From positions 16,036 to 80,035 of IMG/VR virus record IMGVR_UViG_3300033182_000157: 64,000 nucleotides of DNA; one strand, given 5' to 3'. How positions within the stretch are numbered: position 1 is the first letter of the stretch; each line of letters starts with the position of its first letter. This document shows positions 1 through 64,000 of the stretch, one piece after another. The DNA comes from a virus. The notes under the pieces were generated by a model that was given only the letters and a program-made list of their open reading frames with translations, had not been told where the DNA came from and did not search any database. A program made the position numbers and the translations under genes.

Positions 1-2
1 CA

Positions 3-701
3 TCGTTTCCAAGTTTAGGAGGAGATTGGCGTTGTAGACTTTCAATGCCTTCGCATCCTTTATATTCGTCTAGTCCTGTACTAAGTCCTATAAGACAAAG
101 TAACGGACTTGTTTGGCCATATACTCCAACAGTGTCAATCATACATTCTGCTCAATATAATCCTATATCACATACACATACAAACTATCCATTCCAGGCA
201 TACAGAAACAGTACAGTTGATCAAATCAACGTTAACGGTCAGTTTTTTGTCGAAACTGAAGAAGAAGGCAAGTATTGGATTGCTATGTTACACTTCTTAC
301 GTAGTGTTACTAAAATGGCGTATGGTAATAATAATGGTGACATACAAGGTTCTCCGCCACCAGTGATGCGTTTCAGCGGTTATGGTGACTATGTATTTAA
401 CAATGTACCGGTTGTCGTCCAGCAATTTACGATTGACTTATCACCAGACACTGATTACATTAGTGTTAATGTTGACAGCGGAGCAGGAAATGCGTTTAAA
501 GAAATAACTTCTGCTATTAGGTCGATAGCCGGAGGCAGTATTCCTAGTTTTGGCGGCGGCGGTGGTGGCCAAGTACACGTTCCTATCTCAAGTTTAGTTA
601 ACGTTACATTAGTACCTGCGTACAGCAGAAGAGAACAAGCCAAATTTAGTTTGAAAGATTTTGTTAATGGTGGTCTTGTTAAAGGTGGAGGCTACATTTA
701 A
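3..701 (+). CDS. Phage baseplate/tail-associated structural protein, 5'-truncated by the window edge
   Basis: The ORF-track frame stays open upstream of ATG 45 to the window start (SFPSLGGDWRCRLS-M). It contains WPYTP, YWIAMLHFLRSVTKM and GSPPPV..FSGYG..FNNVPVV motifs typical of tail-tube-initiator-like phage proteins. Its stop overlaps the gp53-like start. Confidence 0.6.
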   Translation, partial: SFPSLGGDWRCRLSMPSHPLYSSSPVLSPIRQSNGLVWPYTPTVSIIHSAQYNPISHTHTNYPFQAYRNSTVDQINVNGQFFVETEEEGKYWIAMLHFLRSVTKMAYGNNNGDIQGSPPPVMRFSGYGDYVFNNVPVVVQQFTIDLSPDTDYISVNVDSGAGNAFKEITSAIRSIAGGSIPSFGGGGGGQVHVPISSLVNVTLVPAYSRREQAKFSLKDFVNGGLVKGGGYI

Positions 702-1006
702 TGGCAGTAGAATATAAAGATTCAAGTCCTTGGGGAAGAACACCTTTCAATACTGACGGACACTTAGGCATTTTTAAAATTCGCCCAGTGCCGGCAGAAG
801 ATGATGATTTCTTATATGAAATTGAACCTCAGTACATTTATAGACCAGATTTGTTGTCATACGACATTTACGGTACCCCAAAATTATGGTGGGTATTTCA
901 GCAACGTAATATGGATACACTTCAAGATCCTGTTTTTGATTTTACGCCAGGAGTAAAGATTTATTTGCCAAAAAAAGATAATTTACTGCAAGTATTAGGA
1001 GTATAA
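701..1006 (+). CDS. Baseplate wedge subunit, T4 gp53-like (LysM-like)
   Basis: Motif YRPDLLSYDIYGTPKLWWVF..N, small size (101 aa), position in the baseplate cluster. Confidence 0.75.
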   Translation: MAVEYKDSSPWGRTPFNTDGHLGIFKIRPVPAEDDDFLYEIEPQYIYRPDLLSYDIYGTPKLWWVFQQRNMDTLQDPVFDFTPGVKIYLPKKDNLLQVLGV

Positions 1007-1009
1007 TCT

Positions 1010-3712
1010 ATGGCAAGACCAACGGTTGACACACTATTACATGGAATCAACAAAGTAGAGAACAGTTTATCTGATCTAAAGTCTGTTGGCTCTGTTAGTA
1101 ATGCTGTTGAAACAGTTAAAAATGTTGCTAACCTTGCTAATAATATTAAAGCATCTACTGAGGCACTAGTTACAGATGCTAAGTCTTTGCTTAACGGAAG
1201 TCTTACTGGTAAAGGTGCTCTAGTAAACTTTTTAAACGGCACTAATATTTTTTCAAGTGTTAGACCTAATGTGTTACATCAGTTTAGAACATACAACTAT
1301 ATTTTTACGTTAAGTTGTTTAACTAAAGAAGAATTAAATGATCCGCTCGGATCGTATCGTTCTAACCCTCCTAAAATTGTTGTTTGTCGTAGCGGCGGCG
1401 GCACAGCAAACAAAGTAAAAACAGTATACGAAGGTAAAGGGCATGTTGAGTACTTTATTGACAATGTAGAATTAACAAATACAATGCAAAATACTAGGGG
1501 TGTTGGTTCAACATCTGCGCATAGTATTTTCTTTGACGTTACTGAACCATATAGTATGGGATTGTTTTTACAAACACTACATCTTGCTGCTCAACAAGCA
1601 GGATATACAAATTATCTTGAAGCACCATTTTTATTAAGTATTGAATTTGTTGGTAATGTTGATGACGGGTCGATGCGTAGTATACCAGAATGCAAAAGGT
1701 ATATTCCAATTAGACTTTACGAAGCAAAAATGAATGTAACAGAAGCAGGCACACGTTATGCTGTGCGAGCAAACCCTTACAATCATATAGCAACAACAGA
1801 CCAAGTTAACAAAGCTAATCAGTCAATATCCTTTTCAGGAGAAACTGTACACGATGTTTTACAAAAAGGTGAAAACAGTTTACAAATTGCCTTAAACAAA
1901 AGATTTAGAACACAACGAGAACAGCAGCCTAATCTTGTAGTTGATGAAATTTTTATTGTACTACCAAAAGACCTTGCTGCTTCATCGCTAACCGGTAGTA
2001 AGTCGCCTGGCGACTCAGAAAAAACAGGTGATATTGATGCGGCAAAAGCCAGTCCTGGTGAATTATTAAGTACATTAAAAAATGCCGCGAGTGTTGTTGA
2101 CAATGCGGTAGGACAAGTTTCACAAAATTTATCTGCTTGGAGTACACAGGCACCAGCATTAGGATCGATTTTTAACGACTTAGGAAGTATTACAGATATT
2201 TCAGCAGCAGCAATCGATACAGTTAGTGCTATACAAGATTTAGCAAGTGATAAAAAGTCAGTTCTTAGTAAAGCAATTGGAAAAATATCTGGAGCACCGG
2301 CACCTAAATCATTAGGCGAAGCAAAAAAGAAAAAAGCAGAAGCAACAGACGATATTAAAGAAAGACAATCTGGTGCTAGTGATTTCTTAATTGGCGGTGT
2401 AAAGACAACACGTGAAGGCGAGTTTGGTAATCTTGTACAAGAAGATAGCACAGTAAATGCTATTGGTTTGGCCAAAATGGGATTTGACGTAACAAGTGCT
2501 GGCGCAGGCCCTTCACCTAAAGCAAACGAAGTGTACGATAAAGAAACTAAGACTATGAGCCGCGCCCAAGTTAGCATTGACCCTGGTAAACGAGAATTTA
2601 AGTTTCCAGCAGGATCAAAAATAACTGATATGATTGAAGAAGTTATAATAAACTCTGAATGGGGCAAAAAGTTTTTAGAACGTAAAGACGACAAAGGAAT
2701 GATTGATTGGTTCTCAATAGATCCACAAGTGTTTATCAACCCAGGCAAGAATGATGCTGATCAAGGTCAAATGGGTAAAGTTTATGTATATCGTGTTATA
2801 CCAGCAAAAGTACACTCAAGCATATTTAAAAAGCCAGGAGCAAAAGGCTTTGGATATAATAAGATTGCTCCGTTAGTAAGAAAAAAATACGATTACATCT
2901 ATACAGGTTTAAACAATGACATATTAGACTTTAACATTGAATATAACTTGGCATTTGTTAATGCTGTTCCTTCAGATATGGGTAATAATAGTGACGCTCC
3001 GTCTTCTATGAAAACAGTAGAAGATAAAGACGCAGTAGAATTATCCAAAGGGGAAGTATCAAACGATCCGCAACAAGCAGTTCCTTCTGTACCAGAACAC
3101 AAATTAAATGTTAAACAAGGCGGTGTAGCAGGCAACGAAACAACAGAAGTTAGAATTTCACGTTCATTCCAAAATGCTCTTGTAAACAGTACTGCTGACT
3201 TAGTAGAAGTAGATTTAAGAATTGTAGGTGACCCTTATTTTATAAGTGATAGCGGAATGGGCAATTATACTGCTGACTTAGGACCTGTTTCTACAGAGAC
3301 AGCAGATGGCGCTGCTGATTATCAAAGAACTGAAATTGACATAATGCTTAATTTTAGAACGCCTTTAGATATTGGCGGCAAAGGCGGCTATTATGAAATG
3401 TTAGAAGATACTGTTCCTATTTCACCATTTAGTGGATTATACAAAGTAGTCGAAGTTAAGCATACATTTTCAGAAGGCGAGTTTAATCAAGAGTTACATT
3501 TAGTTAGAAGACTTGACCAAGACAAGGATCTTAGTAAGGCTGCTACTAAAAATAATGATTTGGTTACTAAGACACAAAAACCAAACGAAGATGTTGTTCC
3601 TACAACTAACGAAGCATCGCAAGGCAAGCCTAAAACATCATCAAAGCCTACAGTTACTTCGGGAACTGATACATCTAGTAGTATTTTTGGCGATGATCTA
3701 GGAGGAGCATAA
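1010..3712 (+). CDS. Baseplate hub protein (gp27/gpD-like), 900 aa
   Basis: Lies between gp53-like and gp5-like genes. C-terminal LRIVGDP...FSGLYKVVEVKHTF..GEFNQELHLVR is a hub-type signature. Confidence 0.6.
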   Translation: MARPTVDTLLHGINKVENSLSDLKSVGSVSNAVETVKNVANLANNIKASTEALVTDAKSLLNGSLTGKGALVNFLNGTNIFSSVRPNVLHQFRTYNYIFTLSCLTKEELNDPLGSYRSNPPKIVVCRSGGGTANKVKTVYEGKGHVEYFIDNVELTNTMQNTRGVGSTSAHSIFFDVTEPYSMGLFLQTLHLAAQQAGYTNYLEAPFLLSIEFVGNVDDGSMRSIPECKRYIPIRLYEAKMNVTEAGTRYAVRANPYNHIATTDQVNKANQSISFSGETVHDVLQKGENSLQIALNKRFRTQREQQPNLVVDEIFIVLPKDLAASSLTGSKSPGDSEKTGDIDAAKASPGELLSTLKNAASVVDNAVGQVSQNLSAWSTQAPALGSIFNDLGSITDISAAAIDTVSAIQDLASDKKSVLSKAIGKISGAPAPKSLGEAKKKKAEATDDIKERQSGASDFLIGGVKTTREGEFGNLVQEDSTVNAIGLAKMGFDVTSAGAGPSPKANEVYDKETKTMSRAQVSIDPGKREFKFPAGSKITDMIEEVIINSEWGKKFLERKDDKGMIDWFSIDPQVFINPGKNDADQGQMGKVYVYRVIPAKVHSSIFKKPGAKGFGYNKIAPLVRKKYDYIYTGLNNDILDFNIEYNLAFVNAVPSDMGNNSDAPSSMKTVEDKDAVELSKGEVSNDPQQAVPSVPEHKLNVKQGGVAGNETTEVRISRSFQNALVNSTADLVEVDLRIVGDPYFISDSGMGNYTADLGPVSTETADGAADYQRTEIDIMLNFRTPLDIGGKGGYYEMLEDTVPISPFSGLYKVVEVKHTFSEGEFNQELHLVRRLDQDKDLSKAATKNNDLVTKTQKPNEDVVPTTNEASQGKPKTSSKPTVTSGTDTSSSIFGDDLGGA

Positions 3713-3715
3713 TAA

Positions 3716-5065
3716 GTGGCAGAAATTAGACGTAGTCCATATCAAGCAAGTTTTCCAAAAGACGCAGGTCCTTATAGAGCAACTGTGATTAAACATCTTG
3801 ATGGCGGCTATATGGGACGCTTAAGAGTTAGTTTACGTAAAACTACAGAAGCAGGTGATCCTTTAGGTAATGAAGAAGCAGCATACGATGTTGCTTATCT
3901 AAGTCCTTTCTACGGAACAACAGGTGGCAAGCAATACTTGTCAAAAAATAAAGATTACAACAGCACACAAAAAGCATATGGCTTTTGGATGGTACCACCT
4001 GATGTTGGCACAGATGTTCTTGTAATTTTTACAGAAGGTGTTAAAAAAGAAGGTTTTTGGATTGGTTGTATTCAGTCTGAATATATTAACATGACAGTAC
4101 CAGGCGTTGCTCCAGCAACTGACACTCGTTGGAAAGAAAATGAGCCCGGCGATATTACAGGTAAGCGTTTGCCATCAGGTGAAATTAACACACTGTTAGA
4201 AGATAATAAACCTAACTCAGATCCAACAAAAATTAAACGTCCTTATCATCCACATCAAACAGCATTTTTAAAAGAACAAGGGTTGCTAGATGACTGGGTA
4301 CGTGGCACAACAACTTCTAGTGCTAGACGTGATATGCCAAGTATGGTATTTGGTATTTCAACTCCGGGTCCTATTGATAAATCAGACGGTGCTCCCAAAG
4401 GTAGATATGGATCAAATACAGACGCAGTTTTAAAACCAGTTAGTAGATTAGGTGGTACTAGTTTTGTAATGGATGACGGTGACGAAACACTTGTAAGAAA
4501 AGCACCAGCAAGTGAAGCACCGCCAGAATACGATGTAAAAAGTGATTATAATTTACCTCACAACGAACTTGTAAGAATACGTACTAGAACAGGCCATCAG
4601 ATATTATTACACAATACAGAAGATTTGATTTATATTGGTAATGCTAGAGGCACTACTTGGGTTGAACTAACATCTAACGGTAAGATAGACATTTATGCTA
4701 AAGACAGCATTAGTATGCATACAGAAAACGATTTAAACATTACTGCTGGCAGAGATATTAATCTAAAAGCAGGCGGAAATGTAAACACAAATGCTGGCGC
4801 AAGTATACTAGAAACATCAGTAGGAACTAACGAAACTAAAGCAGGTGGAAATATTGTTGAAACTGCTCCTAATATTCATATGAATGGACCAGAAGCAACT
4901 GAAGCACCGCAACCGCACAGAGTACCGCAACACGAACCGTGGAGCGGGCACGAAAACTTAAACCCAGCAGGACATACTCCTGATAAAACACAAGGAACTA
5001 CTACACCAAAACCAGAAGAAGGAGAGTTACCAATTATCCCAGACACGTTTAGAAAGGGTGTATAA
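3716..5065 (+). CDS. Baseplate central spike, T4 gp5/VgrG-like
   Basis: GTG start after GGAGGAG. N-terminal OB-fold motifs GRLRV and GFWMVPPDVGTDVLVIF, then RIRTRTGHQILLH and short beta-helix repeats (NITAGRDINLKAGGNVN). Confidence 0.8.
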   Translation: MAEIRRSPYQASFPKDAGPYRATVIKHLDGGYMGRLRVSLRKTTEAGDPLGNEEAAYDVAYLSPFYGTTGGKQYLSKNKDYNSTQKAYGFWMVPPDVGTDVLVIFTEGVKKEGFWIGCIQSEYINMTVPGVAPATDTRWKENEPGDITGKRLPSGEINTLLEDNKPNSDPTKIKRPYHPHQTAFLKEQGLLDDWVRGTTTSSARRDMPSMVFGISTPGPIDKSDGAPKGRYGSNTDAVLKPVSRLGGTSFVMDDGDETLVRKAPASEAPPEYDVKSDYNLPHNELVRIRTRTGHQILLHNTEDLIYIGNARGTTWVELTSNGKIDIYAKDSISMHTENDLNITAGRDINLKAGGNVNTNAGASILETSVGTNETKAGGNIVETAPNIHMNGPEATEAPQPHRVPQHEPWSGHENLNPAGHTPDKTQGTTTPKPEEGELPIIPDTFRKGV

Positions 5066-5072
5066 AACAAGG

Positions 5073-5078
5073 TAAATA
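5073..5078 (+). promoter_or_regulatory. T4-late-like promoter box
   Basis: GG-TAAATA in an 18-bp gap, 5 nt before the gp25-like ATG. Confidence 0.55.
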
Positions 5079-5083
5079 TTGTT

Positions 5084-5521
5084 ATGGCTAAGAGACTTTA
5101 CAAAGACGTTGTTGTCAAATCAAATAAAGTACAAGAAGACCCTGTAGTTAGCAAAGCATACAGGGGGTTATCTACTGTCGGCAGACGTTCAGGTGAAACA
5201 ACAGTCTACGACTTGGCCTTAATTAAACAAGATTTGCTAAACAACTTTCATATCCGTCAAGGCGAAAAATTAGAAAATCCAGAATTTGGAACAATTATTT
5301 GGGACGTTTTGTTTGAACCTTTAACAGACGAAGTAAAGGAAGTTATAGCAGAAAATGTTACTGAGATTATTAACTATGATCCAAGAATACAGGTAGAAAG
5401 TGTAGTCGTTGACGAATACGAATCAGGCATTATTATTGAGTGCGAATTAAAATACTTGCCATACAACATTGTAGAGCAGTTAGTTTTTAGATTCGACGAA
5501 GATAACGGATTACTGAATTAA
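5084..5521 (+). CDS. Baseplate wedge subunit, T4 gp25-like
   Basis: Motif LIKQDLLNNFHIRQGEKLENPEFGT..WDVLFEP...INYDPRI. Confidence 0.85.
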   Translation: MAKRLYKDVVVKSNKVQEDPVVSKAYRGLSTVGRRSGETTVYDLALIKQDLLNNFHIRQGEKLENPEFGTIIWDVLFEPLTDEVKEVIAENVTEIINYDPRIQVESVVVDEYESGIIIECELKYLPYNIVEQLVFRFDEDNGLLN

Positions 5522-5549
5522 CTACGCACTTTTCTCAATCAAATAAATA
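5517..5549 (+). promoter_or_regulatory. ATTAACTACGCA element plus late-promoter box upstream of gp6-like gene
   Basis: ATTAACTACGCA at 5517-5528, TAAATA at 5544-5549. Confidence 0.55.
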
Positions 5550-5579
5550 CTATTAAGAAAATGGCAAGGTACCAATAAT

Positions 5580-8500
5580 ATGTCAACTACGAACAGACAA
5601 AACAGATTATTAGTTGCTGAAGATTGGAAGAGAATCTATCAGAGCTACCAAAACGCAGACTTTAAGTCATACGACTTCGACAATTTAAGAAGGGCGATGA
5701 TTAACTATTTGCGTCAAAACTATCCAGAAGATTTTAACGATTACATTGAAAGTTCAGAATACCTTGCTCTTATTGATCTTATTGCTTTCTTAGGTCAAAA
5801 CATTTCTTTCCGTGTTGACTTAAACGCTCGTGAAAACTTTTTAGAATTAGCAGAACGTAGAGATTCAGTACTACGTATTGCTCGTATGTTGTCATACAAT
5901 CCTAAGCGTAATAAAGCAGCAAACGGATTGCTACGTTTAGAAACTGTACAAACTACAGAAACTGTATATGATAGTAATGGCACAAATTTAAGTAATGTTA
6001 CAGTAGAATGGAACGATAGTTCAAACCCAGACTGGTACGAGCAGTTTACTAAAGTTCTTAATGCTGCCTTTACAAAGCGTAATCAAATTGGTTCGCCAAT
6101 ACAACAAGAAAATATTAACAATGTTGCTACAAGTGTTTATAAAGTAAATGCTAATTCAAACAGTGTGCCTAACTATAGTTTTTCTAAAAACGTAGACGGT
6201 AAAAACTTAGCATTTGAGGTTGTAAGTTCAAGAATTACAGACGGAGAAATTTTTGAAGAAACTCCGTTGCCAGGAAACAATCTAAGTATTCTTTACAGAG
6301 ACGACGGCGCAGGCGCAGGAAGTGCTAATACAGGATTCTTTGTACACTTCCGCCAAGGCACATTACAAACAGCAGATTTTTCAATTACTAATCCAAGTAA
6401 TAACCAAGTAGTTGCTCTTGATGTTGAAAACATTAACAACGATGATTTATGGTTATATCAACTTGATTCAAATGGCAGCGAACAAAGTCTATGGACTAAG
6501 GTAGATGCTATTGAAGGTAATAATGTTGTTTACAACTCAATTAACAAAAATATTAGAAACATTTACTTTCCACAAACAAGAGTTGGTGATAGAGTAAACT
6601 TAGTATTCAGTGACGGCGTGTTCGGTAACTTGCCTAAAGGCAATTTTAGAAGTTACTACAGAACTTCTACAAATGCTTCATATACTATTGCTCCTAAAAA
6701 CATACAAAATGTAAGTGTACAAATTCAGTATGTAAGTGGAATTGGTAAAATTGAAACAGTAACACTAAACTTATCGTTAACTACTACAATTAATAACAGT
6801 TCAGTATCTGAAGATAACGAAACTATTAAAACAAATGCTCCAGCGTTATATTACACACAGGGTAGAATGATTACTGCTGAAGATTATAACGTTGCTCCAT
6901 TAGCATCAAGTCAAGATATTATTAAAGTAAAAAGTGTAAACAGAACAACAAGTGGTTTTTCAAGATACTTTGATTTAATTGATGCTACAGGAAAATATTC
7001 TAACACTAATATTTTTGCTACAGACGGTGTTGTATACAGAGAAGAATTTAATGAAAAGATTAATTTTAGTTTTACTAATAGAACAGAAGTAGAAGATGTA
7101 GTATATAATCAAATTGTTCCTATTATTCGTAACAAGAAAACTAGAAACTATTTTTATAAAAACTTCCCACAAGTTGATATGTCAACATACGATTCAAAGT
7201 TTATTAACATAACTGCTGAAACAAACTTGTGTACAGGTTATTTCCAAGATATTAACTTTGGATCACCATTTGATGTAGGTCCAATATATGCTACTGGTAA
7301 CTTTAAATATATTCAACCAGGCGCAATGTGTAAATTTATTGCTCCGGAAGGGTATCACTTTATGTTAGATCGCAATAACGAACTAATGGCAGGTGAGCCA
7401 AATCATCCAGAAGCATCAACATACAAATGGGTTAAAGTTATTAGCGTTGTCGGAGACGGTAAAGGTAATCTTGAAGGTGTTGATTATACAGGCGTTGTTG
7501 ATAATGAAGGTACTATTAAGTTTAACGACAATATTCCAACAGGCGCAAAAATTGAAAAGATTGTACCTAAGTTTTCACAAGGGTTATTAGATGAAGTTTC
7601 TACAAGAGTAGTTGACTTAATCTTTGCTTATAAAAACTTTGGTTTAAGATACGATCAAAATTCTGCTACTTGGAAAATTATTTTAGAAGATAACTTAAAC
7701 ACAGTTAACGAATTTAGTTTAGGTAAAGCAGGCGACAACACAAATCAAAACTTAGATTCTAGTTGGTTAATACTTTTTGAAAACAACGGCGAAGTATACA
7801 CTGTAACTTATAGAAATTTACGTTACATTTTTGAAAGTAAAAAACAAGTACGCTTCTTCTACGACAGTTCAGATAAGGTATATGACAGTTCAACAGGAAA
7901 AGTAGTTAAAGATCAAATTAAAGTTTTAAACATTAACAACAAGCCGGATCAAACAATTCCATTTACTACAGATTATGCTTGGGAAATTATTGCTGAATAT
8001 AAAGAACCTACGGGTTATATTGATACTAAAAAGATTGAAGTAACTTTTGCTGACTCTGACGATGACGGCGTAGTAGACGATCCAGATATCTTTAAACAAC
8101 TTGTAGCACCAGATACTAATATTATAGAAAAATATATTGTTCAACGTTTAGCAAATAACTTAGATAATGTTGAAGAATGGGGATATGTTGATTTTAGTAT
8201 AGATAATATTTTAACAACTAAGCCAAATACTACTGACGGATTGCCTGAAGGTACTGTAACGGGCGATTTGTTTTATATTATAGATACTAATACATTTGAA
8301 ACTATTAATATGTCTAACGGAAAGTGGTCCATCAACAATAGTTATAGAGCGTTTGTTGGTAGAGATGACATGAAGTTCCAATATATTCACTCTGCTGATT
8401 ATAATCAAAGAATTGACCCAAGTGCTAGTAACATTATTGATGTTTATATGTTAACAAGAAACTACGATACAGAGTTTACTAAATGGATTAAAGGTATTAG

Positions 8501-9053
8501 AACAACCAAACCTTTACCTCCTAGCACAAACCAAATGTATTTTGACTACGGAAAACAACTAGATAGTATTAAAAGTTTAAGTGATGAAATTGTTTATCAT
8601 CCTGTAAGTTACAAAGTATTATTTGGTAGTAAAGCAGATTCAGAGTTACAAGCAAAAGTTAAGATTGTAAAAAACAAAGAAGTTGTTATTAGTGACAATG
8701 ACATTAAGACTAGAGTTATTACTGCTATTGACGAGTTTTTTGATATAGAAAACTGGGACTTTGGCGACACTTTTTATTGGAGTGAACTAAGTGCTTATAT
8801 TACATACAACTTAGCACCTGATATTGTTAGTATTGTTATTGTACCAGAAGATGCTAATTCGTCATTTGGATCGTTATTCCAAATTAATAGCGAAGGTAAC
8901 GAAATCTTTAAGAGTGGCGCAACAGTTAATGATGTTGAAATCATTGACGAATTAACTGCTACAAAACTAAAAGCACAAGGTTACATTACATATAATTCAA
9001 GTGACCTTACTACAATTACTACAGCAGATTTTAACGGAGGAAGTAGTCAATAA
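5580..9053 (+). CDS. Baseplate wedge subunit, T4 gp6-like
   Basis: DFDNLRRAMINYLR..YPEDFNDY..SSE..ALIDLIA, ENFLELAERRDSVLRIARMLSYNPK, FSDGVFGNLPKG, RMITAEDY; follows gp25. Confidence 0.85.
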   Translation: MSTTNRQNRLLVAEDWKRIYQSYQNADFKSYDFDNLRRAMINYLRQNYPEDFNDYIESSEYLALIDLIAFLGQNISFRVDLNARENFLELAERRDSVLRIARMLSYNPKRNKAANGLLRLETVQTTETVYDSNGTNLSNVTVEWNDSSNPDWYEQFTKVLNAAFTKRNQIGSPIQQENINNVATSVYKVNANSNSVPNYSFSKNVDGKNLAFEVVSSRITDGEIFEETPLPGNNLSILYRDDGAGAGSANTGFFVHFRQGTLQTADFSITNPSNNQVVALDVENINNDDLWLYQLDSNGSEQSLWTKVDAIEGNNVVYNSINKNIRNIYFPQTRVGDRVNLVFSDGVFGNLPKGNFRSYYRTSTNASYTIAPKNIQNVSVQIQYVSGIGKIETVTLNLSLTTTINNSSVSEDNETIKTNAPALYYTQGRMITAEDYNVAPLASSQDIIKVKSVNRTTSGFSRYFDLIDATGKYSNTNIFATDGVVYREEFNEKINFSFTNRTEVEDVVYNQIVPIIRNKKTRNYFYKNFPQVDMSTYDSKFINITAETNLCTGYFQDINFGSPFDVGPIYATGNFKYIQPGAMCKFIAPEGYHFMLDRNNELMAGEPNHPEASTYKWVKVISVVGDGKGNLEGVDYTGVVDNEGTIKFNDNIPTGAKIEKIVPKFSQGLLDEVSTRVVDLIFAYKNFGLRYDQNSATWKIILEDNLNTVNEFSLGKAGDNTNQNLDSSWLILFENNGEVYTVTYRNLRYIFESKKQVRFFYDSSDKVYDSSTGKVVKDQIKVLNINNKPDQTIPFTTDYAWEIIAEYKEPTGYIDTKKIEVTFADSDDDGVVDDPDIFKQLVAPDTNIIEKYIVQRLANNLDNVEEWGYVDFSIDNILTTKPNTTDGLPEGTVTGDLFYIIDTNTFETINMSNGKWSINNSYRAFVGRDDMKFQYIHSADYNQRIDPSASNIIDVYMLTRNYDTEFTKWIKGIRTTKPLPPSTNQMYFDYGKQLDSIKSLSDEIVYHPVSYKVLFGSKADSELQAKVKIVKNKEVVISDNDIKTRVITAIDEFFDIENWDFGDTFYWSELSAYITYNLAPDIVSIVIVPEDANSSFGSLFQINSEGNEIFKSGATVNDVEIIDELTATKLKAQGYITYNSSDLTTITTADFNGGSSQ

Positions 9054-12000
9054 TGGCTGATCAAGAAGAAATCAATTTGCCAGGTGGCGGCGAATCTAAA
9101 AAGACTTCAGCGGACTTACTGCCTAAGTATTTTAGAACTAACACAAACAAGAAGTTTCTATCAGCAACACTAGATCCTTTAATTCAGGACGGTGTTATTG
9201 AAAAACTTAACGGCTTTGTTGGACGTAAAACAAGTAAGGCACATACAGCAACAGATAGTTATATTCCAGACGTAACAAAAGAGCGTCAAGATTATCAACT
9301 TGAACCAGCAACAGTTGTAAAAGATTACAATGACAATGTGTTATTCTACAAAGATTATAATGATTATATTAACCAAATTGGAGTGTTTGGCGGCAACACA
9401 GCAAACCATAGTCGCTTAAATGCTCAAGAATATTATTCATGGGATCCAAGAGTTGATTGGGACAAACTAGTAAACTATCGTGAGTATTACTGGTTATCCG
9501 CAGGCCCCGTCGCAATTGACATTGCTGGACAAGAAAAAGGTATTACATCAACATATACTGTTGACTTAGTTGACGATGCCGGAGATCTTGCTTACGTTTT
9601 AAATCCTGATGGATTAACTCGTAACCCTACAATTAAGTTGTACAGAGGGCAAACTTATAAGTTTGAAGTAACTTCGGTTGACAACCCGTTTTTCATTAAA
9701 ACTAGAAGAACAAAAAATGGTGCTATCTACGAAGAAGGTGTAGAAAATAATGGTATTGAAGAAGGTGTAGTAACACTTACTATTACACAAAATACTCCAG
9801 ATATACTTTATTATATGAGTGACACTGACTTGGCACTTAGTGGTGTAATTCAAGTTATGTCTATTGAAGAAAATACTGAAATAGATGTTGAAAGTGAAAT
9901 TGTAGGTAAAAAGTCATATCAACTTAAAAGCGGCGATTACCTTTCAAATGGAATGAAGATAAACTTTTTAGGCGATGTTAGTCCTGAAAAGTATGCTAGT
10001 GGTAACTGGTATGTTGAAGGTGTAGGAAAAAGTATTACACTTGTAAGCGAACAAGATTTAGAAGTACCGTATAAAAGTCAAATACTAGAAGAACTACAGT
10101 TTGACACAACAGCATTTGACTCATCACCATTTGACCAATTATCAGAAAAAGACAAAGATTATATCACTATTAATCGTGCTGCTCTTGACGGTAACCAATG
10201 GAGTAGAGCAAACAGATGGTTCCATAAAGATGTAATTGAAACTAGTTATAGAATTTCTGGCATTACATCAGTACTAGATCAAACTACTAGAGCTAACAGA
10301 CCTATTGTTGAATTTATTCCTGGAATTAAATTACTTAATAACGGTTTCCGTAAAATTTCTGATGTAGACTTAGTTGATACATTTACAACTAATATTATGG
10401 CAGAAATTGAAGGTAGTATTGGTTACTTTGTTGACAATGTAGAATTACTTAGTGGTATGCGTGTAATCTTTACAGAAGATACTGATTCGCTAGTTAAGGG
10501 AAAAATTTACGAAGTTAAATCTATTAGATTTGACAATGAAAAAATTATTAGTTTAATAGAAGTTGACACAGCACAAGAAGGCGATACTGTTGTTGTAAAA
10601 AGCGGAAAAGACAACACAGGAACACAGTTTTACTTTAACGGAACTACATGGACTAAAGCGCAACAAAAACTAGGAACAAACCAGACACCTCTTTTTGAAC
10701 TATTTGACAAAGACGGTGTAAGTCTTACAGATACAACAAAATACGGAGCAACAGAATTTGCTGGTAACAAAGTATTTTCGTATAAAGAAGGCACTGGAGC
10801 CAACGACACAGTTTTAGGTTTTCCTTTAACATATCTAAACATAAACAACATTGGTGATATTGTATTTGAATGTGACCTTATTGTTAAATCTTACAATTAT
10901 GTTACTAACGAGCAAAAGTTTACCATAGATGCTGAAGATACTTTTATTCACGTATATAATAAATTCTTTGAATGGAGTCCGCATAGTGCGTGGGAAAAAG
11001 CAATATCTAAATCAAAGCAATTAGTTGTAAAAAACTATGTTGCTGATTTAATAAGAAACGATTTTGAAATTGACGTTTACAATCGTGCTGGTGATTTAAC
11101 AGACGTAAAAACTTATGTTTACGTAAACGACATACTACAAGTTATAGACGAAGATTATACTCTTTATACTAATAACTCTCGTTTGTTTATACGTTTTACA
11201 AACGATCTACAAGACAACGATACAATTATTGTAAAAACAGAAAGTTCAGCAAGTAAAAATAATAATGGATATTATGAGTTTCCGTTAAACATGCAGAACA
11301 ATCCTTCTAACGAAAATCCTGATAAAATTACACTAGGTCAATTAACTAACCATGTAGAGTCAATTACAACATTCCATCCGGACTTAATTGGTACGTTCCC
11401 AGGCAGATCAAATTTAAGAGATTTGCCTAAGCAAAGTGCTTATGGTACAAGATATGTAAAACACTCTGGACCGTTAAATATTGGATTATACCACATTACT
11501 GACAAAGCCACAAACATTGTTAAAGCAATAGACTTTGCGTCAAGAGAATACACTAAGTTTAAGAAAACATTTATTGATTTAGTGTCAACTGCTGAACTTG
11601 AAGATGATGTTGCTCAAGATGTAGATAATATCTTACAAGCAATGATGGAAGATAAGAAAACTTCTGATCCATTTTATAATAGTGGCATGGTACCATTTAG
11701 AGCATATAATGAAATTGAGCATACTGTTATTGATCCAGAATTTTTATTATACGGTATTACAGAAACTTACGATAACTCATTACATCAAGATAAAGCAATA
11801 TTAGTATATGTGAATGGTGTACAACTTGTACATGAACAAGACTATGTTTTTTCTAACGACAACTTTGTATCAATTACAAAAACAGTAGAAGTAGGCGACA
11901 AAATAATTATCAGAGAATACGATACTTTAATAGGTAACTACATTCCGCCTACTCCATCAAAGTTAGGTTTATTACCAAAAAAATATCCTACAAAATATAC

Positions 12001-15000
12001 TGACAACACTTATCAAAATCCAGTTGAAGTAATACAGTGCCACGATGGTAGTATTATGACAGCATATGGTGACTATCGAGATGACTTAATTTTAGAACTA
12101 GAAAAACGTATCTTTAATAATATTAAAATAGAGTTTTCAAATGATCTAATTGATATAAACGATTTTATTCCTAACGGATTTAGAGAAACAGATTATTCTA
12201 GACAAGAAGTAAACAGAATACTAGAACCAATGTTTTTAAAATGGCATAAAAACATTGTTAATTCTTATACTGATAACAGTTATTTCTCACCCGGATTACC
12301 TAAAACATATAACTATTCAACTGGCGAATTTAACGGTAAAACATTACCTGGTTATTGGAGAGGTATTTTCAATTATTGGTATGGCACAGATCGTCCGCAT
12401 ACACATCCTTGGGAAATGTTAGGAATTTCTAACCAGCCAACTTGGTGGGAAGAAGTTTACGGACCTGCTCCTTATACTGGCGAAAATTTAATTCTTTGGA
12501 GAGATTTAGAAAAGGGTATTATAGCAGAGCCTGGTAATAAACGAGTTAATAAAAAGTTTGCCCGCCCTGGACTACTAAGTATCATTCCTTCAAACGCTTC
12601 CGGAGAGTTACTAAGCCCAATTGAAGCAAACGTAGCACAGAATTATGAAACTAACGAATTAGATATTAACTTTGTGTTTGGTGATGAAGGTCCAGTTGAA
12701 ACTGCTTGGAGAAAATCAAGTTCTTATAGATTTGCTTTATTAACTGCTTGGATACTTGCTAAGCCTGCTCAATTGTTTGGTGTTTATCTTGATAGAGCTT
12801 ATACCGCTAGAGATGCGTCTGGTATTATCAAATATGTAGACGAGTATGTTAATCTTTCAATGTTGGCTGATAAAGTTTCTAAAACTGACTTAGCAAGCGG
12901 ATTAATAAGTTATATTAACGAGTGGTTATATTATAACGGATCATCGAATGTAAACAATTACATTTATAATCTTAAAAATGCTAAAAATCAAATTGGCATG
13001 AAACTTGCTGGCTTTACTGAGAAGGACAAGTTTAAATTAATTTTAGATAGTAGAACTCCGTTGAACGAAGGTAACGTCTTTATACCATCAGAAAACTATC
13101 AAGTATTTTTAAACAAGAGTTCTCCGACACAAAGTATTTCTTACAGCGGTGTAATTGTTGAAAAGAGAAAAGGCGGATTTTTAGTTAGAGGATATGATCA
13201 AAAATTCCCAACGTTTACTTACAAGAAAGTTATTCCTAGTAACGCAGACAGAGCTATTCGAATTGGCGCTATTAGTGAATCTTTTGTAAATTGGGCAGAA
13301 GGTAAAACTTATGTCTCAGGTCAGATTGTAAACTTTGAAGGCGGTTATTTTAGAGTCACTGAAAAGCACGTTAGTACAGGAAGTTTTGACAACGATAAAT
13401 TTGCTAGTCTGCCTGAATTACCACAAACTGGCGGCAACAGTTTTTATCATAGAGAAAAGTTCTCAGCAGTAGATTATATTACAATTTCATATGGTCATAT
13501 GTTTTATACTATACAAGACGTTGTTGACTTCTTGTATGGATACGCAGAATACTTAAAAGAACAAGGTTTTATATTTGACAACTTTGATAGAGAAAATGCT
13601 ATTTTACAAGACTGGGCAACAGCAATTAGAGAATATGTATTTTGGACTACGCAAAACTGGTCAGAAGGAACTGTTGTTGCTTTAAGCCCTGGAGCAACAA
13701 TGTTATCATTTGACGGCGAATATGCTGTAGTAGATGACATTACAAATGACTTTTATGACTACGAAATTTATAGTAGTAACGGAACAAGAATATCAATTAA
13801 CAATCTTGACATATCAAGAGATGGAACTAAGTTTAGTATTGAAACAACTTCTGACGAAGGCTTATATTTTGCTAGATTACATTTAGTTCAGACTGAACAC
13901 GCTATTGTTTTAGATAATACCACAGTCTTTAACGATACAATTTACGATAGACCATCAGGTTACAAACAAGACCGTATTAAGGTTTTAGGTTATAGAACAG
14001 TTGACTGGACAGGTAACTTATCTAGTCCTGGATTTATTTACGATGAAATTAAAGTTGTAGATTGGGAACCGTATACTGTATACAGAATTGGTGATGTAGT
14101 TAAACACAAAGAATACTACTATAGTGCTAACTCAAAAGTTATTAGCCAAGATGTATTCAATGAAGATAACTGGAGTCGCATAGACAACTTAAACAAGAGT
14201 CAATTGCTTCCAAACTTTGATTACAGAGCAGAGCAGTTTACAGACTTTTTTGATCTAGACACAGATAATTTTGACCTAGGACAACAAAAAGTTGCTCAAC
14301 ACGTTATTGGATATCAAAAACGTCAATACCTAGAAAACATTATTAATGACGATGTAAGTCAATACAAGTTCTATCAAGGAATGATTCTTGATAAAGGTAC
14401 TCGTAACGTTCTTACTAAAATGTTTGACAAGTTAGGGGCAGCAGATAAAGAAAGTTTAGAATTTTACGAAGAGTGGGCAGTACGTTTAAGCGAATTTGGC
14501 GCTGTTGATAACTTTGTAGAATTAGAATATAAAATTGATGAAGCACAATATAGATTAGAACCACAGCCGTTTGAAATTGTTGATGTTAAAGATACTCGTA
14601 GTACAGACTTGGTATACAGATATACTGCTGAAGATGTTTACGCCAAGTACGAAGGATACAACAACCAGCCGTTTAGACAGACAGAAGTACAACCAAATTT
14701 CTTAAGGTCTACAGGTAACGTTGATTCTAACGACATTGATTTTAACGTTAAAAACTACGATGATATTTTAGGTATTGATTTTACAGAAGTTAATGATGGC
14801 ACTACTATTTGGGTTAGTTTCTACGGAACTACGTGGACAGTAAAACGTGTTGTTGAAACTAATGTAGAATTTGTAGATTCTATAGTTAACGAAGATACAG
14901 GCGATTTTGTAATAACAGTAAACGCAAATGCTGAAGCATTATATACTGCGGGCGACATTATTGGTATTAGAGGCGTAACAACTGAAACTGATAAATTCTG

Positions 15001-18000
15001 GAAAATTAAATCAGTAGAAGGTGCTAACATTACTTTTGAAACACCAGACGCAATTATTCAAGAACCAGATCCCCAAGATAGTACAGCAGTTGTAATTTTT
15101 GATTTAGTAGATGCTAGATTTGATAAAATTAAAGACATTAACGAAAGTCAGTTATCAAGAGCATTTAACTTTGGTGAATTTATTTGGGTAGATGACATTA
15201 ATGGTAATTGGCAAGTACTTCAGAAACAAGACGCTTATAAAAAAATTGTTGCTACTAACCCTACACAAGGAGTAGTAAGTGGGTTTGGAAGCGACTTTGA
15301 TGTAGACGAATACACAAGAGAAATGATAGTAGGCGATTCAGTAAATCAAACTACATACATCTTTAATAGATCTACAGACAAAGCACAGTTTAATAAAGCA
15401 CAAGAACTTGAATTAATTAGCAATATACCATTAGATGAATATGGCTCAGTAGTAACATTGGCTAAAGATGCTAATTTTGCTGCAGTATCTGCTCCTGGAG
15501 CAGGAAATATTCCTACATTCTTTGTAGGCACCTGGAATTTAAGCACAACCTATCAAAAACAGGATGTTGTATTTTATAACGGTTTATGGTATACTTGCTT
15601 AGAAGATAACACTATTGGAGGAAGTAATCCAGACGTAAGTGATGTTTGGTCAGCTACAGGTCATTTGCCAGTCGGTGATGGCAGTTCGACACTTACAGGA
15701 CCAGCACAAGGTTGGGTAGGAATATTCCAACGTAATGGCGCAGGGTTCTTTGACAGAATTGCTGTACTACAAAGTCCTGATCCACAAGACAATGCTCGCT
15801 TTGGTAGTAACTTACAATTTGCTGTAGTTGGCGAAAGAGATTACAGACTATTTGTAACAGCAGAAGGTTATGACACTTACGGTAAAGTATTTGTGTTTGA
15901 TTGGAACGCTAACACAACTGGTTGGGAATATCAACCTACTAAAGATTTACCTTTACCTGCAACACTTGAAGCAGGAATGAAATTTGGTTCAAAAGTTGTT
16001 TCTACTTACAAAGGTAATACAGTAGCAGTTAGTTCAACAGAGGTAAGTTCGGCACAAGGAAGTGTTTATGTTTATAATTATGACGGTAGTACATATTCAC
16101 TAAACCAAACAATTACTAGTTCTACATTTGGAGTTGTTCCGCAAAACGGTGATTCTTTAGGTGAAGGGTTAGCAATAGACTATAACGGAAATTATATAGC
16201 CGTTGGTATTCCTAACTATGACGATAGCGAGTTATCTATTACTGATGCTGGAAGAGTAGAAGTATTAAAATTAGTAGGCAGCACTTATGTTCCTTTACAA
16301 ACTATAAGAACATTAGCAGTTGAAACACAACAGTTTGGTGTTTCTTTAAGTCTATATGGAACAACACTTGTAGTAGGTTCGTCTAATGGCGGAAGTCAAG
16401 ACGAAGGCGAAGTAGAAGTCTATAACAGATATGAAGATTTGTACACATACGATGATTCATTAAAACTTGATACATTTACTGATGGTTCAACAATAGTTGA
16501 ATTTGGTAAAAATGTATTAGCACAAAGAAATCATGTGTTTACAGGACTTGTTTCGTGGGACGGCGATAGCGGAGCAGTTATAGATTTCCGTAAAACAAAA
16601 GACAATGTTTGGGAAACTTATAGAAAAGCAGAAAACCCAGCAGACATTAAAGGTATTAAAAGTATTCTTCTTTACAATACAAGAACTAATACACTAGTTA
16701 AAGAACTTGATATTACAGATCCTTTACAAGGTAAGATATTAGGTGTAGTAGAACAAGAACTAAAATATAAAACATACTATGATCCAGCAACTTACAGTGT
16801 AGGTATTAATGGTGTTACAGTTGATGCTGTTGATGCTTGGGACGCAACACACGAGGGCGAAGTGTGGTGGGATTTAACTACATCAAGATTTGTTAATTAC
16901 CATCAGAACACTCCGTTATATAGAGCAAACAACTGGAATAAACTAGATCAACATAGTAGTGTAGATGTGTATGAATGGGTTGTAACAGAATACAAACCTA
17001 GCGAATGGGACGCTATTTCAGATACAGCAGAAGGACTATCTTTAGGCGTATCAGGAAAGTCTAAGTACGGTGATGAAGTTTACGCAACAGCAAAAGTATA
17101 TGACGAAGTGTCAAAGACATTTAAAACAAAATACTTGTTCTGGGTAAAAGGTAAGAGAACAACTCCTGACTTTAGTGATAGAACAGTAGATGTAGAATCT
17201 ATGGCTAACTTAATCGCAGATCCAAGAAGTCAAGGTTATACATTTGCCGCAGTTACAGGCACAAACAGTTTTGTATTGTTTAACTGTAAGCAATTCTTAA
17301 ATGATGACGAAGTTGCTATTAACTTTAAGTTCTGGACAACAGCAGATACAGATACTAATATTCACAGACAATACCAAATCCTTTCACAAGGATTAGATAT
17401 TAGTCAACCTAATGATACTATTGTTGATAAATGGTTTGACAGTCTAGTAGGATTTACTAAAACAGGATTACCTGTCCCTAATGTTGCGTTAAGTAAAAAA
17501 CAACGTTACGGTATTTTAAACAAACCTCGTCAGAGTATGTTTAAAAATCGTGTTGAAGCACTAAAGCAATTTGTAGAATATGCTAACTACGTTTTTGCTA
17601 ACAATATTATTGTTGATGATTTTGATTTAGCACCACTTTCTGCTAAAGAAGAATATCCAGCAGAATATACTAATGAATGGGATATTTTAATTAACGATGA
17701 TTTTGAATTAGAATTAATTTCTACAGGTAAAATAAAATCAGCAGAAATTGAACTTGTTGTTGAAGAAGGAAAAATTGTAGACGTTGCTATTATTGACGAA
17801 GGCCGCGGCTACGCTAAGCCACCAAAAATTGATATTTACGGACAAGGCATAAATGCTAAACTAACAGCAGTATTAGACACATTCGGCAGAATAATTGATA
17901 TAACAATTGATAACCCAGGTTCGGGCTATCTAACTGGAAACGATACTTTTGCTATTGTTAGAAAGTACACAGTTTTAAGTACAAATATTGAAAACAGCGG

Positions 18001-21000
18001 CAAGTGGGGAATTTACGAATACGATGAAGTAAATTCCAAATGGGCTATTGCTAGAATTCAATCGTTTGATACTACTCGTTATTGGAATTATAAAGATTGG
18101 TATGCTAGTGGTTATAGCAGTGCTACGCCAATTGACTTCCAAATTGCTGGTTCGTACGAATTAGAAAATCTAGCATCAAAACCTAATCAGATTGTTAAAG
18201 TTACAAACATTGGAACAACTGGTACTTGGTTATTGTTGAAGAGATTAAACAACAATGATGAAACTGATGTAAACTTAAATTATCAGGTAGTCGGCAGACA
18301 AAACGGAACAATTGAACTTTCAAGTTCTTTATATAACTTTGAGAAAAACTTATTAGGTTATGACGGTATTAGTTATGAAGAAGTTCCATACGATAGTGTT
18401 CCTGTAATAGAATTAAGAAACATTCTTGAAGCAATAAGAAATAACATTTTTGTTGATAATCTTATTGTTGAGTTTAACAACTTATTCTTTAACAGTGTTA
18501 GATACGTTCTTTCAGAGCAGCCAACAGTTGACTGGATATTTAAAACAAGTTTTGTAAAAGCAAAACATAATGTAGGTGAGTTAGAACAGCGTACTACATA
18601 TAAAAATGACAGTCTATCAAGTTACCAAGATTATGTTAACGAAGTAAAACCGTTTAGAACTAAGGTTAGAGAATTTGTAAGTAGTTACACTAAAGTAGAA
18701 GAAACACAATCAGTTGTAACAGACTTTGACTTAGAAAAGAATAATAGAATAATTGTTAAAGACAATCAGTTAATAACAACAGACGACAACTATTTAGACT
18801 ATCCAAATAAACATTGGACTGATAATCATACATTTAATATTACAAGTGTAGAAATTGCTGATCCAGGTTTAGGTTATCAGTCAGTTCCGGAAATTACTTT
18901 TGAAGGCGGCGGTGGCTCAGGCGCTAAAGCAAGAGCGTTTATTGGTCAAGGCGGCAAGTTAACAAATGTTATTATAGAATCCCAAGGCTCGGGTTATTAT
19001 TCTATGCCTAATGTTGTTATCAATGGATCAGTGGACGACACTGGTAGATCAGCAGTGCTTGTTCCTATAATAGGCAATAAAACTGTTAGAAAAAATAATC
19101 TTGTTATTAAGTTTGACAGAATTCAGGGAACAAAAGTTATTGAAACTTTAGACGCAGTTGATACATTTACTGATACAGGTATTTTGACTGAGTTTAGTTT
19201 AAGATGGCCAATTGATTACCAAAACGGAAACGTAGTTGTAAAAGTTAACAGTGACGAACTTTTAGAAAGTGATTTTACATTTGAAAATCGTAGCAAAGTA
19301 GTAAATGACCATACTGTTAATTATGGATTTGTAACTATCACAAATTTACCAGACGAAGATGCTATTACCTCTGTTGTAATTGAGTACACTAAAGATGTAG
19401 CATTCCTTAATGCAGCCGACAGAATACATTATTATTACAAGCCAATTGACGGACAAGCCGCTGACGATTTAGACGCACTTATGTTAGGCGTAGATTATGG
19501 TGGCGTTAATATTTCAGGCTTTGGCTTTGAACCAGTTGGTGGCTGGGCAGATGGCGAAGGTTGGGAATCTGTAAAATGGAGCGGCGGCGACGAAGCATAC
19601 AAAGATGTATCATTAGACGGTGACGGTTCGGAAATAGTTTATACATTTGGAGGCACACCAGAAGATGGAACAGTATGGAACGTGTATGTAAATGGTATAC
19701 GTATAGACGATCCTAATTTTGGAACTCCAGAGCAAACTAATAATAGTGCTGAAATGGAAACGTTTATTGGAGATGGTTCTACTACAAGCATTACAATTCC
19801 AGCCCAAGTAGCAGGAGCACAAATTATTTTAAGACCTTCGTCAAGCGACGGAAGTTTTATCCCTGTTGGTGTTGACTTAGATAGTGTTGTTACAGGTGGC
19901 GCTTTAAATTACACAAACGCTACAGGTTATAGTCCTGAAGATTTAACATTAGACGGCGATGGATTTGTTACACCAACTACTGGCGGAAGTTTAGAAGAAC
20001 ATATTCCAGGACAAATATCAGAATCAGTTAACATTTTTGTATATAACATTGCTAAGAGCGGTGGTCCAAAAGTTAATACTGTAAGTTATGTAGCAGACGG
20101 AGAATCTAAAAGTTTTGCTTATCTAGCACAACCACAAAGTAAGGATGCTATTATAGTTAAAGTGAATAATACTATTTTACGTCCAACAGACTATAAGTAT
20201 ACTCCAAACTTTGCGGCGTACACTGATTACTTAACTGGTTATAAGTCAGAGAAACAACGTGCTGAAGATAATGTAGTTAGTCTACAAAGTCAAAAAACAC
20301 AACTTGAAACAGATATTGCTAATAACACTCTTGCGTTAACTACTGTACAAAATGATCATGCGCAAAAATTAAGCGAGTTGACTTATTGGCAAAATGAAGT
20401 TATTGGGTATCAGAATTTAATTAATAACCTACTAGCACAGTTATCACAGTTAACACCTGGAACTCCTCAGTATGCTGCTAAAGAACAAGAAATTGCTCAA
20501 GCACAAGCAGGTTTAGCAGCCGCTCAAGCAGAAGTTGACACAATAACAAATGAAATAGTAATTTTACAGCAAACTGAATCAGCATTAACGAATACTATTA
20601 CAGCAGATCAAAATACGTTAGACGATGTTAACGCAGAAATTACATCTGAAGAAGAACGTATTGCTAAGTTAGAAATAGACATTCAGACAACTGAAGACTA
20701 TTTGATTAATCCAGGTAAAACTATCATTCTTAATACGACGCCAAATGCGAACGATGTAGTATCAATTACTACATTTGGTACAAACGGCAATGATATTATT
20801 ATTAATGATATGTTTAAGGGAGACGGCTCTACAAACGAGTTTGTTACTCCGTTAAAGTATACAAAAGATTTAAGAGCATTTGCTACAGTTAACGGTGTTA
20901 AACTTTCACCTAGAGTGTTTACAACAGACGGAAATTATGAAACTGCTGGGCGTTTAGGATTGCGTTTTGATCCTGTTCCTCCTGCTAACTCGGACATTTA

Positions 21001-22588
21001 TTATACTATCTATAATAATGCTGCTCCTGAATATTCTTATATTCAGCGTCAGATAATTACAACAGATATTAGCACTTCGAGTTACGAACTAGATCCTAGT
21101 CCGTTTGGCAACTTACCAGCAGAAAACTTTGTTGTTGTATTTGCTGGAGACAAACTACTCAGTGGAGGCTATACAACTACATATACTGTTGATACAACTG
21201 ATAAGTTTACATTAGATTTAAGTGACTTTGATTACGGTGATTTTAGTGCTACCGGCACAGAAGTTTATATTAATGGCGAACTTAAACAACTTGGCGCAGA
21301 TTACCAACTTGACTTCGGAACAAACTCTATAAACATAGTAGACGGAAAAGTTAAACCAGGCGACAAAGTAAAAATATATATTTCAGATGACGCAGAATAC
21401 ACTATAGCAAATAATAATATAACACTAAAAGAAACATATCCAGATAATACTAGTATTATGGTAATGTCGTTCTTTAACATCGACGCTTTCGATGTAACTG
21501 AAAGAACTAAGGAAGTATTAAGTAGACGTAAAATTAGTTCTGACAGCGAATGGTATAGAAGTAGTGTTTCTGCTAGTGGCGGAACATTGTTACTACCTGA
21601 AAAAGTTGTAGATGCTAGCCAAGTGCTTGTTGCTCTTAACGGAAAATTATTAACTGCTAGTAGAGATTATAAACTGATTGAAGGTGGATCAGCAGTGCAA
21701 GTAGAGATAGAACGTCCTATAGCAAAAACTGACGAATTTACACTTGTAATTTTTGCTTACACTCCGGCAGATGAAGGGTTTGCTTACAGACAATTTATTG
21801 ATAGTTTAAACAGAACACACTTTAAAGCAATTAATACTGCTAGAGGTGCAGAATTAGCCCAAGATTTAAATTGGAACGACAGTGAACTTGTAGTTGACGA
21901 TGCTACAGAATTAGACGAACCTGTAGCAACTAGAAATATTCCAGGAATTATATTCATTGGTAGCGAACGTATTGAATATATGAAGAAAGATGGAAATATA
22001 TTAAGTCAGTTGCGAAGAGGTACATTAGGTACAGCAGCACCACAAGTTCACTTAGCAGGATCAGAAGTACAAAACCAAGGCAAGAGTTTAACAATTGGTT
22101 ATGAAAATACTGAAAAAACTAAAATATTCTATGGCGACGGAGTTACTAAACAAATTCCATTACCATTCGAACCTCAAATTGATCTAGGAACACTAAACGA
22201 TTCGTGGAATCGAGCAGATGAAGTAAATAACGTTGCTGAAGCAATTCCTGCTACTTATGGTTTAGCCAAAGACATTGAAGTGTTTGTTGCTGGTAAAAGA
22301 TTAGATAAAAATCCATGTACGATGTATACACCGTCCATTGATCAAGATAGTCCAAACGGCAATTTAGCAATCCCAGCAGGGTTTAGTGTAACACCAAATA
22401 GTGATGCTACTAAAGTAGGTTTAGCAGAGCCTCATGTGTTGTTAACGCAGGCTCCGGCTGCTGGAGATAAGGTTGTTATTAAGTTAAAACAAGGTGTAAC
22501 GTGGACAAAACCGGGAGAAAGTTTATCAGAAGCGGAAAATTCTATAGCAGAATTCTTGCGAAGACAAACAGTTTCGTTTCCTAAATAA
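9053..22588 (+). CDS. Giant multidomain baseplate/adsorption structural protein (4511 aa; gp7-position)
   Basis: Uninterrupted 13.5-kb ORF coupled to gp6 (TAATG). Starts with an LLPKYFRT motif and contains CBM5/12-like modules, FG-GAP-like repeats, GxGY repeats, repeated GDG..F/VNG beta modules and a coiled-coil insert. Confidence 0.75.
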   Translation: MADQEEINLPGGGESKKTSADLLPKYFRTNTNKKFLSATLDPLIQDGVIEKLNGFVGRKTSKAHTATDSYIPDVTKERQDYQLEPATVVKDYNDNVLFYKDYNDYINQIGVFGGNTANHSRLNAQEYYSWDPRVDWDKLVNYREYYWLSAGPVAIDIAGQEKGITSTYTVDLVDDAGDLAYVLNPDGLTRNPTIKLYRGQTYKFEVTSVDNPFFIKTRRTKNGAIYEEGVENNGIEEGVVTLTITQNTPDILYYMSDTDLALSGVIQVMSIEENTEIDVESEIVGKKSYQLKSGDYLSNGMKINFLGDVSPEKYASGNWYVEGVGKSITLVSEQDLEVPYKSQILEELQFDTTAFDSSPFDQLSEKDKDYITINRAALDGNQWSRANRWFHKDVIETSYRISGITSVLDQTTRANRPIVEFIPGIKLLNNGFRKISDVDLVDTFTTNIMAEIEGSIGYFVDNVELLSGMRVIFTEDTDSLVKGKIYEVKSIRFDNEKIISLIEVDTAQEGDTVVVKSGKDNTGTQFYFNGTTWTKAQQKLGTNQTPLFELFDKDGVSLTDTTKYGATEFAGNKVFSYKEGTGANDTVLGFPLTYLNINNIGDIVFECDLIVKSYNYVTNEQKFTIDAEDTFIHVYNKFFEWSPHSAWEKAISKSKQLVVKNYVADLIRNDFEIDVYNRAGDLTDVKTYVYVNDILQVIDEDYTLYTNNSRLFIRFTNDLQDNDTIIVKTESSASKNNNGYYEFPLNMQNNPSNENPDKITLGQLTNHVESITTFHPDLIGTFPGRSNLRDLPKQSAYGTRYVKHSGPLNIGLYHITDKATNIVKAIDFASREYTKFKKTFIDLVSTAELEDDVAQDVDNILQAMMEDKKTSDPFYNSGMVPFRAYNEIEHTVIDPEFLLYGITETYDNSLHQDKAILVYVNGVQLVHEQDYVFSNDNFVSITKTVEVGDKIIIREYDTLIGNYIPPTPSKLGLLPKKYPTKYTDNTYQNPVEVIQCHDGSIMTAYGDYRDDLILELEKRIFNNIKIEFSNDLIDINDFIPNGFRETDYSRQEVNRILEPMFLKWHKNIVNSYTDNSYFSPGLPKTYNYSTGEFNGKTLPGYWRGIFNYWYGTDRPHTHPWEMLGISNQPTWWEEVYGPAPYTGENLILWRDLEKGIIAEPGNKRVNKKFARPGLLSIIPSNASGELLSPIEANVAQNYETNELDINFVFGDEGPVETAWRKSSSYRFALLTAWILAKPAQLFGVYLDRAYTARDASGIIKYVDEYVNLSMLADKVSKTDLASGLISYINEWLYYNGSSNVNNYIYNLKNAKNQIGMKLAGFTEKDKFKLILDSRTPLNEGNVFIPSENYQVFLNKSSPTQSISYSGVIVEKRKGGFLVRGYDQKFPTFTYKKVIPSNADRAIRIGAISESFVNWAEGKTYVSGQIVNFEGGYFRVTEKHVSTGSFDNDKFASLPELPQTGGNSFYHREKFSAVDYITISYGHMFYTIQDVVDFLYGYAEYLKEQGFIFDNFDRENAILQDWATAIREYVFWTTQNWSEGTVVALSPGATMLSFDGEYAVVDDITNDFYDYEIYSSNGTRISINNLDISRDGTKFSIETTSDEGLYFARLHLVQTEHAIVLDNTTVFNDTIYDRPSGYKQDRIKVLGYRTVDWTGNLSSPGFIYDEIKVVDWEPYTVYRIGDVVKHKEYYYSANSKVISQDVFNEDNWSRIDNLNKSQLLPNFDYRAEQFTDFFDLDTDNFDLGQQKVAQHVIGYQKRQYLENIINDDVSQYKFYQGMILDKGTRNVLTKMFDKLGAADKESLEFYEEWAVRLSEFGAVDNFVELEYKIDEAQYRLEPQPFEIVDVKDTRSTDLVYRYTAEDVYAKYEGYNNQPFRQTEVQPNFLRSTGNVDSNDIDFNVKNYDDILGIDFTEVNDGTTIWVSFYGTTWTVKRVVETNVEFVDSIVNEDTGDFVITVNANAEALYTAGDIIGIRGVTTETDKFWKIKSVEGANITFETPDAIIQEPDPQDSTAVVIFDLVDARFDKIKDINESQLSRAFNFGEFIWVDDINGNWQVLQKQDAYKKIVATNPTQGVVSGFGSDFDVDEYTREMIVGDSVNQTTYIFNRSTDKAQFNKAQELELISNIPLDEYGSVVTLAKDANFAAVSAPGAGNIPTFFVGTWNLSTTYQKQDVVFYNGLWYTCLEDNTIGGSNPDVSDVWSATGHLPVGDGSSTLTGPAQGWVGIFQRNGAGFFDRIAVLQSPDPQDNARFGSNLQFAVVGERDYRLFVTAEGYDTYGKVFVFDWNANTTGWEYQPTKDLPLPATLEAGMKFGSKVVSTYKGNTVAVSSTEVSSAQGSVYVYNYDGSTYSLNQTITSSTFGVVPQNGDSLGEGLAIDYNGNYIAVGIPNYDDSELSITDAGRVEVLKLVGSTYVPLQTIRTLAVETQQFGVSLSLYGTTLVVGSSNGGSQDEGEVEVYNRYEDLYTYDDSLKLDTFTDGSTIVEFGKNVLAQRNHVFTGLVSWDGDSGAVIDFRKTKDNVWETYRKAENPADIKGIKSILLYNTRTNTLVKELDITDPLQGKILGVVEQELKYKTYYDPATYSVGINGVTVDAVDAWDATHEGEVWWDLTTSRFVNYHQNTPLYRANNWNKLDQHSSVDVYEWVVTEYKPSEWDAISDTAEGLSLGVSGKSKYGDEVYATAKVYDEVSKTFKTKYLFWVKGKRTTPDFSDRTVDVESMANLIADPRSQGYTFAAVTGTNSFVLFNCKQFLNDDEVAINFKFWTTADTDTNIHRQYQILSQGLDISQPNDTIVDKWFDSLVGFTKTGLPVPNVALSKKQRYGILNKPRQSMFKNRVEALKQFVEYANYVFANNIIVDDFDLAPLSAKEEYPAEYTNEWDILINDDFELELISTGKIKSAEIELVVEEGKIVDVAIIDEGRGYAKPPKIDIYGQGINAKLTAVLDTFGRIIDITIDNPGSGYLTGNDTFAIVRKYTVLSTNIENSGKWGIYEYDEVNSKWAIARIQSFDTTRYWNYKDWYASGYSSATPIDFQIAGSYELENLASKPNQIVKVTNIGTTGTWLLLKRLNNNDETDVNLNYQVVGRQNGTIELSSSLYNFEKNLLGYDGISYEEVPYDSVPVIELRNILEAIRNNIFVDNLIVEFNNLFFNSVRYVLSEQPTVDWIFKTSFVKAKHNVGELEQRTTYKNDSLSSYQDYVNEVKPFRTKVREFVSSYTKVEETQSVVTDFDLEKNNRIIVKDNQLITTDDNYLDYPNKHWTDNHTFNITSVEIADPGLGYQSVPEITFEGGGGSGAKARAFIGQGGKLTNVIIESQGSGYYSMPNVVINGSVDDTGRSAVLVPIIGNKTVRKNNLVIKFDRIQGTKVIETLDAVDTFTDTGILTEFSLRWPIDYQNGNVVVKVNSDELLESDFTFENRSKVVNDHTVNYGFVTITNLPDEDAITSVVIEYTKDVAFLNAADRIHYYYKPIDGQAADDLDALMLGVDYGGVNISGFGFEPVGGWADGEGWESVKWSGGDEAYKDVSLDGDGSEIVYTFGGTPEDGTVWNVYVNGIRIDDPNFGTPEQTNNSAEMETFIGDGSTTSITIPAQVAGAQIILRPSSSDGSFIPVGVDLDSVVTGGALNYTNATGYSPEDLTLDGDGFVTPTTGGSLEEHIPGQISESVNIFVYNIAKSGGPKVNTVSYVADGESKSFAYLAQPQSKDAIIVKVNNTILRPTDYKYTPNFAAYTDYLTGYKSEKQRAEDNVVSLQSQKTQLETDIANNTLALTTVQNDHAQKLSELTYWQNEVIGYQNLINNLLAQLSQLTPGTPQYAAKEQEIAQAQAGLAAAQAEVDTITNEIVILQQTESALTNTITADQNTLDDVNAEITSEEERIAKLEIDIQTTEDYLINPGKTIILNTTPNANDVVSITTFGTNGNDIIINDMFKGDGSTNEFVTPLKYTKDLRAFATVNGVKLSPRVFTTDGNYETAGRLGLRFDPVPPANSDIYYTIYNNAAPEYSYIQRQIITTDISTSSYELDPSPFGNLPAENFVVVFAGDKLLSGGYTTTYTVDTTDKFTLDLSDFDYGDFSATGTEVYINGELKQLGADYQLDFGTNSINIVDGKVKPGDKVKIYISDDAEYTIANNNITLKETYPDNTSIMVMSFFNIDAFDVTERTKEVLSRRKISSDSEWYRSSVSASGGTLLLPEKVVDASQVLVALNGKLLTASRDYKLIEGGSAVQVEIERPIAKTDEFTLVIFAYTPADEGFAYRQFIDSLNRTHFKAINTARGAELAQDLNWNDSELVVDDATELDEPVATRNIPGIIFIGSERIEYMKKDGNILSQLRRGTLGTAAPQVHLAGSEVQNQGKSLTIGYENTEKTKIFYGDGVTKQIPLPFEPQIDLGTLNDSWNRADEVNNVAEAIPATYGLAKDIEVFVAGKRLDKNPCTMYTPSIDQDSPNGNLAIPAGFSVTPNSDATKVGLAEPHVLLTQAPAAGDKVVIKLKQGVTWTKPGESLSEAENSIAEFLRRQTVSFPK

Positions 22589-22591
22589 ATA
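22586..22591 (+). promoter_or_regulatory. T4-late-like promoter box
   Basis: TAAATA built on the stop codon of the giant ORF, upstream of 22610. Confidence 0.5.
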
Positions 22592-22609
22592 CAGTTAGGT
22601 AGAGAAAAA

Positions 22610-23221
22610 ATGACAAATATTAAAGAACAAAATGGAATACACGTAGAAGGACATATTAAAATATATGACCCTGAAACTCAAGAAGTTTATGTGAATAAGC
22701 GTAATGCTATCCACTATGAAAACATGAGTATTGCTTTAGCAGAAAGTTTGGCTAACGCAGGTCAAGGTAATATTTACGAAATGTCGTTTGGTAATAGCGG
22801 TACTAGTGTTGACCCTACAGGGATTATCACATACTTAACTCCAAACTCTACAGGTACTAATGCTAGTTTGTACAACCAAACTTATAGTAAGGTTGTTGAC
22901 GATCGCAGCACAGAAAATACAGACCCACTAAGAAATAAAATTGAAACACGTCACGTAACTGGTGCAAACTACACTGACATTGTTGTAAGTTGCTTACTAG
23001 ACTACGGTGAGCCAGAAGGCCAAGATGCGTTTGATAACTCTACCGATACTGAAGGCTTGTTTGTATTTGACGAATTAGGTTTAAAAGCAAAACGCACCAC
23101 AGGCGATAACTTGCTTATTACCCACGTTATTTTCCACCCTGTTCAAAAGTCATTAAACAGACTTATTCAAATTGATTATACAATTCGTGTACAAAGTTTA
23201 ACTGGCGGCGGAGAAGGATAA
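22610..23221 (+). CDS. Virion structural protein (baseplate/tail-fibre attachment region)
   Basis: Position between the giant baseplate protein and the fibres. Motifs GHIKIYD..KRNAIH and FDELGL...THVIFHPVQKSLNRLIQIDYTIR. Confidence 0.6.
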   Translation: MTNIKEQNGIHVEGHIKIYDPETQEVYVNKRNAIHYENMSIALAESLANAGQGNIYEMSFGNSGTSVDPTGIITYLTPNSTGTNASLYNQTYSKVVDDRSTENTDPLRNKIETRHVTGANYTDIVVSCLLDYGEPEGQDAFDNSTDTEGLFVFDELGLKAKRTTGDNLLITHVIFHPVQKSLNRLIQIDYTIRVQSLTGGGEG

Positions 23222-23222
23222 T

Positions 23223-25316
23223 ATGGCATATACACTCTACTTTACAGACGAAACTAAAGAGCCAATTACGGTTGAAGACCTTACTCTTAATAATAGTACT
23301 GACTTAAACTTTGTAGGTAAAAATAGATCAGACTACGCTGTTGCTACAGGTGAGAACTTTTTACACCTATTAGAAAATTTTGCTAATATTAGTCCACCTA
23401 ATAATCCAATTGAAGGACAACTTTGGTACAACACAGCACGTAATGTTATGTACGTATTTGATAGTACACAATGGGTTGAAACAGGTGGCCTTAAAAAATC
23501 TTCTACAGCACCTACAGCACAACAAAGTCAAGAAGGCGACTTGTGGGTAGACGCTGGAACAAAACAACTTTACTTATTTGCCAACGGTGCTTGGATCTTA
23601 GTAGGTCCTGAATTTAGCGGTGGTAGTAAAACAGGTATTATAGCAGAAGAAGTTATTGACGTAAACAGCAATCCATACATGGTTGTTAAAGTTTATATTT
23701 CAGGTGAACTTGTAGCAGTGTTTAACTCAGCAGAAGAATCTGCTAGTGTTCCTTACATTCGTCCAAGAACACGTATTCCAGGATTTGATGTATTATACAA
23801 AGGTGTTACATTAAAGAATAGTCCAACTGGAACAAACTTCAAATACTACGGAACTGTAGAAAAAGCAGAAGCATTAAGTGTTGCTGGAAGCACAATTACT
23901 GCTGATAAGTTTTTACGTAATGATACAAGTGGATCAATAAACGGTAACTTACGTATTAAAAATGACGCAGGTGTTTACTTAGGTAACGAAGGTACATTTA
24001 ATCTTCGTGTACTTTCAGGAGCAGGTGTTATTTCAAATCTTGTATCTGGTAGTGACATACAATTTAAAATTAATGATTCTGGAACAACTATAACTCCATT
24101 AACAGTTACTAGCACAGGAAATATTACTATTACAGGTAACATAGAAAATGCTGGTACTATTACAAGTGCTGGCAGAGTAATTGTAGACAACACTCAAGGT
24201 TCAACGAATACAAGTACTGGTTCAATTAAAACTGCTGGCGGCATTGGCGTAGCAGGCGAGTCGTACTTTGGTAGCAGTGTAACATTTAACGATGATCTAA
24301 CAGTAAAAAATATTATTCCATCTGCTGATGCTACTTATACATTAGGTACAACAACAAACAAGTTTAGTGTTGTTAACGCTGAAACAATTCGTACAGATAC
24401 ATTAAACGTAGAAACTATTACAGGTAGTAACTTAACTATTGAAGGTAACGTAGAAAGTGCGTCAACACTTGCTAACGCTACTACATTTAGAATTACAGGT
24501 GACGTAATTAGTAATGATATTACTTTTGACGGAGCAGCAAACGCAGGAACTGGTACATTTGTACAAGAGTTTGAAACAGCATTAGGCTCAGGGTTGATTT
24601 CAACTAAGCAGTCATTAGCAGCAGTAGATATTAGCGACAACGACGAGATATTATTAAATGCTGTTGGCGATGATTTGCGTAAAACAACAGTTGGAAATTT
24701 ATTAGGTCTTGTACCTACAATGCCAATTGGAACAGTTGTTCCTTACGCAGGTGATTGGACAAATACAGCAACTAGACCAGCAGGGTGGTTACTATGCGAC
24801 GGAAGCCAAGTTAGTCAAACAACTTATGCTGAGTTGTATATTGTATTAGGCGGAGCAAACACTAATTACCAACAACAAACACAACCAGATCCAGGAAACT
24901 TTTATTTGCCGGATTTGAGAGGAAGAACAATATTTGGTGTAGATACAATGAATAACGTTGTAGGCACCGGCGGCGGAGCAGCAAACAGAATTGCTGATAA
25001 TGCCGCAGCAAGTTTAGGTGCGTTTGGAGGATCAGAAGAAAAAGTTCTTGATGCTAGTAACTTACCAGACCACACTCACAACTTTACATCAAATGGGCAA
25101 CAATTTTATGCGTACAGAGACTTTAATGACGGGGCAACAGGTAATGGTATATCTGTAACAGACTCTGGTACGACAACTAATGGGGGCCAGTTACTAAACA
25201 ATGCTGGCGACACTGTTGATGCTGACGGTAACACAGTTAGTTTATCACAGCCGCTAAACGTACTAAACCCATTTATGGCCCTTAACTTTATTATATACGC
25301 TGGGGAAACTTCATAA
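23223..25316 (+). CDS. Tail fibre protein with C-terminal tail-collar domain
   Basis: Collar motif MPIGTVVPYAG..PAGWLLCDG...FYLPDLRGR, HTH motif and terminal NPFMALNFIIY. N-terminal domain shared with the next two ORFs. Confidence 0.85.
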   Translation: MAYTLYFTDETKEPITVEDLTLNNSTDLNFVGKNRSDYAVATGENFLHLLENFANISPPNNPIEGQLWYNTARNVMYVFDSTQWVETGGLKKSSTAPTAQQSQEGDLWVDAGTKQLYLFANGAWILVGPEFSGGSKTGIIAEEVIDVNSNPYMVVKVYISGELVAVFNSAEESASVPYIRPRTRIPGFDVLYKGVTLKNSPTGTNFKYYGTVEKAEALSVAGSTITADKFLRNDTSGSINGNLRIKNDAGVYLGNEGTFNLRVLSGAGVISNLVSGSDIQFKINDSGTTITPLTVTSTGNITITGNIENAGTITSAGRVIVDNTQGSTNTSTGSIKTAGGIGVAGESYFGSSVTFNDDLTVKNIIPSADATYTLGTTTNKFSVVNAETIRTDTLNVETITGSNLTIEGNVESASTLANATTFRITGDVISNDITFDGAANAGTGTFVQEFETALGSGLISTKQSLAAVDISDNDEILLNAVGDDLRKTTVGNLLGLVPTMPIGTVVPYAGDWTNTATRPAGWLLCDGSQVSQTTYAELYIVLGGANTNYQQQTQPDPGNFYLPDLRGRTIFGVDTMNNVVGTGGGAANRIADNAAASLGAFGGSEEKVLDASNLPDHTHNFTSNGQQFYAYRDFNDGATGNGISVTDSGTTTNGGQLLNNAGDTVDADGNTVSLSQPLNVLNPFMALNFIIYAGETS

Positions 25317-28300
25317 TGGCATACAGAATCAATAGGACAGATGGCACACTGATAACTGAAGTTATTGACGGTACTATTGACAGCAATAGTATTGATATAA
25401 CACTTATTGGTAAAAACTACGCAGGGTTTGGTGAAATTCTAAACGAAAACTTTGTTAAGTTATTAGAGAATTTTGCGAGTGCTACAAGTCCTCAAAACCC
25501 ATTACAAGGCCAGTTGTGGTACGATAAAAACGAAAACCGTTTAAAAATTTATGATGGCTCACAATTTAGAGCAGGCGCAGGACCTATTGTTTCATCTAGC
25601 ACACCAGTAGGATTAGTTGCTGGTGATATTTGGATGGATAGCGCAGAACAAATTATGTACTTCTACGACGGTGTAGGAGATGCTGACGGAAATCCAATTC
25701 CAGCAAGTAGAATTTATAGTAAGACTCAAGGTAAAAGTGGCTTTGAAGCAGAAACTGTAAAAGATAATTTATTACAACCTGTAACAGTAACTAAAGTTTA
25801 TTCAGGTGGTGTGTTATTAGGGTTATATAGTCCAAGAGATTTTACACCGTTAGCAGGATTGTTAACAGAATTTGGTACTAGTATTGTTACCGGCTTCAAT
25901 GCTAGAGCAGATCTTAACTTTACAATTAACAATGCTACAATTGATAAAGCAAACTTCTTAGTAGACGGACAAAATATTAAACGTGATGCTTCACAATTTT
26001 TGCCAACGTACAAAGACGGACAAATTAACGGTAGTTTAAGTGTTGCTGACAACGATGGTATTACTATTGGCGCTCAAGGACAGGTTAGACATTACTTGTC
26101 TAGTGAATTATACAGTATTAGCAGTATCTATGACAACCAAAAAGTTGTGTTTGATGTTAGTGTAAATGGTGTTCGAGAAAATGCTATTACAATTAATACA
26201 CCTGAAAGAGCAGTTGGTATATTCCAACCAACTCCGTCATATGCTTTAGACGTTAGCGGCAATGCTAGAATTACAGGAAACTTGATTGTTGAAGGCGATA
26301 CAACAACTATTAGCACTTCAGAACTTAGTGTTGAAGATTTAAATATTACACTTGCGTCTGGAGCACTAACTCCGGCAGATGCGCAGGGCGGCGGTATTAC
26401 ACTCGCTGGAGCCAATGCTACATTTAATTATGATAGTACAGGTGATGCTTATTGGACGTCATCGGAAAACTTAAATGTTCCTAGCAGCCATGGTTACTAT
26501 ATTAATAAGGCAAGAGTTCTTAGTTACGATACTTTAGAATCTAGTGTAGTTAATTCTAGTTTAACTAACGTAGGGACACTAACAGATTTACAAATAACTG
26601 ATTCAGCAGGATTGTATTTACAAAATAGCGCAATACAATCAACAAACACAATTTCAATTCAACCGTCTACAGGTATTGTGATTTTTGGATCAGTCGGCGG
26701 AACTCCTTACACAGTACAATTAAAGAACTTAACAGATCCAAGTTCAAATTCAGATGCTGCTACAAAGGGGTATGTTGATACACTAGTTCAAAACAATGCT
26801 GGTGTAAACACTGTACAAGGTCAAAGCGGCACAGTACGTTTTGATTCTAATAGACTACCAGAAGGATCGCAAGGTGATGCTGTTTACTTTAACGGTTCTA
26901 ATTGGGTACCTGCTTCTTATACAAACGGCTTAGACGGTGTTAGTTTAGATTTAAATAGAAAATATTATACAGACGAGCGTGTACAAGCATATTTGTCTGC
27001 TAACAACTATACAACTACAACTTATGTAAACACTATTCGTGATAATATTGTAGGTACTCCTGCTCCTCCAAGCAACATGAATTCGTTAGCAGAAATAGCA
27101 GCAAGTATCGACAACAACCCAGATTTCAAAGCATACGTAGACGCAGAAGTTGCTACTCGTATTAGTGCTGGTGTAAACGTATTTGCTGGCGCTGGCTTAG
27201 TTGACGCAGGTAATACACAATTAACAAATGATATTACAATTAACGTAGGCGCAGGCAACGGTATTATTGCTACTGCTAGTGAAGTACGTGTTGATATGAG
27301 TGTGTTTGATACAGATGATTTGTCAGAAGGTTCTGTAAACTTATACTTCACAGCACTTAGAGCAAGACAAGCACTAACTGGAACAAACGGTGTTATCTAT
27401 AACGATATTACTGGTGCTATTGCTATTGGACAAGACGTTGCGGTTACTGCTGCTCCAACATTTGCTGGTTTGATTAGTACAGGTAATACTACATTAGGCG
27501 GTACAACTACACAGATTAACTCAACTAATTTACGTTTTGCTGGCTTAGAATTATTAATGAATTCAGATGAAACTGCTGCTCCGGTTGATAACGTAGCATT
27601 TACAGTTGAACGCGGTACATTAAGTAACGTTTCAATTCGTTGGAACGAAACAACAGATCAGTGGGAATTTTCAAATAACGGTGTTACATTTACTCCGCTA
27701 GGTAGTGCAAGTGTGTTTACTGGTGATACTGACGGCGTTCCAGAAGGTATTGGTAATCTTTACTTTACAACAGCACGAGTTGATGCTCACTTAAACGGCG
27801 GCACAGGCGTAACTTATAATACTGGTACTATTTCGATTGGACAAGACGTTGGTACAACTGCTACTGTAGATTTTGGCAACGTAAATGTTCTAAATGGTTT
27901 AGTTGATACTGACAACTTAGTAGTTGCTACTAGAGCAGAAATAGGCAGTATTGCTATTGAAAACAGTTTGATTACAAACAAAGATCCGTTAAATGCCGCG
28001 GTACAAATTGCGGCAACAGGAACAGGGTTAATTGAATTATTAAGTCCTACTACTGCTACAGATATGACAATAACACGTCTAACAGCAGACGGCGTATATA
28101 TTACAAACAATAAGATTACATCTGCTCTTTCTAGTTCTAACTTAGAATTAGATGCTGCGGGCGGCGGCATAGTTGATGTACTTACAAGTCTAAATGTTAC
28201 AGGCAACCTTACAGTACAAGGTACTACAACTACTGTAAATTCTACAACAGTAGAATTAGGTGACAATATTATTGTATTAAACAGCGGCGAAGCAGGATTG

Positions 28301-31246
28301 CCAACATCAAACGCTGGTATTGAAGTAGAGCGCGGAACTTTAAACAATGTATTAATTCAATACAACGAAGGTGCTGATGTATGGACGTTTACAAACGACG
28401 GTACAACATACTTTAATATTCCGGTTACAACATCAGATTTAGCAGAAGGAAGTAATTTATATTATACTACTGCTAGATTCCAAACTGATTTAACAAATTC
28501 AGATACTGATGCGTTAGCAGAAGGCGCAAGTAATTTTTATTACACAAGTACACGATTCTTTAATGACTTTACTGCTCAAAACACAGGTAATTTACCAGAA
28601 GGCACTAACTTGTATTACACAGACGCTAGAGCAAGAGCGGCTATTACAGTAACTGGTGATGCTACTTATGATAGTATTACAGGTGCGTTAGACGTAGATG
28701 CTCCAGTAGATAGTGTTAATGGTTATACAGGTGTTGTTGCGTTAACATCAAATGATGTAACTGAAGGCAATATTAACCAGTACTTTACACAAACAAGAGC
28801 AAGAAACTCAGTTCAAGGTAGCACAGGTGTAACATACGATAATCAAACTGGCGATATTAGCATTGGACAAGATGTTGCTACAACAGCAAATGTTACATTT
28901 AATAGTGCTACAATTACAGATACAATTGACGCATCTGGTGTTGTTACAGTTTCAGGTGATAGAAATACATTAAATTACGCTACAGATGGCCAGTTCTTAA
29001 TTACAGGTACAACTAATCCTAACTTTGTAATGTCAATGGGTTACGAAACTAACGCAGACTTTGCTTGGATTAATGTTGCTGAAACTACGCAAGGCGGACG
29101 TAACTTAATATTACAACCTACTGGAACAGACACAACAGGTCGTGTTGCTATTGGTAAAACTACAGCACAAGCATTACTTGACGTTGCTGGCACAGTAAAA
29201 GCAGAAGCAATTGATACACAATCACTCGGTGTTACAAGTCTTGTAGTTGATAGTACAATTGAATTAATTGGTAATAGAATTGGTACACTAAGCTCTAACG
29301 CAGACTTAGAACTAAGACCACAAGGTACTGGTAATGTTTACATTCCAGAAGCATATTTAGGTATTGGTTATGATAATGATTTACAAGGTCAAACACCTAA
29401 TACATTAAGTTATGCTCTTGACGTCGCCGCAGGTACAGATGTAACTGTAGGTAGATTTAAGAACGTTGATTCTACAGCAAACGCAGGTCCGTTTGTTAAT
29501 ATTTACAGAGACTCTCCAAACCCAGCAGACGAAGACTTTATTGGTGGATTACAAATTACTGGTAATGATAACTTAGGTTCAGAAACTGCGTACTGTAAAA
29601 TCCGCGGTCACATTGGCGATTTTACAAGCACAACTAAAGCGTCAAGAACTATATTTGAAAACTATAAAAATAATGCGTATGTTCAACATATATACGGCGA
29701 AGATGAAGTTGTCTTTAACGAAACAGGTGCCGATGTTAACTTCCGTGTAGAAGGTAACGGCGCCGCTGACGCATTATTTGTACAAGGTTCTGATGGTAAC
29801 GTAGGTTTAGGAACACAGAGTCCTGTACAACGTTTAGATATTAATGGTAACATTGGTATCGGTAGTATTGAAATTGTTACTTCAGGAAGAAATATTACAA
29901 ATATTGTAGATTATAGTGCTACAGGTCAGTTACAAATTGGTGGCGCAGCAACACTAGGCGATTTAACATACACTGCTGCTCATTCATTTAATGGTACTGC
30001 TACATTTACTAACTCGACAAACTCTGTAGTAATTAATGGTGCTGAACTAAGGTCGCAAGGTGGTCTTACAGTAAGACTAGACACCGACGTTTCAGGCGGT
30101 GCTAACGAGTATTTTAAAGTAATTGACAATAGTGGCACTGAAAGATTAAGTGTTAAGTCGAGTGATGGAACAGTAAAAATTGCTAATGCGTTTACATTAC
30201 CAGTTGCTGATGGAACATCTAATCAAGTTATAGTGACAGATGGACTTGGTACATCAACTTGGCAAACTATTTCAAGTACTATTATTTCAGAAGGTACTAA
30301 CTTATTCTATACGCAAGGACGTTTTGATACAGCATTTAGTAACAAATCGACTACTAACTTAGGTGAAGGTTTAAACTTATACTATACTGATGCTAGAGTA
30401 CAACAAAAACTAGCAGACGTAAGTGGTTCAGTTATTCCTGATACTAATAACGTTTACGATTTTGGTTCACAGGTAAACAACTTTAGAACAGGTTATTTTG
30501 GATCAGGTATTGGTGTAGGTCTAAACACAGCACTTTCAGCAGAAATACACGTAAGCGGCAGCGGAGACCAAGAAGCAAGAATACAATCTACATCAAATGG
30601 TGAAGCATTATTCTACGGTATAGGTAGTGGTACTGGAAACGGCGGCCGCTTTAAAGGTAATCCAGATACTTACATAGGTGGATCTAACTCAAGTACCATT
30701 TACTTTGAAAGTGGTCTTTCAGAAATTATGCGAATGAACGCAAGTCAATTTATTGTCGGCGGCGGCGCATACGCAGATACAGCAAACCGTGTAATGATTT
30801 CTACTAGTGGCGACATTACATTTGGCACAAACACTACTGCTAACAGAACTGTACAGCAGTTTAACAACGCAAACGGTGAAATTGGTAGTATTACAACATC
30901 AGGTACTGCTACAGCGTTCAATACAACTTCAGATTACAGATTAAAAGAAGTTGTAAGTAATATTGACGATGCGGCAGAGCGTGTTAAAGCATTGAAACCT
31001 ATCAAGTTTAAGTACTTGGCAGACGAAGATGAATTAGTAGTAGATGGTTTCTTAGCACACGAAGTACAAGAAGTAGTACCAAATGCTGTTTACGGTGAAA
31101 AAGATGCCGTAGAAGAAGACGGTCGTGTTAAACCACAACAACTAGATCATAGTAAACTTGTTCCGTTACTAACAAGTGCGTTACAAGAAGCATTAAACAA
31201 GATAGACGAACTCGAAGCTCGCCTATCAAATTTGGAAAACAAATAA
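25316..31246 (+). CDS. Long tail fibre with C-terminal intramolecular chaperone (peptidase S74-like)
   Basis: Thr/Gly/Asn-rich fibre with EGxNLY(Y/F)T repeats. C-terminus TSDYRLKE...GFLAHEVQEVVPNAV...LVPLLTSALQE followed by a coiled coil. Confidence 0.85.
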   Translation: MAYRINRTDGTLITEVIDGTIDSNSIDITLIGKNYAGFGEILNENFVKLLENFASATSPQNPLQGQLWYDKNENRLKIYDGSQFRAGAGPIVSSSTPVGLVAGDIWMDSAEQIMYFYDGVGDADGNPIPASRIYSKTQGKSGFEAETVKDNLLQPVTVTKVYSGGVLLGLYSPRDFTPLAGLLTEFGTSIVTGFNARADLNFTINNATIDKANFLVDGQNIKRDASQFLPTYKDGQINGSLSVADNDGITIGAQGQVRHYLSSELYSISSIYDNQKVVFDVSVNGVRENAITINTPERAVGIFQPTPSYALDVSGNARITGNLIVEGDTTTISTSELSVEDLNITLASGALTPADAQGGGITLAGANATFNYDSTGDAYWTSSENLNVPSSHGYYINKARVLSYDTLESSVVNSSLTNVGTLTDLQITDSAGLYLQNSAIQSTNTISIQPSTGIVIFGSVGGTPYTVQLKNLTDPSSNSDAATKGYVDTLVQNNAGVNTVQGQSGTVRFDSNRLPEGSQGDAVYFNGSNWVPASYTNGLDGVSLDLNRKYYTDERVQAYLSANNYTTTTYVNTIRDNIVGTPAPPSNMNSLAEIAASIDNNPDFKAYVDAEVATRISAGVNVFAGAGLVDAGNTQLTNDITINVGAGNGIIATASEVRVDMSVFDTDDLSEGSVNLYFTALRARQALTGTNGVIYNDITGAIAIGQDVAVTAAPTFAGLISTGNTTLGGTTTQINSTNLRFAGLELLMNSDETAAPVDNVAFTVERGTLSNVSIRWNETTDQWEFSNNGVTFTPLGSASVFTGDTDGVPEGIGNLYFTTARVDAHLNGGTGVTYNTGTISIGQDVGTTATVDFGNVNVLNGLVDTDNLVVATRAEIGSIAIENSLITNKDPLNAAVQIAATGTGLIELLSPTTATDMTITRLTADGVYITNNKITSALSSSNLELDAAGGGIVDVLTSLNVTGNLTVQGTTTTVNSTTVELGDNIIVLNSGEAGLPTSNAGIEVERGTLNNVLIQYNEGADVWTFTNDGTTYFNIPVTTSDLAEGSNLYYTTARFQTDLTNSDTDALAEGASNFYYTSTRFFNDFTAQNTGNLPEGTNLYYTDARARAAITVTGDATYDSITGALDVDAPVDSVNGYTGVVALTSNDVTEGNINQYFTQTRARNSVQGSTGVTYDNQTGDISIGQDVATTANVTFNSATITDTIDASGVVTVSGDRNTLNYATDGQFLITGTTNPNFVMSMGYETNADFAWINVAETTQGGRNLILQPTGTDTTGRVAIGKTTAQALLDVAGTVKAEAIDTQSLGVTSLVVDSTIELIGNRIGTLSSNADLELRPQGTGNVYIPEAYLGIGYDNDLQGQTPNTLSYALDVAAGTDVTVGRFKNVDSTANAGPFVNIYRDSPNPADEDFIGGLQITGNDNLGSETAYCKIRGHIGDFTSTTKASRTIFENYKNNAYVQHIYGEDEVVFNETGADVNFRVEGNGAADALFVQGSDGNVGLGTQSPVQRLDINGNIGIGSIEIVTSGRNITNIVDYSATGQLQIGGAATLGDLTYTAAHSFNGTATFTNSTNSVVINGAELRSQGGLTVRLDTDVSGGANEYFKVIDNSGTERLSVKSSDGTVKIANAFTLPVADGTSNQVIVTDGLGTSTWQTISSTIISEGTNLFYTQGRFDTAFSNKSTTNLGEGLNLYYTDARVQQKLADVSGSVIPDTNNVYDFGSQVNNFRTGYFGSGIGVGLNTALSAEIHVSGSGDQEARIQSTSNGEALFYGIGSGTGNGGRFKGNPDTYIGGSNSSTIYFESGLSEIMRMNASQFIVGGGAYADTANRVMISTSGDITFGTNTTANRTVQQFNNANGEIGSITTSGTATAFNTTSDYRLKEVVSNIDDAAERVKALKPIKFKYLADEDELVVDGFLAHEVQEVVPNAVYGEKDAVEEDGRVKPQQLDHSKLVPLLTSALQEALNKIDELEARLSNLENK

Positions 31247-31249
31247 ATA
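31244..31249 (+). promoter_or_regulatory. T4-late-like promoter box
   Basis: TAAATA built on the stop codon of the long fibre gene, upstream of 31277. Confidence 0.5.
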
Positions 31250-31276
31250 CAATAGAACATATTAGGGGTTCAGGAA

Positions 31277-32776
31277 ATGGCTTATACAATTAACAGTTTT
31301 ACCGGTGTCAATACAGACATCACACTTGAAGACGGTACTATTAACCAAGCAACTGCGTTAAAGTTTATTGGTAAAAACTATGCCGGCTACGGGGAGATAC
31401 AAAATGAGAATTTTTATCACCTATTAGAGAATTTTGCGGGTACTGGAGAACCAGGTAGAAAAACTACTGGTATGATTTGGTACGATTCGTCCACAACTAA
31501 ATTAAGATATTATGATGGACAACGATTCCGCCCAGCAACAGGCGCAGAAGTAAATGGTTCTGAACCAGAAGGACAAGCGGCTGGTGATTTTTGGTTTGAT
31601 AGCCAAAACGATCAAATTTTTGTGTACAACGGAACAGAGTACATTCTAGTTGGTCCACAGTCTAGTTCACAAGGACAAGTAACACAACTTGAAACTGGGA
31701 CAGCAAAAGTTGAAAATGAAAACACACTAAAGCCTATTATTAGAGGCTATGTAAATGGTGAAGTTGTATTTGTTATTTCGGGCGGTACTGACGGTTTTAA
31801 CATTGACTCAGCAGAACCTGAAAACGCTGATCTAGTTGGATTTACTGTCATTAAGCCAGGCCTAACCCTAAAAAATACTCCAGCAGACGGTAAAACAACA
31901 GGTAATCAACGCTTTTGGGGTACAGCAAGTGCCGCTGAAAGTCTAATTGTAAACGGCGCAATTCTTAACGCAGACGAGTTTGTAGAAAAAGCAGATCCAG
32001 AAATGACTGGACAAGCACACATTCGTGTTGACGGCGCATCGGGTGGCATCACAATTGGTACTGCTGACAACTATAAGTTGTACAATCAAGGCAATGATGC
32101 TTATATTGCTAACGAAGGCGGCAGTAACATTGTATTTAGGGCAGATGCTACTGACAGATTTAAAATTAGTTCAGATAAGTTTTTACCTGTAACAAATAAC
32201 ACTTACGATTTAGGTGAATCGTCGACTAAGTTTAGAACAGTTTATGCTACAACATTTAGTGGACTTGCTACAAATGCTTCTCAAATTGAATATGATGGTG
32301 ATGGCAGTGGACTTTATGCAAGGGCAACTATTGCTAATAACACTTTAACTATTCCTGTACGTGATTCAAACGGTACAATATTTGCTACAACATTTGACGG
32401 TGTATCAACAAGCGCACAATACGCTGACTTGGCAGAGAAATACACTACAGATGAAGAATATGATGTTGGTACTGTAATGATGATTAGTATGGAAGAAGGC
32501 AGTGAAGCAACTGCTTGTACTAAAAACGGTATAGCAATGGGCGTTATTTCAGCAGAACCTGCTTACTTAATGAACTCAGAAGCAGACGGCCAGGCAATTG
32601 GTTTGAAAGGTCGAGTTCCTGTAAAAGTAGTTGGTACTGTTAAGAAAGGTCAAGCAGTATACGCATTTAATGGCGGTGTAGCATCAACAGAAATTAGCGG
32701 TTCTTTAGTAGGTATTGCTTTAGAATCTAGTGATGATACTGAAGTGTCATTAGTAGAATGCGTACTTAAAGTATAA
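31277..32776 (+). CDS. Tail fibre/spike protein with C-terminal autocleaving chaperone-like domain (peptidase G2-like)
   Basis: Shared N-terminal GKNYAGYGE..NENF.HLLENFA domain. C-terminal YADLAEKY...GVISAEPAYLMN..IGLKGRVPVKV. Confidence 0.7.
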   Translation: MAYTINSFTGVNTDITLEDGTINQATALKFIGKNYAGYGEIQNENFYHLLENFAGTGEPGRKTTGMIWYDSSTTKLRYYDGQRFRPATGAEVNGSEPEGQAAGDFWFDSQNDQIFVYNGTEYILVGPQSSSQGQVTQLETGTAKVENENTLKPIIRGYVNGEVVFVISGGTDGFNIDSAEPENADLVGFTVIKPGLTLKNTPADGKTTGNQRFWGTASAAESLIVNGAILNADEFVEKADPEMTGQAHIRVDGASGGITIGTADNYKLYNQGNDAYIANEGGSNIVFRADATDRFKISSDKFLPVTNNTYDLGESSTKFRTVYATTFSGLATNASQIEYDGDGSGLYARATIANNTLTIPVRDSNGTIFATTFDGVSTSAQYADLAEKYTTDEEYDVGTVMMISMEEGSEATACTKNGIAMGVISAEPAYLMNSEADGQAIGLKGRVPVKVVGTVKKGQAVYAFNGGVASTEISGSLVGIALESSDDTEVSLVECVLKV

Positions 32777-32788
32777 TAGGTTTTTATA

Positions 32789-33835
32789 ATGGCTCAAATT
32801 AGTGCTCAGAACTTTAATAAACTAAGACAACGTATCTTAAACGTAGTAAATAATTCAGACTACGGTACAAATCCTCAAACGGACCAAGCAGTTGGCGGAT
32901 ACGGTCAAACGTACACAATTAATAGTGCTACAGTAGGCGGGATAATTGGCACTTTAGAGCATAGACAATTATATCAGGCGATAGCAGCAGCAAGATTACA
33001 CCAAACTGGCTCGCTACCTACATTAGTATCACCTATTGATGAAGATGATATTATTGGTCAAACAGAAACAAAACGATTATCAGGACAAAATGTTGTAACG
33101 GATGACTTATTAGCAGGTTACGATGATATGGAGGCTGCGATTGCTGCAGCTGAAGCAGATTTAAGAAATGATGTACACGCCCTAGGATCAAGAGAATTGT
33201 TTGATTTACGTTCTACTACTAGATCTTCAAATTGGGGAAACACGCAAACAAGTACAGAAATTAACTGTGAGTTTCAGGTAGACTTTGGTAGTGCAGCAAA
33301 TGCTAGAAAGTTTTTCAACACTGGCGGCGATATTAGAATTACAGCACAGCATAACATTCAAAATGGCGTAGCGGCAAGTGCTGCCAAAGACACTAGTTGG
33401 CAAGTACTACTAAACAACTTTAGTTATATTTTAAAATCACGTTCGTCAGCAGGTTCAGCACAACAAATCAACCAAGGTTGGGCAGGATTAACAAATTCTT
33501 ACGCTCAAGTTGGTTATTATGCTAACGCTGGTGGCGGAGTTTATGCAGAAAACTATGTTAAAATTTCAGCAAAAGTTGACCAAGCAACTAACACAGCAGG
33601 AAATAGCCGTTATTTGTATATTAAAGTTGAACTAGTTGATGCTGATACAGGTGACGGAGCAAATTTAGGTTATAATCCTCCACTAGGTGTTGACGAATTT
33701 GTATCCGCTGGAACAGTAGTTGTATTATCTGAATACAGAGCAAACGCAGGACAATTATCAACGCCAGCAGGAACTATTAATGGTGTAGCAGTAGCACAGC
33801 CTAATGTAACATTCCTTAACGGCAACGAACTGTAA
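32789..33835 (+). CDS. Putative virion structural protein (paralog of next ORF)
   Basis: Ala/Gly/Thr/Asn-rich, in the structural operon. ISAQNFNKLRQRI and VDFGSAANARKFFNTGGDIRI match motifs in 33847..34866. Confidence 0.55.
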   Translation: MAQISAQNFNKLRQRILNVVNNSDYGTNPQTDQAVGGYGQTYTINSATVGGIIGTLEHRQLYQAIAAARLHQTGSLPTLVSPIDEDDIIGQTETKRLSGQNVVTDDLLAGYDDMEAAIAAAEADLRNDVHALGSRELFDLRSTTRSSNWGNTQTSTEINCEFQVDFGSAANARKFFNTGGDIRITAQHNIQNGVAASAAKDTSWQVLLNNFSYILKSRSSAGSAQQINQGWAGLTNSYAQVGYYANAGGGVYAENYVKISAKVDQATNTAGNSRYLYIKVELVDADTGDGANLGYNPPLGVDEFVSAGTVVVLSEYRANAGQLSTPAGTINGVAVAQPNVTFLNGNEL

Positions 33836-33846
33836 GAGGTAGATAA

Positions 33847-34866
33847 ATGGCGGCAATTGGAGATTCGGTCACAGCAAGTGATTATAATAATATTCGAGCA
33901 AGAATAAATGCTGTCACAGCCGGTTATTATCTTTCTAATTATCCAGGTCTAAATACAGTATCTGAAGGCGATACAATCGATGATGCTCATTTTGATTCTT
34001 TAGAGCAAGCAATTACATATCTATATCTCCACCAAAACGGAACAGATCCTGGCATAACACAAAATGACGCAGGTGATACTATTTTAGCAGGTGACGGCGC
34101 CGGCGGCTCTATTACTAGAGGTATTGAAGATTACAGTGCTGTATTGACTGACGTAGAAGGTGGAACGGCAAATCACGCTGCAAATCAATATTCGCAAACA
34201 GGCACAGCAGGAAAAGCAACAAGCACTACTACCTGGGGCGGAAGTACATCGTGGGACGGTCCTGAAACGTTTGAAAATGACGAAGGTAATATATCTGCTG
34301 GACCGGGCGATTTTAGAGCTGGCTTAAACGAAAATGGTCGAGTTGAAATTACTTGGACTATAAACTTTGGTAATACTACAAATTACAACAGCTTTTTTGC
34401 GTTAGGTTGCAATCTAACATTTAAGGCTAGATTAGGAAATAGTAGCGGAACAGTTTATACAAGTGAACCAACTCAAGCAAAACGTGCTTGGTGGTATAAT
34501 CATTTAAATGTTGCTAATCCTATTAACTATGTAATGGATAAAGCAGCTCTTGACGCGGCTACTACAACTTACGCAAATGTAATTAACAAATCAGACAGTG
34601 ATGACGCAACATATAGTGTTAACAATACCCAGTTAGCAATTAGAAAAAATGCTGCGGGCACAAGTTTTGATTTACGCTTACGTTGTAACGATTGGGATGA
34701 TGCTTCAGTTGAATGGCCAGGCGAACCTGAAGATGAGAACGTAAATGGATCTGTAATATCGTGGGTAGACATGAAACGTATTACTGCTTCTACTAACGCA
34801 TACGTTAATACCGACACTTCACAACCATCTATAACCAACGGTGGTTATACAGTTGTTGATATCTAA
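33847..34866 (+). CDS. Putative virion structural protein (paralog of previous ORF)
   Basis: VTASDYNNIRARI and INFGNTTNYNSFFALGCNLTF motifs; GAGGT RBS upstream. Confidence 0.55.
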   Translation: MAAIGDSVTASDYNNIRARINAVTAGYYLSNYPGLNTVSEGDTIDDAHFDSLEQAITYLYLHQNGTDPGITQNDAGDTILAGDGAGGSITRGIEDYSAVLTDVEGGTANHAANQYSQTGTAGKATSTTTWGGSTSWDGPETFENDEGNISAGPGDFRAGLNENGRVEITWTINFGNTTNYNSFFALGCNLTFKARLGNSSGTVYTSEPTQAKRAWWYNHLNVANPINYVMDKAALDAATTTYANVINKSDSDDATYSVNNTQLAIRKNAAGTSFDLRLRCNDWDDASVEWPGEPEDENVNGSVISWVDMKRITASTNAYVNTDTSQPSITNGGYTVVDI

Positions 34867-34875
34867 AAACCACTC

Positions 34876-34904
34876 TTGACATCTTGTGTGTTTTATAGTA
34901 TTAT
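34876..34904 (+). promoter_or_regulatory. Sigma70-type promoter heading the enzyme island
   Basis: TTGACA (34876-34881), 17-nt spacer, TATTAT (34899-34904) in the 64-bp gap after the structural operon. Confidence 0.75.
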
Positions 34905-34914
34905 ATACTATAAA
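34892..34914. repeat. Perfect 10-bp inverted repeat overlapping the -10 box (operator-like)
   Basis: TTTATAGTAT-tat-ATACTATAAA. Confidence 0.7.
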
Positions 34915-34930
34915 CTAAAGGCGTTTTCTT

Positions 34931-35263
34931 ATGGACCAAAGACTAGAAACTGTATTACAAGATGTTGATCATATCAACACTATTAACAATCAAAAAAGAT
35001 TACTAAAAGAGCAATATGTTGAAGATTGCGTTCTTTACTATAACGGCGGAAAATTTACTGTAACTAAAGAACTACTAGGATTTACAACACAACTAGGAAC
35101 ATCATACATTACAGACGATAATCTAGTACCAGTTGAAATTGATAAAGACGAGTTTAATCGTTTAATATCTAGTGTGTATTGGAACGCAACAAAAAAGTAT
35201 CACGCAGCATATCAAGAACTTATAAAAAACTCTAGAAATATTGAGGAACTACTCAATTTATGA
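34931..35263 (+). CDS. Hypothetical protein (110 aa)
   Basis: First ORF after the sigma70 promoter, coupled (ATGA) to the next gene; no recognisable motif. Confidence 0.6.
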   Translation: MDQRLETVLQDVDHINTINNQKRLLKEQYVEDCVLYYNGGKFTVTKELLGFTTQLGTSYITDDNLVPVEIDKDEFNRLISSVYWNATKKYHAAYQELIKNSRNIEELLNL

Positions 35264-36120
35264 CAGCAGGAGTTTTGTTTTTTGCGTATAACAATGATCT
35301 TGTTGACTATATTAAACAAGCAATTTATAACGCAAAACTAGTTAAAAAGCATTTAAACTTGCCAGTAGCAATAGTTACTGACAGTGTTAATTATCTTGAA
35401 AAAACGTATCCGTGGTATAAGAAATATGTTGATTATGTTATACCTAAAGGAACTGGACAAAATACATTTTCAAAAAAACACTATTATGCCGGTGAACACT
35501 TCTCTACTATGGCAGAATGGAAAAACGTGAACAGATTTGATGCGTATAACCTTTCACCATTTGATACCACCATTGTTTTAGATACTGATTACTTAATTAG
35601 TAACAACAACTTTCTTAAAGTATTAGATCAAGATGATGACTTGTTTATATACAAGGACAGTTATGATATTTCCTTAACAAGGAATATTCCAGGATTTGAA
35701 CGTATTTCAGATGATACCCTTGACTTTTATTGGGCAACAGTTTTAATTTTTAAGAAAACAGAGCGTACAAACCGTCTGTTTAAACTTGTACAATTTATAA
35801 GAGAACATTATCATTATTTTAGAACATTGTATAGAATACCTTTAAAGACTTTTAGAAACGATTTTGCGTTTAGTATTGCTATACATATTCTTAATGGATA
35901 TACTATAACAGACTGGCCTAAGATATTACCAGGTAAGATGTTATATTCTAGTCCAGAAGATGATTTGCTTACAATTAAAGATGAAAAATATACGTTTGTT
36001 GTAGGTAATAAATTTAGACGAGATAAAGTTAATGTAGTAACATTGACAGGCAGTAATATTCACGTTATGAATAAACTTCATTTAAATGAATTAATAGATA
36101 AGGAGTTTGAGCATGAGTAA
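35260..36120 (+). CDS. Glycosyltransferase, GT-A fold (GT8-like)
   Basis: AYNLSPFDTTIVLDTDY (DxD motif), RNDFAFSIA and late H motif (HVMNK). Confidence 0.7.
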   Translation: MTAGVLFFAYNNDLVDYIKQAIYNAKLVKKHLNLPVAIVTDSVNYLEKTYPWYKKYVDYVIPKGTGQNTFSKKHYYAGEHFSTMAEWKNVNRFDAYNLSPFDTTIVLDTDYLISNNNFLKVLDQDDDLFIYKDSYDISLTRNIPGFERISDDTLDFYWATVLIFKKTERTNRLFKLVQFIREHYHYFRTLYRIPLKTFRNDFAFSIAIHILNGYTITDWPKILPGKMLYSSPEDDLLTIKDEKYTFVVGNKFRRDKVNVVTLTGSNIHVMNKLHLNELIDKEFEHE

Positions 36121-36883
36121 AGGTTATGTAATTTTTGCTCAACCTAACGGTAAAAGCGATTATATTGCTCAAGCAGAATTGTTAGCGAAGAGTATACAAA
36201 AGTATAATACTATAAACAATGTAACAATAATATCAGAATTTGACGAAGATGATGCTGCGAACACAGATTGGAAAATAGAAAATCGATGGAAGGCATATAA
36301 TTTATCACCATACGATGAAACAGTAGTGTTAGACGCAGATATGTTGTTTTTTAGAAATGTAGATCATTGGTGGAATAAACTTGCTAACTATGATTTATTT
36401 TTTACTAGTGATGTATTAACATATAGAGGCGAAACTGTTACTAGTAATTACTATAGAAAAACATTTGAAAAGAATAATTTGCCTAATTTGTATTCAGCAT
36501 TTTATTACTTTAAAAAGACTGAAATAACAAAGCAGTATTTTAAATTGTTAGAATCTATTATGAAAAATTGGAAAACGTATTATCAACGTTATCTAAAAAA
36601 TATGTATCAAACTAAACAAAGTTTTGATCTATCATCTGCTTTAGCAGTAAAACTTTTAGGATTAGAAGATAGCGTTACGGATAATACACAAATACCAACA
36701 TTTATACATTTAAAACCACACGCACAAAATTGGAAAGCAGTTTCTGAAAAGTGTACTACAAGAATACCAGTGTATAAATTTAACAATAATTTAATGTTAG
36801 ATAGTTATATGTGTAACGATATTCTACATTATGTAGAAGATGAATTTGTTACACCTGAAATAAAGGAGTTCTTTAATGAATAG
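36113..36883 (+). CDS. Glycosyltransferase, GT-A fold (GT8-like), paralog of previous
   Basis: AYNLSPYDETVVLDADM (DxD). Start moved to ATG 36113 behind AGGAG. Confidence 0.7.
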   Translation: MSKGYVIFAQPNGKSDYIAQAELLAKSIQKYNTINNVTIISEFDEDDAANTDWKIENRWKAYNLSPYDETVVLDADMLFFRNVDHWWNKLANYDLFFTSDVLTYRGETVTSNYYRKTFEKNNLPNLYSAFYYFKKTEITKQYFKLLESIMKNWKTYYQRYLKNMYQTKQSFDLSSALAVKLLGLEDSVTDNTQIPTFIHLKPHAQNWKAVSEKCTTRIPVYKFNNNLMLDSYMCNDILHYVEDEFVTPEIKEFFNE

Positions 36884-37424
36884 TGCTGAAGAACGTAAAA
36901 GAATATTTAGAGAACAGTTACAAAAAACACAACAACAAAAGTTTTATGTAGGTTTTGAGGATTCTGGGTTTATTACAAGCGTTGTATCCAATCCGGAACA
37001 ATTAACTACAAAGGCTTGTGAAATTTCTAAAGAACTAGCAGAAGGATTTTTATCAGGTACGATAAACAAAGACACTTATATTGCTCTTCCTATAGGCGAT
37101 GGTTGGGAAATAGTTAAGAAAGAACAGCAAAAAAATGTTGCTGAAGTTTCTCGTAATTTTTATAGGGTAGAAGAAAAGCAAGATAAAGTACAATTAGTGA
37201 TTAATGTACAGGATAGTACACTTACATTAGAAGTCGATAGTAGTGTAGATAAAAGTACACTAACGTCCTATGGACTATATGTTTGTGATAAAAACTGTTT
37301 TCACATGTTACATCAATCTATTGTATTAGACCCAGAAAGACGAGTATATCCTTTAACAAAAGTAGATGATATTGACATATACGCAGGCGCCCACGCAGTA
37401 GGATTAGGCATAACTTATGTTTGA
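36876..37424 (+). CDS. Hypothetical protein (182 aa)
   Basis: AAGGAG RBS; overlaps both neighbours in the operon. Confidence 0.6.
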   Translation: MNSAEERKRIFREQLQKTQQQKFYVGFEDSGFITSVVSNPEQLTTKACEISKELAEGFLSGTINKDTYIALPIGDGWEIVKKEQQKNVAEVSRNFYRVEEKQDKVQLVINVQDSTLTLEVDSSVDKSTLTSYGLYVCDKNCFHMLHQSIVLDPERRVYPLTKVDDIDIYAGAHAVGLGITYV

Positions 37425-38745
37425 ACTAAAGTTTACTGATTACAATTTTTATTTTTTAGATCAAGGCAGTCCTAATGTCGAGGAAAACTACTACGATCTA
37501 ATTAACAAAGTGCCTTGGGCAATTAGAACAAACGCATTACCTTCTAATGAAAAGTATTTTGTTATAACAGACAATAGTAAGTTAGATGATAACTTTTTCA
37601 ATTTTACAACTAAGTTTGAAGATACGGTAGAAAATTCTACAATAGTATGGCAAAATGTAAGTGCTACTAATAGACTAACTTTTAATTCTAGCGGTTTACG
37701 TTGGGTAGGCGGCGATAGTTTTTCATTTGAAATACCTCAAGTAGGTGCGTATGTATTTCATAGTAGTTCTAACACACAAGCATACGATACAGCATACAAC
37801 GAAGTAACAAACTTAATAAATGAACATAGTTTAAAAAACATTAGCAACAGCGATTACAAAAAAATATTAGTATGGTGTAATGTTGGTGCTGATGTAGATT
37901 ACGGAGTTGAAAGTACTAAAGGTGCTAGACAAGCACTAGTTGACAACAACTTTGAAATAGATTTTGACGAGCCATATACTCCGTTACAAAGTGAATTCTT
38001 TAAAACAGTATACAAAACACCATATAGAATTGCTAATAAAATGATTAGAGAAAACGTTAATAGCAAATATGACATTGTGTTTATTTCTTATAACGAACCA
38101 AATGCGGAAGAAAATTGGCAGGCACTAAAAGCACGTTTTCCTAGAGCAAAAAGAGTACACGGTGTAAAAGGAATACACCAAGCACACATCGAAGCAGCCA
38201 AACAATGTTCTACAGAAATGTTTTGGGTAGTTGATGCAGATGCTAAAATTGACGAAGAGTTTAAATTTAACTATCTTGTTCCTAAACATGAATTAGACTT
38301 TGTTCACGTATGGCGTTCAAAAAATCCTGTAAATGATTTAATTTACGGATACGGCGGAGTAAAACTATTACCAACACAAAAAACAATCAATATGGATTTA
38401 TCTAAACCTGATATGACAACGAGTATATCAGATAAATTTAAACCAATGGGAACAGTATCAAATATTACAGCGTTTAATACAGATCCTTTTAATACTTGGA
38501 AATCAGCGTTTCGTGAATGCTGTAAATTAGCAAGTAAAAGTATTGACAGACAACACACTGAAGAAACAGAAGAACGTTTAACACATTGGCAGTTTGAAGG
38601 TGCTAATAGAAGATACGGAGAGTATGCTCAAATGGGCGCAAAACAAGGACGTGATTACGGAGAAGCAAATAGCAAATCTCCAAAAGACTTACGTAAGATA
38701 AATGACTTTGATTGGCTAAAGGAACAGTTTAATGAAAATACGTGA
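37417..38745 (+). CDS. Two-domain glycosyltransferase-like protein (degenerate N-terminal copy plus intact GT-A domain)
   Basis: C-half DIVFISYNEPNAEEN..RVHGVKGIHQAH..FWVVDAD..YGYGGVKL. N-half aligns by eye with 38732..39646 but lacks DxD. Confidence 0.65.
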   Translation: MFELKFTDYNFYFLDQGSPNVEENYYDLINKVPWAIRTNALPSNEKYFVITDNSKLDDNFFNFTTKFEDTVENSTIVWQNVSATNRLTFNSSGLRWVGGDSFSFEIPQVGAYVFHSSSNTQAYDTAYNEVTNLINEHSLKNISNSDYKKILVWCNVGADVDYGVESTKGARQALVDNNFEIDFDEPYTPLQSEFFKTVYKTPYRIANKMIRENVNSKYDIVFISYNEPNAEENWQALKARFPRAKRVHGVKGIHQAHIEAAKQCSTEMFWVVDADAKIDEEFKFNYLVPKHELDFVHVWRSKNPVNDLIYGYGGVKLLPTQKTINMDLSKPDMTTSISDKFKPMGTVSNITAFNTDPFNTWKSAFRECCKLASKSIDRQHTEETEERLTHWQFEGANRRYGEYAQMGAKQGRDYGEANSKSPKDLRKINDFDWLKEQFNENT

Positions 38746-39646
38746 TATTGATATTATATATCTAAGTTATGACGAGCCTAACGCTGATGAAAATTACGCC
38801 GACTTGCTTACAAAAGCACCGTGGGCCAAACGTGTACACGGAGTAGAAGGTAGCGATGCTGCTCATAAAATGTGTGCTGAAATGTCAGAAACAGATCGCT
38901 TTATTACTGTTGACGGTGACAACAAAATTTATGCTGACTTTTTAGAGCAAGAGATAGATTTTAATCAACACAAATACATAAGTGAAAGCGTGTTAAGTTG
39001 GTGCGGTTATAATGTAGTCAATGGACTGATGTATGGCAATGGCGGGTTAAAATGCTGGCCTAAAGATGTTGTTTTAAATATGAAAACACACGAAGCAAGT
39101 GATCCAAACGATTTAGCAGCTCAAGTAGAATTCTGTTGGAACTTAGATTATGTACAAATGAGTAGTTGCTATTCAAAAGTATATAACAATGCCAGTCCTT
39201 GGCAAGCCTGGAGAGCAGGTTTTCGTGAAGGTGTTAAAATGAGTTTAGATCAAGGTAAGAGGTTTAATAGTCTTACATTTAGGGAAGAAGTATATTGGCA
39301 AAACTTACATAGGTTACTTATTTGGTGTAACGTAGGAAGCGATGTTGAAAACGGACTATGGGCAATGTATGGCGCAAGACAAGGCGCATACATGACAAAT
39401 CTTACAGACTGGGATTATGTAAATGTACGTGATTTCAAATACTTGAACAATCTCTGGAAAACTCAAGTAAGTAAAGAAGTAAATGAAGATAATTTAATGG
39501 ACAAAATAAACGATGTAGGAAACGCTCTACAACGTGATTTACATATTGCTGTAACTTCAGTGTTTACTCCAACACAAAGTAAACAGTTTAAGGAAAGTTA
39601 TACTAATACAGATAGGACAGGACAAGGATTTATTGATGTTGAATAA
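38732..39646 (+). CDS. Glycosyltransferase-like protein, GT-A fold (GT2-like)
   Basis: DIIYLSYDEPNADEN..RVHGVEGSDAAH..FITVDGD..YGNGGLKCW..AWRAGFREGVKM. Confidence 0.65.
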   Translation: MKIRDIDIIYLSYDEPNADENYADLLTKAPWAKRVHGVEGSDAAHKMCAEMSETDRFITVDGDNKIYADFLEQEIDFNQHKYISESVLSWCGYNVVNGLMYGNGGLKCWPKDVVLNMKTHEASDPNDLAAQVEFCWNLDYVQMSSCYSKVYNNASPWQAWRAGFREGVKMSLDQGKRFNSLTFREEVYWQNLHRLLIWCNVGSDVENGLWAMYGARQGAYMTNLTDWDYVNVRDFKYLNNLWKTQVSKEVNEDNLMDKINDVGNALQRDLHIAVTSVFTPTQSKQFKESYTNTDRTGQGFIDVE

Positions 39647-41018
39647 ACTTGTAAAACGTTTAGGTAGACGATTAAAAATTGTAAAAGATCCTATTGATCG
39701 TATGTCAGAAGTAAAAGCAATTACTGATCAAATATCTCCTACCTTTTGTTTAGCAAAATGGCATCATACTACTATCTATTTACAAACTGGAGAAACACAC
39801 AGTTGTTATCATCCAGCACCGCATACAATACCGTTAGAAGAAATAGAAACAAATCCAAGTGCGTTACATAATACAAAAGAAAAGAAACAACAACGTTACC
39901 AAATGCTAAAAGGCGAAAAGCCTAGCGGTTGTCAGTATTGTTGGAACATTGAATGTATGGGCAAGGATTATATTAGTGACAGGCACGAACGTAATAGCGG
40001 AATCTATACAAAGCAACGACTACAAGAAATAGAAACAAACGATTGGAACTTTAATGTAAATCCTGAATACATTGAAATTTCGTTTGGCAATGAATGTAAT
40101 TTACGTTGCGGATACTGTCACCCTAAAGCAAGTAGTAGTTACTATAAAGAAATAGAACATTATGGCCCTTATAAAACTAAAAATCATACACAACACATAC
40201 GTAAATTAAACATTTATAAAAAGGAAGAAGAAAATCCTTATGTAGAAGCATGGTGGCGTTGGTGGCCTGAAGTAAGTAAAACTCTAAATATTTTGCGTAT
40301 TACCGGAGGGGAGCCACTACTACAACAAAGTACTTGGCGTCTGCTTGACGATTTAGAAACTAACCCTTTACCTAATCTTGAACTAAACATTAATTCTAAC
40401 TTAGCAGTAAAAAATGTACTAGTAAGACGCCTTGCTGATAAAGTAAATCATTTAGTTAAAAACGGAAAAATAAAACGTTTTAAACTTTTTACAAGTTTAG
40501 ATACTTGGGGCAAACCTGCCGAATATATTAGAACAGGTTTAGACTTACAGGTGTGGGAACAAAACTTTGATACGTGGATGACAAAAACAGATCAGCCTAT
40601 AACATTTATGGTAACGTTTAATATACTTTCAGTTACTACATTTGATCAATTGTTAGCAAAATTTTTAGAATGGCGTAAAAAATATCAAACAGGAAAAAGA
40701 CGTATTAGATTTGACACTCCGTATTTAAAAGAGCCTATTCAATATGATATGAATATACTTCCTAAAAGTTTTATGTCTTATATGGAACAACATTTACAGT
40801 TTATAAAAGACAATCAAGATGAAAATGACGTAAACAAATTTTCAAATCTTGAGTATGAAAAGTTCCGTCGTGTTGTAGATTATATGCGTACTACAGAATA
40901 TAGTACAGAGCGTTTAGAAGAAGGGCGTAAAGATTTTGTTATATGGTTTACTGAACACGATAAACGTAGAGGTACAAATTTTGCTGAAACGTTCCCAAAA
41001 CTAAAAAACGTTTTTTGA
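39636..41018 (+). CDS. Radical SAM enzyme with N-terminal twitch/SPASM-like Cys domain
   Basis: CNLRCGYC, ITGGEP; N-terminal FCLAKW..HSCYH..CQYC. ATG 39636 follows AAGGA. Confidence 0.85.
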   Translation: MLNKLVKRLGRRLKIVKDPIDRMSEVKAITDQISPTFCLAKWHHTTIYLQTGETHSCYHPAPHTIPLEEIETNPSALHNTKEKKQQRYQMLKGEKPSGCQYCWNIECMGKDYISDRHERNSGIYTKQRLQEIETNDWNFNVNPEYIEISFGNECNLRCGYCHPKASSSYYKEIEHYGPYKTKNHTQHIRKLNIYKKEEENPYVEAWWRWWPEVSKTLNILRITGGEPLLQQSTWRLLDDLETNPLPNLELNINSNLAVKNVLVRRLADKVNHLVKNGKIKRFKLFTSLDTWGKPAEYIRTGLDLQVWEQNFDTWMTKTDQPITFMVTFNILSVTTFDQLLAKFLEWRKKYQTGKRRIRFDTPYLKEPIQYDMNILPKSFMSYMEQHLQFIKDNQDENDVNKFSNLEYEKFRRVVDYMRTTEYSTERLEEGRKDFVIWFTEHDKRRGTNFAETFPKLKNVF

Positions 41019-42233
41019 TTGGTAATGTTCGTCTACTTGAAGGTTGCCATTAGTATATCTTATAGAGTTTTCAACAAGTAATAAAAACTCATCTACACTG
41101 TACTGATTGTAGTCTGCTCTTTTATAGTTATAATTTAAGACATCGACATTTCCTAAAGACCAATCTATTTGTTGTGTACGATTCATTTTAGAAAGCAGTT
41201 TACATACTCTTTTAAGTTCTTTTTCTAAAGCAGCCCATCGTTTTGCTGGATCTCTTATAAAATCAAATTCATAATCAAACCAGTCAGTATAAAGTTTATA
41301 TCCTAATCTTGCTAGGTTATAGTTTTGCCCCATTTGCCCCCAAATAATTATAGGTACTTTTTGGGCAACAACTTTAAAAGTTTTTTCACTGTAGAACAGA
41401 CTAGTTTCATTCCAGTCACTTTGCATTGTTTCGCAGGTTAGGTTAAACAATACTTGTTGATTTAGTTTTATACCTAAGTCGTTTGCCCAGTTAGTTTCAA
41501 AGTCTTCAGTGTCGACAATCATGGGAGTATTTTTTGACATAAACTTATCCATAGAGTCAGTATGAAAATAATTGCTACGATATTCACCGGGACGTACTTT
41601 GTCGTGACTAATTAATCCGTGTTTTGCTAATCCGCTATCGTGTAAACGCCAAACAGCATAACTCCTCCAAAAACGTTTACGTCTATTTAAGTTAAGAAAG
41701 TATTTTCCGTTATAATTTTCTAACAATGATATATGTCTTGGCTTAGATTTGCCAGCATCTATGTACATTGCTTTTTGAAAACTGTCCCAATGCATCATTT
41801 CTATAACATTTATTTTATTTTTCTTTTCGGTTAAACCATGCCAATATACATCAAATATTCCTTTTTCTCGTAAATTTCCGCTAATAAAAAATATTCCAGC
41901 AGGGTCAATATTATGCTTTACCGCGCTATTATATAATGCTTGTGAAACAGCATGATGTGGAACAGCCCATCCTTCATGAGAACCGTCTAGTACAAATACA
42001 CATTGTTTGTTGCGTAACAGATCTAAAAAGTTAGTCTTGATGCTACCTAAGATATCACTATCAAGATATATTCCTTGTTTATATGAATACTGACACATCA
42101 TTACACAGACCTTGTCAAATTCTCTATTCTTCATAAACGACAAGTGTTTACGATAATGATGAAAACTACCAGGCGGGTCTATCATCTCTCTAACATAAGT
42201 TGTGTCATTTAGCCATTCAGAAAAATATATCAT
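41001..42233 (-). CDS. Hypothetical protein, possible GT10 (fucosyltransferase)-like glycosyltransferase
   Basis: C-terminal NLTCET...FYSEKTFKVVAQKVPIIIWG resembles the GT10 E....Y.TEK....VP..G motif; LNLNRRKRFWR upstream. Confidence 0.4.
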   Translation of the reverse strand: MIYFSEWLNDTTYVREMIDPPGSFHHYRKHLSFMKNREFDKVCVMMCQYSYKQGIYLDSDILGSIKTNFLDLLRNKQCVFVLDGSHEGWAVPHHAVSQALYNSAVKHNIDPAGIFFISGNLREKGIFDVYWHGLTEKKNKINVIEMMHWDSFQKAMYIDAGKSKPRHISLLENYNGKYFLNLNRRKRFWRSYAVWRLHDSGLAKHGLISHDKVRPGEYRSNYFHTDSMDKFMSKNTPMIVDTEDFETNWANDLGIKLNQQVLFNLTCETMQSDWNETSLFYSEKTFKVVAQKVPIIIWGQMGQNYNLARLGYKLYTDWFDYEFDFIRDPAKRWAALEKELKRVCKLLSKMNRTQQIDWSLGNVDVLNYNYKRADYNQYSVDEFLLLVENSIRYTNGNLQVDEHYQSKNVF

Positions 42234-42236
42234 CAA

Positions 42237-42266
42237 TAAATACTCTTATAATAACAGCAATATTTA
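42237..42266. promoter_or_regulatory. Overlapping divergent T4-late-like promoter boxes
   Basis: TAAATA on + at 42237-42242 (towards 42279) and on - at 42266-42261 (towards 42233). Confidence 0.5.
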
Positions 42267-42278
42267 GTGGAGTAATTT

Positions 42279-43505
42279 ATGAAGATTGGATTTATTGGCG
42301 TAGGCAAACTAGGTATGCCTTGTGCGGAAGAAATTGTACACAAAGGACACACTGTTGATGGGTACGATGTAGCAGAAGTACAAAGCGACTATGTAAACGT
42401 AGTAAATTCAATTGAAGAAGCAGTATCAAATAAGGAAATTGTGTTTATTGCTGTACCTACTCCGCACGATCCATTATATGATGGCAATGCACCAACAGCA
42501 CATTTACCTACAAAAGATTTCTCATACGATATTGTAAAAGAAGTTTTGTTTGAAGCAAACAAGCATATGACTGAAGATCAGTTATTAGTTCTTATTTCAA
42601 CAGTACTTCCAGGAACAACTCGTCAACAGTTTGTACAGTTAGTTACTAATACACGTTTTGTATATAACCCTTACTTGATTGCTATGGGCAGTGTAGCATG
42701 GGACATGGTAAATCCAGAGATGGTAATGATTGGCACAGAAGATGGACGCGAAACAGGTGATGCTAAACAACTTGTTGAATTTTATAAAACTGTAATGGAA
42801 AACGATCCGCGTTATGTTGTTGGAACTTGGGACGAGTGCGAGTGTATTAAAGTATTTTATAACACATTTATTTCTACTAAAATTAGTTTAGTGAATATGA
42901 TACAAGACGTAGCAGAAAAGCAAGGTAACATCAATGTTGATGTTGTTACTAAAGCACTTGCTGAAAGCACAATGCGTATTATGGGCAAGCAGTATATGAC
43001 TGCTGGAATGGGCGATGGCGGTGCGTGTCATCCACGTGATAATATTGCTCTACGTTATATGGCAGAAGAACTTGATTTAGGATATGATTTGTTTGATGCT
43101 ATTATGAATGCTCGTGAAATACAAGCAGAAAATTTAGCAAAAGAATTAGTAAAACACTCTAAAGAAAATAAGATGCCTATCTATATTCACGGTAAAGCAT
43201 ACAAACCAAAAGTATCGTACTTAGACGGTAGTTATAGTTTGTTAGTAGGACACTATTGCGAAGCAATGGGATACCCTGTAAAATATATTGATCCTTATAC
43301 TGGAGATGATTTTGAACCTAGCAAGCCGGGTGTATTTTTGTTAGCACATTCCGCAGAAGTAACGTATGAATATACAGGTAAACAAAGTACAGACGAATTA
43401 TATTGTGTTATACCAATGGGAAGTATTGTAATTGACCCTTGGCGTAAGTTTCAATCTCAAGCAAGTAAAGTAATACACTACGGAAATACCCGGAATAGAG
43501 CTTGA
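42279..43505 (+). CDS. ugd: UDP-glucose/GDP-mannose 6-dehydrogenase family protein
   Basis: GVGKLG Rossmann motif, FIAVPTP, ISTVLPGT, CIKVFYNTF (catalytic Lys), GMGDGGACHPRD (catalytic Cys), GKAYKP. Confidence 0.9.
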   Translation: MKIGFIGVGKLGMPCAEEIVHKGHTVDGYDVAEVQSDYVNVVNSIEEAVSNKEIVFIAVPTPHDPLYDGNAPTAHLPTKDFSYDIVKEVLFEANKHMTEDQLLVLISTVLPGTTRQQFVQLVTNTRFVYNPYLIAMGSVAWDMVNPEMVMIGTEDGRETGDAKQLVEFYKTVMENDPRYVVGTWDECECIKVFYNTFISTKISLVNMIQDVAEKQGNINVDVVTKALAESTMRIMGKQYMTAGMGDGGACHPRDNIALRYMAEELDLGYDLFDAIMNAREIQAENLAKELVKHSKENKMPIYIHGKAYKPKVSYLDGSYSLLVGHYCEAMGYPVKYIDPYTGDDFEPSKPGVFLLAHSAEVTYEYTGKQSTDELYCVIPMGSIVIDPWRKFQSQASKVIHYGNTRNRA

Positions 43506-43530
43506 CATTTCTAATAAGAGATGTTACTAT
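43502..43530 (+). promoter_or_regulatory. Sigma70-type promoter with extended -10
   Basis: TTGACA (43502-43507, containing the ugd TGA stop), 17-nt spacer, TG-n-TACTAT (43525-43530); ATG follows after 6 nt. Confidence 0.7.
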
Positions 43531-43536
43531 GTATAG

Positions 43537-44592
43537 ATGCAAAATGTCAACGATATTAAAACAGTTCATATTGAGCTAACTGATAAATGCCAAGCACAAT
43601 GTCCAATGTGTGCTAGAAACTATCACGGTGGCAAACCTCGTCCTTTTATTCGCAACGGCGATATTAGCATTGAACAATTTAAAGAATGGTTCCCTAAAGA
43701 CTTCCTAGCACAACTATCTAATTTTTATAGTTGTGGCAATTACGGCGATCCTGCTTTTGCTAGAGATTGTTTAGAAATCTATTCGTATGTACGAGAATGT
43801 AACCCGCATACAAGACTAGCAATACATACTAACGGTGGTATGCGAAATCCCGAATGGTGGACTAAACTAGCACAACACAACATTGAAGTTGTGTTTGCTG
43901 TAGACGGATTCAAAGGTAAACACGAGTTATATCGTAAGAACACAAATTTTGATAAAGTTATTGAAAATCTAACAGCATTTATAAACGCAGGAGGCACTGC
44001 AAAAGTTGATAGTCTTGTTTTCGCACACAATGAACGCGATGTAGAAGAACTAGAACAATATCTATTAGGGTTAGGTGTAGAAAGTGTAAATTTTGTTAGC
44101 ACAACAAGATTTTATGAAATGACAGAATTTGAAGTACATGATAATAATGGAAATGTACAATATAAAATACATCCTGCTCAGACGCCTAAGTATAAACGAA
44201 CACCAAACAACACGTTAAACGCATTAGTGGATAAAGAAGTACGAGATGCTGCTCTTGAAGCAGCAGAGATATCTCCTATATGCGAGAGCGAACAAGGTAT
44301 ATATGTTGATCCTTACGGAAATATATCACCGTGCTGTTGGATAGGTGGCGACTATTTAGAAGAACCAGTTAAAGAAACACTGCCGATACATTATCTTAGA
44401 AACATAAGTGTAGAAAATACTCAACAAATAATGAACGAAATAGGTGTTCCTAAATGCCAAGATGGTGTACTTGGAACTAATACAGTCTTGTTTGAAGAAC
44501 TTAACAAGTACTGGCAAGGTCCTGATAAATGTATGACTTGTGTGAAGGTATGCTCTAAAGCATTATATAATAGTAGAACGAAAAATGACTGA
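43537..44592 (+). CDS. Radical SAM enzyme with C-terminal SPASM/twitch domain
   Basis: CQAQCPMC, GNYGDP, HTNGG; C-terminal C...YVDPYGNISPCC...CMTCVKVC. Confidence 0.85.
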   Translation: MQNVNDIKTVHIELTDKCQAQCPMCARNYHGGKPRPFIRNGDISIEQFKEWFPKDFLAQLSNFYSCGNYGDPAFARDCLEIYSYVRECNPHTRLAIHTNGGMRNPEWWTKLAQHNIEVVFAVDGFKGKHELYRKNTNFDKVIENLTAFINAGGTAKVDSLVFAHNERDVEELEQYLLGLGVESVNFVSTTRFYEMTEFEVHDNNGNVQYKIHPAQTPKYKRTPNNTLNALVDKEVRDAALEAAEISPICESEQGIYVDPYGNISPCCWIGGDYLEEPVKETLPIHYLRNISVENTQQIMNEIGVPKCQDGVLGTNTVLFEELNKYWQGPDKCMTCVKVCSKALYNSRTKND

Positions 44593-45562
44593 CATTCCAT
44601 GGGATAATATTACACGATTTGGCCAAAAGACCCTCCTAAAGAGCCATCTTTTTACAGTCTCTTGGATCACCACTAGATATTGTAATTATGAGTGCTCTTA
44701 TTGCTGGCCTCACGCAAGATCTAGTACCCCAGATACAAACCCACTAGAATTGTACTTAAACACGATGGATAGTATCAAGGCACAGGCAAGAAACAATGGT
44801 TTTACAGATTTCCACTTCAGTTTTAGCGGAGGAGAACCTACAGTAAATAAGCACTTCTTGCCCTTAGTAGAACACTACTGTAACGACGAAGCACCAGAAT
44901 ATCAAAGCATACACATGACTACAAATCTGTCCCCAGGCAGCAAGTGGTGGAATAAGTACTTAGAAGCAACACAAACTCTACAGCGCAGAAGCGTAACAGC
45001 AAGTTTCCACGACGAGTTTGCTAAAGAACAAGAGTTTGGAGATAAGTGCTTACAACTAATGAATGGAGGAGTATATGTTACAATCAATCAAGTTATGGTT
45101 CCAGAAAAGTTTGACGAGCTTTACGAACGCTTGGGAAGATTTGCCGCCAGAGGTATTAATGTCACTCTCAAACCACAGTCCAATCCTACCGCTACAGCAG
45201 TGGTTGAAGGCTACACAGAAGAACAAATCCGAATCATGCGAGAAGGATTCCCACAGCAGTGGCAAGGCGAATCAGTCGCACAAGTTGCACTCTACGACAA
45301 AGAAGGACAAGAGTACGAATTAGATCAAGCAGAACGTTTTAATGCGTTTGGATTCAATAAATTTGAAGGTTGGTATTGTAACGCAGGATATCAAGGTATT
45401 GTAATACGTGAGAATGAAGTTAAACGTAGTTACAGTTGCCACGAAGAACCATTAGGTACACTAGAAAACTTTAAGATATTCGATGGCCCTCGTAGATGTA
45501 TAACTCCAACTTGCGTTAGTTCGGCAGACTCAAAACTGCCAAAGGTAAAATATGAAGGTTGA
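44585..45562 (+). CDS. Radical SAM enzyme with C-terminal twitch domain
   Basis: CNYECSYC, FSGGEP; C-terminal GWYCNAG...SC...CITPTCVSSAD. Confidence 0.85.
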   Translation: MTDIPWDNITRFGQKTLLKSHLFTVSWITTRYCNYECSYCWPHARSSTPDTNPLELYLNTMDSIKAQARNNGFTDFHFSFSGGEPTVNKHFLPLVEHYCNDEAPEYQSIHMTTNLSPGSKWWNKYLEATQTLQRRSVTASFHDEFAKEQEFGDKCLQLMNGGVYVTINQVMVPEKFDELYERLGRFAARGINVTLKPQSNPTATAVVEGYTEEQIRIMREGFPQQWQGESVAQVALYDKEGQEYELDQAERFNAFGFNKFEGWYCNAGYQGIVIRENEVKRSYSCHEEPLGTLENFKIFDGPRRCITPTCVSSADSKLPKVKYEG

Positions 45563-46148
45563 ATTAGAAGATGTATTGTTTTGGATGGACGCTATTCGCA
45601 ATAGCGATGATCGTTATCGTACACTTGAAAGTTTCTGGAAAGGACAGATTCATAGTAAGCAATGGCTTATTGAACGCCTTGAAGAACACGCTCTACCAAG
45701 CAAAAATAATATAGAAATACACGGAGGTTGGAATGGAGTTCTTGCTAGTCTTATTTTTAATAGCAGCATTAATGTTGGACGAATCACAAGTGTAGATGTT
45801 GATCCTGTATGTAAAGAAATTGCTCATACAGTGAATAAAGCATATGAAATGCGGGGTATGTTTAAGGCTGTAACAGAAGATATGTGTACTCGTAATTACA
45901 AAGCGGATATTGTTATTAACACAAGTTGCGAGCATATTACTCAAGAACAGTACGAGCAATGGTTAAGCAATGTTCCCCAATTAGCAACTATTGTTTTACA
46001 AAGTAATAATTATTTTGCTTGTGAAGAACATATTAGATGTGTAGAAGATTTAGATGAGTTTGTAGAACAAAGTAACATACGTGTATTTTGGAAAGGAGTT
46101 TACGAAACTCCGACGTACAGTAGATTTATGATTATTGGAAAGAAGTAA
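45552..46148 (+). CDS. Class I SAM-dependent methyltransferase-like protein
   Basis: IEIHGGWNGVLA (motif I-like), SVDVDP, EDM, VINTSCEH. Confidence 0.6.
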   Translation: MKVELEDVLFWMDAIRNSDDRYRTLESFWKGQIHSKQWLIERLEEHALPSKNNIEIHGGWNGVLASLIFNSSINVGRITSVDVDPVCKEIAHTVNKAYEMRGMFKAVTEDMCTRNYKADIVINTSCEHITQEQYEQWLSNVPQLATIVLQSNNYFACEEHIRCVEDLDEFVEQSNIRVFWKGVYETPTYSRFMIIGKK

Positions 46149-46807
46149 TGGAAGAGCGTGTAAACAAGTTGCTACAGATGTTTGTTGATGGTGAGTTAGG
46201 CTGGCTTGAACTTGATACTTCGTTTACACCTTATTATGAACCTACTGAACTAGAAGCAGTTGAACCTTATTATGTAGAACATCGTGAAGGGGAAAATCAC
46301 GAAGGTTGGGAAAGTTGTTGTATACACGGACTAGGTCCCAACAAAACACGTATTTGTTACGACTACGGATATGATAATGAAATAGAAGCACCGTACTACT
46401 GGACTGAAGTGGCAGAAGCAGCACCGAGAGCGGCACAGTTTTGGAAAGACTTCCCAGCAGAGCGATTTGCTCGTATGAGATTTATGAAATTAAAGCCAGG
46501 TGGAAACATAGGACTACACAATGACAGACCTAAACAATTTCCGCCTAGTTTAGTTGACTTTTTATTACCTATAAATGTAGCAATTACACATCCGGAAGAT
46601 TGTCGTATGTTTGTAGAAGGATACGGTTTTGTTCCGTGGGAGCCTGGAAAGGTATTTCTTGTGAACATAATGCAAAATCATATGGTAATTAACAATTCAG
46701 ATCAAGATAGAATTCATATGATTGCTCAAGTACATCCTGGCAATCGTAAAAAAGAATTTATGGACCTATTAATTAGAAGCGCAGTAAAAAATGGTTACGA
46801 AGTTTAA
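46148..46807 (+). CDS. Aspartyl/asparaginyl beta-hydroxylase-like Fe(II)/2OG oxygenase
   Basis: RFMKLKPGGNIGLHND...HMVINNSDQDRIHM (HxD...H...R). Confidence 0.8.
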   Translation: MEERVNKLLQMFVDGELGWLELDTSFTPYYEPTELEAVEPYYVEHREGENHEGWESCCIHGLGPNKTRICYDYGYDNEIEAPYYWTEVAEAAPRAAQFWKDFPAERFARMRFMKLKPGGNIGLHNDRPKQFPPSLVDFLLPINVAITHPEDCRMFVEGYGFVPWEPGKVFLVNIMQNHMVINNSDQDRIHMIAQVHPGNRKKEFMDLLIRSAVKNGYEV

Positions 46808-48128
46808 AGCAAGAACATCTAGCAATATAGCATTCATATGTCTTGATATTTTAAAATATGTCAAGGACACGTATATTAGAGATATAGTAAAGAATATTGC
46901 AGATTTTACGGTACAGAATTTAGTTGACCATGGATATGATGTGTATATTACTAAAAGATACACAGATGGCCAACGTTTATTTTTAGATGATGTTATTAAA
47001 CAAATTAGGAACGATTATACTCACGTAGTTGTTTATACAAATGACACAGAGTTTGAAGGCGGCGGATTTTTTAGTGCCCTTGAAAATTTAGTACAGGAAG
47101 ATTTTTTTGTTGCTGGGCATATTTTAGATCGTAGTAACTTTGATGCTTATTACGAAATACACGATCAATGTTTTGTAGTTAATTTAAAACAATACATTGA
47201 TTTAGGCACTCCAGAAATTGGCGACCAGGAAGAAGTATCAGAAGTTAATTTATTAGAAATTGTTCCTAGTACAGATCATTATCACGACAACTACACACCA
47301 AAGAGTGTTTGTGTAAGTGATACGTTAAAAAAATTTAAGAATGTTCCATTTGGATGGAAGTGGCTAAACACTGGCGCACGAATTAAAGTGTTTGATGAAT
47401 CAATTAGAAACGCAAAACGAAACTATTATGCTCGTTATCCGGAAGAGTTTCATAAAAATATTGCTTATAATTTTAAAAAACATCATTATGCTAGTTCAGA
47501 ATTATTTTATCCGGCAAATACAGAAGAGCCTGTAGAATTAGACATTGATATAATTGAGCAAATTGCTGTCTCTGCAAGCGGGTTAAATTTTTTATATTAC
47601 TTAGACAAATACGGATATAATGAAAATACAGAAGTTATTTTTTATGATAACAACCCAACCAGTTTACGTATGATGGAAAAGGTTGTATCTTGTTTTGACG
47701 GAACAGATTATGTTAAATTTGTAAAAGAAAATTGTACAGGAATATTTGCTAGTGACAAAGCAATACAAGACCATTGGGATACATTTAAAAAGTTGTGGCC
47801 AATTGTCAATAAAGTTAAGTTTCGTTTTGATAATATAGATGCAATGTACGAAGTACCTCCAAGTTTATGTAACGGTAAAAATAATATCTATAATCTTACT
47901 AACGTATTTTCATACGAGCCTAATATAGCGTTTCGTTCACTTTCTCACAGAGTTGCTTCACAAAATTTATTAGTAAAAAGGTTGAAAAAATCTTATAATG
48001 ATGTTAACATTATAATACCTATATATGCAGATCAAGTATTTGGATCTGAACGGCCAAGAAGCCTAGTAGCAAAGGATTTAGAAATTGTAGAGTTTGATAA
48101 TCTTACTCTACCTAATTGGTATGAATAA
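46791..48128 (+). CDS. Hypothetical two-domain protein; C-terminal part possibly a SAM-binding Rossmann fold
   Basis: 445-aa ORF overlapping both neighbours; IAVSASGLNFLYYL...VIFYDNNPTSL in the C-half. Confidence 0.45.
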   Translation: MVTKFKARTSSNIAFICLDILKYVKDTYIRDIVKNIADFTVQNLVDHGYDVYITKRYTDGQRLFLDDVIKQIRNDYTHVVVYTNDTEFEGGGFFSALENLVQEDFFVAGHILDRSNFDAYYEIHDQCFVVNLKQYIDLGTPEIGDQEEVSEVNLLEIVPSTDHYHDNYTPKSVCVSDTLKKFKNVPFGWKWLNTGARIKVFDESIRNAKRNYYARYPEEFHKNIAYNFKKHHYASSELFYPANTEEPVELDIDIIEQIAVSASGLNFLYYLDKYGYNENTEVIFYDNNPTSLRMMEKVVSCFDGTDYVKFVKENCTGIFASDKAIQDHWDTFKKLWPIVNKVKFRFDNIDAMYEVPPSLCNGKNNIYNLTNVFSYEPNIAFRSLSHRVASQNLLVKRLKKSYNDVNIIIPIYADQVFGSERPRSLVAKDLEIVEFDNLTLPNWYE

Positions 48129-48954
48129 AAAGTTATTAGAAATAGACCAGCCAAAGCCTTTATACGATAATCGTATTCAGGAAGAAATTAGACGAGTAAT
48201 GTCGGGAGATATTAGTCCTGATATTTCTGATGCTGTTTATATGGACTTTTTGTTAGAAGCAGAAGACTATATTTTTTCTAGCGAGTTAAATGAACTATCA
48301 GGCAATACAGCATTTCCACGTAAAGACATTATTATTGGTTGTACGCAATTTATTGATAACTTGTATATGCAAGGTTCAGTACAAACACTACCAGGTGATT
48401 ACAAATACCACGAACGTTTAGGAAATACTCCTGTAGAGTTTGCTAATTTAAAACCAGGCGTTCCGTTAATTATAGCAATGCCGTTTCCTAGTATAGGAGA
48501 TAAGTTGCCCTATATGGAAACCGTATTAAATCATTGTTTGGATCAAAATATTCCAGTACATATCGACGGTGCTTGGGTAACTTGTAACAAGAATGTTTTC
48601 TTTGATTTTGATCATCCTGCGATACACAGTTTTGGTATTAGCCTAAGTAAAGGATTAGGACTAGGTTGGAATCGTGTAGGCATCCGCTGGCACAGAGATC
48701 CAGAAGTAAAGGATTCTATTAGTATAATGAATGACTTTAAAATGAATCTGCGAGCAGTTGTAAAAATAGGCTTACATTTTGTAAGACACTTTCCTGTTGA
48801 TTATGCGTGGAACGCACACAGCGAAAACTACGACCGTATTTGTAAAGAATTAAACTTACAACCAACAAACAGCATTCACCTTGCTATGCGTGATGGTGAG
48901 CCAGTTGGTGTTGGAAAATTATTAAGCGAGTTAGAAAATGAAGATACCGTTTGA
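48121..48954 (+). CDS. PLP-dependent enzyme (fold type I), compact
   Basis: PVHIDGAW and SFGISLSKG (Schiff-base Lys), RVGIR. Start moved to ATG 48121. Confidence 0.65.
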   Translation: MNKKLLEIDQPKPLYDNRIQEEIRRVMSGDISPDISDAVYMDFLLEAEDYIFSSELNELSGNTAFPRKDIIIGCTQFIDNLYMQGSVQTLPGDYKYHERLGNTPVEFANLKPGVPLIIAMPFPSIGDKLPYMETVLNHCLDQNIPVHIDGAWVTCNKNVFFDFDHPAIHSFGISLSKGLGLGWNRVGIRWHRDPEVKDSISIMNDFKMNLRAVVKIGLHFVRHFPVDYAWNAHSENYDRICKELNLQPTNSIHLAMRDGEPVGVGKLLSELENEDTV

Positions 48955-49636
48955 CAACGATTGGAAAAGCGTAGCAATAAGTGTAAGCGGTGGAGCAGAT
49001 AGTGCTTTACTTGCTTATCTAGTTTGTAAAAAAGTTACAAATCAAAAGGTACATATTATCAGCCATATACGTTGTTGGAAAACAAAGCCGTGGCAGGAAA
49101 CAGATGCCAAACGTGTATATGCTTGGCTACAAACTCATTTTCCAGATATTGACTTTGAACGTCACGTTAATTTTATTGCTCCTGATTTAGAATACGGAAG
49201 TCAAGGACCTATTATCACAGACGAATATGGAAAACGTGTTAGTGGTGATAACGCAGAGCAAAGAGGCTTTGCTGAATACATTTGTCACAAACACGATGTT
49301 AATTGTTATTACAATGGCGTTACTAGAAATCCACGTGATACAGAATTTGATGGAATGACAGAACGTGATATTGAAAAAACAGACGACAACAAACATTTAG
49401 AATTTATGGAACATATGGGTCGCTTCGCAGCACACCCTTTCCGGTTCATCAGTAAAGATGAAATAGTAAAAAAATACAAAGAAGAAAACATTATGGAATT
49501 GTTTAATATCACACGCAGTTGTGAAGGCACGTTTGAATGGTTAGATTACCGCAATTATAAAGAGGGAGAGGAAGTTCCTGTGTGCGGAGAATGTTTTTGG
49601 TGTCACGAACGTAACTGGGCGGTAGATAATTCGTGA
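48938..49636 (+). CDS. QueC-like PP-loop ATP pyrophosphatase
   Basis: ISVSGGADS PP-loop, PFRFISKDEIV, TRSC...CGECFWCHER Zn-binding motif. Confidence 0.7.
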   Translation: MKIPFDNDWKSVAISVSGGADSALLAYLVCKKVTNQKVHIISHIRCWKTKPWQETDAKRVYAWLQTHFPDIDFERHVNFIAPDLEYGSQGPIITDEYGKRVSGDNAEQRGFAEYICHKHDVNCYYNGVTRNPRDTEFDGMTERDIEKTDDNKHLEFMEHMGRFAAHPFRFISKDEIVKKYKEENIMELFNITRSCEGTFEWLDYRNYKEGEEVPVCGECFWCHERNWAVDNS

Positions 49637-51120
49637 AGGCTGTAATTTTTACAGGCCACGATCGTCACGCTGGTTTAGATCGTACAAATGGAGCATATCG
49701 TATCGCTACATTCTTGCGCTCGCACGGATGGGACATTGAAGTAATTGACTTTATCTATATATGGACATATGAACAACTTGAACAACTGATAGAACAGCGA
49801 AGTAACCTTGATTGGATTGGTATTAGTTCTAGTTGGTTAGAATTAATGGATGATCAGCAGTCTGTTTTTAACTTAATGAAATTACTTTCTAACATTAAAC
49901 AAGATAATCCTAATATTAAAATTATTGCTGGCGGTCAAAGTATAACAACAACTGGTCAAATATATAACGATGTTGATTATGCTATTAATGGTTTTGGAGA
50001 AGTTGCTATTTTACATTTATTAAAATATTTGTATAGCAACGGCGAAAAACCTAAAATGCAATTAGTGCCAGAAACTAACACTTATGTCATCAACGCCAAC
50101 ATTGAATATCCTGCTTGGCCTATATCAGATTTAACAATAACATACGAAGATAGAGATTTTATAGATCCTAGAGAAACGCTGAGTTTAGAATTTAGCAGAG
50201 GTTGTAAGTTTGCTTGTGCCTTTTGTAGTTATCCTGTGCTCGGAGTTAAAGAAGATACAACTAGAGATGTAATAGGTTTAGAAAATGATTTGAAAAGAAA
50301 TTATGATCGGTATGGTGTAACAAACTATCAAGTAGTAGATGAAACACTAAATGACAGAGATGAAAAACTTGTAAAGATTGGAAACATAGTAAAGAATTTA
50401 AATTTCCAACCTAATTTTAGTGCTTTTATTAGAGCAGACATTTTATTCTCAAAACCACAACAAAGAGATATGCTTGGTGATGCTAAAATATGGGGACAAT
50501 TTTACGGTATTGAAACTTTTAATCACAAAACAGGAAAAGCAGTTGGAAAAGGTTTAGATCCTGAAAAGATAAAACAAGGGTTGTTAGATACTAGACAATA
50601 TTTTAATAATAATTTAGGAAAGTACAGAGGTACCATATCATTAGTATATGGATTACCTTATGAAACAGTTGATACTATTAACGATGGTCTTAAATGGTTA
50701 GAAAATAATTGGAGAGATCAGGGGATTGTAACGTTTCCTTATACAATAGGAACCACAGATGTAAAATCTAAAATAGAAAAAGATATAGAAGGATATGGGT
50801 ATAATGTTCTTAACACAATTCCTATACTAACAGAAGCGTTTAGCAGAGCAAGTTATTACGGCAAAGATGCCAATGACTGGGATAATGGCTTTATGACAAA
50901 ACAACGGGCTATAGAGTTGGCGGAGTACCAACAAACAAAAGTTTATGGAAAATCAAACAATTGGGACCTGTGGAGTCTAATGGGGTGTGCTGATAGCATT
51001 GATGAAGCCATCAGGGATTTTTCAGAAATAGAAATTACAGAAAGTCGCAAACGTGCTAATGCTGTTGTAGAAAGCATAAAATACAAATACGTAGAAAAGA
51101 AGTTAAATTATGGATCATAA
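49633..51120 (+). CDS. B12-binding-domain radical SAM enzyme (class B methylase-like)
   Basis: N-terminal GAYRIATFLR..G.DIEVID, WIGISS, IIAGGQ, GFGE; then EFSRGCKFACAFC, DET, GIET, YGLPYET. Confidence 0.8.
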   Translation: MKAVIFTGHDRHAGLDRTNGAYRIATFLRSHGWDIEVIDFIYIWTYEQLEQLIEQRSNLDWIGISSSWLELMDDQQSVFNLMKLLSNIKQDNPNIKIIAGGQSITTTGQIYNDVDYAINGFGEVAILHLLKYLYSNGEKPKMQLVPETNTYVINANIEYPAWPISDLTITYEDRDFIDPRETLSLEFSRGCKFACAFCSYPVLGVKEDTTRDVIGLENDLKRNYDRYGVTNYQVVDETLNDRDEKLVKIGNIVKNLNFQPNFSAFIRADILFSKPQQRDMLGDAKIWGQFYGIETFNHKTGKAVGKGLDPEKIKQGLLDTRQYFNNNLGKYRGTISLVYGLPYETVDTINDGLKWLENNWRDQGIVTFPYTIGTTDVKSKIEKDIEGYGYNVLNTIPILTEAFSRASYYGKDANDWDNGFMTKQRAIELAEYQQTKVYGKSNNWDLWSLMGCADSIDEAIRDFSEIEITESRKRANAVVESIKYKYVEKKLNYGS

Positions 51121-52375
51121 AAGTTGTACATTTTGTATGCACCCATTTACAGGATTAGCAACACGAGAAGACGGAGCCATACAGGCTTGCTGTCGTAGCC
51201 ACCCTGTTGGTTTTATACAAGACGCACCTTTAGAAGAAATTTGGAACGGTGATACCATGAAACGTATCCGCCAGCAGGTTCTTAATGACGAACGCCCTCC
51301 AGAGTGCGAACCTTGCTTTAGTTTAGAAGACCAAGGTGTAGAAAGTTTGCGTCAGCGCCACATAAAAGGATTTATACCAGAGGCTAGGGTCAACTTATAC
51401 CCTAACGCATTAGACGCTTTAAACGAAGATTATAGCATGCCATTTGAAATTCCTACTATGGAACTTAAACTTAATAATCTGTGTAATTTAAAATGTCGTA
51501 TGTGCCATCCAATGGACAGTACTAGTTGGAATGACTGGGACCAAGTTGAAGAATTTTACAAAAACGATGATAACATTATTGCTAAGATAGTAGATGATTT
51601 TAACTTAAAAGAAAAGCCATTCTTAGACAAGTTTCAAGATGACCCACATTGGTGGGCTAGTTTAGAAAAACTGTTGCCGCACTTTCGTCGTGTAGAGTTT
51701 GCCGGCGGCGAACCACTAATGGATCCTCAGCATTACAAAATACTAGATATGCTACAGCCTTATGCTCATCAGATAGAAATTAAGTATGCTACTAATCTAA
51801 CTACACTAGGTATTAAAGGCGGCAGAACAGTACACGACTATTGGCCTAAGTTTAAGAGCGTAGCAGTTAATGTTAGCCTTGACGGCGTTGGTGACAGTTA
51901 TAACTATATCCGTGGTAATGCTAACTGGGATGATGTAGTTGCTAATATTCGAGAGATACAAAAGTTTGATAATATTAGTCGTATAGTAGGTGCTTGTACT
52001 GTACAAGTTAGTAATATACTTGAATTAGATAAAATTGCAAAAACATTTTTAGACGATTTAGGTATTGTGTTCCATACACATCGTGTAAGTTATCCTAAAG
52101 AACTTTGCGCTCAAGTATTACCCCGTGGTTTGAAAGAACTTGCTATTCGTAGAATGAATGCTATTAAACCTTGTATTGAGGAATTTTCAGCAGTTAAAAA
52201 ATATCCTCAATTACTAGAATATACATTAGGACAGTTTGATGATAATATTAACTTTTTAAGATCCAAAGATCAAAATCATTTGTGGAGTGATTGTGTAGAA
52301 TTTAACCGCAGATTAGATAAAACAAGAAATCAAAGTTTCTTTGATGTTACTCCGGAGTATATTCCATATGGATAG
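51110..52375 (+). CDS. Radical SAM enzyme with N-terminal twitch/SPASM domain
   Basis: FCMHPF..DGAIQACC..IWNG..CEPC; core CNLKCRMC and FAGGEP. Confidence 0.85.
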   Translation: MDHKSCTFCMHPFTGLATREDGAIQACCRSHPVGFIQDAPLEEIWNGDTMKRIRQQVLNDERPPECEPCFSLEDQGVESLRQRHIKGFIPEARVNLYPNALDALNEDYSMPFEIPTMELKLNNLCNLKCRMCHPMDSTSWNDWDQVEEFYKNDDNIIAKIVDDFNLKEKPFLDKFQDDPHWWASLEKLLPHFRRVEFAGGEPLMDPQHYKILDMLQPYAHQIEIKYATNLTTLGIKGGRTVHDYWPKFKSVAVNVSLDGVGDSYNYIRGNANWDDVVANIREIQKFDNISRIVGACTVQVSNILELDKIAKTFLDDLGIVFHTHRVSYPKELCAQVLPRGLKELAIRRMNAIKPCIEEFSAVKKYPQLLEYTLGQFDDNINFLRSKDQNHLWSDCVEFNRRLDKTRNQSFFDVTPEYIPYG

Positions 52376-53264
52376 AGTAACGTCAAAGTGGCCGCACCAA
52401 GATAGTGTTAAAGTAGAATGGAACATAGGTAAACGTTGTAACTTAGACTGTGCGTATTGTCCTGCGGAAATACACGACAATCATAGTCCGCATCAGCACT
52501 ATTCCGCAATGTTTGATGTTATAGATCAGTTAACTGACATAGGTAAGCCTATTCGTTTAAGTTTTACTGGCGGCGAACCATGTATACACCCTGATATAGA
52601 AGACATCCTTGAATACGCACATCAAAAGTGTGATTGGATTAATGTGACTACAAACGGGTTACGCCCTGGTGCTTGGTACGCAGAGCAACCTGTATCGCAT
52701 TATGTGTTCAGTTTACATTTTGATAATGAACACTGGGAACGTGCTATGGATAATATTACTATGTTCGCACAACTAAATGAAGTAGAGCAAAACATACCGT
52801 TTATGATTAACGTTATGGCACACTATAATCACATGAAGGAAGTTAAACAAGCCGTAGCACGTTTTGAAGGACATAATATTAAGTATGTAATTAGACGTAT
52901 TCGATGGACTGAAAAGCATGACTGGTTTGACGATATGCGATACAATGAAAAAGATTTACAATGGATTTTAGATCAAGATGCTACTGTGCTTCCTAATTGT
53001 ATTGTTGACGATGAGATACAAATTCATGCCAATGATATTATTAAAAAGAACATGAATTGTTTTAAAGGGTGGAAGTGTTCAGCAGGTATAGAAAGTTTAA
53101 TGGTTAACTGGGACGGCGAAGTACATCGTGCTACTTGTCGTGTAGGCGGTAGTTTAGGAAATATTTACGAAGGTACATTTGAAGTTCCTGAAGAGTGGGT
53201 AACTTGTACACGAGATTGGTGTACTTGTGCTGCTGATATTCCGTTATCTAAATCTGCTTCGTAA
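52368..53264 (+). CDS. Radical SAM enzyme with C-terminal twitch domain
   Basis: CNLDCAYC, FTGGEP, TTNG; C-terminal GWKCSAG...ATC...CTRDWCTCAAD. Start moved to ATG 52368 behind GGAG. Confidence 0.85.
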   Translation: MDRVTSKWPHQDSVKVEWNIGKRCNLDCAYCPAEIHDNHSPHQHYSAMFDVIDQLTDIGKPIRLSFTGGEPCIHPDIEDILEYAHQKCDWINVTTNGLRPGAWYAEQPVSHYVFSLHFDNEHWERAMDNITMFAQLNEVEQNIPFMINVMAHYNHMKEVKQAVARFEGHNIKYVIRRIRWTEKHDWFDDMRYNEKDLQWILDQDATVLPNCIVDDEIQIHANDIIKKNMNCFKGWKCSAGIESLMVNWDGEVHRATCRVGGSLGNIYEGTFEVPEEWVTCTRDWCTCAADIPLSKSAS

Positions 53265-54246
53265 TATGTGTTTCGGGACTACAAACACATAAGCATTTAC
53301 TACAAGTTGCTTGTTTTAAATCTATATTAAATTTAGTAGTAAAATCTTTATCTAGTATATTGTGAAAATAGTCTAATCCGTAGATGTATTCTCCACAAGC
53401 TCCTTGTATTGTTCCATCAAAGTTAATAAACACACTATCAAGACCAATATTACATTTCCAACCTGTAAAACTGTTTAAGTTTTTGTTAAGGTATGTTTGT
53501 GATCCTGCTCTAATCTTTTTACCATCATCAAATGTGCCAATGCTTTCTGTATAACGTATTTCGCCATTTTTTAACAAATGCCTATTTTTCCATAACCACG
53601 TTAATGAAGCCATTCTTTTAACGCCCCATTTCATATATGCTTTTTGTTCTTTAGTATAGTGTTGTTTGTTATCTTGTTCAATAACTTCAGCAACAGTTAT
53701 AAACCATTTGTGTTTGCTATTCTTTTTCATATATTCTACAGTAGCAACACAGTCGTCCCAACACGTTGAATCCATTAAAACTTTTACAGTTATCTTTTTA
53801 TTAAATTCAAACATTGTATCTGCAACAGCAATCGTATGATCGACATCTGCTTCTTTTACGTGATGTGTTAAATGTACGTTATCAATGTTTTCGCCGTGTT
53901 CTTCCCACCAACGTAAAGTACGTGATCCGTTAGTAACTAGAGAAATGTATATGTTATTGTTTTCTCTTATGCGAGAAACAAACTGATCTAAGTCTTTCCA
54001 AAGAGTAGGCTCACCACCGATAATTTGTAAGTGTGTTTTTTTCTTACCTAATCTTGTTTCGTAAGTTTTAATTAAGTGATTAAAGTTATTGACAATTAAG
54101 TCCATATCTTTAGGACTGCGAAACTCCCCGCTATTACTTCCTGGAAAACAATAACGACATTTAAAATTACAAACGTTATTAGGTAACCAACGTAAGTCTA
54201 AATGAGATGGATCTCTAGTAGATTCTATTTTTATAAGTTTACTCAT
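53248..54246 (-). CDS. Radical SAM enzyme with C-terminal twitch domain
   Basis: CNFKCRYC, IGGEP, VTNGS; C-terminal GWKCNIG...GAC...CSKCLCVCSPE. Confidence 0.85.
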   Translation of the reverse strand: MSKLIKIESTRDPSHLDLRWLPNNVCNFKCRYCFPGSNSGEFRSPKDMDLIVNNFNHLIKTYETRLGKKKTHLQIIGGEPTLWKDLDQFVSRIRENNNIYISLVTNGSRTLRWWEEHGENIDNVHLTHHVKEADVDHTIAVADTMFEFNKKITVKVLMDSTCWDDCVATVEYMKKNSKHKWFITVAEVIEQDNKQHYTKEQKAYMKWGVKRMASLTWLWKNRHLLKNGEIRYTESIGTFDDGKKIRAGSQTYLNKNLNSFTGWKCNIGLDSVFINFDGTIQGACGEYIYGLDYFHNILDKDFTTKFNIDLKQATCSKCLCVCSPETHITKQI

Positions 54247-55661
54247 AGTAAATGTGCCAGTTCTGGAAATGTTTCTTTAAAATTAGTATGTCTATGGTTG
54301 TCCATCTTATGGATATATTCTTTAAAATCAGGAAGCAAGTATGTATGATCTTCTGCATCCATCCAATCTAATATACTTTCCCAACGACTCCATCCGTAAG
54401 GATTAACTTTCCAAAACTCGTCATCTTGTGTATAGTTTCCCCAAAGCCAATCTTTAAGTTCTAAAAATAAACGTCTTACTTCTTCTTTATCTTCTTTAGG
54501 AAGAACACGTAAACTTAACCAAGTAGGAATCCAAAGTAAATGTACACTCATTAAACCACCGCCGTATGTGTGTCCTACAGCATTTTTGTCTAAATTAATT
54601 TTCTTAAAATTACTTTGTACTTTCCACTTAATAAAATCAGGAACGTGTTTGATGTTTAGTATCTGTACAGCAAGAGCAATACTAGCAGTAATGTTCTCTG
54701 GTGCTTGTTCAATTTTCCAAAGATTTTCTTCTACCTTCTTCCAATCTAACGGATAACGTATGTATTCTCCACGAGGGCCAATGCCATCTAAACTACAACC
54801 GTACTTAACTTTTTTGAAGTGTTTCCATATATCAATAATTTCTTCATCGACTAACAAACCGTTAGAGTTATAACGCACACTAATTTTATCAGCATATCCA
54901 CGTTTAATAATTTCTTCCAAGAACATCTTGTGTTCTTTAATCATTAAAGGTTCGCCACCAGCAAAGTATAGTTGTTTAATATTAGGAATCTGTTCATACA
55001 CTTCTTCCCAAAACTCTGGATTTTCGTGCCAAAAGTTATTAAACTCTTTACGGTCCCATGACATTTGCTTTTTAATAAGTTTACTTTCAAATGTAGGATA
55101 AATTATTTTATGATCTTTAACCCATTGACTACTATCGTGCGGACTACACATAATACACTTTAAATTACAAGTATGTCCTAAACGTAAATCAAAGTATTGT
55201 ATTTTATGAGGTACAGAACCGTCTTCTGCTGTTTCTGCAATTAGCTCTTGTATATCTATTTCTTCTTCGTAATACCAAGTGCCTGTTTCCCAAATACGTT
55301 TACTAACAATACCGCGTTCTTCTTCATCAAAACATTTTTTACAACTAGCAGGTATTTTACCTTCAAGCATTGTTTTACGAACACTTTTCATATAGTCATT
55401 ATTAAATGCTTCTTTAACTGAATCCTTACCAAAGTTAGCAGGTTTTCCGTCTTCCTTTTTAACAAGTCCAACTGTATAATCTCCGCTGTCTGCACCACTA
55501 GCATTAGCAACACAACAAATACGCATATCGCCGTTAGGGCGTGTTGCTAAATGTAGCCAAGGTAATACACAAAATGTACATGATCTTGATACATCTTCTA
55601 TTTGTTGTTGGTATTTTCCTACTTCGCTGTCGATCGGGTTATAAAAGTATTTTTTGGTCAT
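54243..55661 (-). CDS. Radical SAM enzyme with N-terminal twitch/SPASM domain
   Basis: FCVLPW..NGDMRICC..CKKC; core CNLKCIMC and FAGGEP; AGAGGA RBS. Confidence 0.85.
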   Translation of the reverse strand: MTKKYFYNPIDSEVGKYQQQIEDVSRSCTFCVLPWLHLATRPNGDMRICCVANASGADSGDYTVGLVKKEDGKPANFGKDSVKEAFNNDYMKSVRKTMLEGKIPASCKKCFDEEERGIVSKRIWETGTWYYEEEIDIQELIAETAEDGSVPHKIQYFDLRLGHTCNLKCIMCSPHDSSQWVKDHKIIYPTFESKLIKKQMSWDRKEFNNFWHENPEFWEEVYEQIPNIKQLYFAGGEPLMIKEHKMFLEEIIKRGYADKISVRYNSNGLLVDEEIIDIWKHFKKVKYGCSLDGIGPRGEYIRYPLDWKKVEENLWKIEQAPENITASIALAVQILNIKHVPDFIKWKVQSNFKKINLDKNAVGHTYGGGLMSVHLLWIPTWLSLRVLPKEDKEEVRRLFLELKDWLWGNYTQDDEFWKVNPYGWSRWESILDWMDAEDHTYLLPDFKEYIHKMDNHRHTNFKETFPELAHLL

Positions 55662-55675
55662 AAATCCTCTTATGG

Positions 55676-55719
55676 TATTTACCAGGTTGTATTAACTACG
55701 CATTTTAATGTGGTAAATA
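55676..55719. promoter_or_regulatory. Back-to-back divergent late-promoter boxes flanking an ATTAACTACGCA element
   Basis: TAAATA on - at 55681-55676, ATTAACTACGCA at 55691-55702, TAAATA on + at 55714-55719; both boxes are preceded by GG. Confidence 0.6.
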
Positions 55720-55723
55720 TTTG

Positions 55724-56395
55724 ATGCTAGTAAAAACTGACATAACGCACAACGCAAACGATGTACTAGAGTTAGTAAAACACTTTCAACCAGGCAAAAA
55801 TGTTCTAAATGTTCCAACAGGACGCTTCTTTTATGACCCGTGGGTCACTATGCCAGCGTATAAAGATACAGCAATAGATGTACTTTTGAAAAAAATACCT
55901 AATGTAGGCGAAGCACGAATAAACATTCTTGCTCCTGGCGAAAGTTATATGGCTCATGCTGACATTGATGATAGACATCACTTGAATTTAGATGGTGAAT
56001 ATTCCTTTTTGATTGACTTAGACAATAACATTATGTACAAACTAGAGTGCGACAATACAGTTTATTGTATGGATACGTCAAGAATACACACTGCTAGTAA
56101 TTATGGATATAAAAATAGGATACAATTAGTTGTTAGAAAACTTTTAGTTGATTCTACACTTATTGATCCTATACATTTGAAAATTACAGCAGTTGAAGCA
56201 CCTTATAATCTTCGTTATTTGTTTGATAATACGTTTAGTATAACACTAAACAAACTAAACAAAAAGGGTGTATTAGCATCGTTTGAAAAAGTATCTGACG
56301 TGTCTATATCTTTTGCGGTTGAAAAGGAGTTTTTATCAGAAATTGATAAATGTGTAGTTAGTTGCGGATTCAAAGTAAAGGTAGAATACTTATGA
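55724..56395 (+). CDS. Asp/Asn beta-hydroxylase-like Fe(II)/2OG oxygenase with C-terminal extension
   Basis: ARINILAPGESYMAHADID...IHTASNYGYKNRIQL. Confidence 0.7.
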   Translation: MLVKTDITHNANDVLELVKHFQPGKNVLNVPTGRFFYDPWVTMPAYKDTAIDVLLKKIPNVGEARINILAPGESYMAHADIDDRHHLNLDGEYSFLIDLDNNIMYKLECDNTVYCMDTSRIHTASNYGYKNRIQLVVRKLLVDSTLIDPIHLKITAVEAPYNLRYLFDNTFSITLNKLNKKGVLASFEKVSDVSISFAVEKEFLSEIDKCVVSCGFKVKVEYL

Positions 56396-57036
56396 AGTGG
56401 GATTATTTTTATAAATTTGACGAAGGTCACGACGGTGCTCCTGCGAATGTATTATACGAGCCATTTATTTCTGAAGATAAAACTTTATTCTTAATGCATT
56501 TTAATAACGACAACGATTATTTTGAGAATTTACATTACTCAGAAGAAATGGTAGATTTTTATTTTCGTAGAGAAGCAGGGTGGTTAGAAAAATTTGCTGA
56601 TTGTAATTTTACTCCTGAGATTGTTGACATTGATTATTATGAACGCAAGATTCTTTATAAATGGTATGATAAAAATTTAAACAGAGGATTGTTTGGAAAC
56701 GAATTTCAACTTCCAGATAATTGGCAACAACAAGTTAAAGATATTATTTCCAAGTTTGATGAACACGGTGTTTTTAAACTAAACTTATATCCGCATACGT
56801 TTTATTTTGATCAAGATGAAAATCTTCGTGTAAGCGATATGTATGCGTGTATTGATAAAACAGATTATATGATAGAAGATTATCTTATTAAACCTGTGCT
56901 AGATCCTACTGGCGGAATCAGTAGTGACAGGTTTACTATGTTTACCGATAACGGAATGGTAGATTTAAAGAAAGTATATGATTTAACTATGAGTATTAAC
57001 TATGGTGAATGGCCGGGAGATTTTTTAAATGGCTGA
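56392..57036 (+). CDS. Protein-kinase-like-fold protein with atypical catalytic loop
   Basis: FRREAGWL..TPEIVDID..ILYKWY..GVFKLNLYPHTF..LRVSDM. Start moved to ATG 56392 (ATGA overlap). Paralog of 61974..62660. Confidence 0.45.
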   Translation: MKWDYFYKFDEGHDGAPANVLYEPFISEDKTLFLMHFNNDNDYFENLHYSEEMVDFYFRREAGWLEKFADCNFTPEIVDIDYYERKILYKWYDKNLNRGLFGNEFQLPDNWQQQVKDIISKFDEHGVFKLNLYPHTFYFDQDENLRVSDMYACIDKTDYMIEDYLIKPVLDPTGGISSDRFTMFTDNGMVDLKKVYDLTMSINYGEWPGDFLNG

Positions 57037-57574
57037 GTTTATTGGTATATGCGATACAATCGATTGGAGTGCTTTATGTACCCAATTAGCAGAACAAGAA
57101 GCAGCATATATTGGACCACGACATGATGTAGGACACGATGTTCCGGGAGTTGAAGAAGTTGCCGGACAACTACGTGACGCTGGTTATCAGATGAAACATG
57201 AAGGCGGAAATGCTAGTTGGGATATGTACTTAGCAGGTGTAAACTTTGATGAAAGCATAGTACAGCAATTTATGGATTTTGTTGGAATGGACAGTTATAT
57301 TAATTGTTGGATAAGTCGTGTTAAACCTGGAGATGTTGCTCCATGGCATTGGGACATAACAGATGACGAAGCAACGTTAAACGCAGGTAAGCCTCTTGTT
57401 CGTTACCATTGCCATATAAGTCCACCTGAACCAGGACACGTTCTAATGGTTGAAGACCAATGTTTGTATATGCAAGAGCAAGGAGCAGTTTGGAAGTGGC
57501 CTGATCGTAAAAGTTGGCACGCCGGTGCTAACGCAGGATTAGTTCCAAAGTACCTGTTTAATATATGGGGTTAA
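57029..57574 (+). CDS. Fe(II)/2OG oxygenase or cupin (AspH-like)
   Basis: WISRVKPGDVAPWHWD...SWHAGANAGLVPKYLF. Confidence 0.7.
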   Translation: MAEFIGICDTIDWSALCTQLAEQEAAYIGPRHDVGHDVPGVEEVAGQLRDAGYQMKHEGGNASWDMYLAGVNFDESIVQQFMDFVGMDSYINCWISRVKPGDVAPWHWDITDDEATLNAGKPLVRYHCHISPPEPGHVLMVEDQCLYMQEQGAVWKWPDRKSWHAGANAGLVPKYLFNIWG

Positions 57575-57575
57575 T

Positions 57576-58136
57576 ATGAAAAAATATATAGGAAATTGTT
57601 CAGATGTTATTGATTGGAATGAAGTTCTAGAACAATTATATAACTCGCAACCCGAGAAACACGGATATAATAATCCATACGGTATAGATCACGATTACCA
57701 CGATATTGATCCTCTGCATCTAAAAGGTATTGAAACATATAAAGATAGACAAGAAGCGGTAGAATTTTTTACCTATGTAAACGGTAAAGAATATGATATG
57801 AGTGTCAATGATAAATTTGCAGAATGGTTAGGCTGTAAACCTTTCTTGTCGTGGATTAGTAGAATAGATCCTGGACGTTGTGTTCCGCCACATATTGATT
57901 ACGATGATGTTATTATGCTTGAAGAAGCAAATATATCAGAAGATAAATGGTTACGGTATCACTGCCATATTTCAGAACCTGAGATTGGTGCTGTTCTTAT
58001 GTTAGATGATGGTTCTAGTTACCATATGGAAGAACAAGGTTCGGTATTTCAATGGCCGGAAGTACGGAGTGTTCACAGTGGTGTAAATAGTGGCTGGAAA
58101 CCTAAATTCCTTTTTAACTTTATAGGTATTAAATGA
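57576..58136 (+). CDS. Fe(II)/2OG oxygenase or cupin (AspH-like), tandem paralog
   Basis: WISRIDPGRCVPPHID...SVHSGVNSGWKPKFLF. Confidence 0.7.
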   Translation: MKKYIGNCSDVIDWNEVLEQLYNSQPEKHGYNNPYGIDHDYHDIDPLHLKGIETYKDRQEAVEFFTYVNGKEYDMSVNDKFAEWLGCKPFLSWISRIDPGRCVPPHIDYDDVIMLEEANISEDKWLRYHCHISEPEIGAVLMLDDGSSYHMEEQGSVFQWPEVRSVHSGVNSGWKPKFLFNFIGIK

Positions 58137-59215
58137 GTTATTGTAATGCTCCTTGGCGCAGAATTTTTATAGATGCTAGTGGAAAGAAATATCCTTGCTG
58201 CCAGTTTGATCGTCGAGGCGAATACAATTTAGATGAAATAAAACAAAAAATGTTAAACAGAGAGCCAGTTAAGCAATGTGAACGATGCGATGTTCAATCG
58301 CAGTCTGGCGAAATATCATTGAGAGAACAATATAATAAACTTTATGGGTATCCATTAAGACCTACTATTCGTGATGTAGAAATAGGGGTTGACAACGTGT
58401 GTAATTTACAATGTCTAATTTGTTCTAGTAGGTCTAGTCATAAATGGTTTGATGTAGAGAATAAATTATTTGGCGATACTGTTAGTCCAACAAAGTATCA
58501 ACAGCACGAAGAATACAAAACTATTGATTGGAAAAATGTAAGAAGTTTACATTTATATGGGGGCGAGCCTTTTTATAGTCCTAATGTAGAAACAATGTTA
58601 GATTATATTTCTAATAAAATAGATTGGAAAAATTTTAAACTAAGTGGGTCTACTAATTGTACACGTATGCCTAAAGACTCTTTGTTAGAAAAAATAAAAT
58701 CGTGTAAAGAGTTTCGTTTTAATCTAAGTATAGATGGTTATGGAAAGATAAACGACTATTCTAGAAAAGGTAGTAATTGGAATGACGTATTAGAAAATAT
58801 GCGTAAATGGCATACATTAGCAGAAAAACATGACAATATTCTTATAGAAGTTTTCTCTACGGTATCAATCTATACGGCTAATATGTACGACAAGTTAGAA
58901 GAGTTTATAAGAGAAAACTTTCCACACTTTAAAATAGTGTTTCAGCATTTGCAAGTGCCTGAATGGCTGTGTATTTCAAATACACCTTTAGAATATAAAC
59001 AAATGGTTAAACAATATACAACTAATGAAACTATTTTAAAAGTTTTAGACGTAGAAGGTCCTGACTTATTCGATCAGTTTGTATATTTTACAAATAAAGT
59101 TAACCCTGACGGGCTAGAGGAAGCAAATCCTAATTTGTATAAGTTTATGAAAAATTATGAATTACACGATTGTAAGGATGCTATAGTACAAAAGATAAGA
59201 GAATACAAAGTATGA
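58133..59215 (+). CDS. Radical SAM enzyme with N-terminal twitch domain
   Basis: YCNAPW..YPCC..CERC; core CNLQCLIC and LYGGEP. Confidence 0.85.
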   Translation: MSYCNAPWRRIFIDASGKKYPCCQFDRRGEYNLDEIKQKMLNREPVKQCERCDVQSQSGEISLREQYNKLYGYPLRPTIRDVEIGVDNVCNLQCLICSSRSSHKWFDVENKLFGDTVSPTKYQQHEEYKTIDWKNVRSLHLYGGEPFYSPNVETMLDYISNKIDWKNFKLSGSTNCTRMPKDSLLEKIKSCKEFRFNLSIDGYGKINDYSRKGSNWNDVLENMRKWHTLAEKHDNILIEVFSTVSIYTANMYDKLEEFIRENFPHFKIVFQHLQVPEWLCISNTPLEYKQMVKQYTTNETILKVLDVEGPDLFDQFVYFTNKVNPDGLEEANPNLYKFMKNYELHDCKDAIVQKIREYKV

Positions 59216-59694
59216 AAATTTTAATGACAGGTCATACACAGGGATTAGGCAAAACACTATATGATTACTTTTCTAAAGAAAATGAAGTAGTTGGTATTAG
59301 TCGTTCTACTGGACACGATTTAAAAAATCAAAATACTATTGATTATATTATCAGTGAAGCAGAAAATTATGACATCTTTATTAATAATACATTCCAATTT
59401 GAAAAACAACTAGAACTTGTAAAAGCACTTCGTGGCAAAACTCGTATAGTAAGTTTTGGAAGTATTGCTAGTATCTTTTCACAAAACGTTGAATGGAACA
59501 TTTACGGCAAGTACAAAAAAGATTTAGAAGATTACCACAGACAACAAAGTAGCGGAGGAGCAAAAGATATATTATTGATTAATATCACAGAAGCAACCAT
59601 TGAAAAGTCTAGTGACGATATTATTAAACTAATGGAACTTTGGATTGAAAGTCCTGTTATTACTTTTGCGGAGTTTAGTAATGACATTATGTAA
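59212..59694 (+). CDS. Minimal short-chain dehydrogenase/reductase
   Basis: ILMTGHTQGLG, DIFINN, FGS, YGKYK (YxxxK); only 160 aa. Confidence 0.7.
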   Translation: MKILMTGHTQGLGKTLYDYFSKENEVVGISRSTGHDLKNQNTIDYIISEAENYDIFINNTFQFEKQLELVKALRGKTRIVSFGSIASIFSQNVEWNIYGKYKKDLEDYHRQQSSGGAKDILLINITEATIEKSSDDIIKLMELWIESPVITFAEFSNDIM

Positions 59695-60589
59695 AACTCC
59701 GGATAGTTATAGTGTTGAATATATCCAAAATAATGGAATAAAAGAAAACAGAATTATTCCGTTATTTGATTTAAAAATAGAGCAAGTAATACACGAAGTT
59801 ATATGTAATAAATTGGATATATTTGATGAAAGTTTGCCAATAGTAAACAAACAGTACACAGCAGATGTAATAGATCGCTTTATAAACACCTTTACAGAGC
59901 ACGTACAAGCGTCACAGCGCAACGATCTTTCTGGCTTTGAAGCATATAAGCGAGTTGATATTTGCGCAGGCTGTACGCAGTATATAGACGATTTATATAT
60001 GAAGCACAGCCAAATTCAAGTTCTAGAAAATGAGTATAATTACCATAAACTTTTAGGAACCAAAAGTGTAACAGTAGACACACTTCAACCAAACGTACCT
60101 CTTATTATAAGTTTACCATTTTGCCACGATGCGAGAGTACATCCGGATTTAGATACTATTTTAGAAATTGCTCTACAAAAGAATATTCCGGTCCACGTAG
60201 ATGCTGCTTGGATTGCTTGTGCTAAAGATATTAAATTTGATTTTAGCCATCCTGCTGTTCATAGTTTTGCTATCAGTATGAGCAAAGGATATGGGACTAG
60301 CGGATGGAATAGGATAGGACTACGTTGGACTAGAGAGTTTGCTATTGACAGTATTACACTGCTAACTGATTTTTATCAGCACACAGCATTTCCTATAGCA
60401 GTTGCTAATTACATGCTGGACCGTATCCCGCCTGATCATTTGTGGAACACGCATGAAGAAAATTATTATAAGGTGTGTAAAGACTTTGATCTAGAACCTA
60501 CACAAGCAATTCATGTAGCAACACAAGGTCCTAATTGTATCTACGGTGTAGCACCTTTATTGCGTTATTTGGAGTATAACAATGAATAA
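59681..60589 (+). CDS. PLP-dependent enzyme (fold type I), paralog of 48121..48954
   Basis: GCTQYIDDLY, PVHVDAAW, SFAISMSKG, GWNRIGLRW. Start moved to ATG 59681 behind GGAG. Confidence 0.65.
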   Translation: MTLCKTPDSYSVEYIQNNGIKENRIIPLFDLKIEQVIHEVICNKLDIFDESLPIVNKQYTADVIDRFINTFTEHVQASQRNDLSGFEAYKRVDICAGCTQYIDDLYMKHSQIQVLENEYNYHKLLGTKSVTVDTLQPNVPLIISLPFCHDARVHPDLDTILEIALQKNIPVHVDAAWIACAKDIKFDFSHPAVHSFAISMSKGYGTSGWNRIGLRWTREFAIDSITLLTDFYQHTAFPIAVANYMLDRIPPDHLWNTHEENYYKVCKDFDLEPTQAIHVATQGPNCIYGVAPLLRYLEYNNE

Positions 60590-61163
60590 TTTCCATAGAT
60601 ATCTTAACTTGCCATTTGAAATATCAAAGCCTGATATATTTTCTAACGTAACCAGAGATTGTGTGAAACACGAAATGCTTCCTTTAGATTTTCCCGAAGC
60701 ACAACCGTTATTTAAATTTTTAGATCAGTTTAATTTAATGTGCGATCATCTAGAATACTTCTATACTCCTCCAAAGGGAGGAAAGGTTCTCATACATACA
60801 GATAATGGGCGTTTTGATAATATGACAAAAATAAACATCAGTTGGGGGTCAGAGGATGCGGTAACACGATGGTGGGATTGTCCTAATTATAGACCTTTAG
60901 AATTTGAAGGAGATAGCGATACCTACGGAGAAACAGATTCTTATCACAATGTATATACAGCAGACGAAGACGATTCGACATTCTTATACGAAGCAAATAC
61001 AAATCGCCCTAGTTTATTAAATGTAGGTTTATTTCATTCAACATATAACCCATCAGATATAGGACGATATACTCTTTGTTTTATTTTATTTCACAAGGAT
61101 ACAGAAAAGAATGTACAGTGGGATGAAGCACTAGAAATTTTTAGTAACTATCTAAGTGACTAA
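60582..61163 (+). CDS. Fe(II)/2OG oxygenase or cupin-like protein
   Basis: FYTPPKGGKVLIHTD...FHSTYNPSDIGRYTL (HxD...H...R). Confidence 0.55.
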   Translation: MNNFHRYLNLPFEISKPDIFSNVTRDCVKHEMLPLDFPEAQPLFKFLDQFNLMCDHLEYFYTPPKGGKVLIHTDNGRFDNMTKINISWGSEDAVTRWWDCPNYRPLEFEGDSDTYGETDSYHNVYTADEDDSTFLYEANTNRPSLLNVGLFHSTYNPSDIGRYTLCFILFHKDTEKNVQWDEALEIFSNYLSD

Positions 61164-61947
61164 TACCTAATGTTTTACGAAACTCTTCTGTAAATTTACC
61201 GTCAATGCGTAAGGCGTAAGTTTGAGCCATAACACGATTGCCGCCGTGCCAATCTTGATCGTTCCACCACGCTGCTCTGGTATTTAGGCTGTACTTGTTT
61301 TTAGTTTTAGGATCCCATAAGTAAAACTGATTACGAGTATCAGGACGAATATGTATAAATTCATTACGGTGAGGATATGTTTTATTAATGCCGTTATTAG
61401 CATCTAAGTCCCTGTGCTCAAATGGAAGACCGTCGTGTTCGCAGTGAAAGAATATAACACGACCGATGTGTTCAAATATACCTTCTTCTTTTAGTTTAAG
61501 AACCCAATTAACTGTTTTAGGAAAATACTCTGCTTCTTCTGTAAGTTGTCTTTCTCCTGGGCGATCGTTCCAATCACCTTCTTCCCATAAGAAATAATAT
61601 ATGTAAGGATCGTAGGCACCCATTGCCATCTTAAGATAGCGTGTAAATAAGTTACGTTGTTTATAATCTTTAAAGTCAGTTGGCCACAATTTCATACCCT
61701 CTGCTTTAATAGGGTCGTCATCTGGAAGAGCCATAAAGTCATTCATTGCTTGATATATAGGAGTCCAATTAACTTTGTAACTCATATCATCAAATGTAAA
61801 ACCGGGTTTCATCCAAGTACCTTCTTTGGCAAATTCTCTCGCCAACGCAAACCCTTTATATATTTCTGGTTGTAATTTATCAAACGTACTCATATCCAAG
61901 TACGGTTCTAAGTCAAAGTATTTTTGTCCGCCAATTCCTTTTATCAT
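61141..61947 (-). CDS. Fe(II)/2OG oxygenase or cupin-like protein
   Basis: GRVIFF..GLPFEHRD...WWNDQDWHGG..YALRIDG. Confidence 0.55.
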   Translation of the reverse strand: MIKGIGGQKYFDLEPYLDMSTFDKLQPEIYKGFALAREFAKEGTWMKPGFTFDDMSYKVNWTPIYQAMNDFMALPDDDPIKAEGMKLWPTDFKDYKQRNLFTRYLKMAMGAYDPYIYYFLWEEGDWNDRPGERQLTEEAEYFPKTVNWVLKLKEEGIFEHIGRVIFFHCEHDGLPFEHRDLDANNGINKTYPHRNEFIHIRPDTRNQFYLWDPKTKNKYSLNTRAAWWNDQDWHGGNRVMAQTYALRIDGKFTEEFRKTLGISHLDSY

Positions 61948-61951
61948 AATA

Positions 61952-61969
61952 ATACTTATCGGTAAGTAT
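61952..61969. promoter_or_regulatory. Palindromic bidirectional late-promoter element
   Basis: ATACTTA-TCGG-TAAGTAT gives TAAGTA on each strand, each 5 nt from an ATG (61947 on -, 61974 on +). Confidence 0.6.
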
Positions 61970-61973
61970 ATGT

Positions 61974-62660
61974 ATGAATACAGATTTTGAATATTATTAC
62001 AACAATGTTCCTGGACACGGCAAGTGTAGAAATAATCTAATTTATACCAGCCTTGTTAATAAAGAGCAGACTAAGTTTGTTCAATGGTATTATAATGATA
62101 CTGGATATCATAAAGGACAGAACCAAGTTGTTGATCCGTATAAAATGAGAGAAAAGTGGGATAGAGAAATACATTATCTACATCTTATGGGCACACATTT
62201 TCCTCAGCACGTTCCTACTTATGATGTAGATATTTTAGAAAGAAAAATTTATCTAGATATACAAGGCCCTGATTTTTGGGAGATGGCAGGGTGCCTAACT
62301 GAAAATTACGATAAAATATTACCAGACTGGCAAGACCAAATGCTTGAAATAATCAAAGCACATAAAAGTTTAGGGCTACACAAATATAGTATGCATCCAA
62401 GTAGTTACTTTATAGTAGATGGAAAACTTAAAAGTATTAATTACTTTTTTACATACCAAGAAGATGAGCCATTTGTTAGCATAGCAGATGTTGAAAGCCA
62501 CATATACAGCACTCGTCAAGATGAAATGCGTAAGCACTTAGAAACACTAGGCATTGAATGGGATAAACCACAACCTTGGGAAGTAATGGATAAACTATGC
62601 TGGAATAGTTTTAGAACAAACTACCCGGAAGATTTTATAGAGAAAGCACTTAATGTATAA
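61974..62660 (+). CDS. Protein-kinase-like-fold protein with atypical catalytic loop
   Basis: WDREIHYL..HVPTYDVDILERKIYL..LPDWQDQM..GLHKYSMHPSSY..LKSINYF; paralog of 56392..57036. Confidence 0.45.
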   Translation: MNTDFEYYYNNVPGHGKCRNNLIYTSLVNKEQTKFVQWYYNDTGYHKGQNQVVDPYKMREKWDREIHYLHLMGTHFPQHVPTYDVDILERKIYLDIQGPDFWEMAGCLTENYDKILPDWQDQMLEIIKAHKSLGLHKYSMHPSSYFIVDGKLKSINYFFTYQEDEPFVSIADVESHIYSTRQDEMRKHLETLGIEWDKPQPWEVMDKLCWNSFRTNYPEDFIEKALNV

Positions 62661-63207
62661 GATAGTTCCCTTTTCAGATGATTTAAACTTAGAAGAATTT
62701 TATATCAAAGCAAAAGCAAAAGGTTATGAAAACAATTCAAGTCGCTTTTGGTTAAAAGACTGTTTTCGCAACGAAACAGAAAGCGAAACTTGGATTCTAT
62801 TTTATAACGATAAAGCGGTAGGAAGTGTGGCAGCACATTCGTTTCCGGAGATGGGAGAGAACGCATATCGCATTGCTGCTCGTACTTGTATACTAACAGA
62901 TGAAATAGATACTCCTACACTAAGAACACGTAATCAAATAATTACACACCAACACGCAACAGGGCAGTTTCTTATTCCTGCTTGTATAGAATGGGCAGGT
63001 AAAGAAAACAATCTGTATATAACATCTAATAAGTTAGAAGCAGGATCACAACGACTAGTACATACTGTTTATTTTCCCGCAATGGAAAAAAGCGGACAAG
63101 TAGAAAACCACGGTGAAATAGAATACCGTGGTGCTAATCAAACTGTTTGGAAATTAAACGTAGAGAGATTCTACGAAGAACTAAACAAATATCCTAGATG
63201 GAATTAA
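62653..63207 (+). CDS. GNAT-fold N-acyltransferase-like protein
   Basis: WILFYNDKAVGSVAAH, YRIAARTCIL, GQFLIPACIEWA, LYITSN pattern; 184 aa. Confidence 0.5.
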   Translation: MYKIVPFSDDLNLEEFYIKAKAKGYENNSSRFWLKDCFRNETESETWILFYNDKAVGSVAAHSFPEMGENAYRIAARTCILTDEIDTPTLRTRNQIITHQHATGQFLIPACIEWAGKENNLYITSNKLEAGSQRLVHTVYFPAMEKSGQVENHGEIEYRGANQTVWKLNVERFYEELNKYPRWN

Positions 63208-63428
63208 GTAAACGGTAATGCGTCAATTTTTGATCTAATTTCAGAATGTTTTGAATTACCAGTTGAAATCCACGTATTATCACCGTCTTTAATCCAAACA
63301 GCATAGTCTGAACTTACCCACGGCATTCCGTAAATATCTAAAAACTTTATAAGACCAACATCGTTTAGATTTAGTACAGAAACTATTTGGTCGTCTGATA
63401 ATTTCAATACGCCTGCGTTATAACTCAT
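63204..63428 (-). CDS. Hypothetical protein (74 aa)
   Basis: ATGA-coupled to the upstream minus-strand ORF; GGAG upstream. Confidence 0.55.
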   Translation of the reverse strand: MSYNAGVLKLSDDQIVSVLNLNDVGLIKFLDIYGMPWVSSDYAVWIKDGDNTWISTGNSKHSEIRSKIDALPFT

Positions 63429-64000
63429 GCTAAGTCTCCTAAGTTGTAAGTGAATACTGAAGAATCTAAATTTGAAACGTATGTTTGGAAAACATTTGGA
63501 TTATTGTGAGCATTAGGATTAAGACTTACTGATAAACGTTGTTTCAAATGTGCTAAGACAGTAATTAAATGCTGCGAATACTCATTTACGTCAATAGATT
63601 GACGATTAGTGTAATTTAATGGAGGAGCCCAAAACCACTCGTTATCAGCATTTCTAAAATATTTACTTAGACCGAATACAAATTCACCTTCATTACTAGG
63701 CCACACTTTCATGCCCGCAGGCTGTTCTGCTAAAACGTTTAATGTGTCTACTGTACTAACAGCATAACTATTAAGAATGTTAGTTAATGAAATTGTTTCG
63801 TTATTAAATGCTGCTGTAATTGATGGTGATGTATTAGCATACGGTTTGCTGAATACATTATAAATCCATGTCTGATAATCTATAGTAACTTCTTCGTGGG
63901 TTTCGCAAACAGCAACAGAAATATTAGATTGGCCCATTAGCGTTCTAAACTGATTATGTTGACTTGCTGAAGTCAAAAGCCATGTATTGTTTAGTGTGTA
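63425..64000 (-). CDS. Hypothetical protein, 5'-truncated by the window edge
   Basis: Frame stays open from TTG 63976 to position 64000 (YTLNNTWL-LTSASQ). Confidence 0.6.
   Translation of the reverse strand, partial: YTLNNTWLLTSASQHNQFRTLMGQSNISVAVCETHEEVTIDYQTWIYNVFSKPYANTSPSITAAFNNETISLTNILNSYAVSTVDTLNVLAEQPAGMKVWPSNEGEFVFGLSKYFRNADNEWFWAPPLNYTNRQSIDVNEYSQHLITVLAHLKQRLSVSLNPNAHNNPNVFQTYVSNLDSSVFTYNLGDLA

Follow-up and report, generated by a model that had tools for sequence, protein, structure and literature searches.

Pelagimyophages and cyanomyophages, which are aquatic T4-like myophages, carry among their structural genes a variable island known as the host recognition cluster (HRC), in which tail fibres are accompanied by cassettes encoding GT8 transferases, a UDP-glucose 6-dehydrogenase and radical SAM enzymes (Zaragoza-Solas et al. 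2020, PMC7029224). The phages bearing this cluster have an Asp/Asn beta-hydroxylase among their core genes, and modification of the host O-chain is the role proposed for the cluster (PMC7029224). In the cultured Ralstonia phage RsoM2USA, a cassette of genes that are all annotated as hypothetical (ORF347-354; MG752970; PMC8504454) comes immediately after ORF361, the gene of the giant virion protein, and fibre-like genes. Similar fibre-linked islands are already published, without an assigned function. Virus-encoded virion glycosylation is represented by the capsid and tail-tube glycans of mycobacteriophages (Freeman et al. 2023, as cited in PMC12619734). The cytoplasmic virion glycosylation of mycobacteriophages and chloroviruses involves soluble viral GT-A transferases with genes beside structural genes, as at the locus described here. 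However, these systems are not known to include an array of radical SAM/oxygenase tailoring enzymes, and for our locus virion glycosylation is a prediction.

Here, we analyzed a 64,000-nucleotide stretch (the window) of a contig that constitutes an 80-kb fragment of a T4-like jumbo phage that has not been cultured. The capsid protein of this phage shares about 70% identity with its counterparts in the cultured T4-like jumbo phages GAP32, CBB and Serratia BF, and thus the phage lineage differs from that of the HRC. Directly 3' of the tail-fibre genes we found a 28-kb island (34,931-63,207) of 32 ORFs, 28 on the plus and 4 on the minus strand of the window. The island is 99.4% coding and leaves 159 nt of non-coding DNA; the some 32 tightly packed genes proposed in the first-pass annotation are therefore present. 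The predicted content comprises nine radical SAM enzymes, six iron-oxygenase-type proteins with an HxD...H motif, five GT-A-fold domains, one nucleotide-sugar dehydrogenase, one PP-loop ATPase, two probable PLP proteins, and SDR-like and kinase-like proteins. With nine radical SAM and six oxygenase-type proteins, the enzyme load is far larger than that of the HRC. In line with the earlier claim, family searches of the island proteins gave no domain of transport, replication, NRPS or PKS type, and none of the 32 proteins contains a transmembrane segment. Neither an exporter nor a lipid-carrier transferase was found among them. Taken together, the island is a genuine, coordinated enzyme block of a jumbo phage, for which a sugar decoration with extensive editing is the likeliest product.

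The left part of the island, module A (g14-g20), is a sugar-transferase cassette with five GT-A-fold domains and one radical SAM enzyme carrying an N-terminal twitch domain; g21 and g22 probably belong to it as well. Its first gene, g14 (34,931-35,263, plus strand), encodes 110 amino acids without Pfam match, but its slot is conserved in the related genome G004 (50% identity) and in RsoM2USA (ORF354; 27%, E 1e-7). The next two plus-strand genes, g15 (35,260-36,120) and g16 (36,107-36,883), are paralogous GT8-like sugar transferases (mutual alignment E 4.5e-9). The g16 protein matches PF03407 with 24.6 bits (cutoff 22), and the profile of the g15/g16 family, in which the DxD motif is invariant, has glycogenin as its only match (E 2e-4). 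For g17 (36,876-37,424, plus strand; 182 amino acids) no family match was obtained, and RsoM2USA carries a similar-sized gene at this position. On the same strand, g18 (37,417-38,745) contains two GT-A-like domains (residues 4-173 and 219-411), both of which align to the GT-A-fold protein g19 (38,732-39,646). The predicted structure of g19 (pLDDT 80, pTM 0.76) matches GT-A folds at Z 9-10.4 over residues 1-153, and chlorovirus PBCV-1 A64R is among its fold matches (E 3.8e-4). Thus, the four to five glycosyltransferase-like genes noted earlier are accounted for. The last gene of module A, g20 (39,633-41,018, plus strand), encodes the N-twitch radical SAM enzyme (323.7 bits to NF033640, cutoff 170), which is 37% identical to ORF349 of RsoM2USA, a member of the same cassette. 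On the minus strand, g21 (41,001-42,236; 411 amino acids) has no family match, its GT10 lead in the Atlas search (score 0.79) is at chance level only, and it recurs in G004 with 57% identity. The plus-strand gene g22 (42,279-43,505) encodes a nucleotide-sugar 6-dehydrogenase of the UDP-glucose dehydrogenase type (PF00984 1.6e-18; PF03721 1.5e-15); its match to TIGR03026 (E 1e-45, followed by AglM/TuaD) agrees with the initial assignment.

The right part, module B (g23-g45), appears from its sequence to be a radical SAM/oxygenase tailoring toolbox. The CxxxCxxC motif occurs in nine island proteins (g20, g23, g24, g30, g31, g32, g33, g34, g39), which all match PF04055 and/or NCBIfam radical SAM models, so that the count of nine radical SAM enzymes holds; apart from g20, all of them lie in module B. 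Its most conserved trio is g23-g25 (43,537-46,148, plus strand), found in 76, 72 and 74 of 80 related loci, respectively. The radical SAM protein g23 has a BlsE-like core, and BlsE (PDB 7vob), the cytosylglucuronate decarboxylase of blasticidin S biosynthesis, is its sole PDB sequence match (E 5.7e-7); its gene directly follows the predicted uronic-acid-making gene g22. Since the match spans the radical SAM core only (33 bits against the BlsE equivalog, cutoff 400), it indicates likeness in possible chemistry, not family membership. The short radical SAM protein g24 (PF04055) carries a C-terminal Cys cluster. Its neighbor g25 is Rossmann-like, but the methyltransferase proposed for this gene matched nothing in family and profile searches, and the g25 profile had no PDB match. 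A B12-binding radical SAM enzyme of class B, the methyltransferase type, is encoded by g30 (49,633-51,120, plus strand; PF02310 6e-10, TIGR04072 2.7e-22, PhpK family 3e-19). Two converging pairs follow (51,110-55,661): g31 (N-twitch) and g32 (short) on the plus strand, g34 (N-twitch) and g33 (short) on the minus strand. The two pairs are paralogous, the partners overlap within each pair, and g31 and g32 are neighbors in nearly all loci. The fourth N-twitch enzyme is g39 (58,133-59,215, plus strand). In family NF033640 (N_Twi_rSAM), a catalogued family with no member of known substrate, g31, g34 and g39 score 334.6, 405.6 and 186.8 bits, so that together with g20 the range is 187-406 bits (cutoff 170). 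Each of the four carries a Cys-rich auxiliary domain N-terminal to the CxxxCxxC core. What sets this island apart from the family is the presence of four old paralogs (19-27% identical) together with five other radical SAM enzymes.

The six HxD...H proteins that had been predicted as hydroxylases (g26, g35, g37, g38, g42, g43) were recovered at different levels of evidence: g26 matches PF05118 (E 3.9e-11), g35 does so weakly (2.2e-3), g43 was assigned by its fold, and g37, g38 and g42 are counted by motif alone. The Asp/Asn beta-hydroxylase-type oxygenase g26 and its neighbor g27 (445 amino acids, no family assignment) occupy 46,148-48,128 on the plus strand; this pair recurs in 14 loci, and its Atlas lead is a weak Fringe-like one (TM 0.40). 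A second conserved plus-strand pair (48,094-49,636) consists of g28, a probable PLP enzyme, and g29, a PP-loop ATPase with a QueC-like Cys tail. Residues S183-x-S185-K186 of g28 are invariant, and at the Lys region it matches threonine aldolase weakly. Its paralog g41 (E 7e-71) shares the SxSK motif and gives weak MfnA/GntC matches at the Lys region. Both count as probable PLP enzymes, with weak matches to PLP fold type I. The PP-loop assignment of g29 is confirmed by its SGGADS sequence (SGGxDS motif), and NAD synthase, TilS and QueC models match at 1e-6 to 6e-4. Further downstream on the plus strand lie g35 (oxygenase-like), g36 (kinase-like) and the paralogous HxD...H cupin-like proteins g37 and g38 (E 7e-32) at 55,721-58,136, followed by g40, g41 and g42 (59,212-61,163), of which g40 is a short SDR-like protein (SDR models at 5e-5) and corresponds to the SDR noted earlier. 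The minus-strand gene g43 (61,141-61,947) encodes an Fe(II)/2OG oxygenase fold from a strongly conserved family of more than 1,137 clusters, none of which is named. Its predicted structure (pLDDT 80, pTM 0.82) matches 2OG double-stranded beta-helices at Z 9-10, and H178, D180 (H178-x-D180 motif), H193, H199 and H234 are invariant. At the right end (61,974-63,207, plus strand), g44 has a protein-kinase-like fold (profile against TTK kinase E 7e-4) and g45 has no family match; the GNAT assignment of g45 was not reproduced in family or profile searches. The kinase fold of g36 and g44 (paralogs, E 4e-6) is supported by weak likeness, but the catalytic Asp residues are not conserved. In G004, the island homologs end at g44/g45.

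Comparison with related genomes indicated that the island consists of two joined modules and is not one indivisible 28-kb unit. In G004, G001, G002 and RsoM2USA, the fibre genes are directly followed by module A. RsoM2USA is distant (capsid protein only 49% identical), and the carriers of the fibre-linked module must have different hosts. Its cassette reads g14-g15-g16-x-g19-g20-g18C-g25-like (27-46% identity), so that module A only is present; from module B it has the g25-like gene in the cassette and a second N-twitch radical SAM enzyme elsewhere. The single unit of some 28 kb proposed earlier does not hold, because the radical SAM/oxygenase part is located 77-90 kb from module A in two close relatives (G001, G002). 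For the same reason, adjacency to the fibres, which had been used as an argument for the whole island, is conserved for module A and argues for this module only. At least 229 IMG/VR stretches contain module B, with a shuffled gene order but persisting linkage. Within 10 kb on either side of the g34 homolog, a median of 12.5 island families was present (80 loci), and module B genes covered a median of 68% of the DNA (80 loci); the suggested linkage test therefore came out in favor of linked homologs. Among loci of at least 15 kb, module B was next to module A in 25 of 54.

The control elements are of two kinds. The best match of the promoter scan (11/12), TTGACA-17-TATTAT (34,876-34,904, plus strand), sits in the gap before g14, one of only a few such gaps between genes, and TTGACA-17-TACTAT with TG precedes g23 (43,502-43,530, plus strand). 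A AATAAATAC box lies before g22 (42,235-42,243, plus strand) and also before the fibre genes g06, g08 and g11; all four copies in the window are intergenic and upstream of plus-strand genes. The divergent control region at 55,675-55,719 carries a TAAATAC box before g34 (minus strand) and ATTAACTACGCA plus TAAATA before g35 (plus strand). Six of the 12 genome copies of TAAATAC fall into the 2.5% of non-coding DNA, and the arrangement ATTAACTAC-N11-17-TAAATA is also found upstream of a T4-type baseplate gene and of g06. The earlier claim of late-type promoters holds in part: the structural-gene boxes before g22, g34 and g35 are in line with it, but the two strongest matches (g14, g23) are sigma-70-like.

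As the best explanation we tentatively propose a cytoplasmic pathway in which a glycan is made and then modified, with the fibres of the phage itself as the probable recipient. In the cytoplasm of the infected cell, g22 would oxidize a nucleotide sugar to a uronic acid and the transferases would assemble a short glycan. Module B might then edit the sugar carbons: the radical SAM enzymes by decarboxylation, epimerization or deoxygenation and C-methylation, the oxygenases by hydroxylation, and the PP-loop and PLP pair by amidation or amination. The product would then be transferred to an acceptor made by the phage; the fibre or baseplate proteins, whose genes lie immediately upstream, are the most probable candidates. 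Substrate sugar, step order and acceptor are what we infer here. The enzyme inventory, the solubility of all proteins, the linkage of module A to the fibres and the linkage within module B point, with due caution, in this direction, as do the BlsE match of g23 next to the sugar dehydrogenase and the boxes that g22, g34 and g35 have in common with baseplate and fibre genes. On the other hand, sugar-specific tailoring families (DegT aminotransferase, RmlB/C/D, nucleotidyltransferase) were not recognized, most radical SAM matches ranking below NF033640 are peptide maturases, and the classical targets of Asp/Asn hydroxylases are proteins or lipid A. Moreover, adjacency fails to tie module B to the fibres because of its distant location in G001 and G002, the promoter matches before g14 and g23 differ from the structural-gene box, and neither collagen-like nor other obvious acceptor repeats were found in the fibre proteins.

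Remodeling of the host envelope, which we consider unlikely, would involve the same soluble enzymes. They would alter precursors of LPS core, O-chain or capsule at the inner membrane face for export by host flippases, which might block superinfection or keep progeny from sticking to debris. This is the published reading of the GT8/UDP-glucose dehydrogenase/radical SAM cassettes in the pelagimyophage cluster (PMC7029224). The GT8-like g15 and g16 and a very weak match of g35 to the lipid A hydroxylase LpxO would fit it, and the sigma-70-like promoters would permit early expression. However, the island lacks any membrane protein, flippase, polymerase, ligase or polyprenyl-phosphate transferase. 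Since module A is kept beside the fibres in phages of differing hosts, Ralstonia included, a phage-borne acceptor fits better than host-specific surface glycans.

Somewhat less probable still is that no sugar intermediate is involved and that module B acts directly on amino-acid side chains in a large phage protein, which it would epimerize, C-methylate, hydroxylate and cross-link in the manner of proteusin-type maturation. Many NCBIfam matches below NF033640 are SPASM/twitch peptide maturases (PapB at 2.7e-12 for g39; StsB, CcpM, YhhB), but every such score is far under its cutoff. Likewise, g26 and g35 belong to the Asp/Asn beta-hydroxylase family, the fold of g43 resembles prolyl and aspartyl hydroxylases and g30 is of the class B type used in peptide C-methylation; yet the island also holds a sugar dehydrogenase and five transferase domains. 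A precursor peptide gene was not found and the 159 nt of non-coding DNA leave no room for one, nor were RRE and leader-peptidase domains detected in the island.

We regard it as improbable that the island makes a free small molecule during infection, for example a cofactor analog or a compound resembling aminoglycosides or nucleoside antibiotics, to serve as a signal or as a weapon against competitors or defenses. BtrN, AprD4, GenK and BlsE are known examples from aminoglycoside and nucleoside-antibiotic pathways, and the mixture of twitch and B12 radical SAM enzymes, oxygenases, PLP and adenylating enzymes resembles such pathways. BlsE is the nearest solved relative of g23, the best fold match of g43 is a nucleoside-antibiotic pathway hydroxylase (7v4m, Z 10.2) and all island proteins are soluble, but exporter and self-resistance genes are absent from the island, and the fibre linkage of module A and the structural-gene boxes would be left unexplained. 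Least probable of all is hypermodification of nucleic acid, in which the bases of phage DNA or tRNA would receive an adduct to evade host nucleases. DNA glycosylation is known in T4-like phages, the tail of g29 is QueC-like (PF06508 E 2.8e-4; QatC 5.8e-4), g33 shows weak QueE likeness and Foldseek ranks thymine-7-hydroxylase first for g43. However, the queuosine-family scores are all under their cutoffs with models covered in part only, the thymine hydroxylase match (TM only 0.27) is not the top one after re-alignment, and DpdA/TGT, QueD, hydroxymethylase, DNA kinase and pyrophosphorylase were not found in the window.

Whichever molecule carries the product, a jumbo phage devotes 28 kb to 32 soluble modifying enzymes, and this block of two joined modules is widely conserved.

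The 32 genes g14-g45 (window 34,931-63,207) make up a phage enzyme island that is real, conserved and abundant and is composed of two modules. Module A (34.9-41.0 kb) is a fibre-linked transferase cassette consisting of g14-g20, probably together with g21-g22, and module B (43.5-63.2 kb, g23-g45) is the radical SAM/oxygenase part. A g34 homologue was found in at least 229 IMG/VR stretches (60-76% identity), and linkage was quantified within 10 kb on either side of it over the best 80 of these loci. Here, a median of 12.5 different island families surrounded the g34 homologue and a median of 68% of the DNA was covered by them. The first-pass annotation had claimed one coordinated island and had named synteny as a check; the homologues in these loci are not unlinked, with the said median of families per locus. 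Gene order and orientation were rearranged between the 80 related loci, and the most constant members were g23, g24, g25, g31, g32, g34 and g35, each of which was present in 65-80 of them.

The idea of a single pathway beside the fibre genes stood only in part, since module A stays with the fibre genes, whereas module B is not tied to them. In the relative G004 (capsid 90% identical), the region from the baseplate genes through g44 is collinear with the window. In two further relatives, G001 and G002 (capsid 86% and 84% identical), g15-g16-x-g19-g18C-g20 comes after the fibre genes, and beyond it the DNA is unrelated. The radical SAM/oxygenase genes of G001 are located about 77-90 kb from its fibre-linked cassette, and their flanks gave phosphatase-type matches only and no clue from context. 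In G002, nothing but a g30 homologue turned up, located about 90 kb off at the contig end. Among 50,697 GenBank phage records, the cultured Ralstonia phage RsoM2USA (MG752970) was the sole carrier of g15, g19 and g20 homologues. Its cassette (g14-g15-g16-x-g19-g20-g18C plus a g25-like gene) lies right behind the gene of the giant virion protein ORF361 and that of a fibre with a collar domain, and its capsid protein is 49% identical to that of the window phage. Another N-twitch radical SAM gene of RsoM2USA (126,846-128,228), which shares 36% identity with g20, stands isolated at a distance of about 90 kb from the fibre-linked cassette, with neighbors annotated as hypothetical. Because of the layouts of G001, G002 and RsoM2USA, we treated modules A and B separately. 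Of 54 related loci with a length of 15 kb or more, 25 have the two modules side by side and thus, their junction is common but not obligatory.

The window comprises bases 16,036-80,035 of a single virus contig of 80,035 bp, which has no terminal repeat and ends on its right side 800 nt past the island. Upstream of the window, the contig encodes head proteins of T4 type (major head protein PHROG 138, prohead protease PHROG 207, portal PHROG 213) as well as gp46/47-like nuclease subunits. With its counterparts in 350-kb jumbo phages (Vibrio 2.275.O, Cronobacter GAP32, Pectobacterium CBB, Serratia BF), the capsid protein shares 68-71% identity, and it is 84-90% identical to copies on IMG/VR contigs of 160-270 kb (CheckV completeness 44-76%). 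Given these capsid identities and the T4-type head genes, the contig represents part of the genome, roughly 350 kb in size, of a T4-like jumbo phage that is uncultured, and the earlier assumption of a jumbo phage holds. Near-identical DNA was not found in GenBank phages, and a search with the 682-aa protein adjoining the portal gene likewise yielded no match. A 200-aa head-operon protein encoded between the portal and prohead genes (positions 3808-4407 of the whole record L001, minus strand) gave an MptE-like/DUF115 (Maf-type) match below threshold (PF01973: E 0.027, 14.7 bits, cutoff 34.6), which does not confirm it as a Maf-like glycosyltransferase. When bacterial genomes were scanned with g34, the sole match was a 4.9-kb contig in the 3.2-Mb Crocinitomicaceae bin JBDNIA01, which carries g28-g34-g35-g36-g37 homologues. 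A second contig of the same bin carries a capsid gene 84% identical to that of the window phage. The island contig looks like phage DNA that was binned together with the genome of a member of the Bacteroidota; this gives a weak hint at the host.

Baseplate and fibre proteins occupy window 1-34,866; among them are a T6SS/gp5-like spike, a protein of 4,511 aa, a tail-collar protein and a fibre of 1,976 aa that ends in an endosialidase chaperone. The 4,511-aa protein is encoded by a single ORF (9053-22588), shares 54-55% identity with its counterpart in G004 and gave short, weak matches to ORF361, the >288-kDa virion protein of RsoM2USA. The fibre proteins g09, g10 and g11 (23223-32776) are homologous to one another over some 150-400 N-terminal residues (27-42% identity), which is expected if these fibres dock on one shared adaptor. 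We also inspected the fibre proteins for collagen-like or other repeats as acceptor and found no G-x-y runs.

Within the island, we counted 32 ORFs, 28 of them on the plus strand, and 159 nt of non-coding DNA, which agrees with the roughly 32 tightly packed genes of the first-pass annotation. Nine radical SAM enzymes had been predicted, and the CxxxCxxC motif together with model matches was recovered in nine proteins. Seven of the nine exceeded the Pfam cutoff for PF04055; g20 and g30 remained below it and their assignment is backed instead by the NF033640 and B12-radical SAM models. The enzymes fall into four types: N-terminal-twitch proteins (g20, g31, g34, g39), short proteins with a C-terminal Cys cluster (g24, g32, g33), g23 and the B12-binding g30. 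For NF033640 (N_Twi_rSAM), whole-protein scores of 323.7 (g20), 334.6 (g31), 405.6 (g34) and 186.8 bits (g39) were obtained, all above the curated cutoff of 170 bits, and by score these four proteins are assigned to this family. Their core motifs are CNLRCGYC, CNLKCRMC, CNLKCIMC and CNLQCLIC, and a PF13186 twitch/SPASM region precedes PF04055 in g31 (residues 9-69), g34 (31-110) and g39 (4-41). The N-twitch family is catalogued, but we know of no member with a known function or substrate. Our literature search found nothing on radical SAM enzymes in jumbo phages, on the N-terminal twitch or on post-translational modification of tail fibres. For g23, BlsE was the sole PDB sequence match; with 33.1 bits against a threshold of 400 (TIGR04466), g23 is not a member of the BlsE equivalog family. 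Complex prediction for g31 and g32 (score 0.00, mark 0.32) counts neither for nor against binding.

The HxD...H motif was present in all six proteins for which it had been reported, with family or fold backing for g26, g43 and, weakly, g35. The g26 protein is a clear member of the Asp/Asn-hydroxylase family (PF05118: 43.5 bits, cutoff 22.6); fused g26-g27 proteins, an Atlas lead, were not found when searched for. The structure model of g43 (pLDDT 80) matched the double-stranded beta-helix fold of 2OG oxygenases (Z 9-10), and an invariant H178-x-D180 is followed by later His residues, so that g43 is predicted to adopt an Fe(II)/2OG oxygenase fold. At 90% identity, its family falls into more than 1,137 clusters, which lack names and Pfam domains and lie on contigs of up to 379 kb. 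For g35, a weak oxygenase-family match was obtained, and g37, g38 and g42 carry the motif alone.

The four to five transferase-like genes of the first reading were recovered as well. The g16 protein matched PF03407 (24.6 bits, cutoff 22), and the g15/g16 profile had glycogenin as only match (E 2e-4), covering the N-terminal 115 residues with an invariant D76-x-D78; g15 and g16 are tentatively called GT8-like. The g19 model showed a GT-A fold, with chlorovirus A64R among its fold matches, and g18 consists of two g19-like domains. Virion glycosylation by virus-encoded transferases is established for chloroviruses. The proposed UDP-glucose dehydrogenase and PP-loop ATPase correspond to g22, a nucleotide-sugar dehydrogenase, and g29. 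Of the two proposed PLP enzymes, the paralogues g28 and g41 share an invariant SxSK, but their similarity to PLP enzymes is weak; the two kinase-fold proteins gave a weak kinase-like match but lack the catalytic aspartates. For g25 and g45, our searches lent no support to the proposed methyltransferase and GNAT, respectively. Profile searches with the g43, g19, g25 and g45 families against PDB sequences gave no meaningful matches. Nothing among the domain matches resembled replication, transport, NRPS or PKS genes, as had been stated before. No hydrophobic 19-residue stretch in g14-g46 reached the membrane threshold, and no Pfam family of a flippase, polymerase, transporter or initiating polyprenyl-phosphate transferase was found in the window; these absences argue against a surface polysaccharide locus of the Wzx/Wzy or ABC type. 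A RiPP cluster was likewise not supported: the island has no precursor peptide gene, RRE or leader-peptidase domain, its smallest ORF encodes 110 aa and only the 159 nt lie outside genes.

Late-type promoters had been suggested for the island. The T4 late-promoter octamer TATAAATA was absent from both strands of window 1-64000 (0 copies; shuffles expect 11.2 ± 3.6), and TATAAATA was rejected as late signal of this phage. TAAATAC occurs 12 times in the genome, six of them in the 2.5% of non-coding DNA, and intergenic copies stand before the island genes g22 and g34, three fibre genes (g06, g08, g11) and one gene on the head side. In addition, a bipartite ATTAACTAC-N11-17-(A)TAAATA arrangement, in which ATTAACTAC stands 11-17 nt upstream of the TAAATA box, was found ahead of a T4-type baseplate gene (L001 8448), g06 (window 5517-5550) and g35 (55691-55719); the other three ATTAACTAC copies lie within genes. 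This pair may represent an activator site combined with a late box. Since such boxes are common to fibre/baseplate genes and g22, g34 and g35, parts of the island share candidate signals with structural genes. In contrast, the two best sigma-70-type matches of the island lie in the gaps before g14 and g23, and these entry points look like host-type promoters, so that the original suggestion holds only in part.

Taken together, these data favor reactions in the cytoplasm with a substrate that is soluble or made by the phage, because all enzymes are soluble and neither an export/lipid-carrier step nor a precursor peptide is present, because the uronic-acid-forming dehydrogenase g22 adjoins g23, the only solved relative of which is the glucuronide decarboxylase BlsE, and because five transferase domains are encoded and module A is kept with fibre genes across phages of differing hosts. 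As a tentative working model, a glycan would be assembled in the cytoplasm, heavily tailored and then put on fibre or baseplate proteins; within this model, the acceptor is less probable than the sugar part. Several findings count against it: module B lacks a fixed link to fibres, peptide maturases account for many of the secondary radical SAM matches, and no classical sugar-tailoring family was seen in the island. Moreover, proteins or lipid A are the usual substrates of Asp/Asn hydroxylases.

Four alternatives range from unlikely to very unlikely. Remodeling of the host envelope has been proposed for host recognition clusters (HRCs) of pelagimyophages, the fibre-linked variable islands of which contain GT8, UDP-glucose dehydrogenase and radical SAM cassettes, with O-chain modification suggested as a guess (Zaragoza-Solas et al., 2020; PMC7029224). 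Our window resembles the HRCs of aquatic T4-like myophages in that the island comes after the fibre genes g06-g13 and that the order is shuffled among relatives. Direct protein editing would use the radical SAM and oxygenase proteins without a glycan, and a further alternative is a free metabolite. Nucleic-acid modification was considered as a 7-deazaguanine (queuosine/Dpd) pathway, which the genes of the window do not support, since g29 matched PF06508 (QueC) with 20.9 bits (cutoff 22) in its C-terminal tail only, QueE models scored 30-36 bits against cutoffs of 206-260, and QueD and DpdA/TGT were absent within the window.

For mycobacteriophages, virion glycosylation by phage-encoded transferases is described as established in PMC12619734 (citing Freeman 2023). 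The same paper lists four glycosyltransferase groups in the widely shared gene set of the moraphage lineage; moraphages, a different phage lineage, were set aside as kin of the window phage. Neither the N-twitch family catalogue nor HRC islands nor the glycosylation systems of mycobacteriophages and chloroviruses include a tailoring array like module B, and the island has no characterized counterpart. Returning to the fibre-glycan model, it is rather doubtful, but conceivable, that module B constitutes a multi-step radical pathway (with no fewer than eight steps by radical SAM enzymes and six by oxygenases), which hyper-edits glycan or protein on the fibres of very abundant aquatic jumbo phages.

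About a tenth of a genome of some 350 kb is given to oxygen-sensitive and oxygen-dependent tailoring enzymes, which points to chemistry not yet described, and the gene set is common, as indicated by the frequency of g34 (at least 229 IMG/VR stretches) and by the size of the g43 family (>1,137 clusters). The presence of the fibre-linked cassette in a cultured phage is a new practical point, and module A is therefore directly testable at the bench in RsoM2USA. If the product decorates fibres, the view of host range and of immune/defence evasion in large environmental phages would have to be revised and the island would be a source of new radical SAM reactions. If module B edits fibres, this would be a novel class of post-translational modification of virions, by which host recognition is tuned or the fibres are shielded, with the uncharacterized N-twitch radical SAM family as key catalyst.
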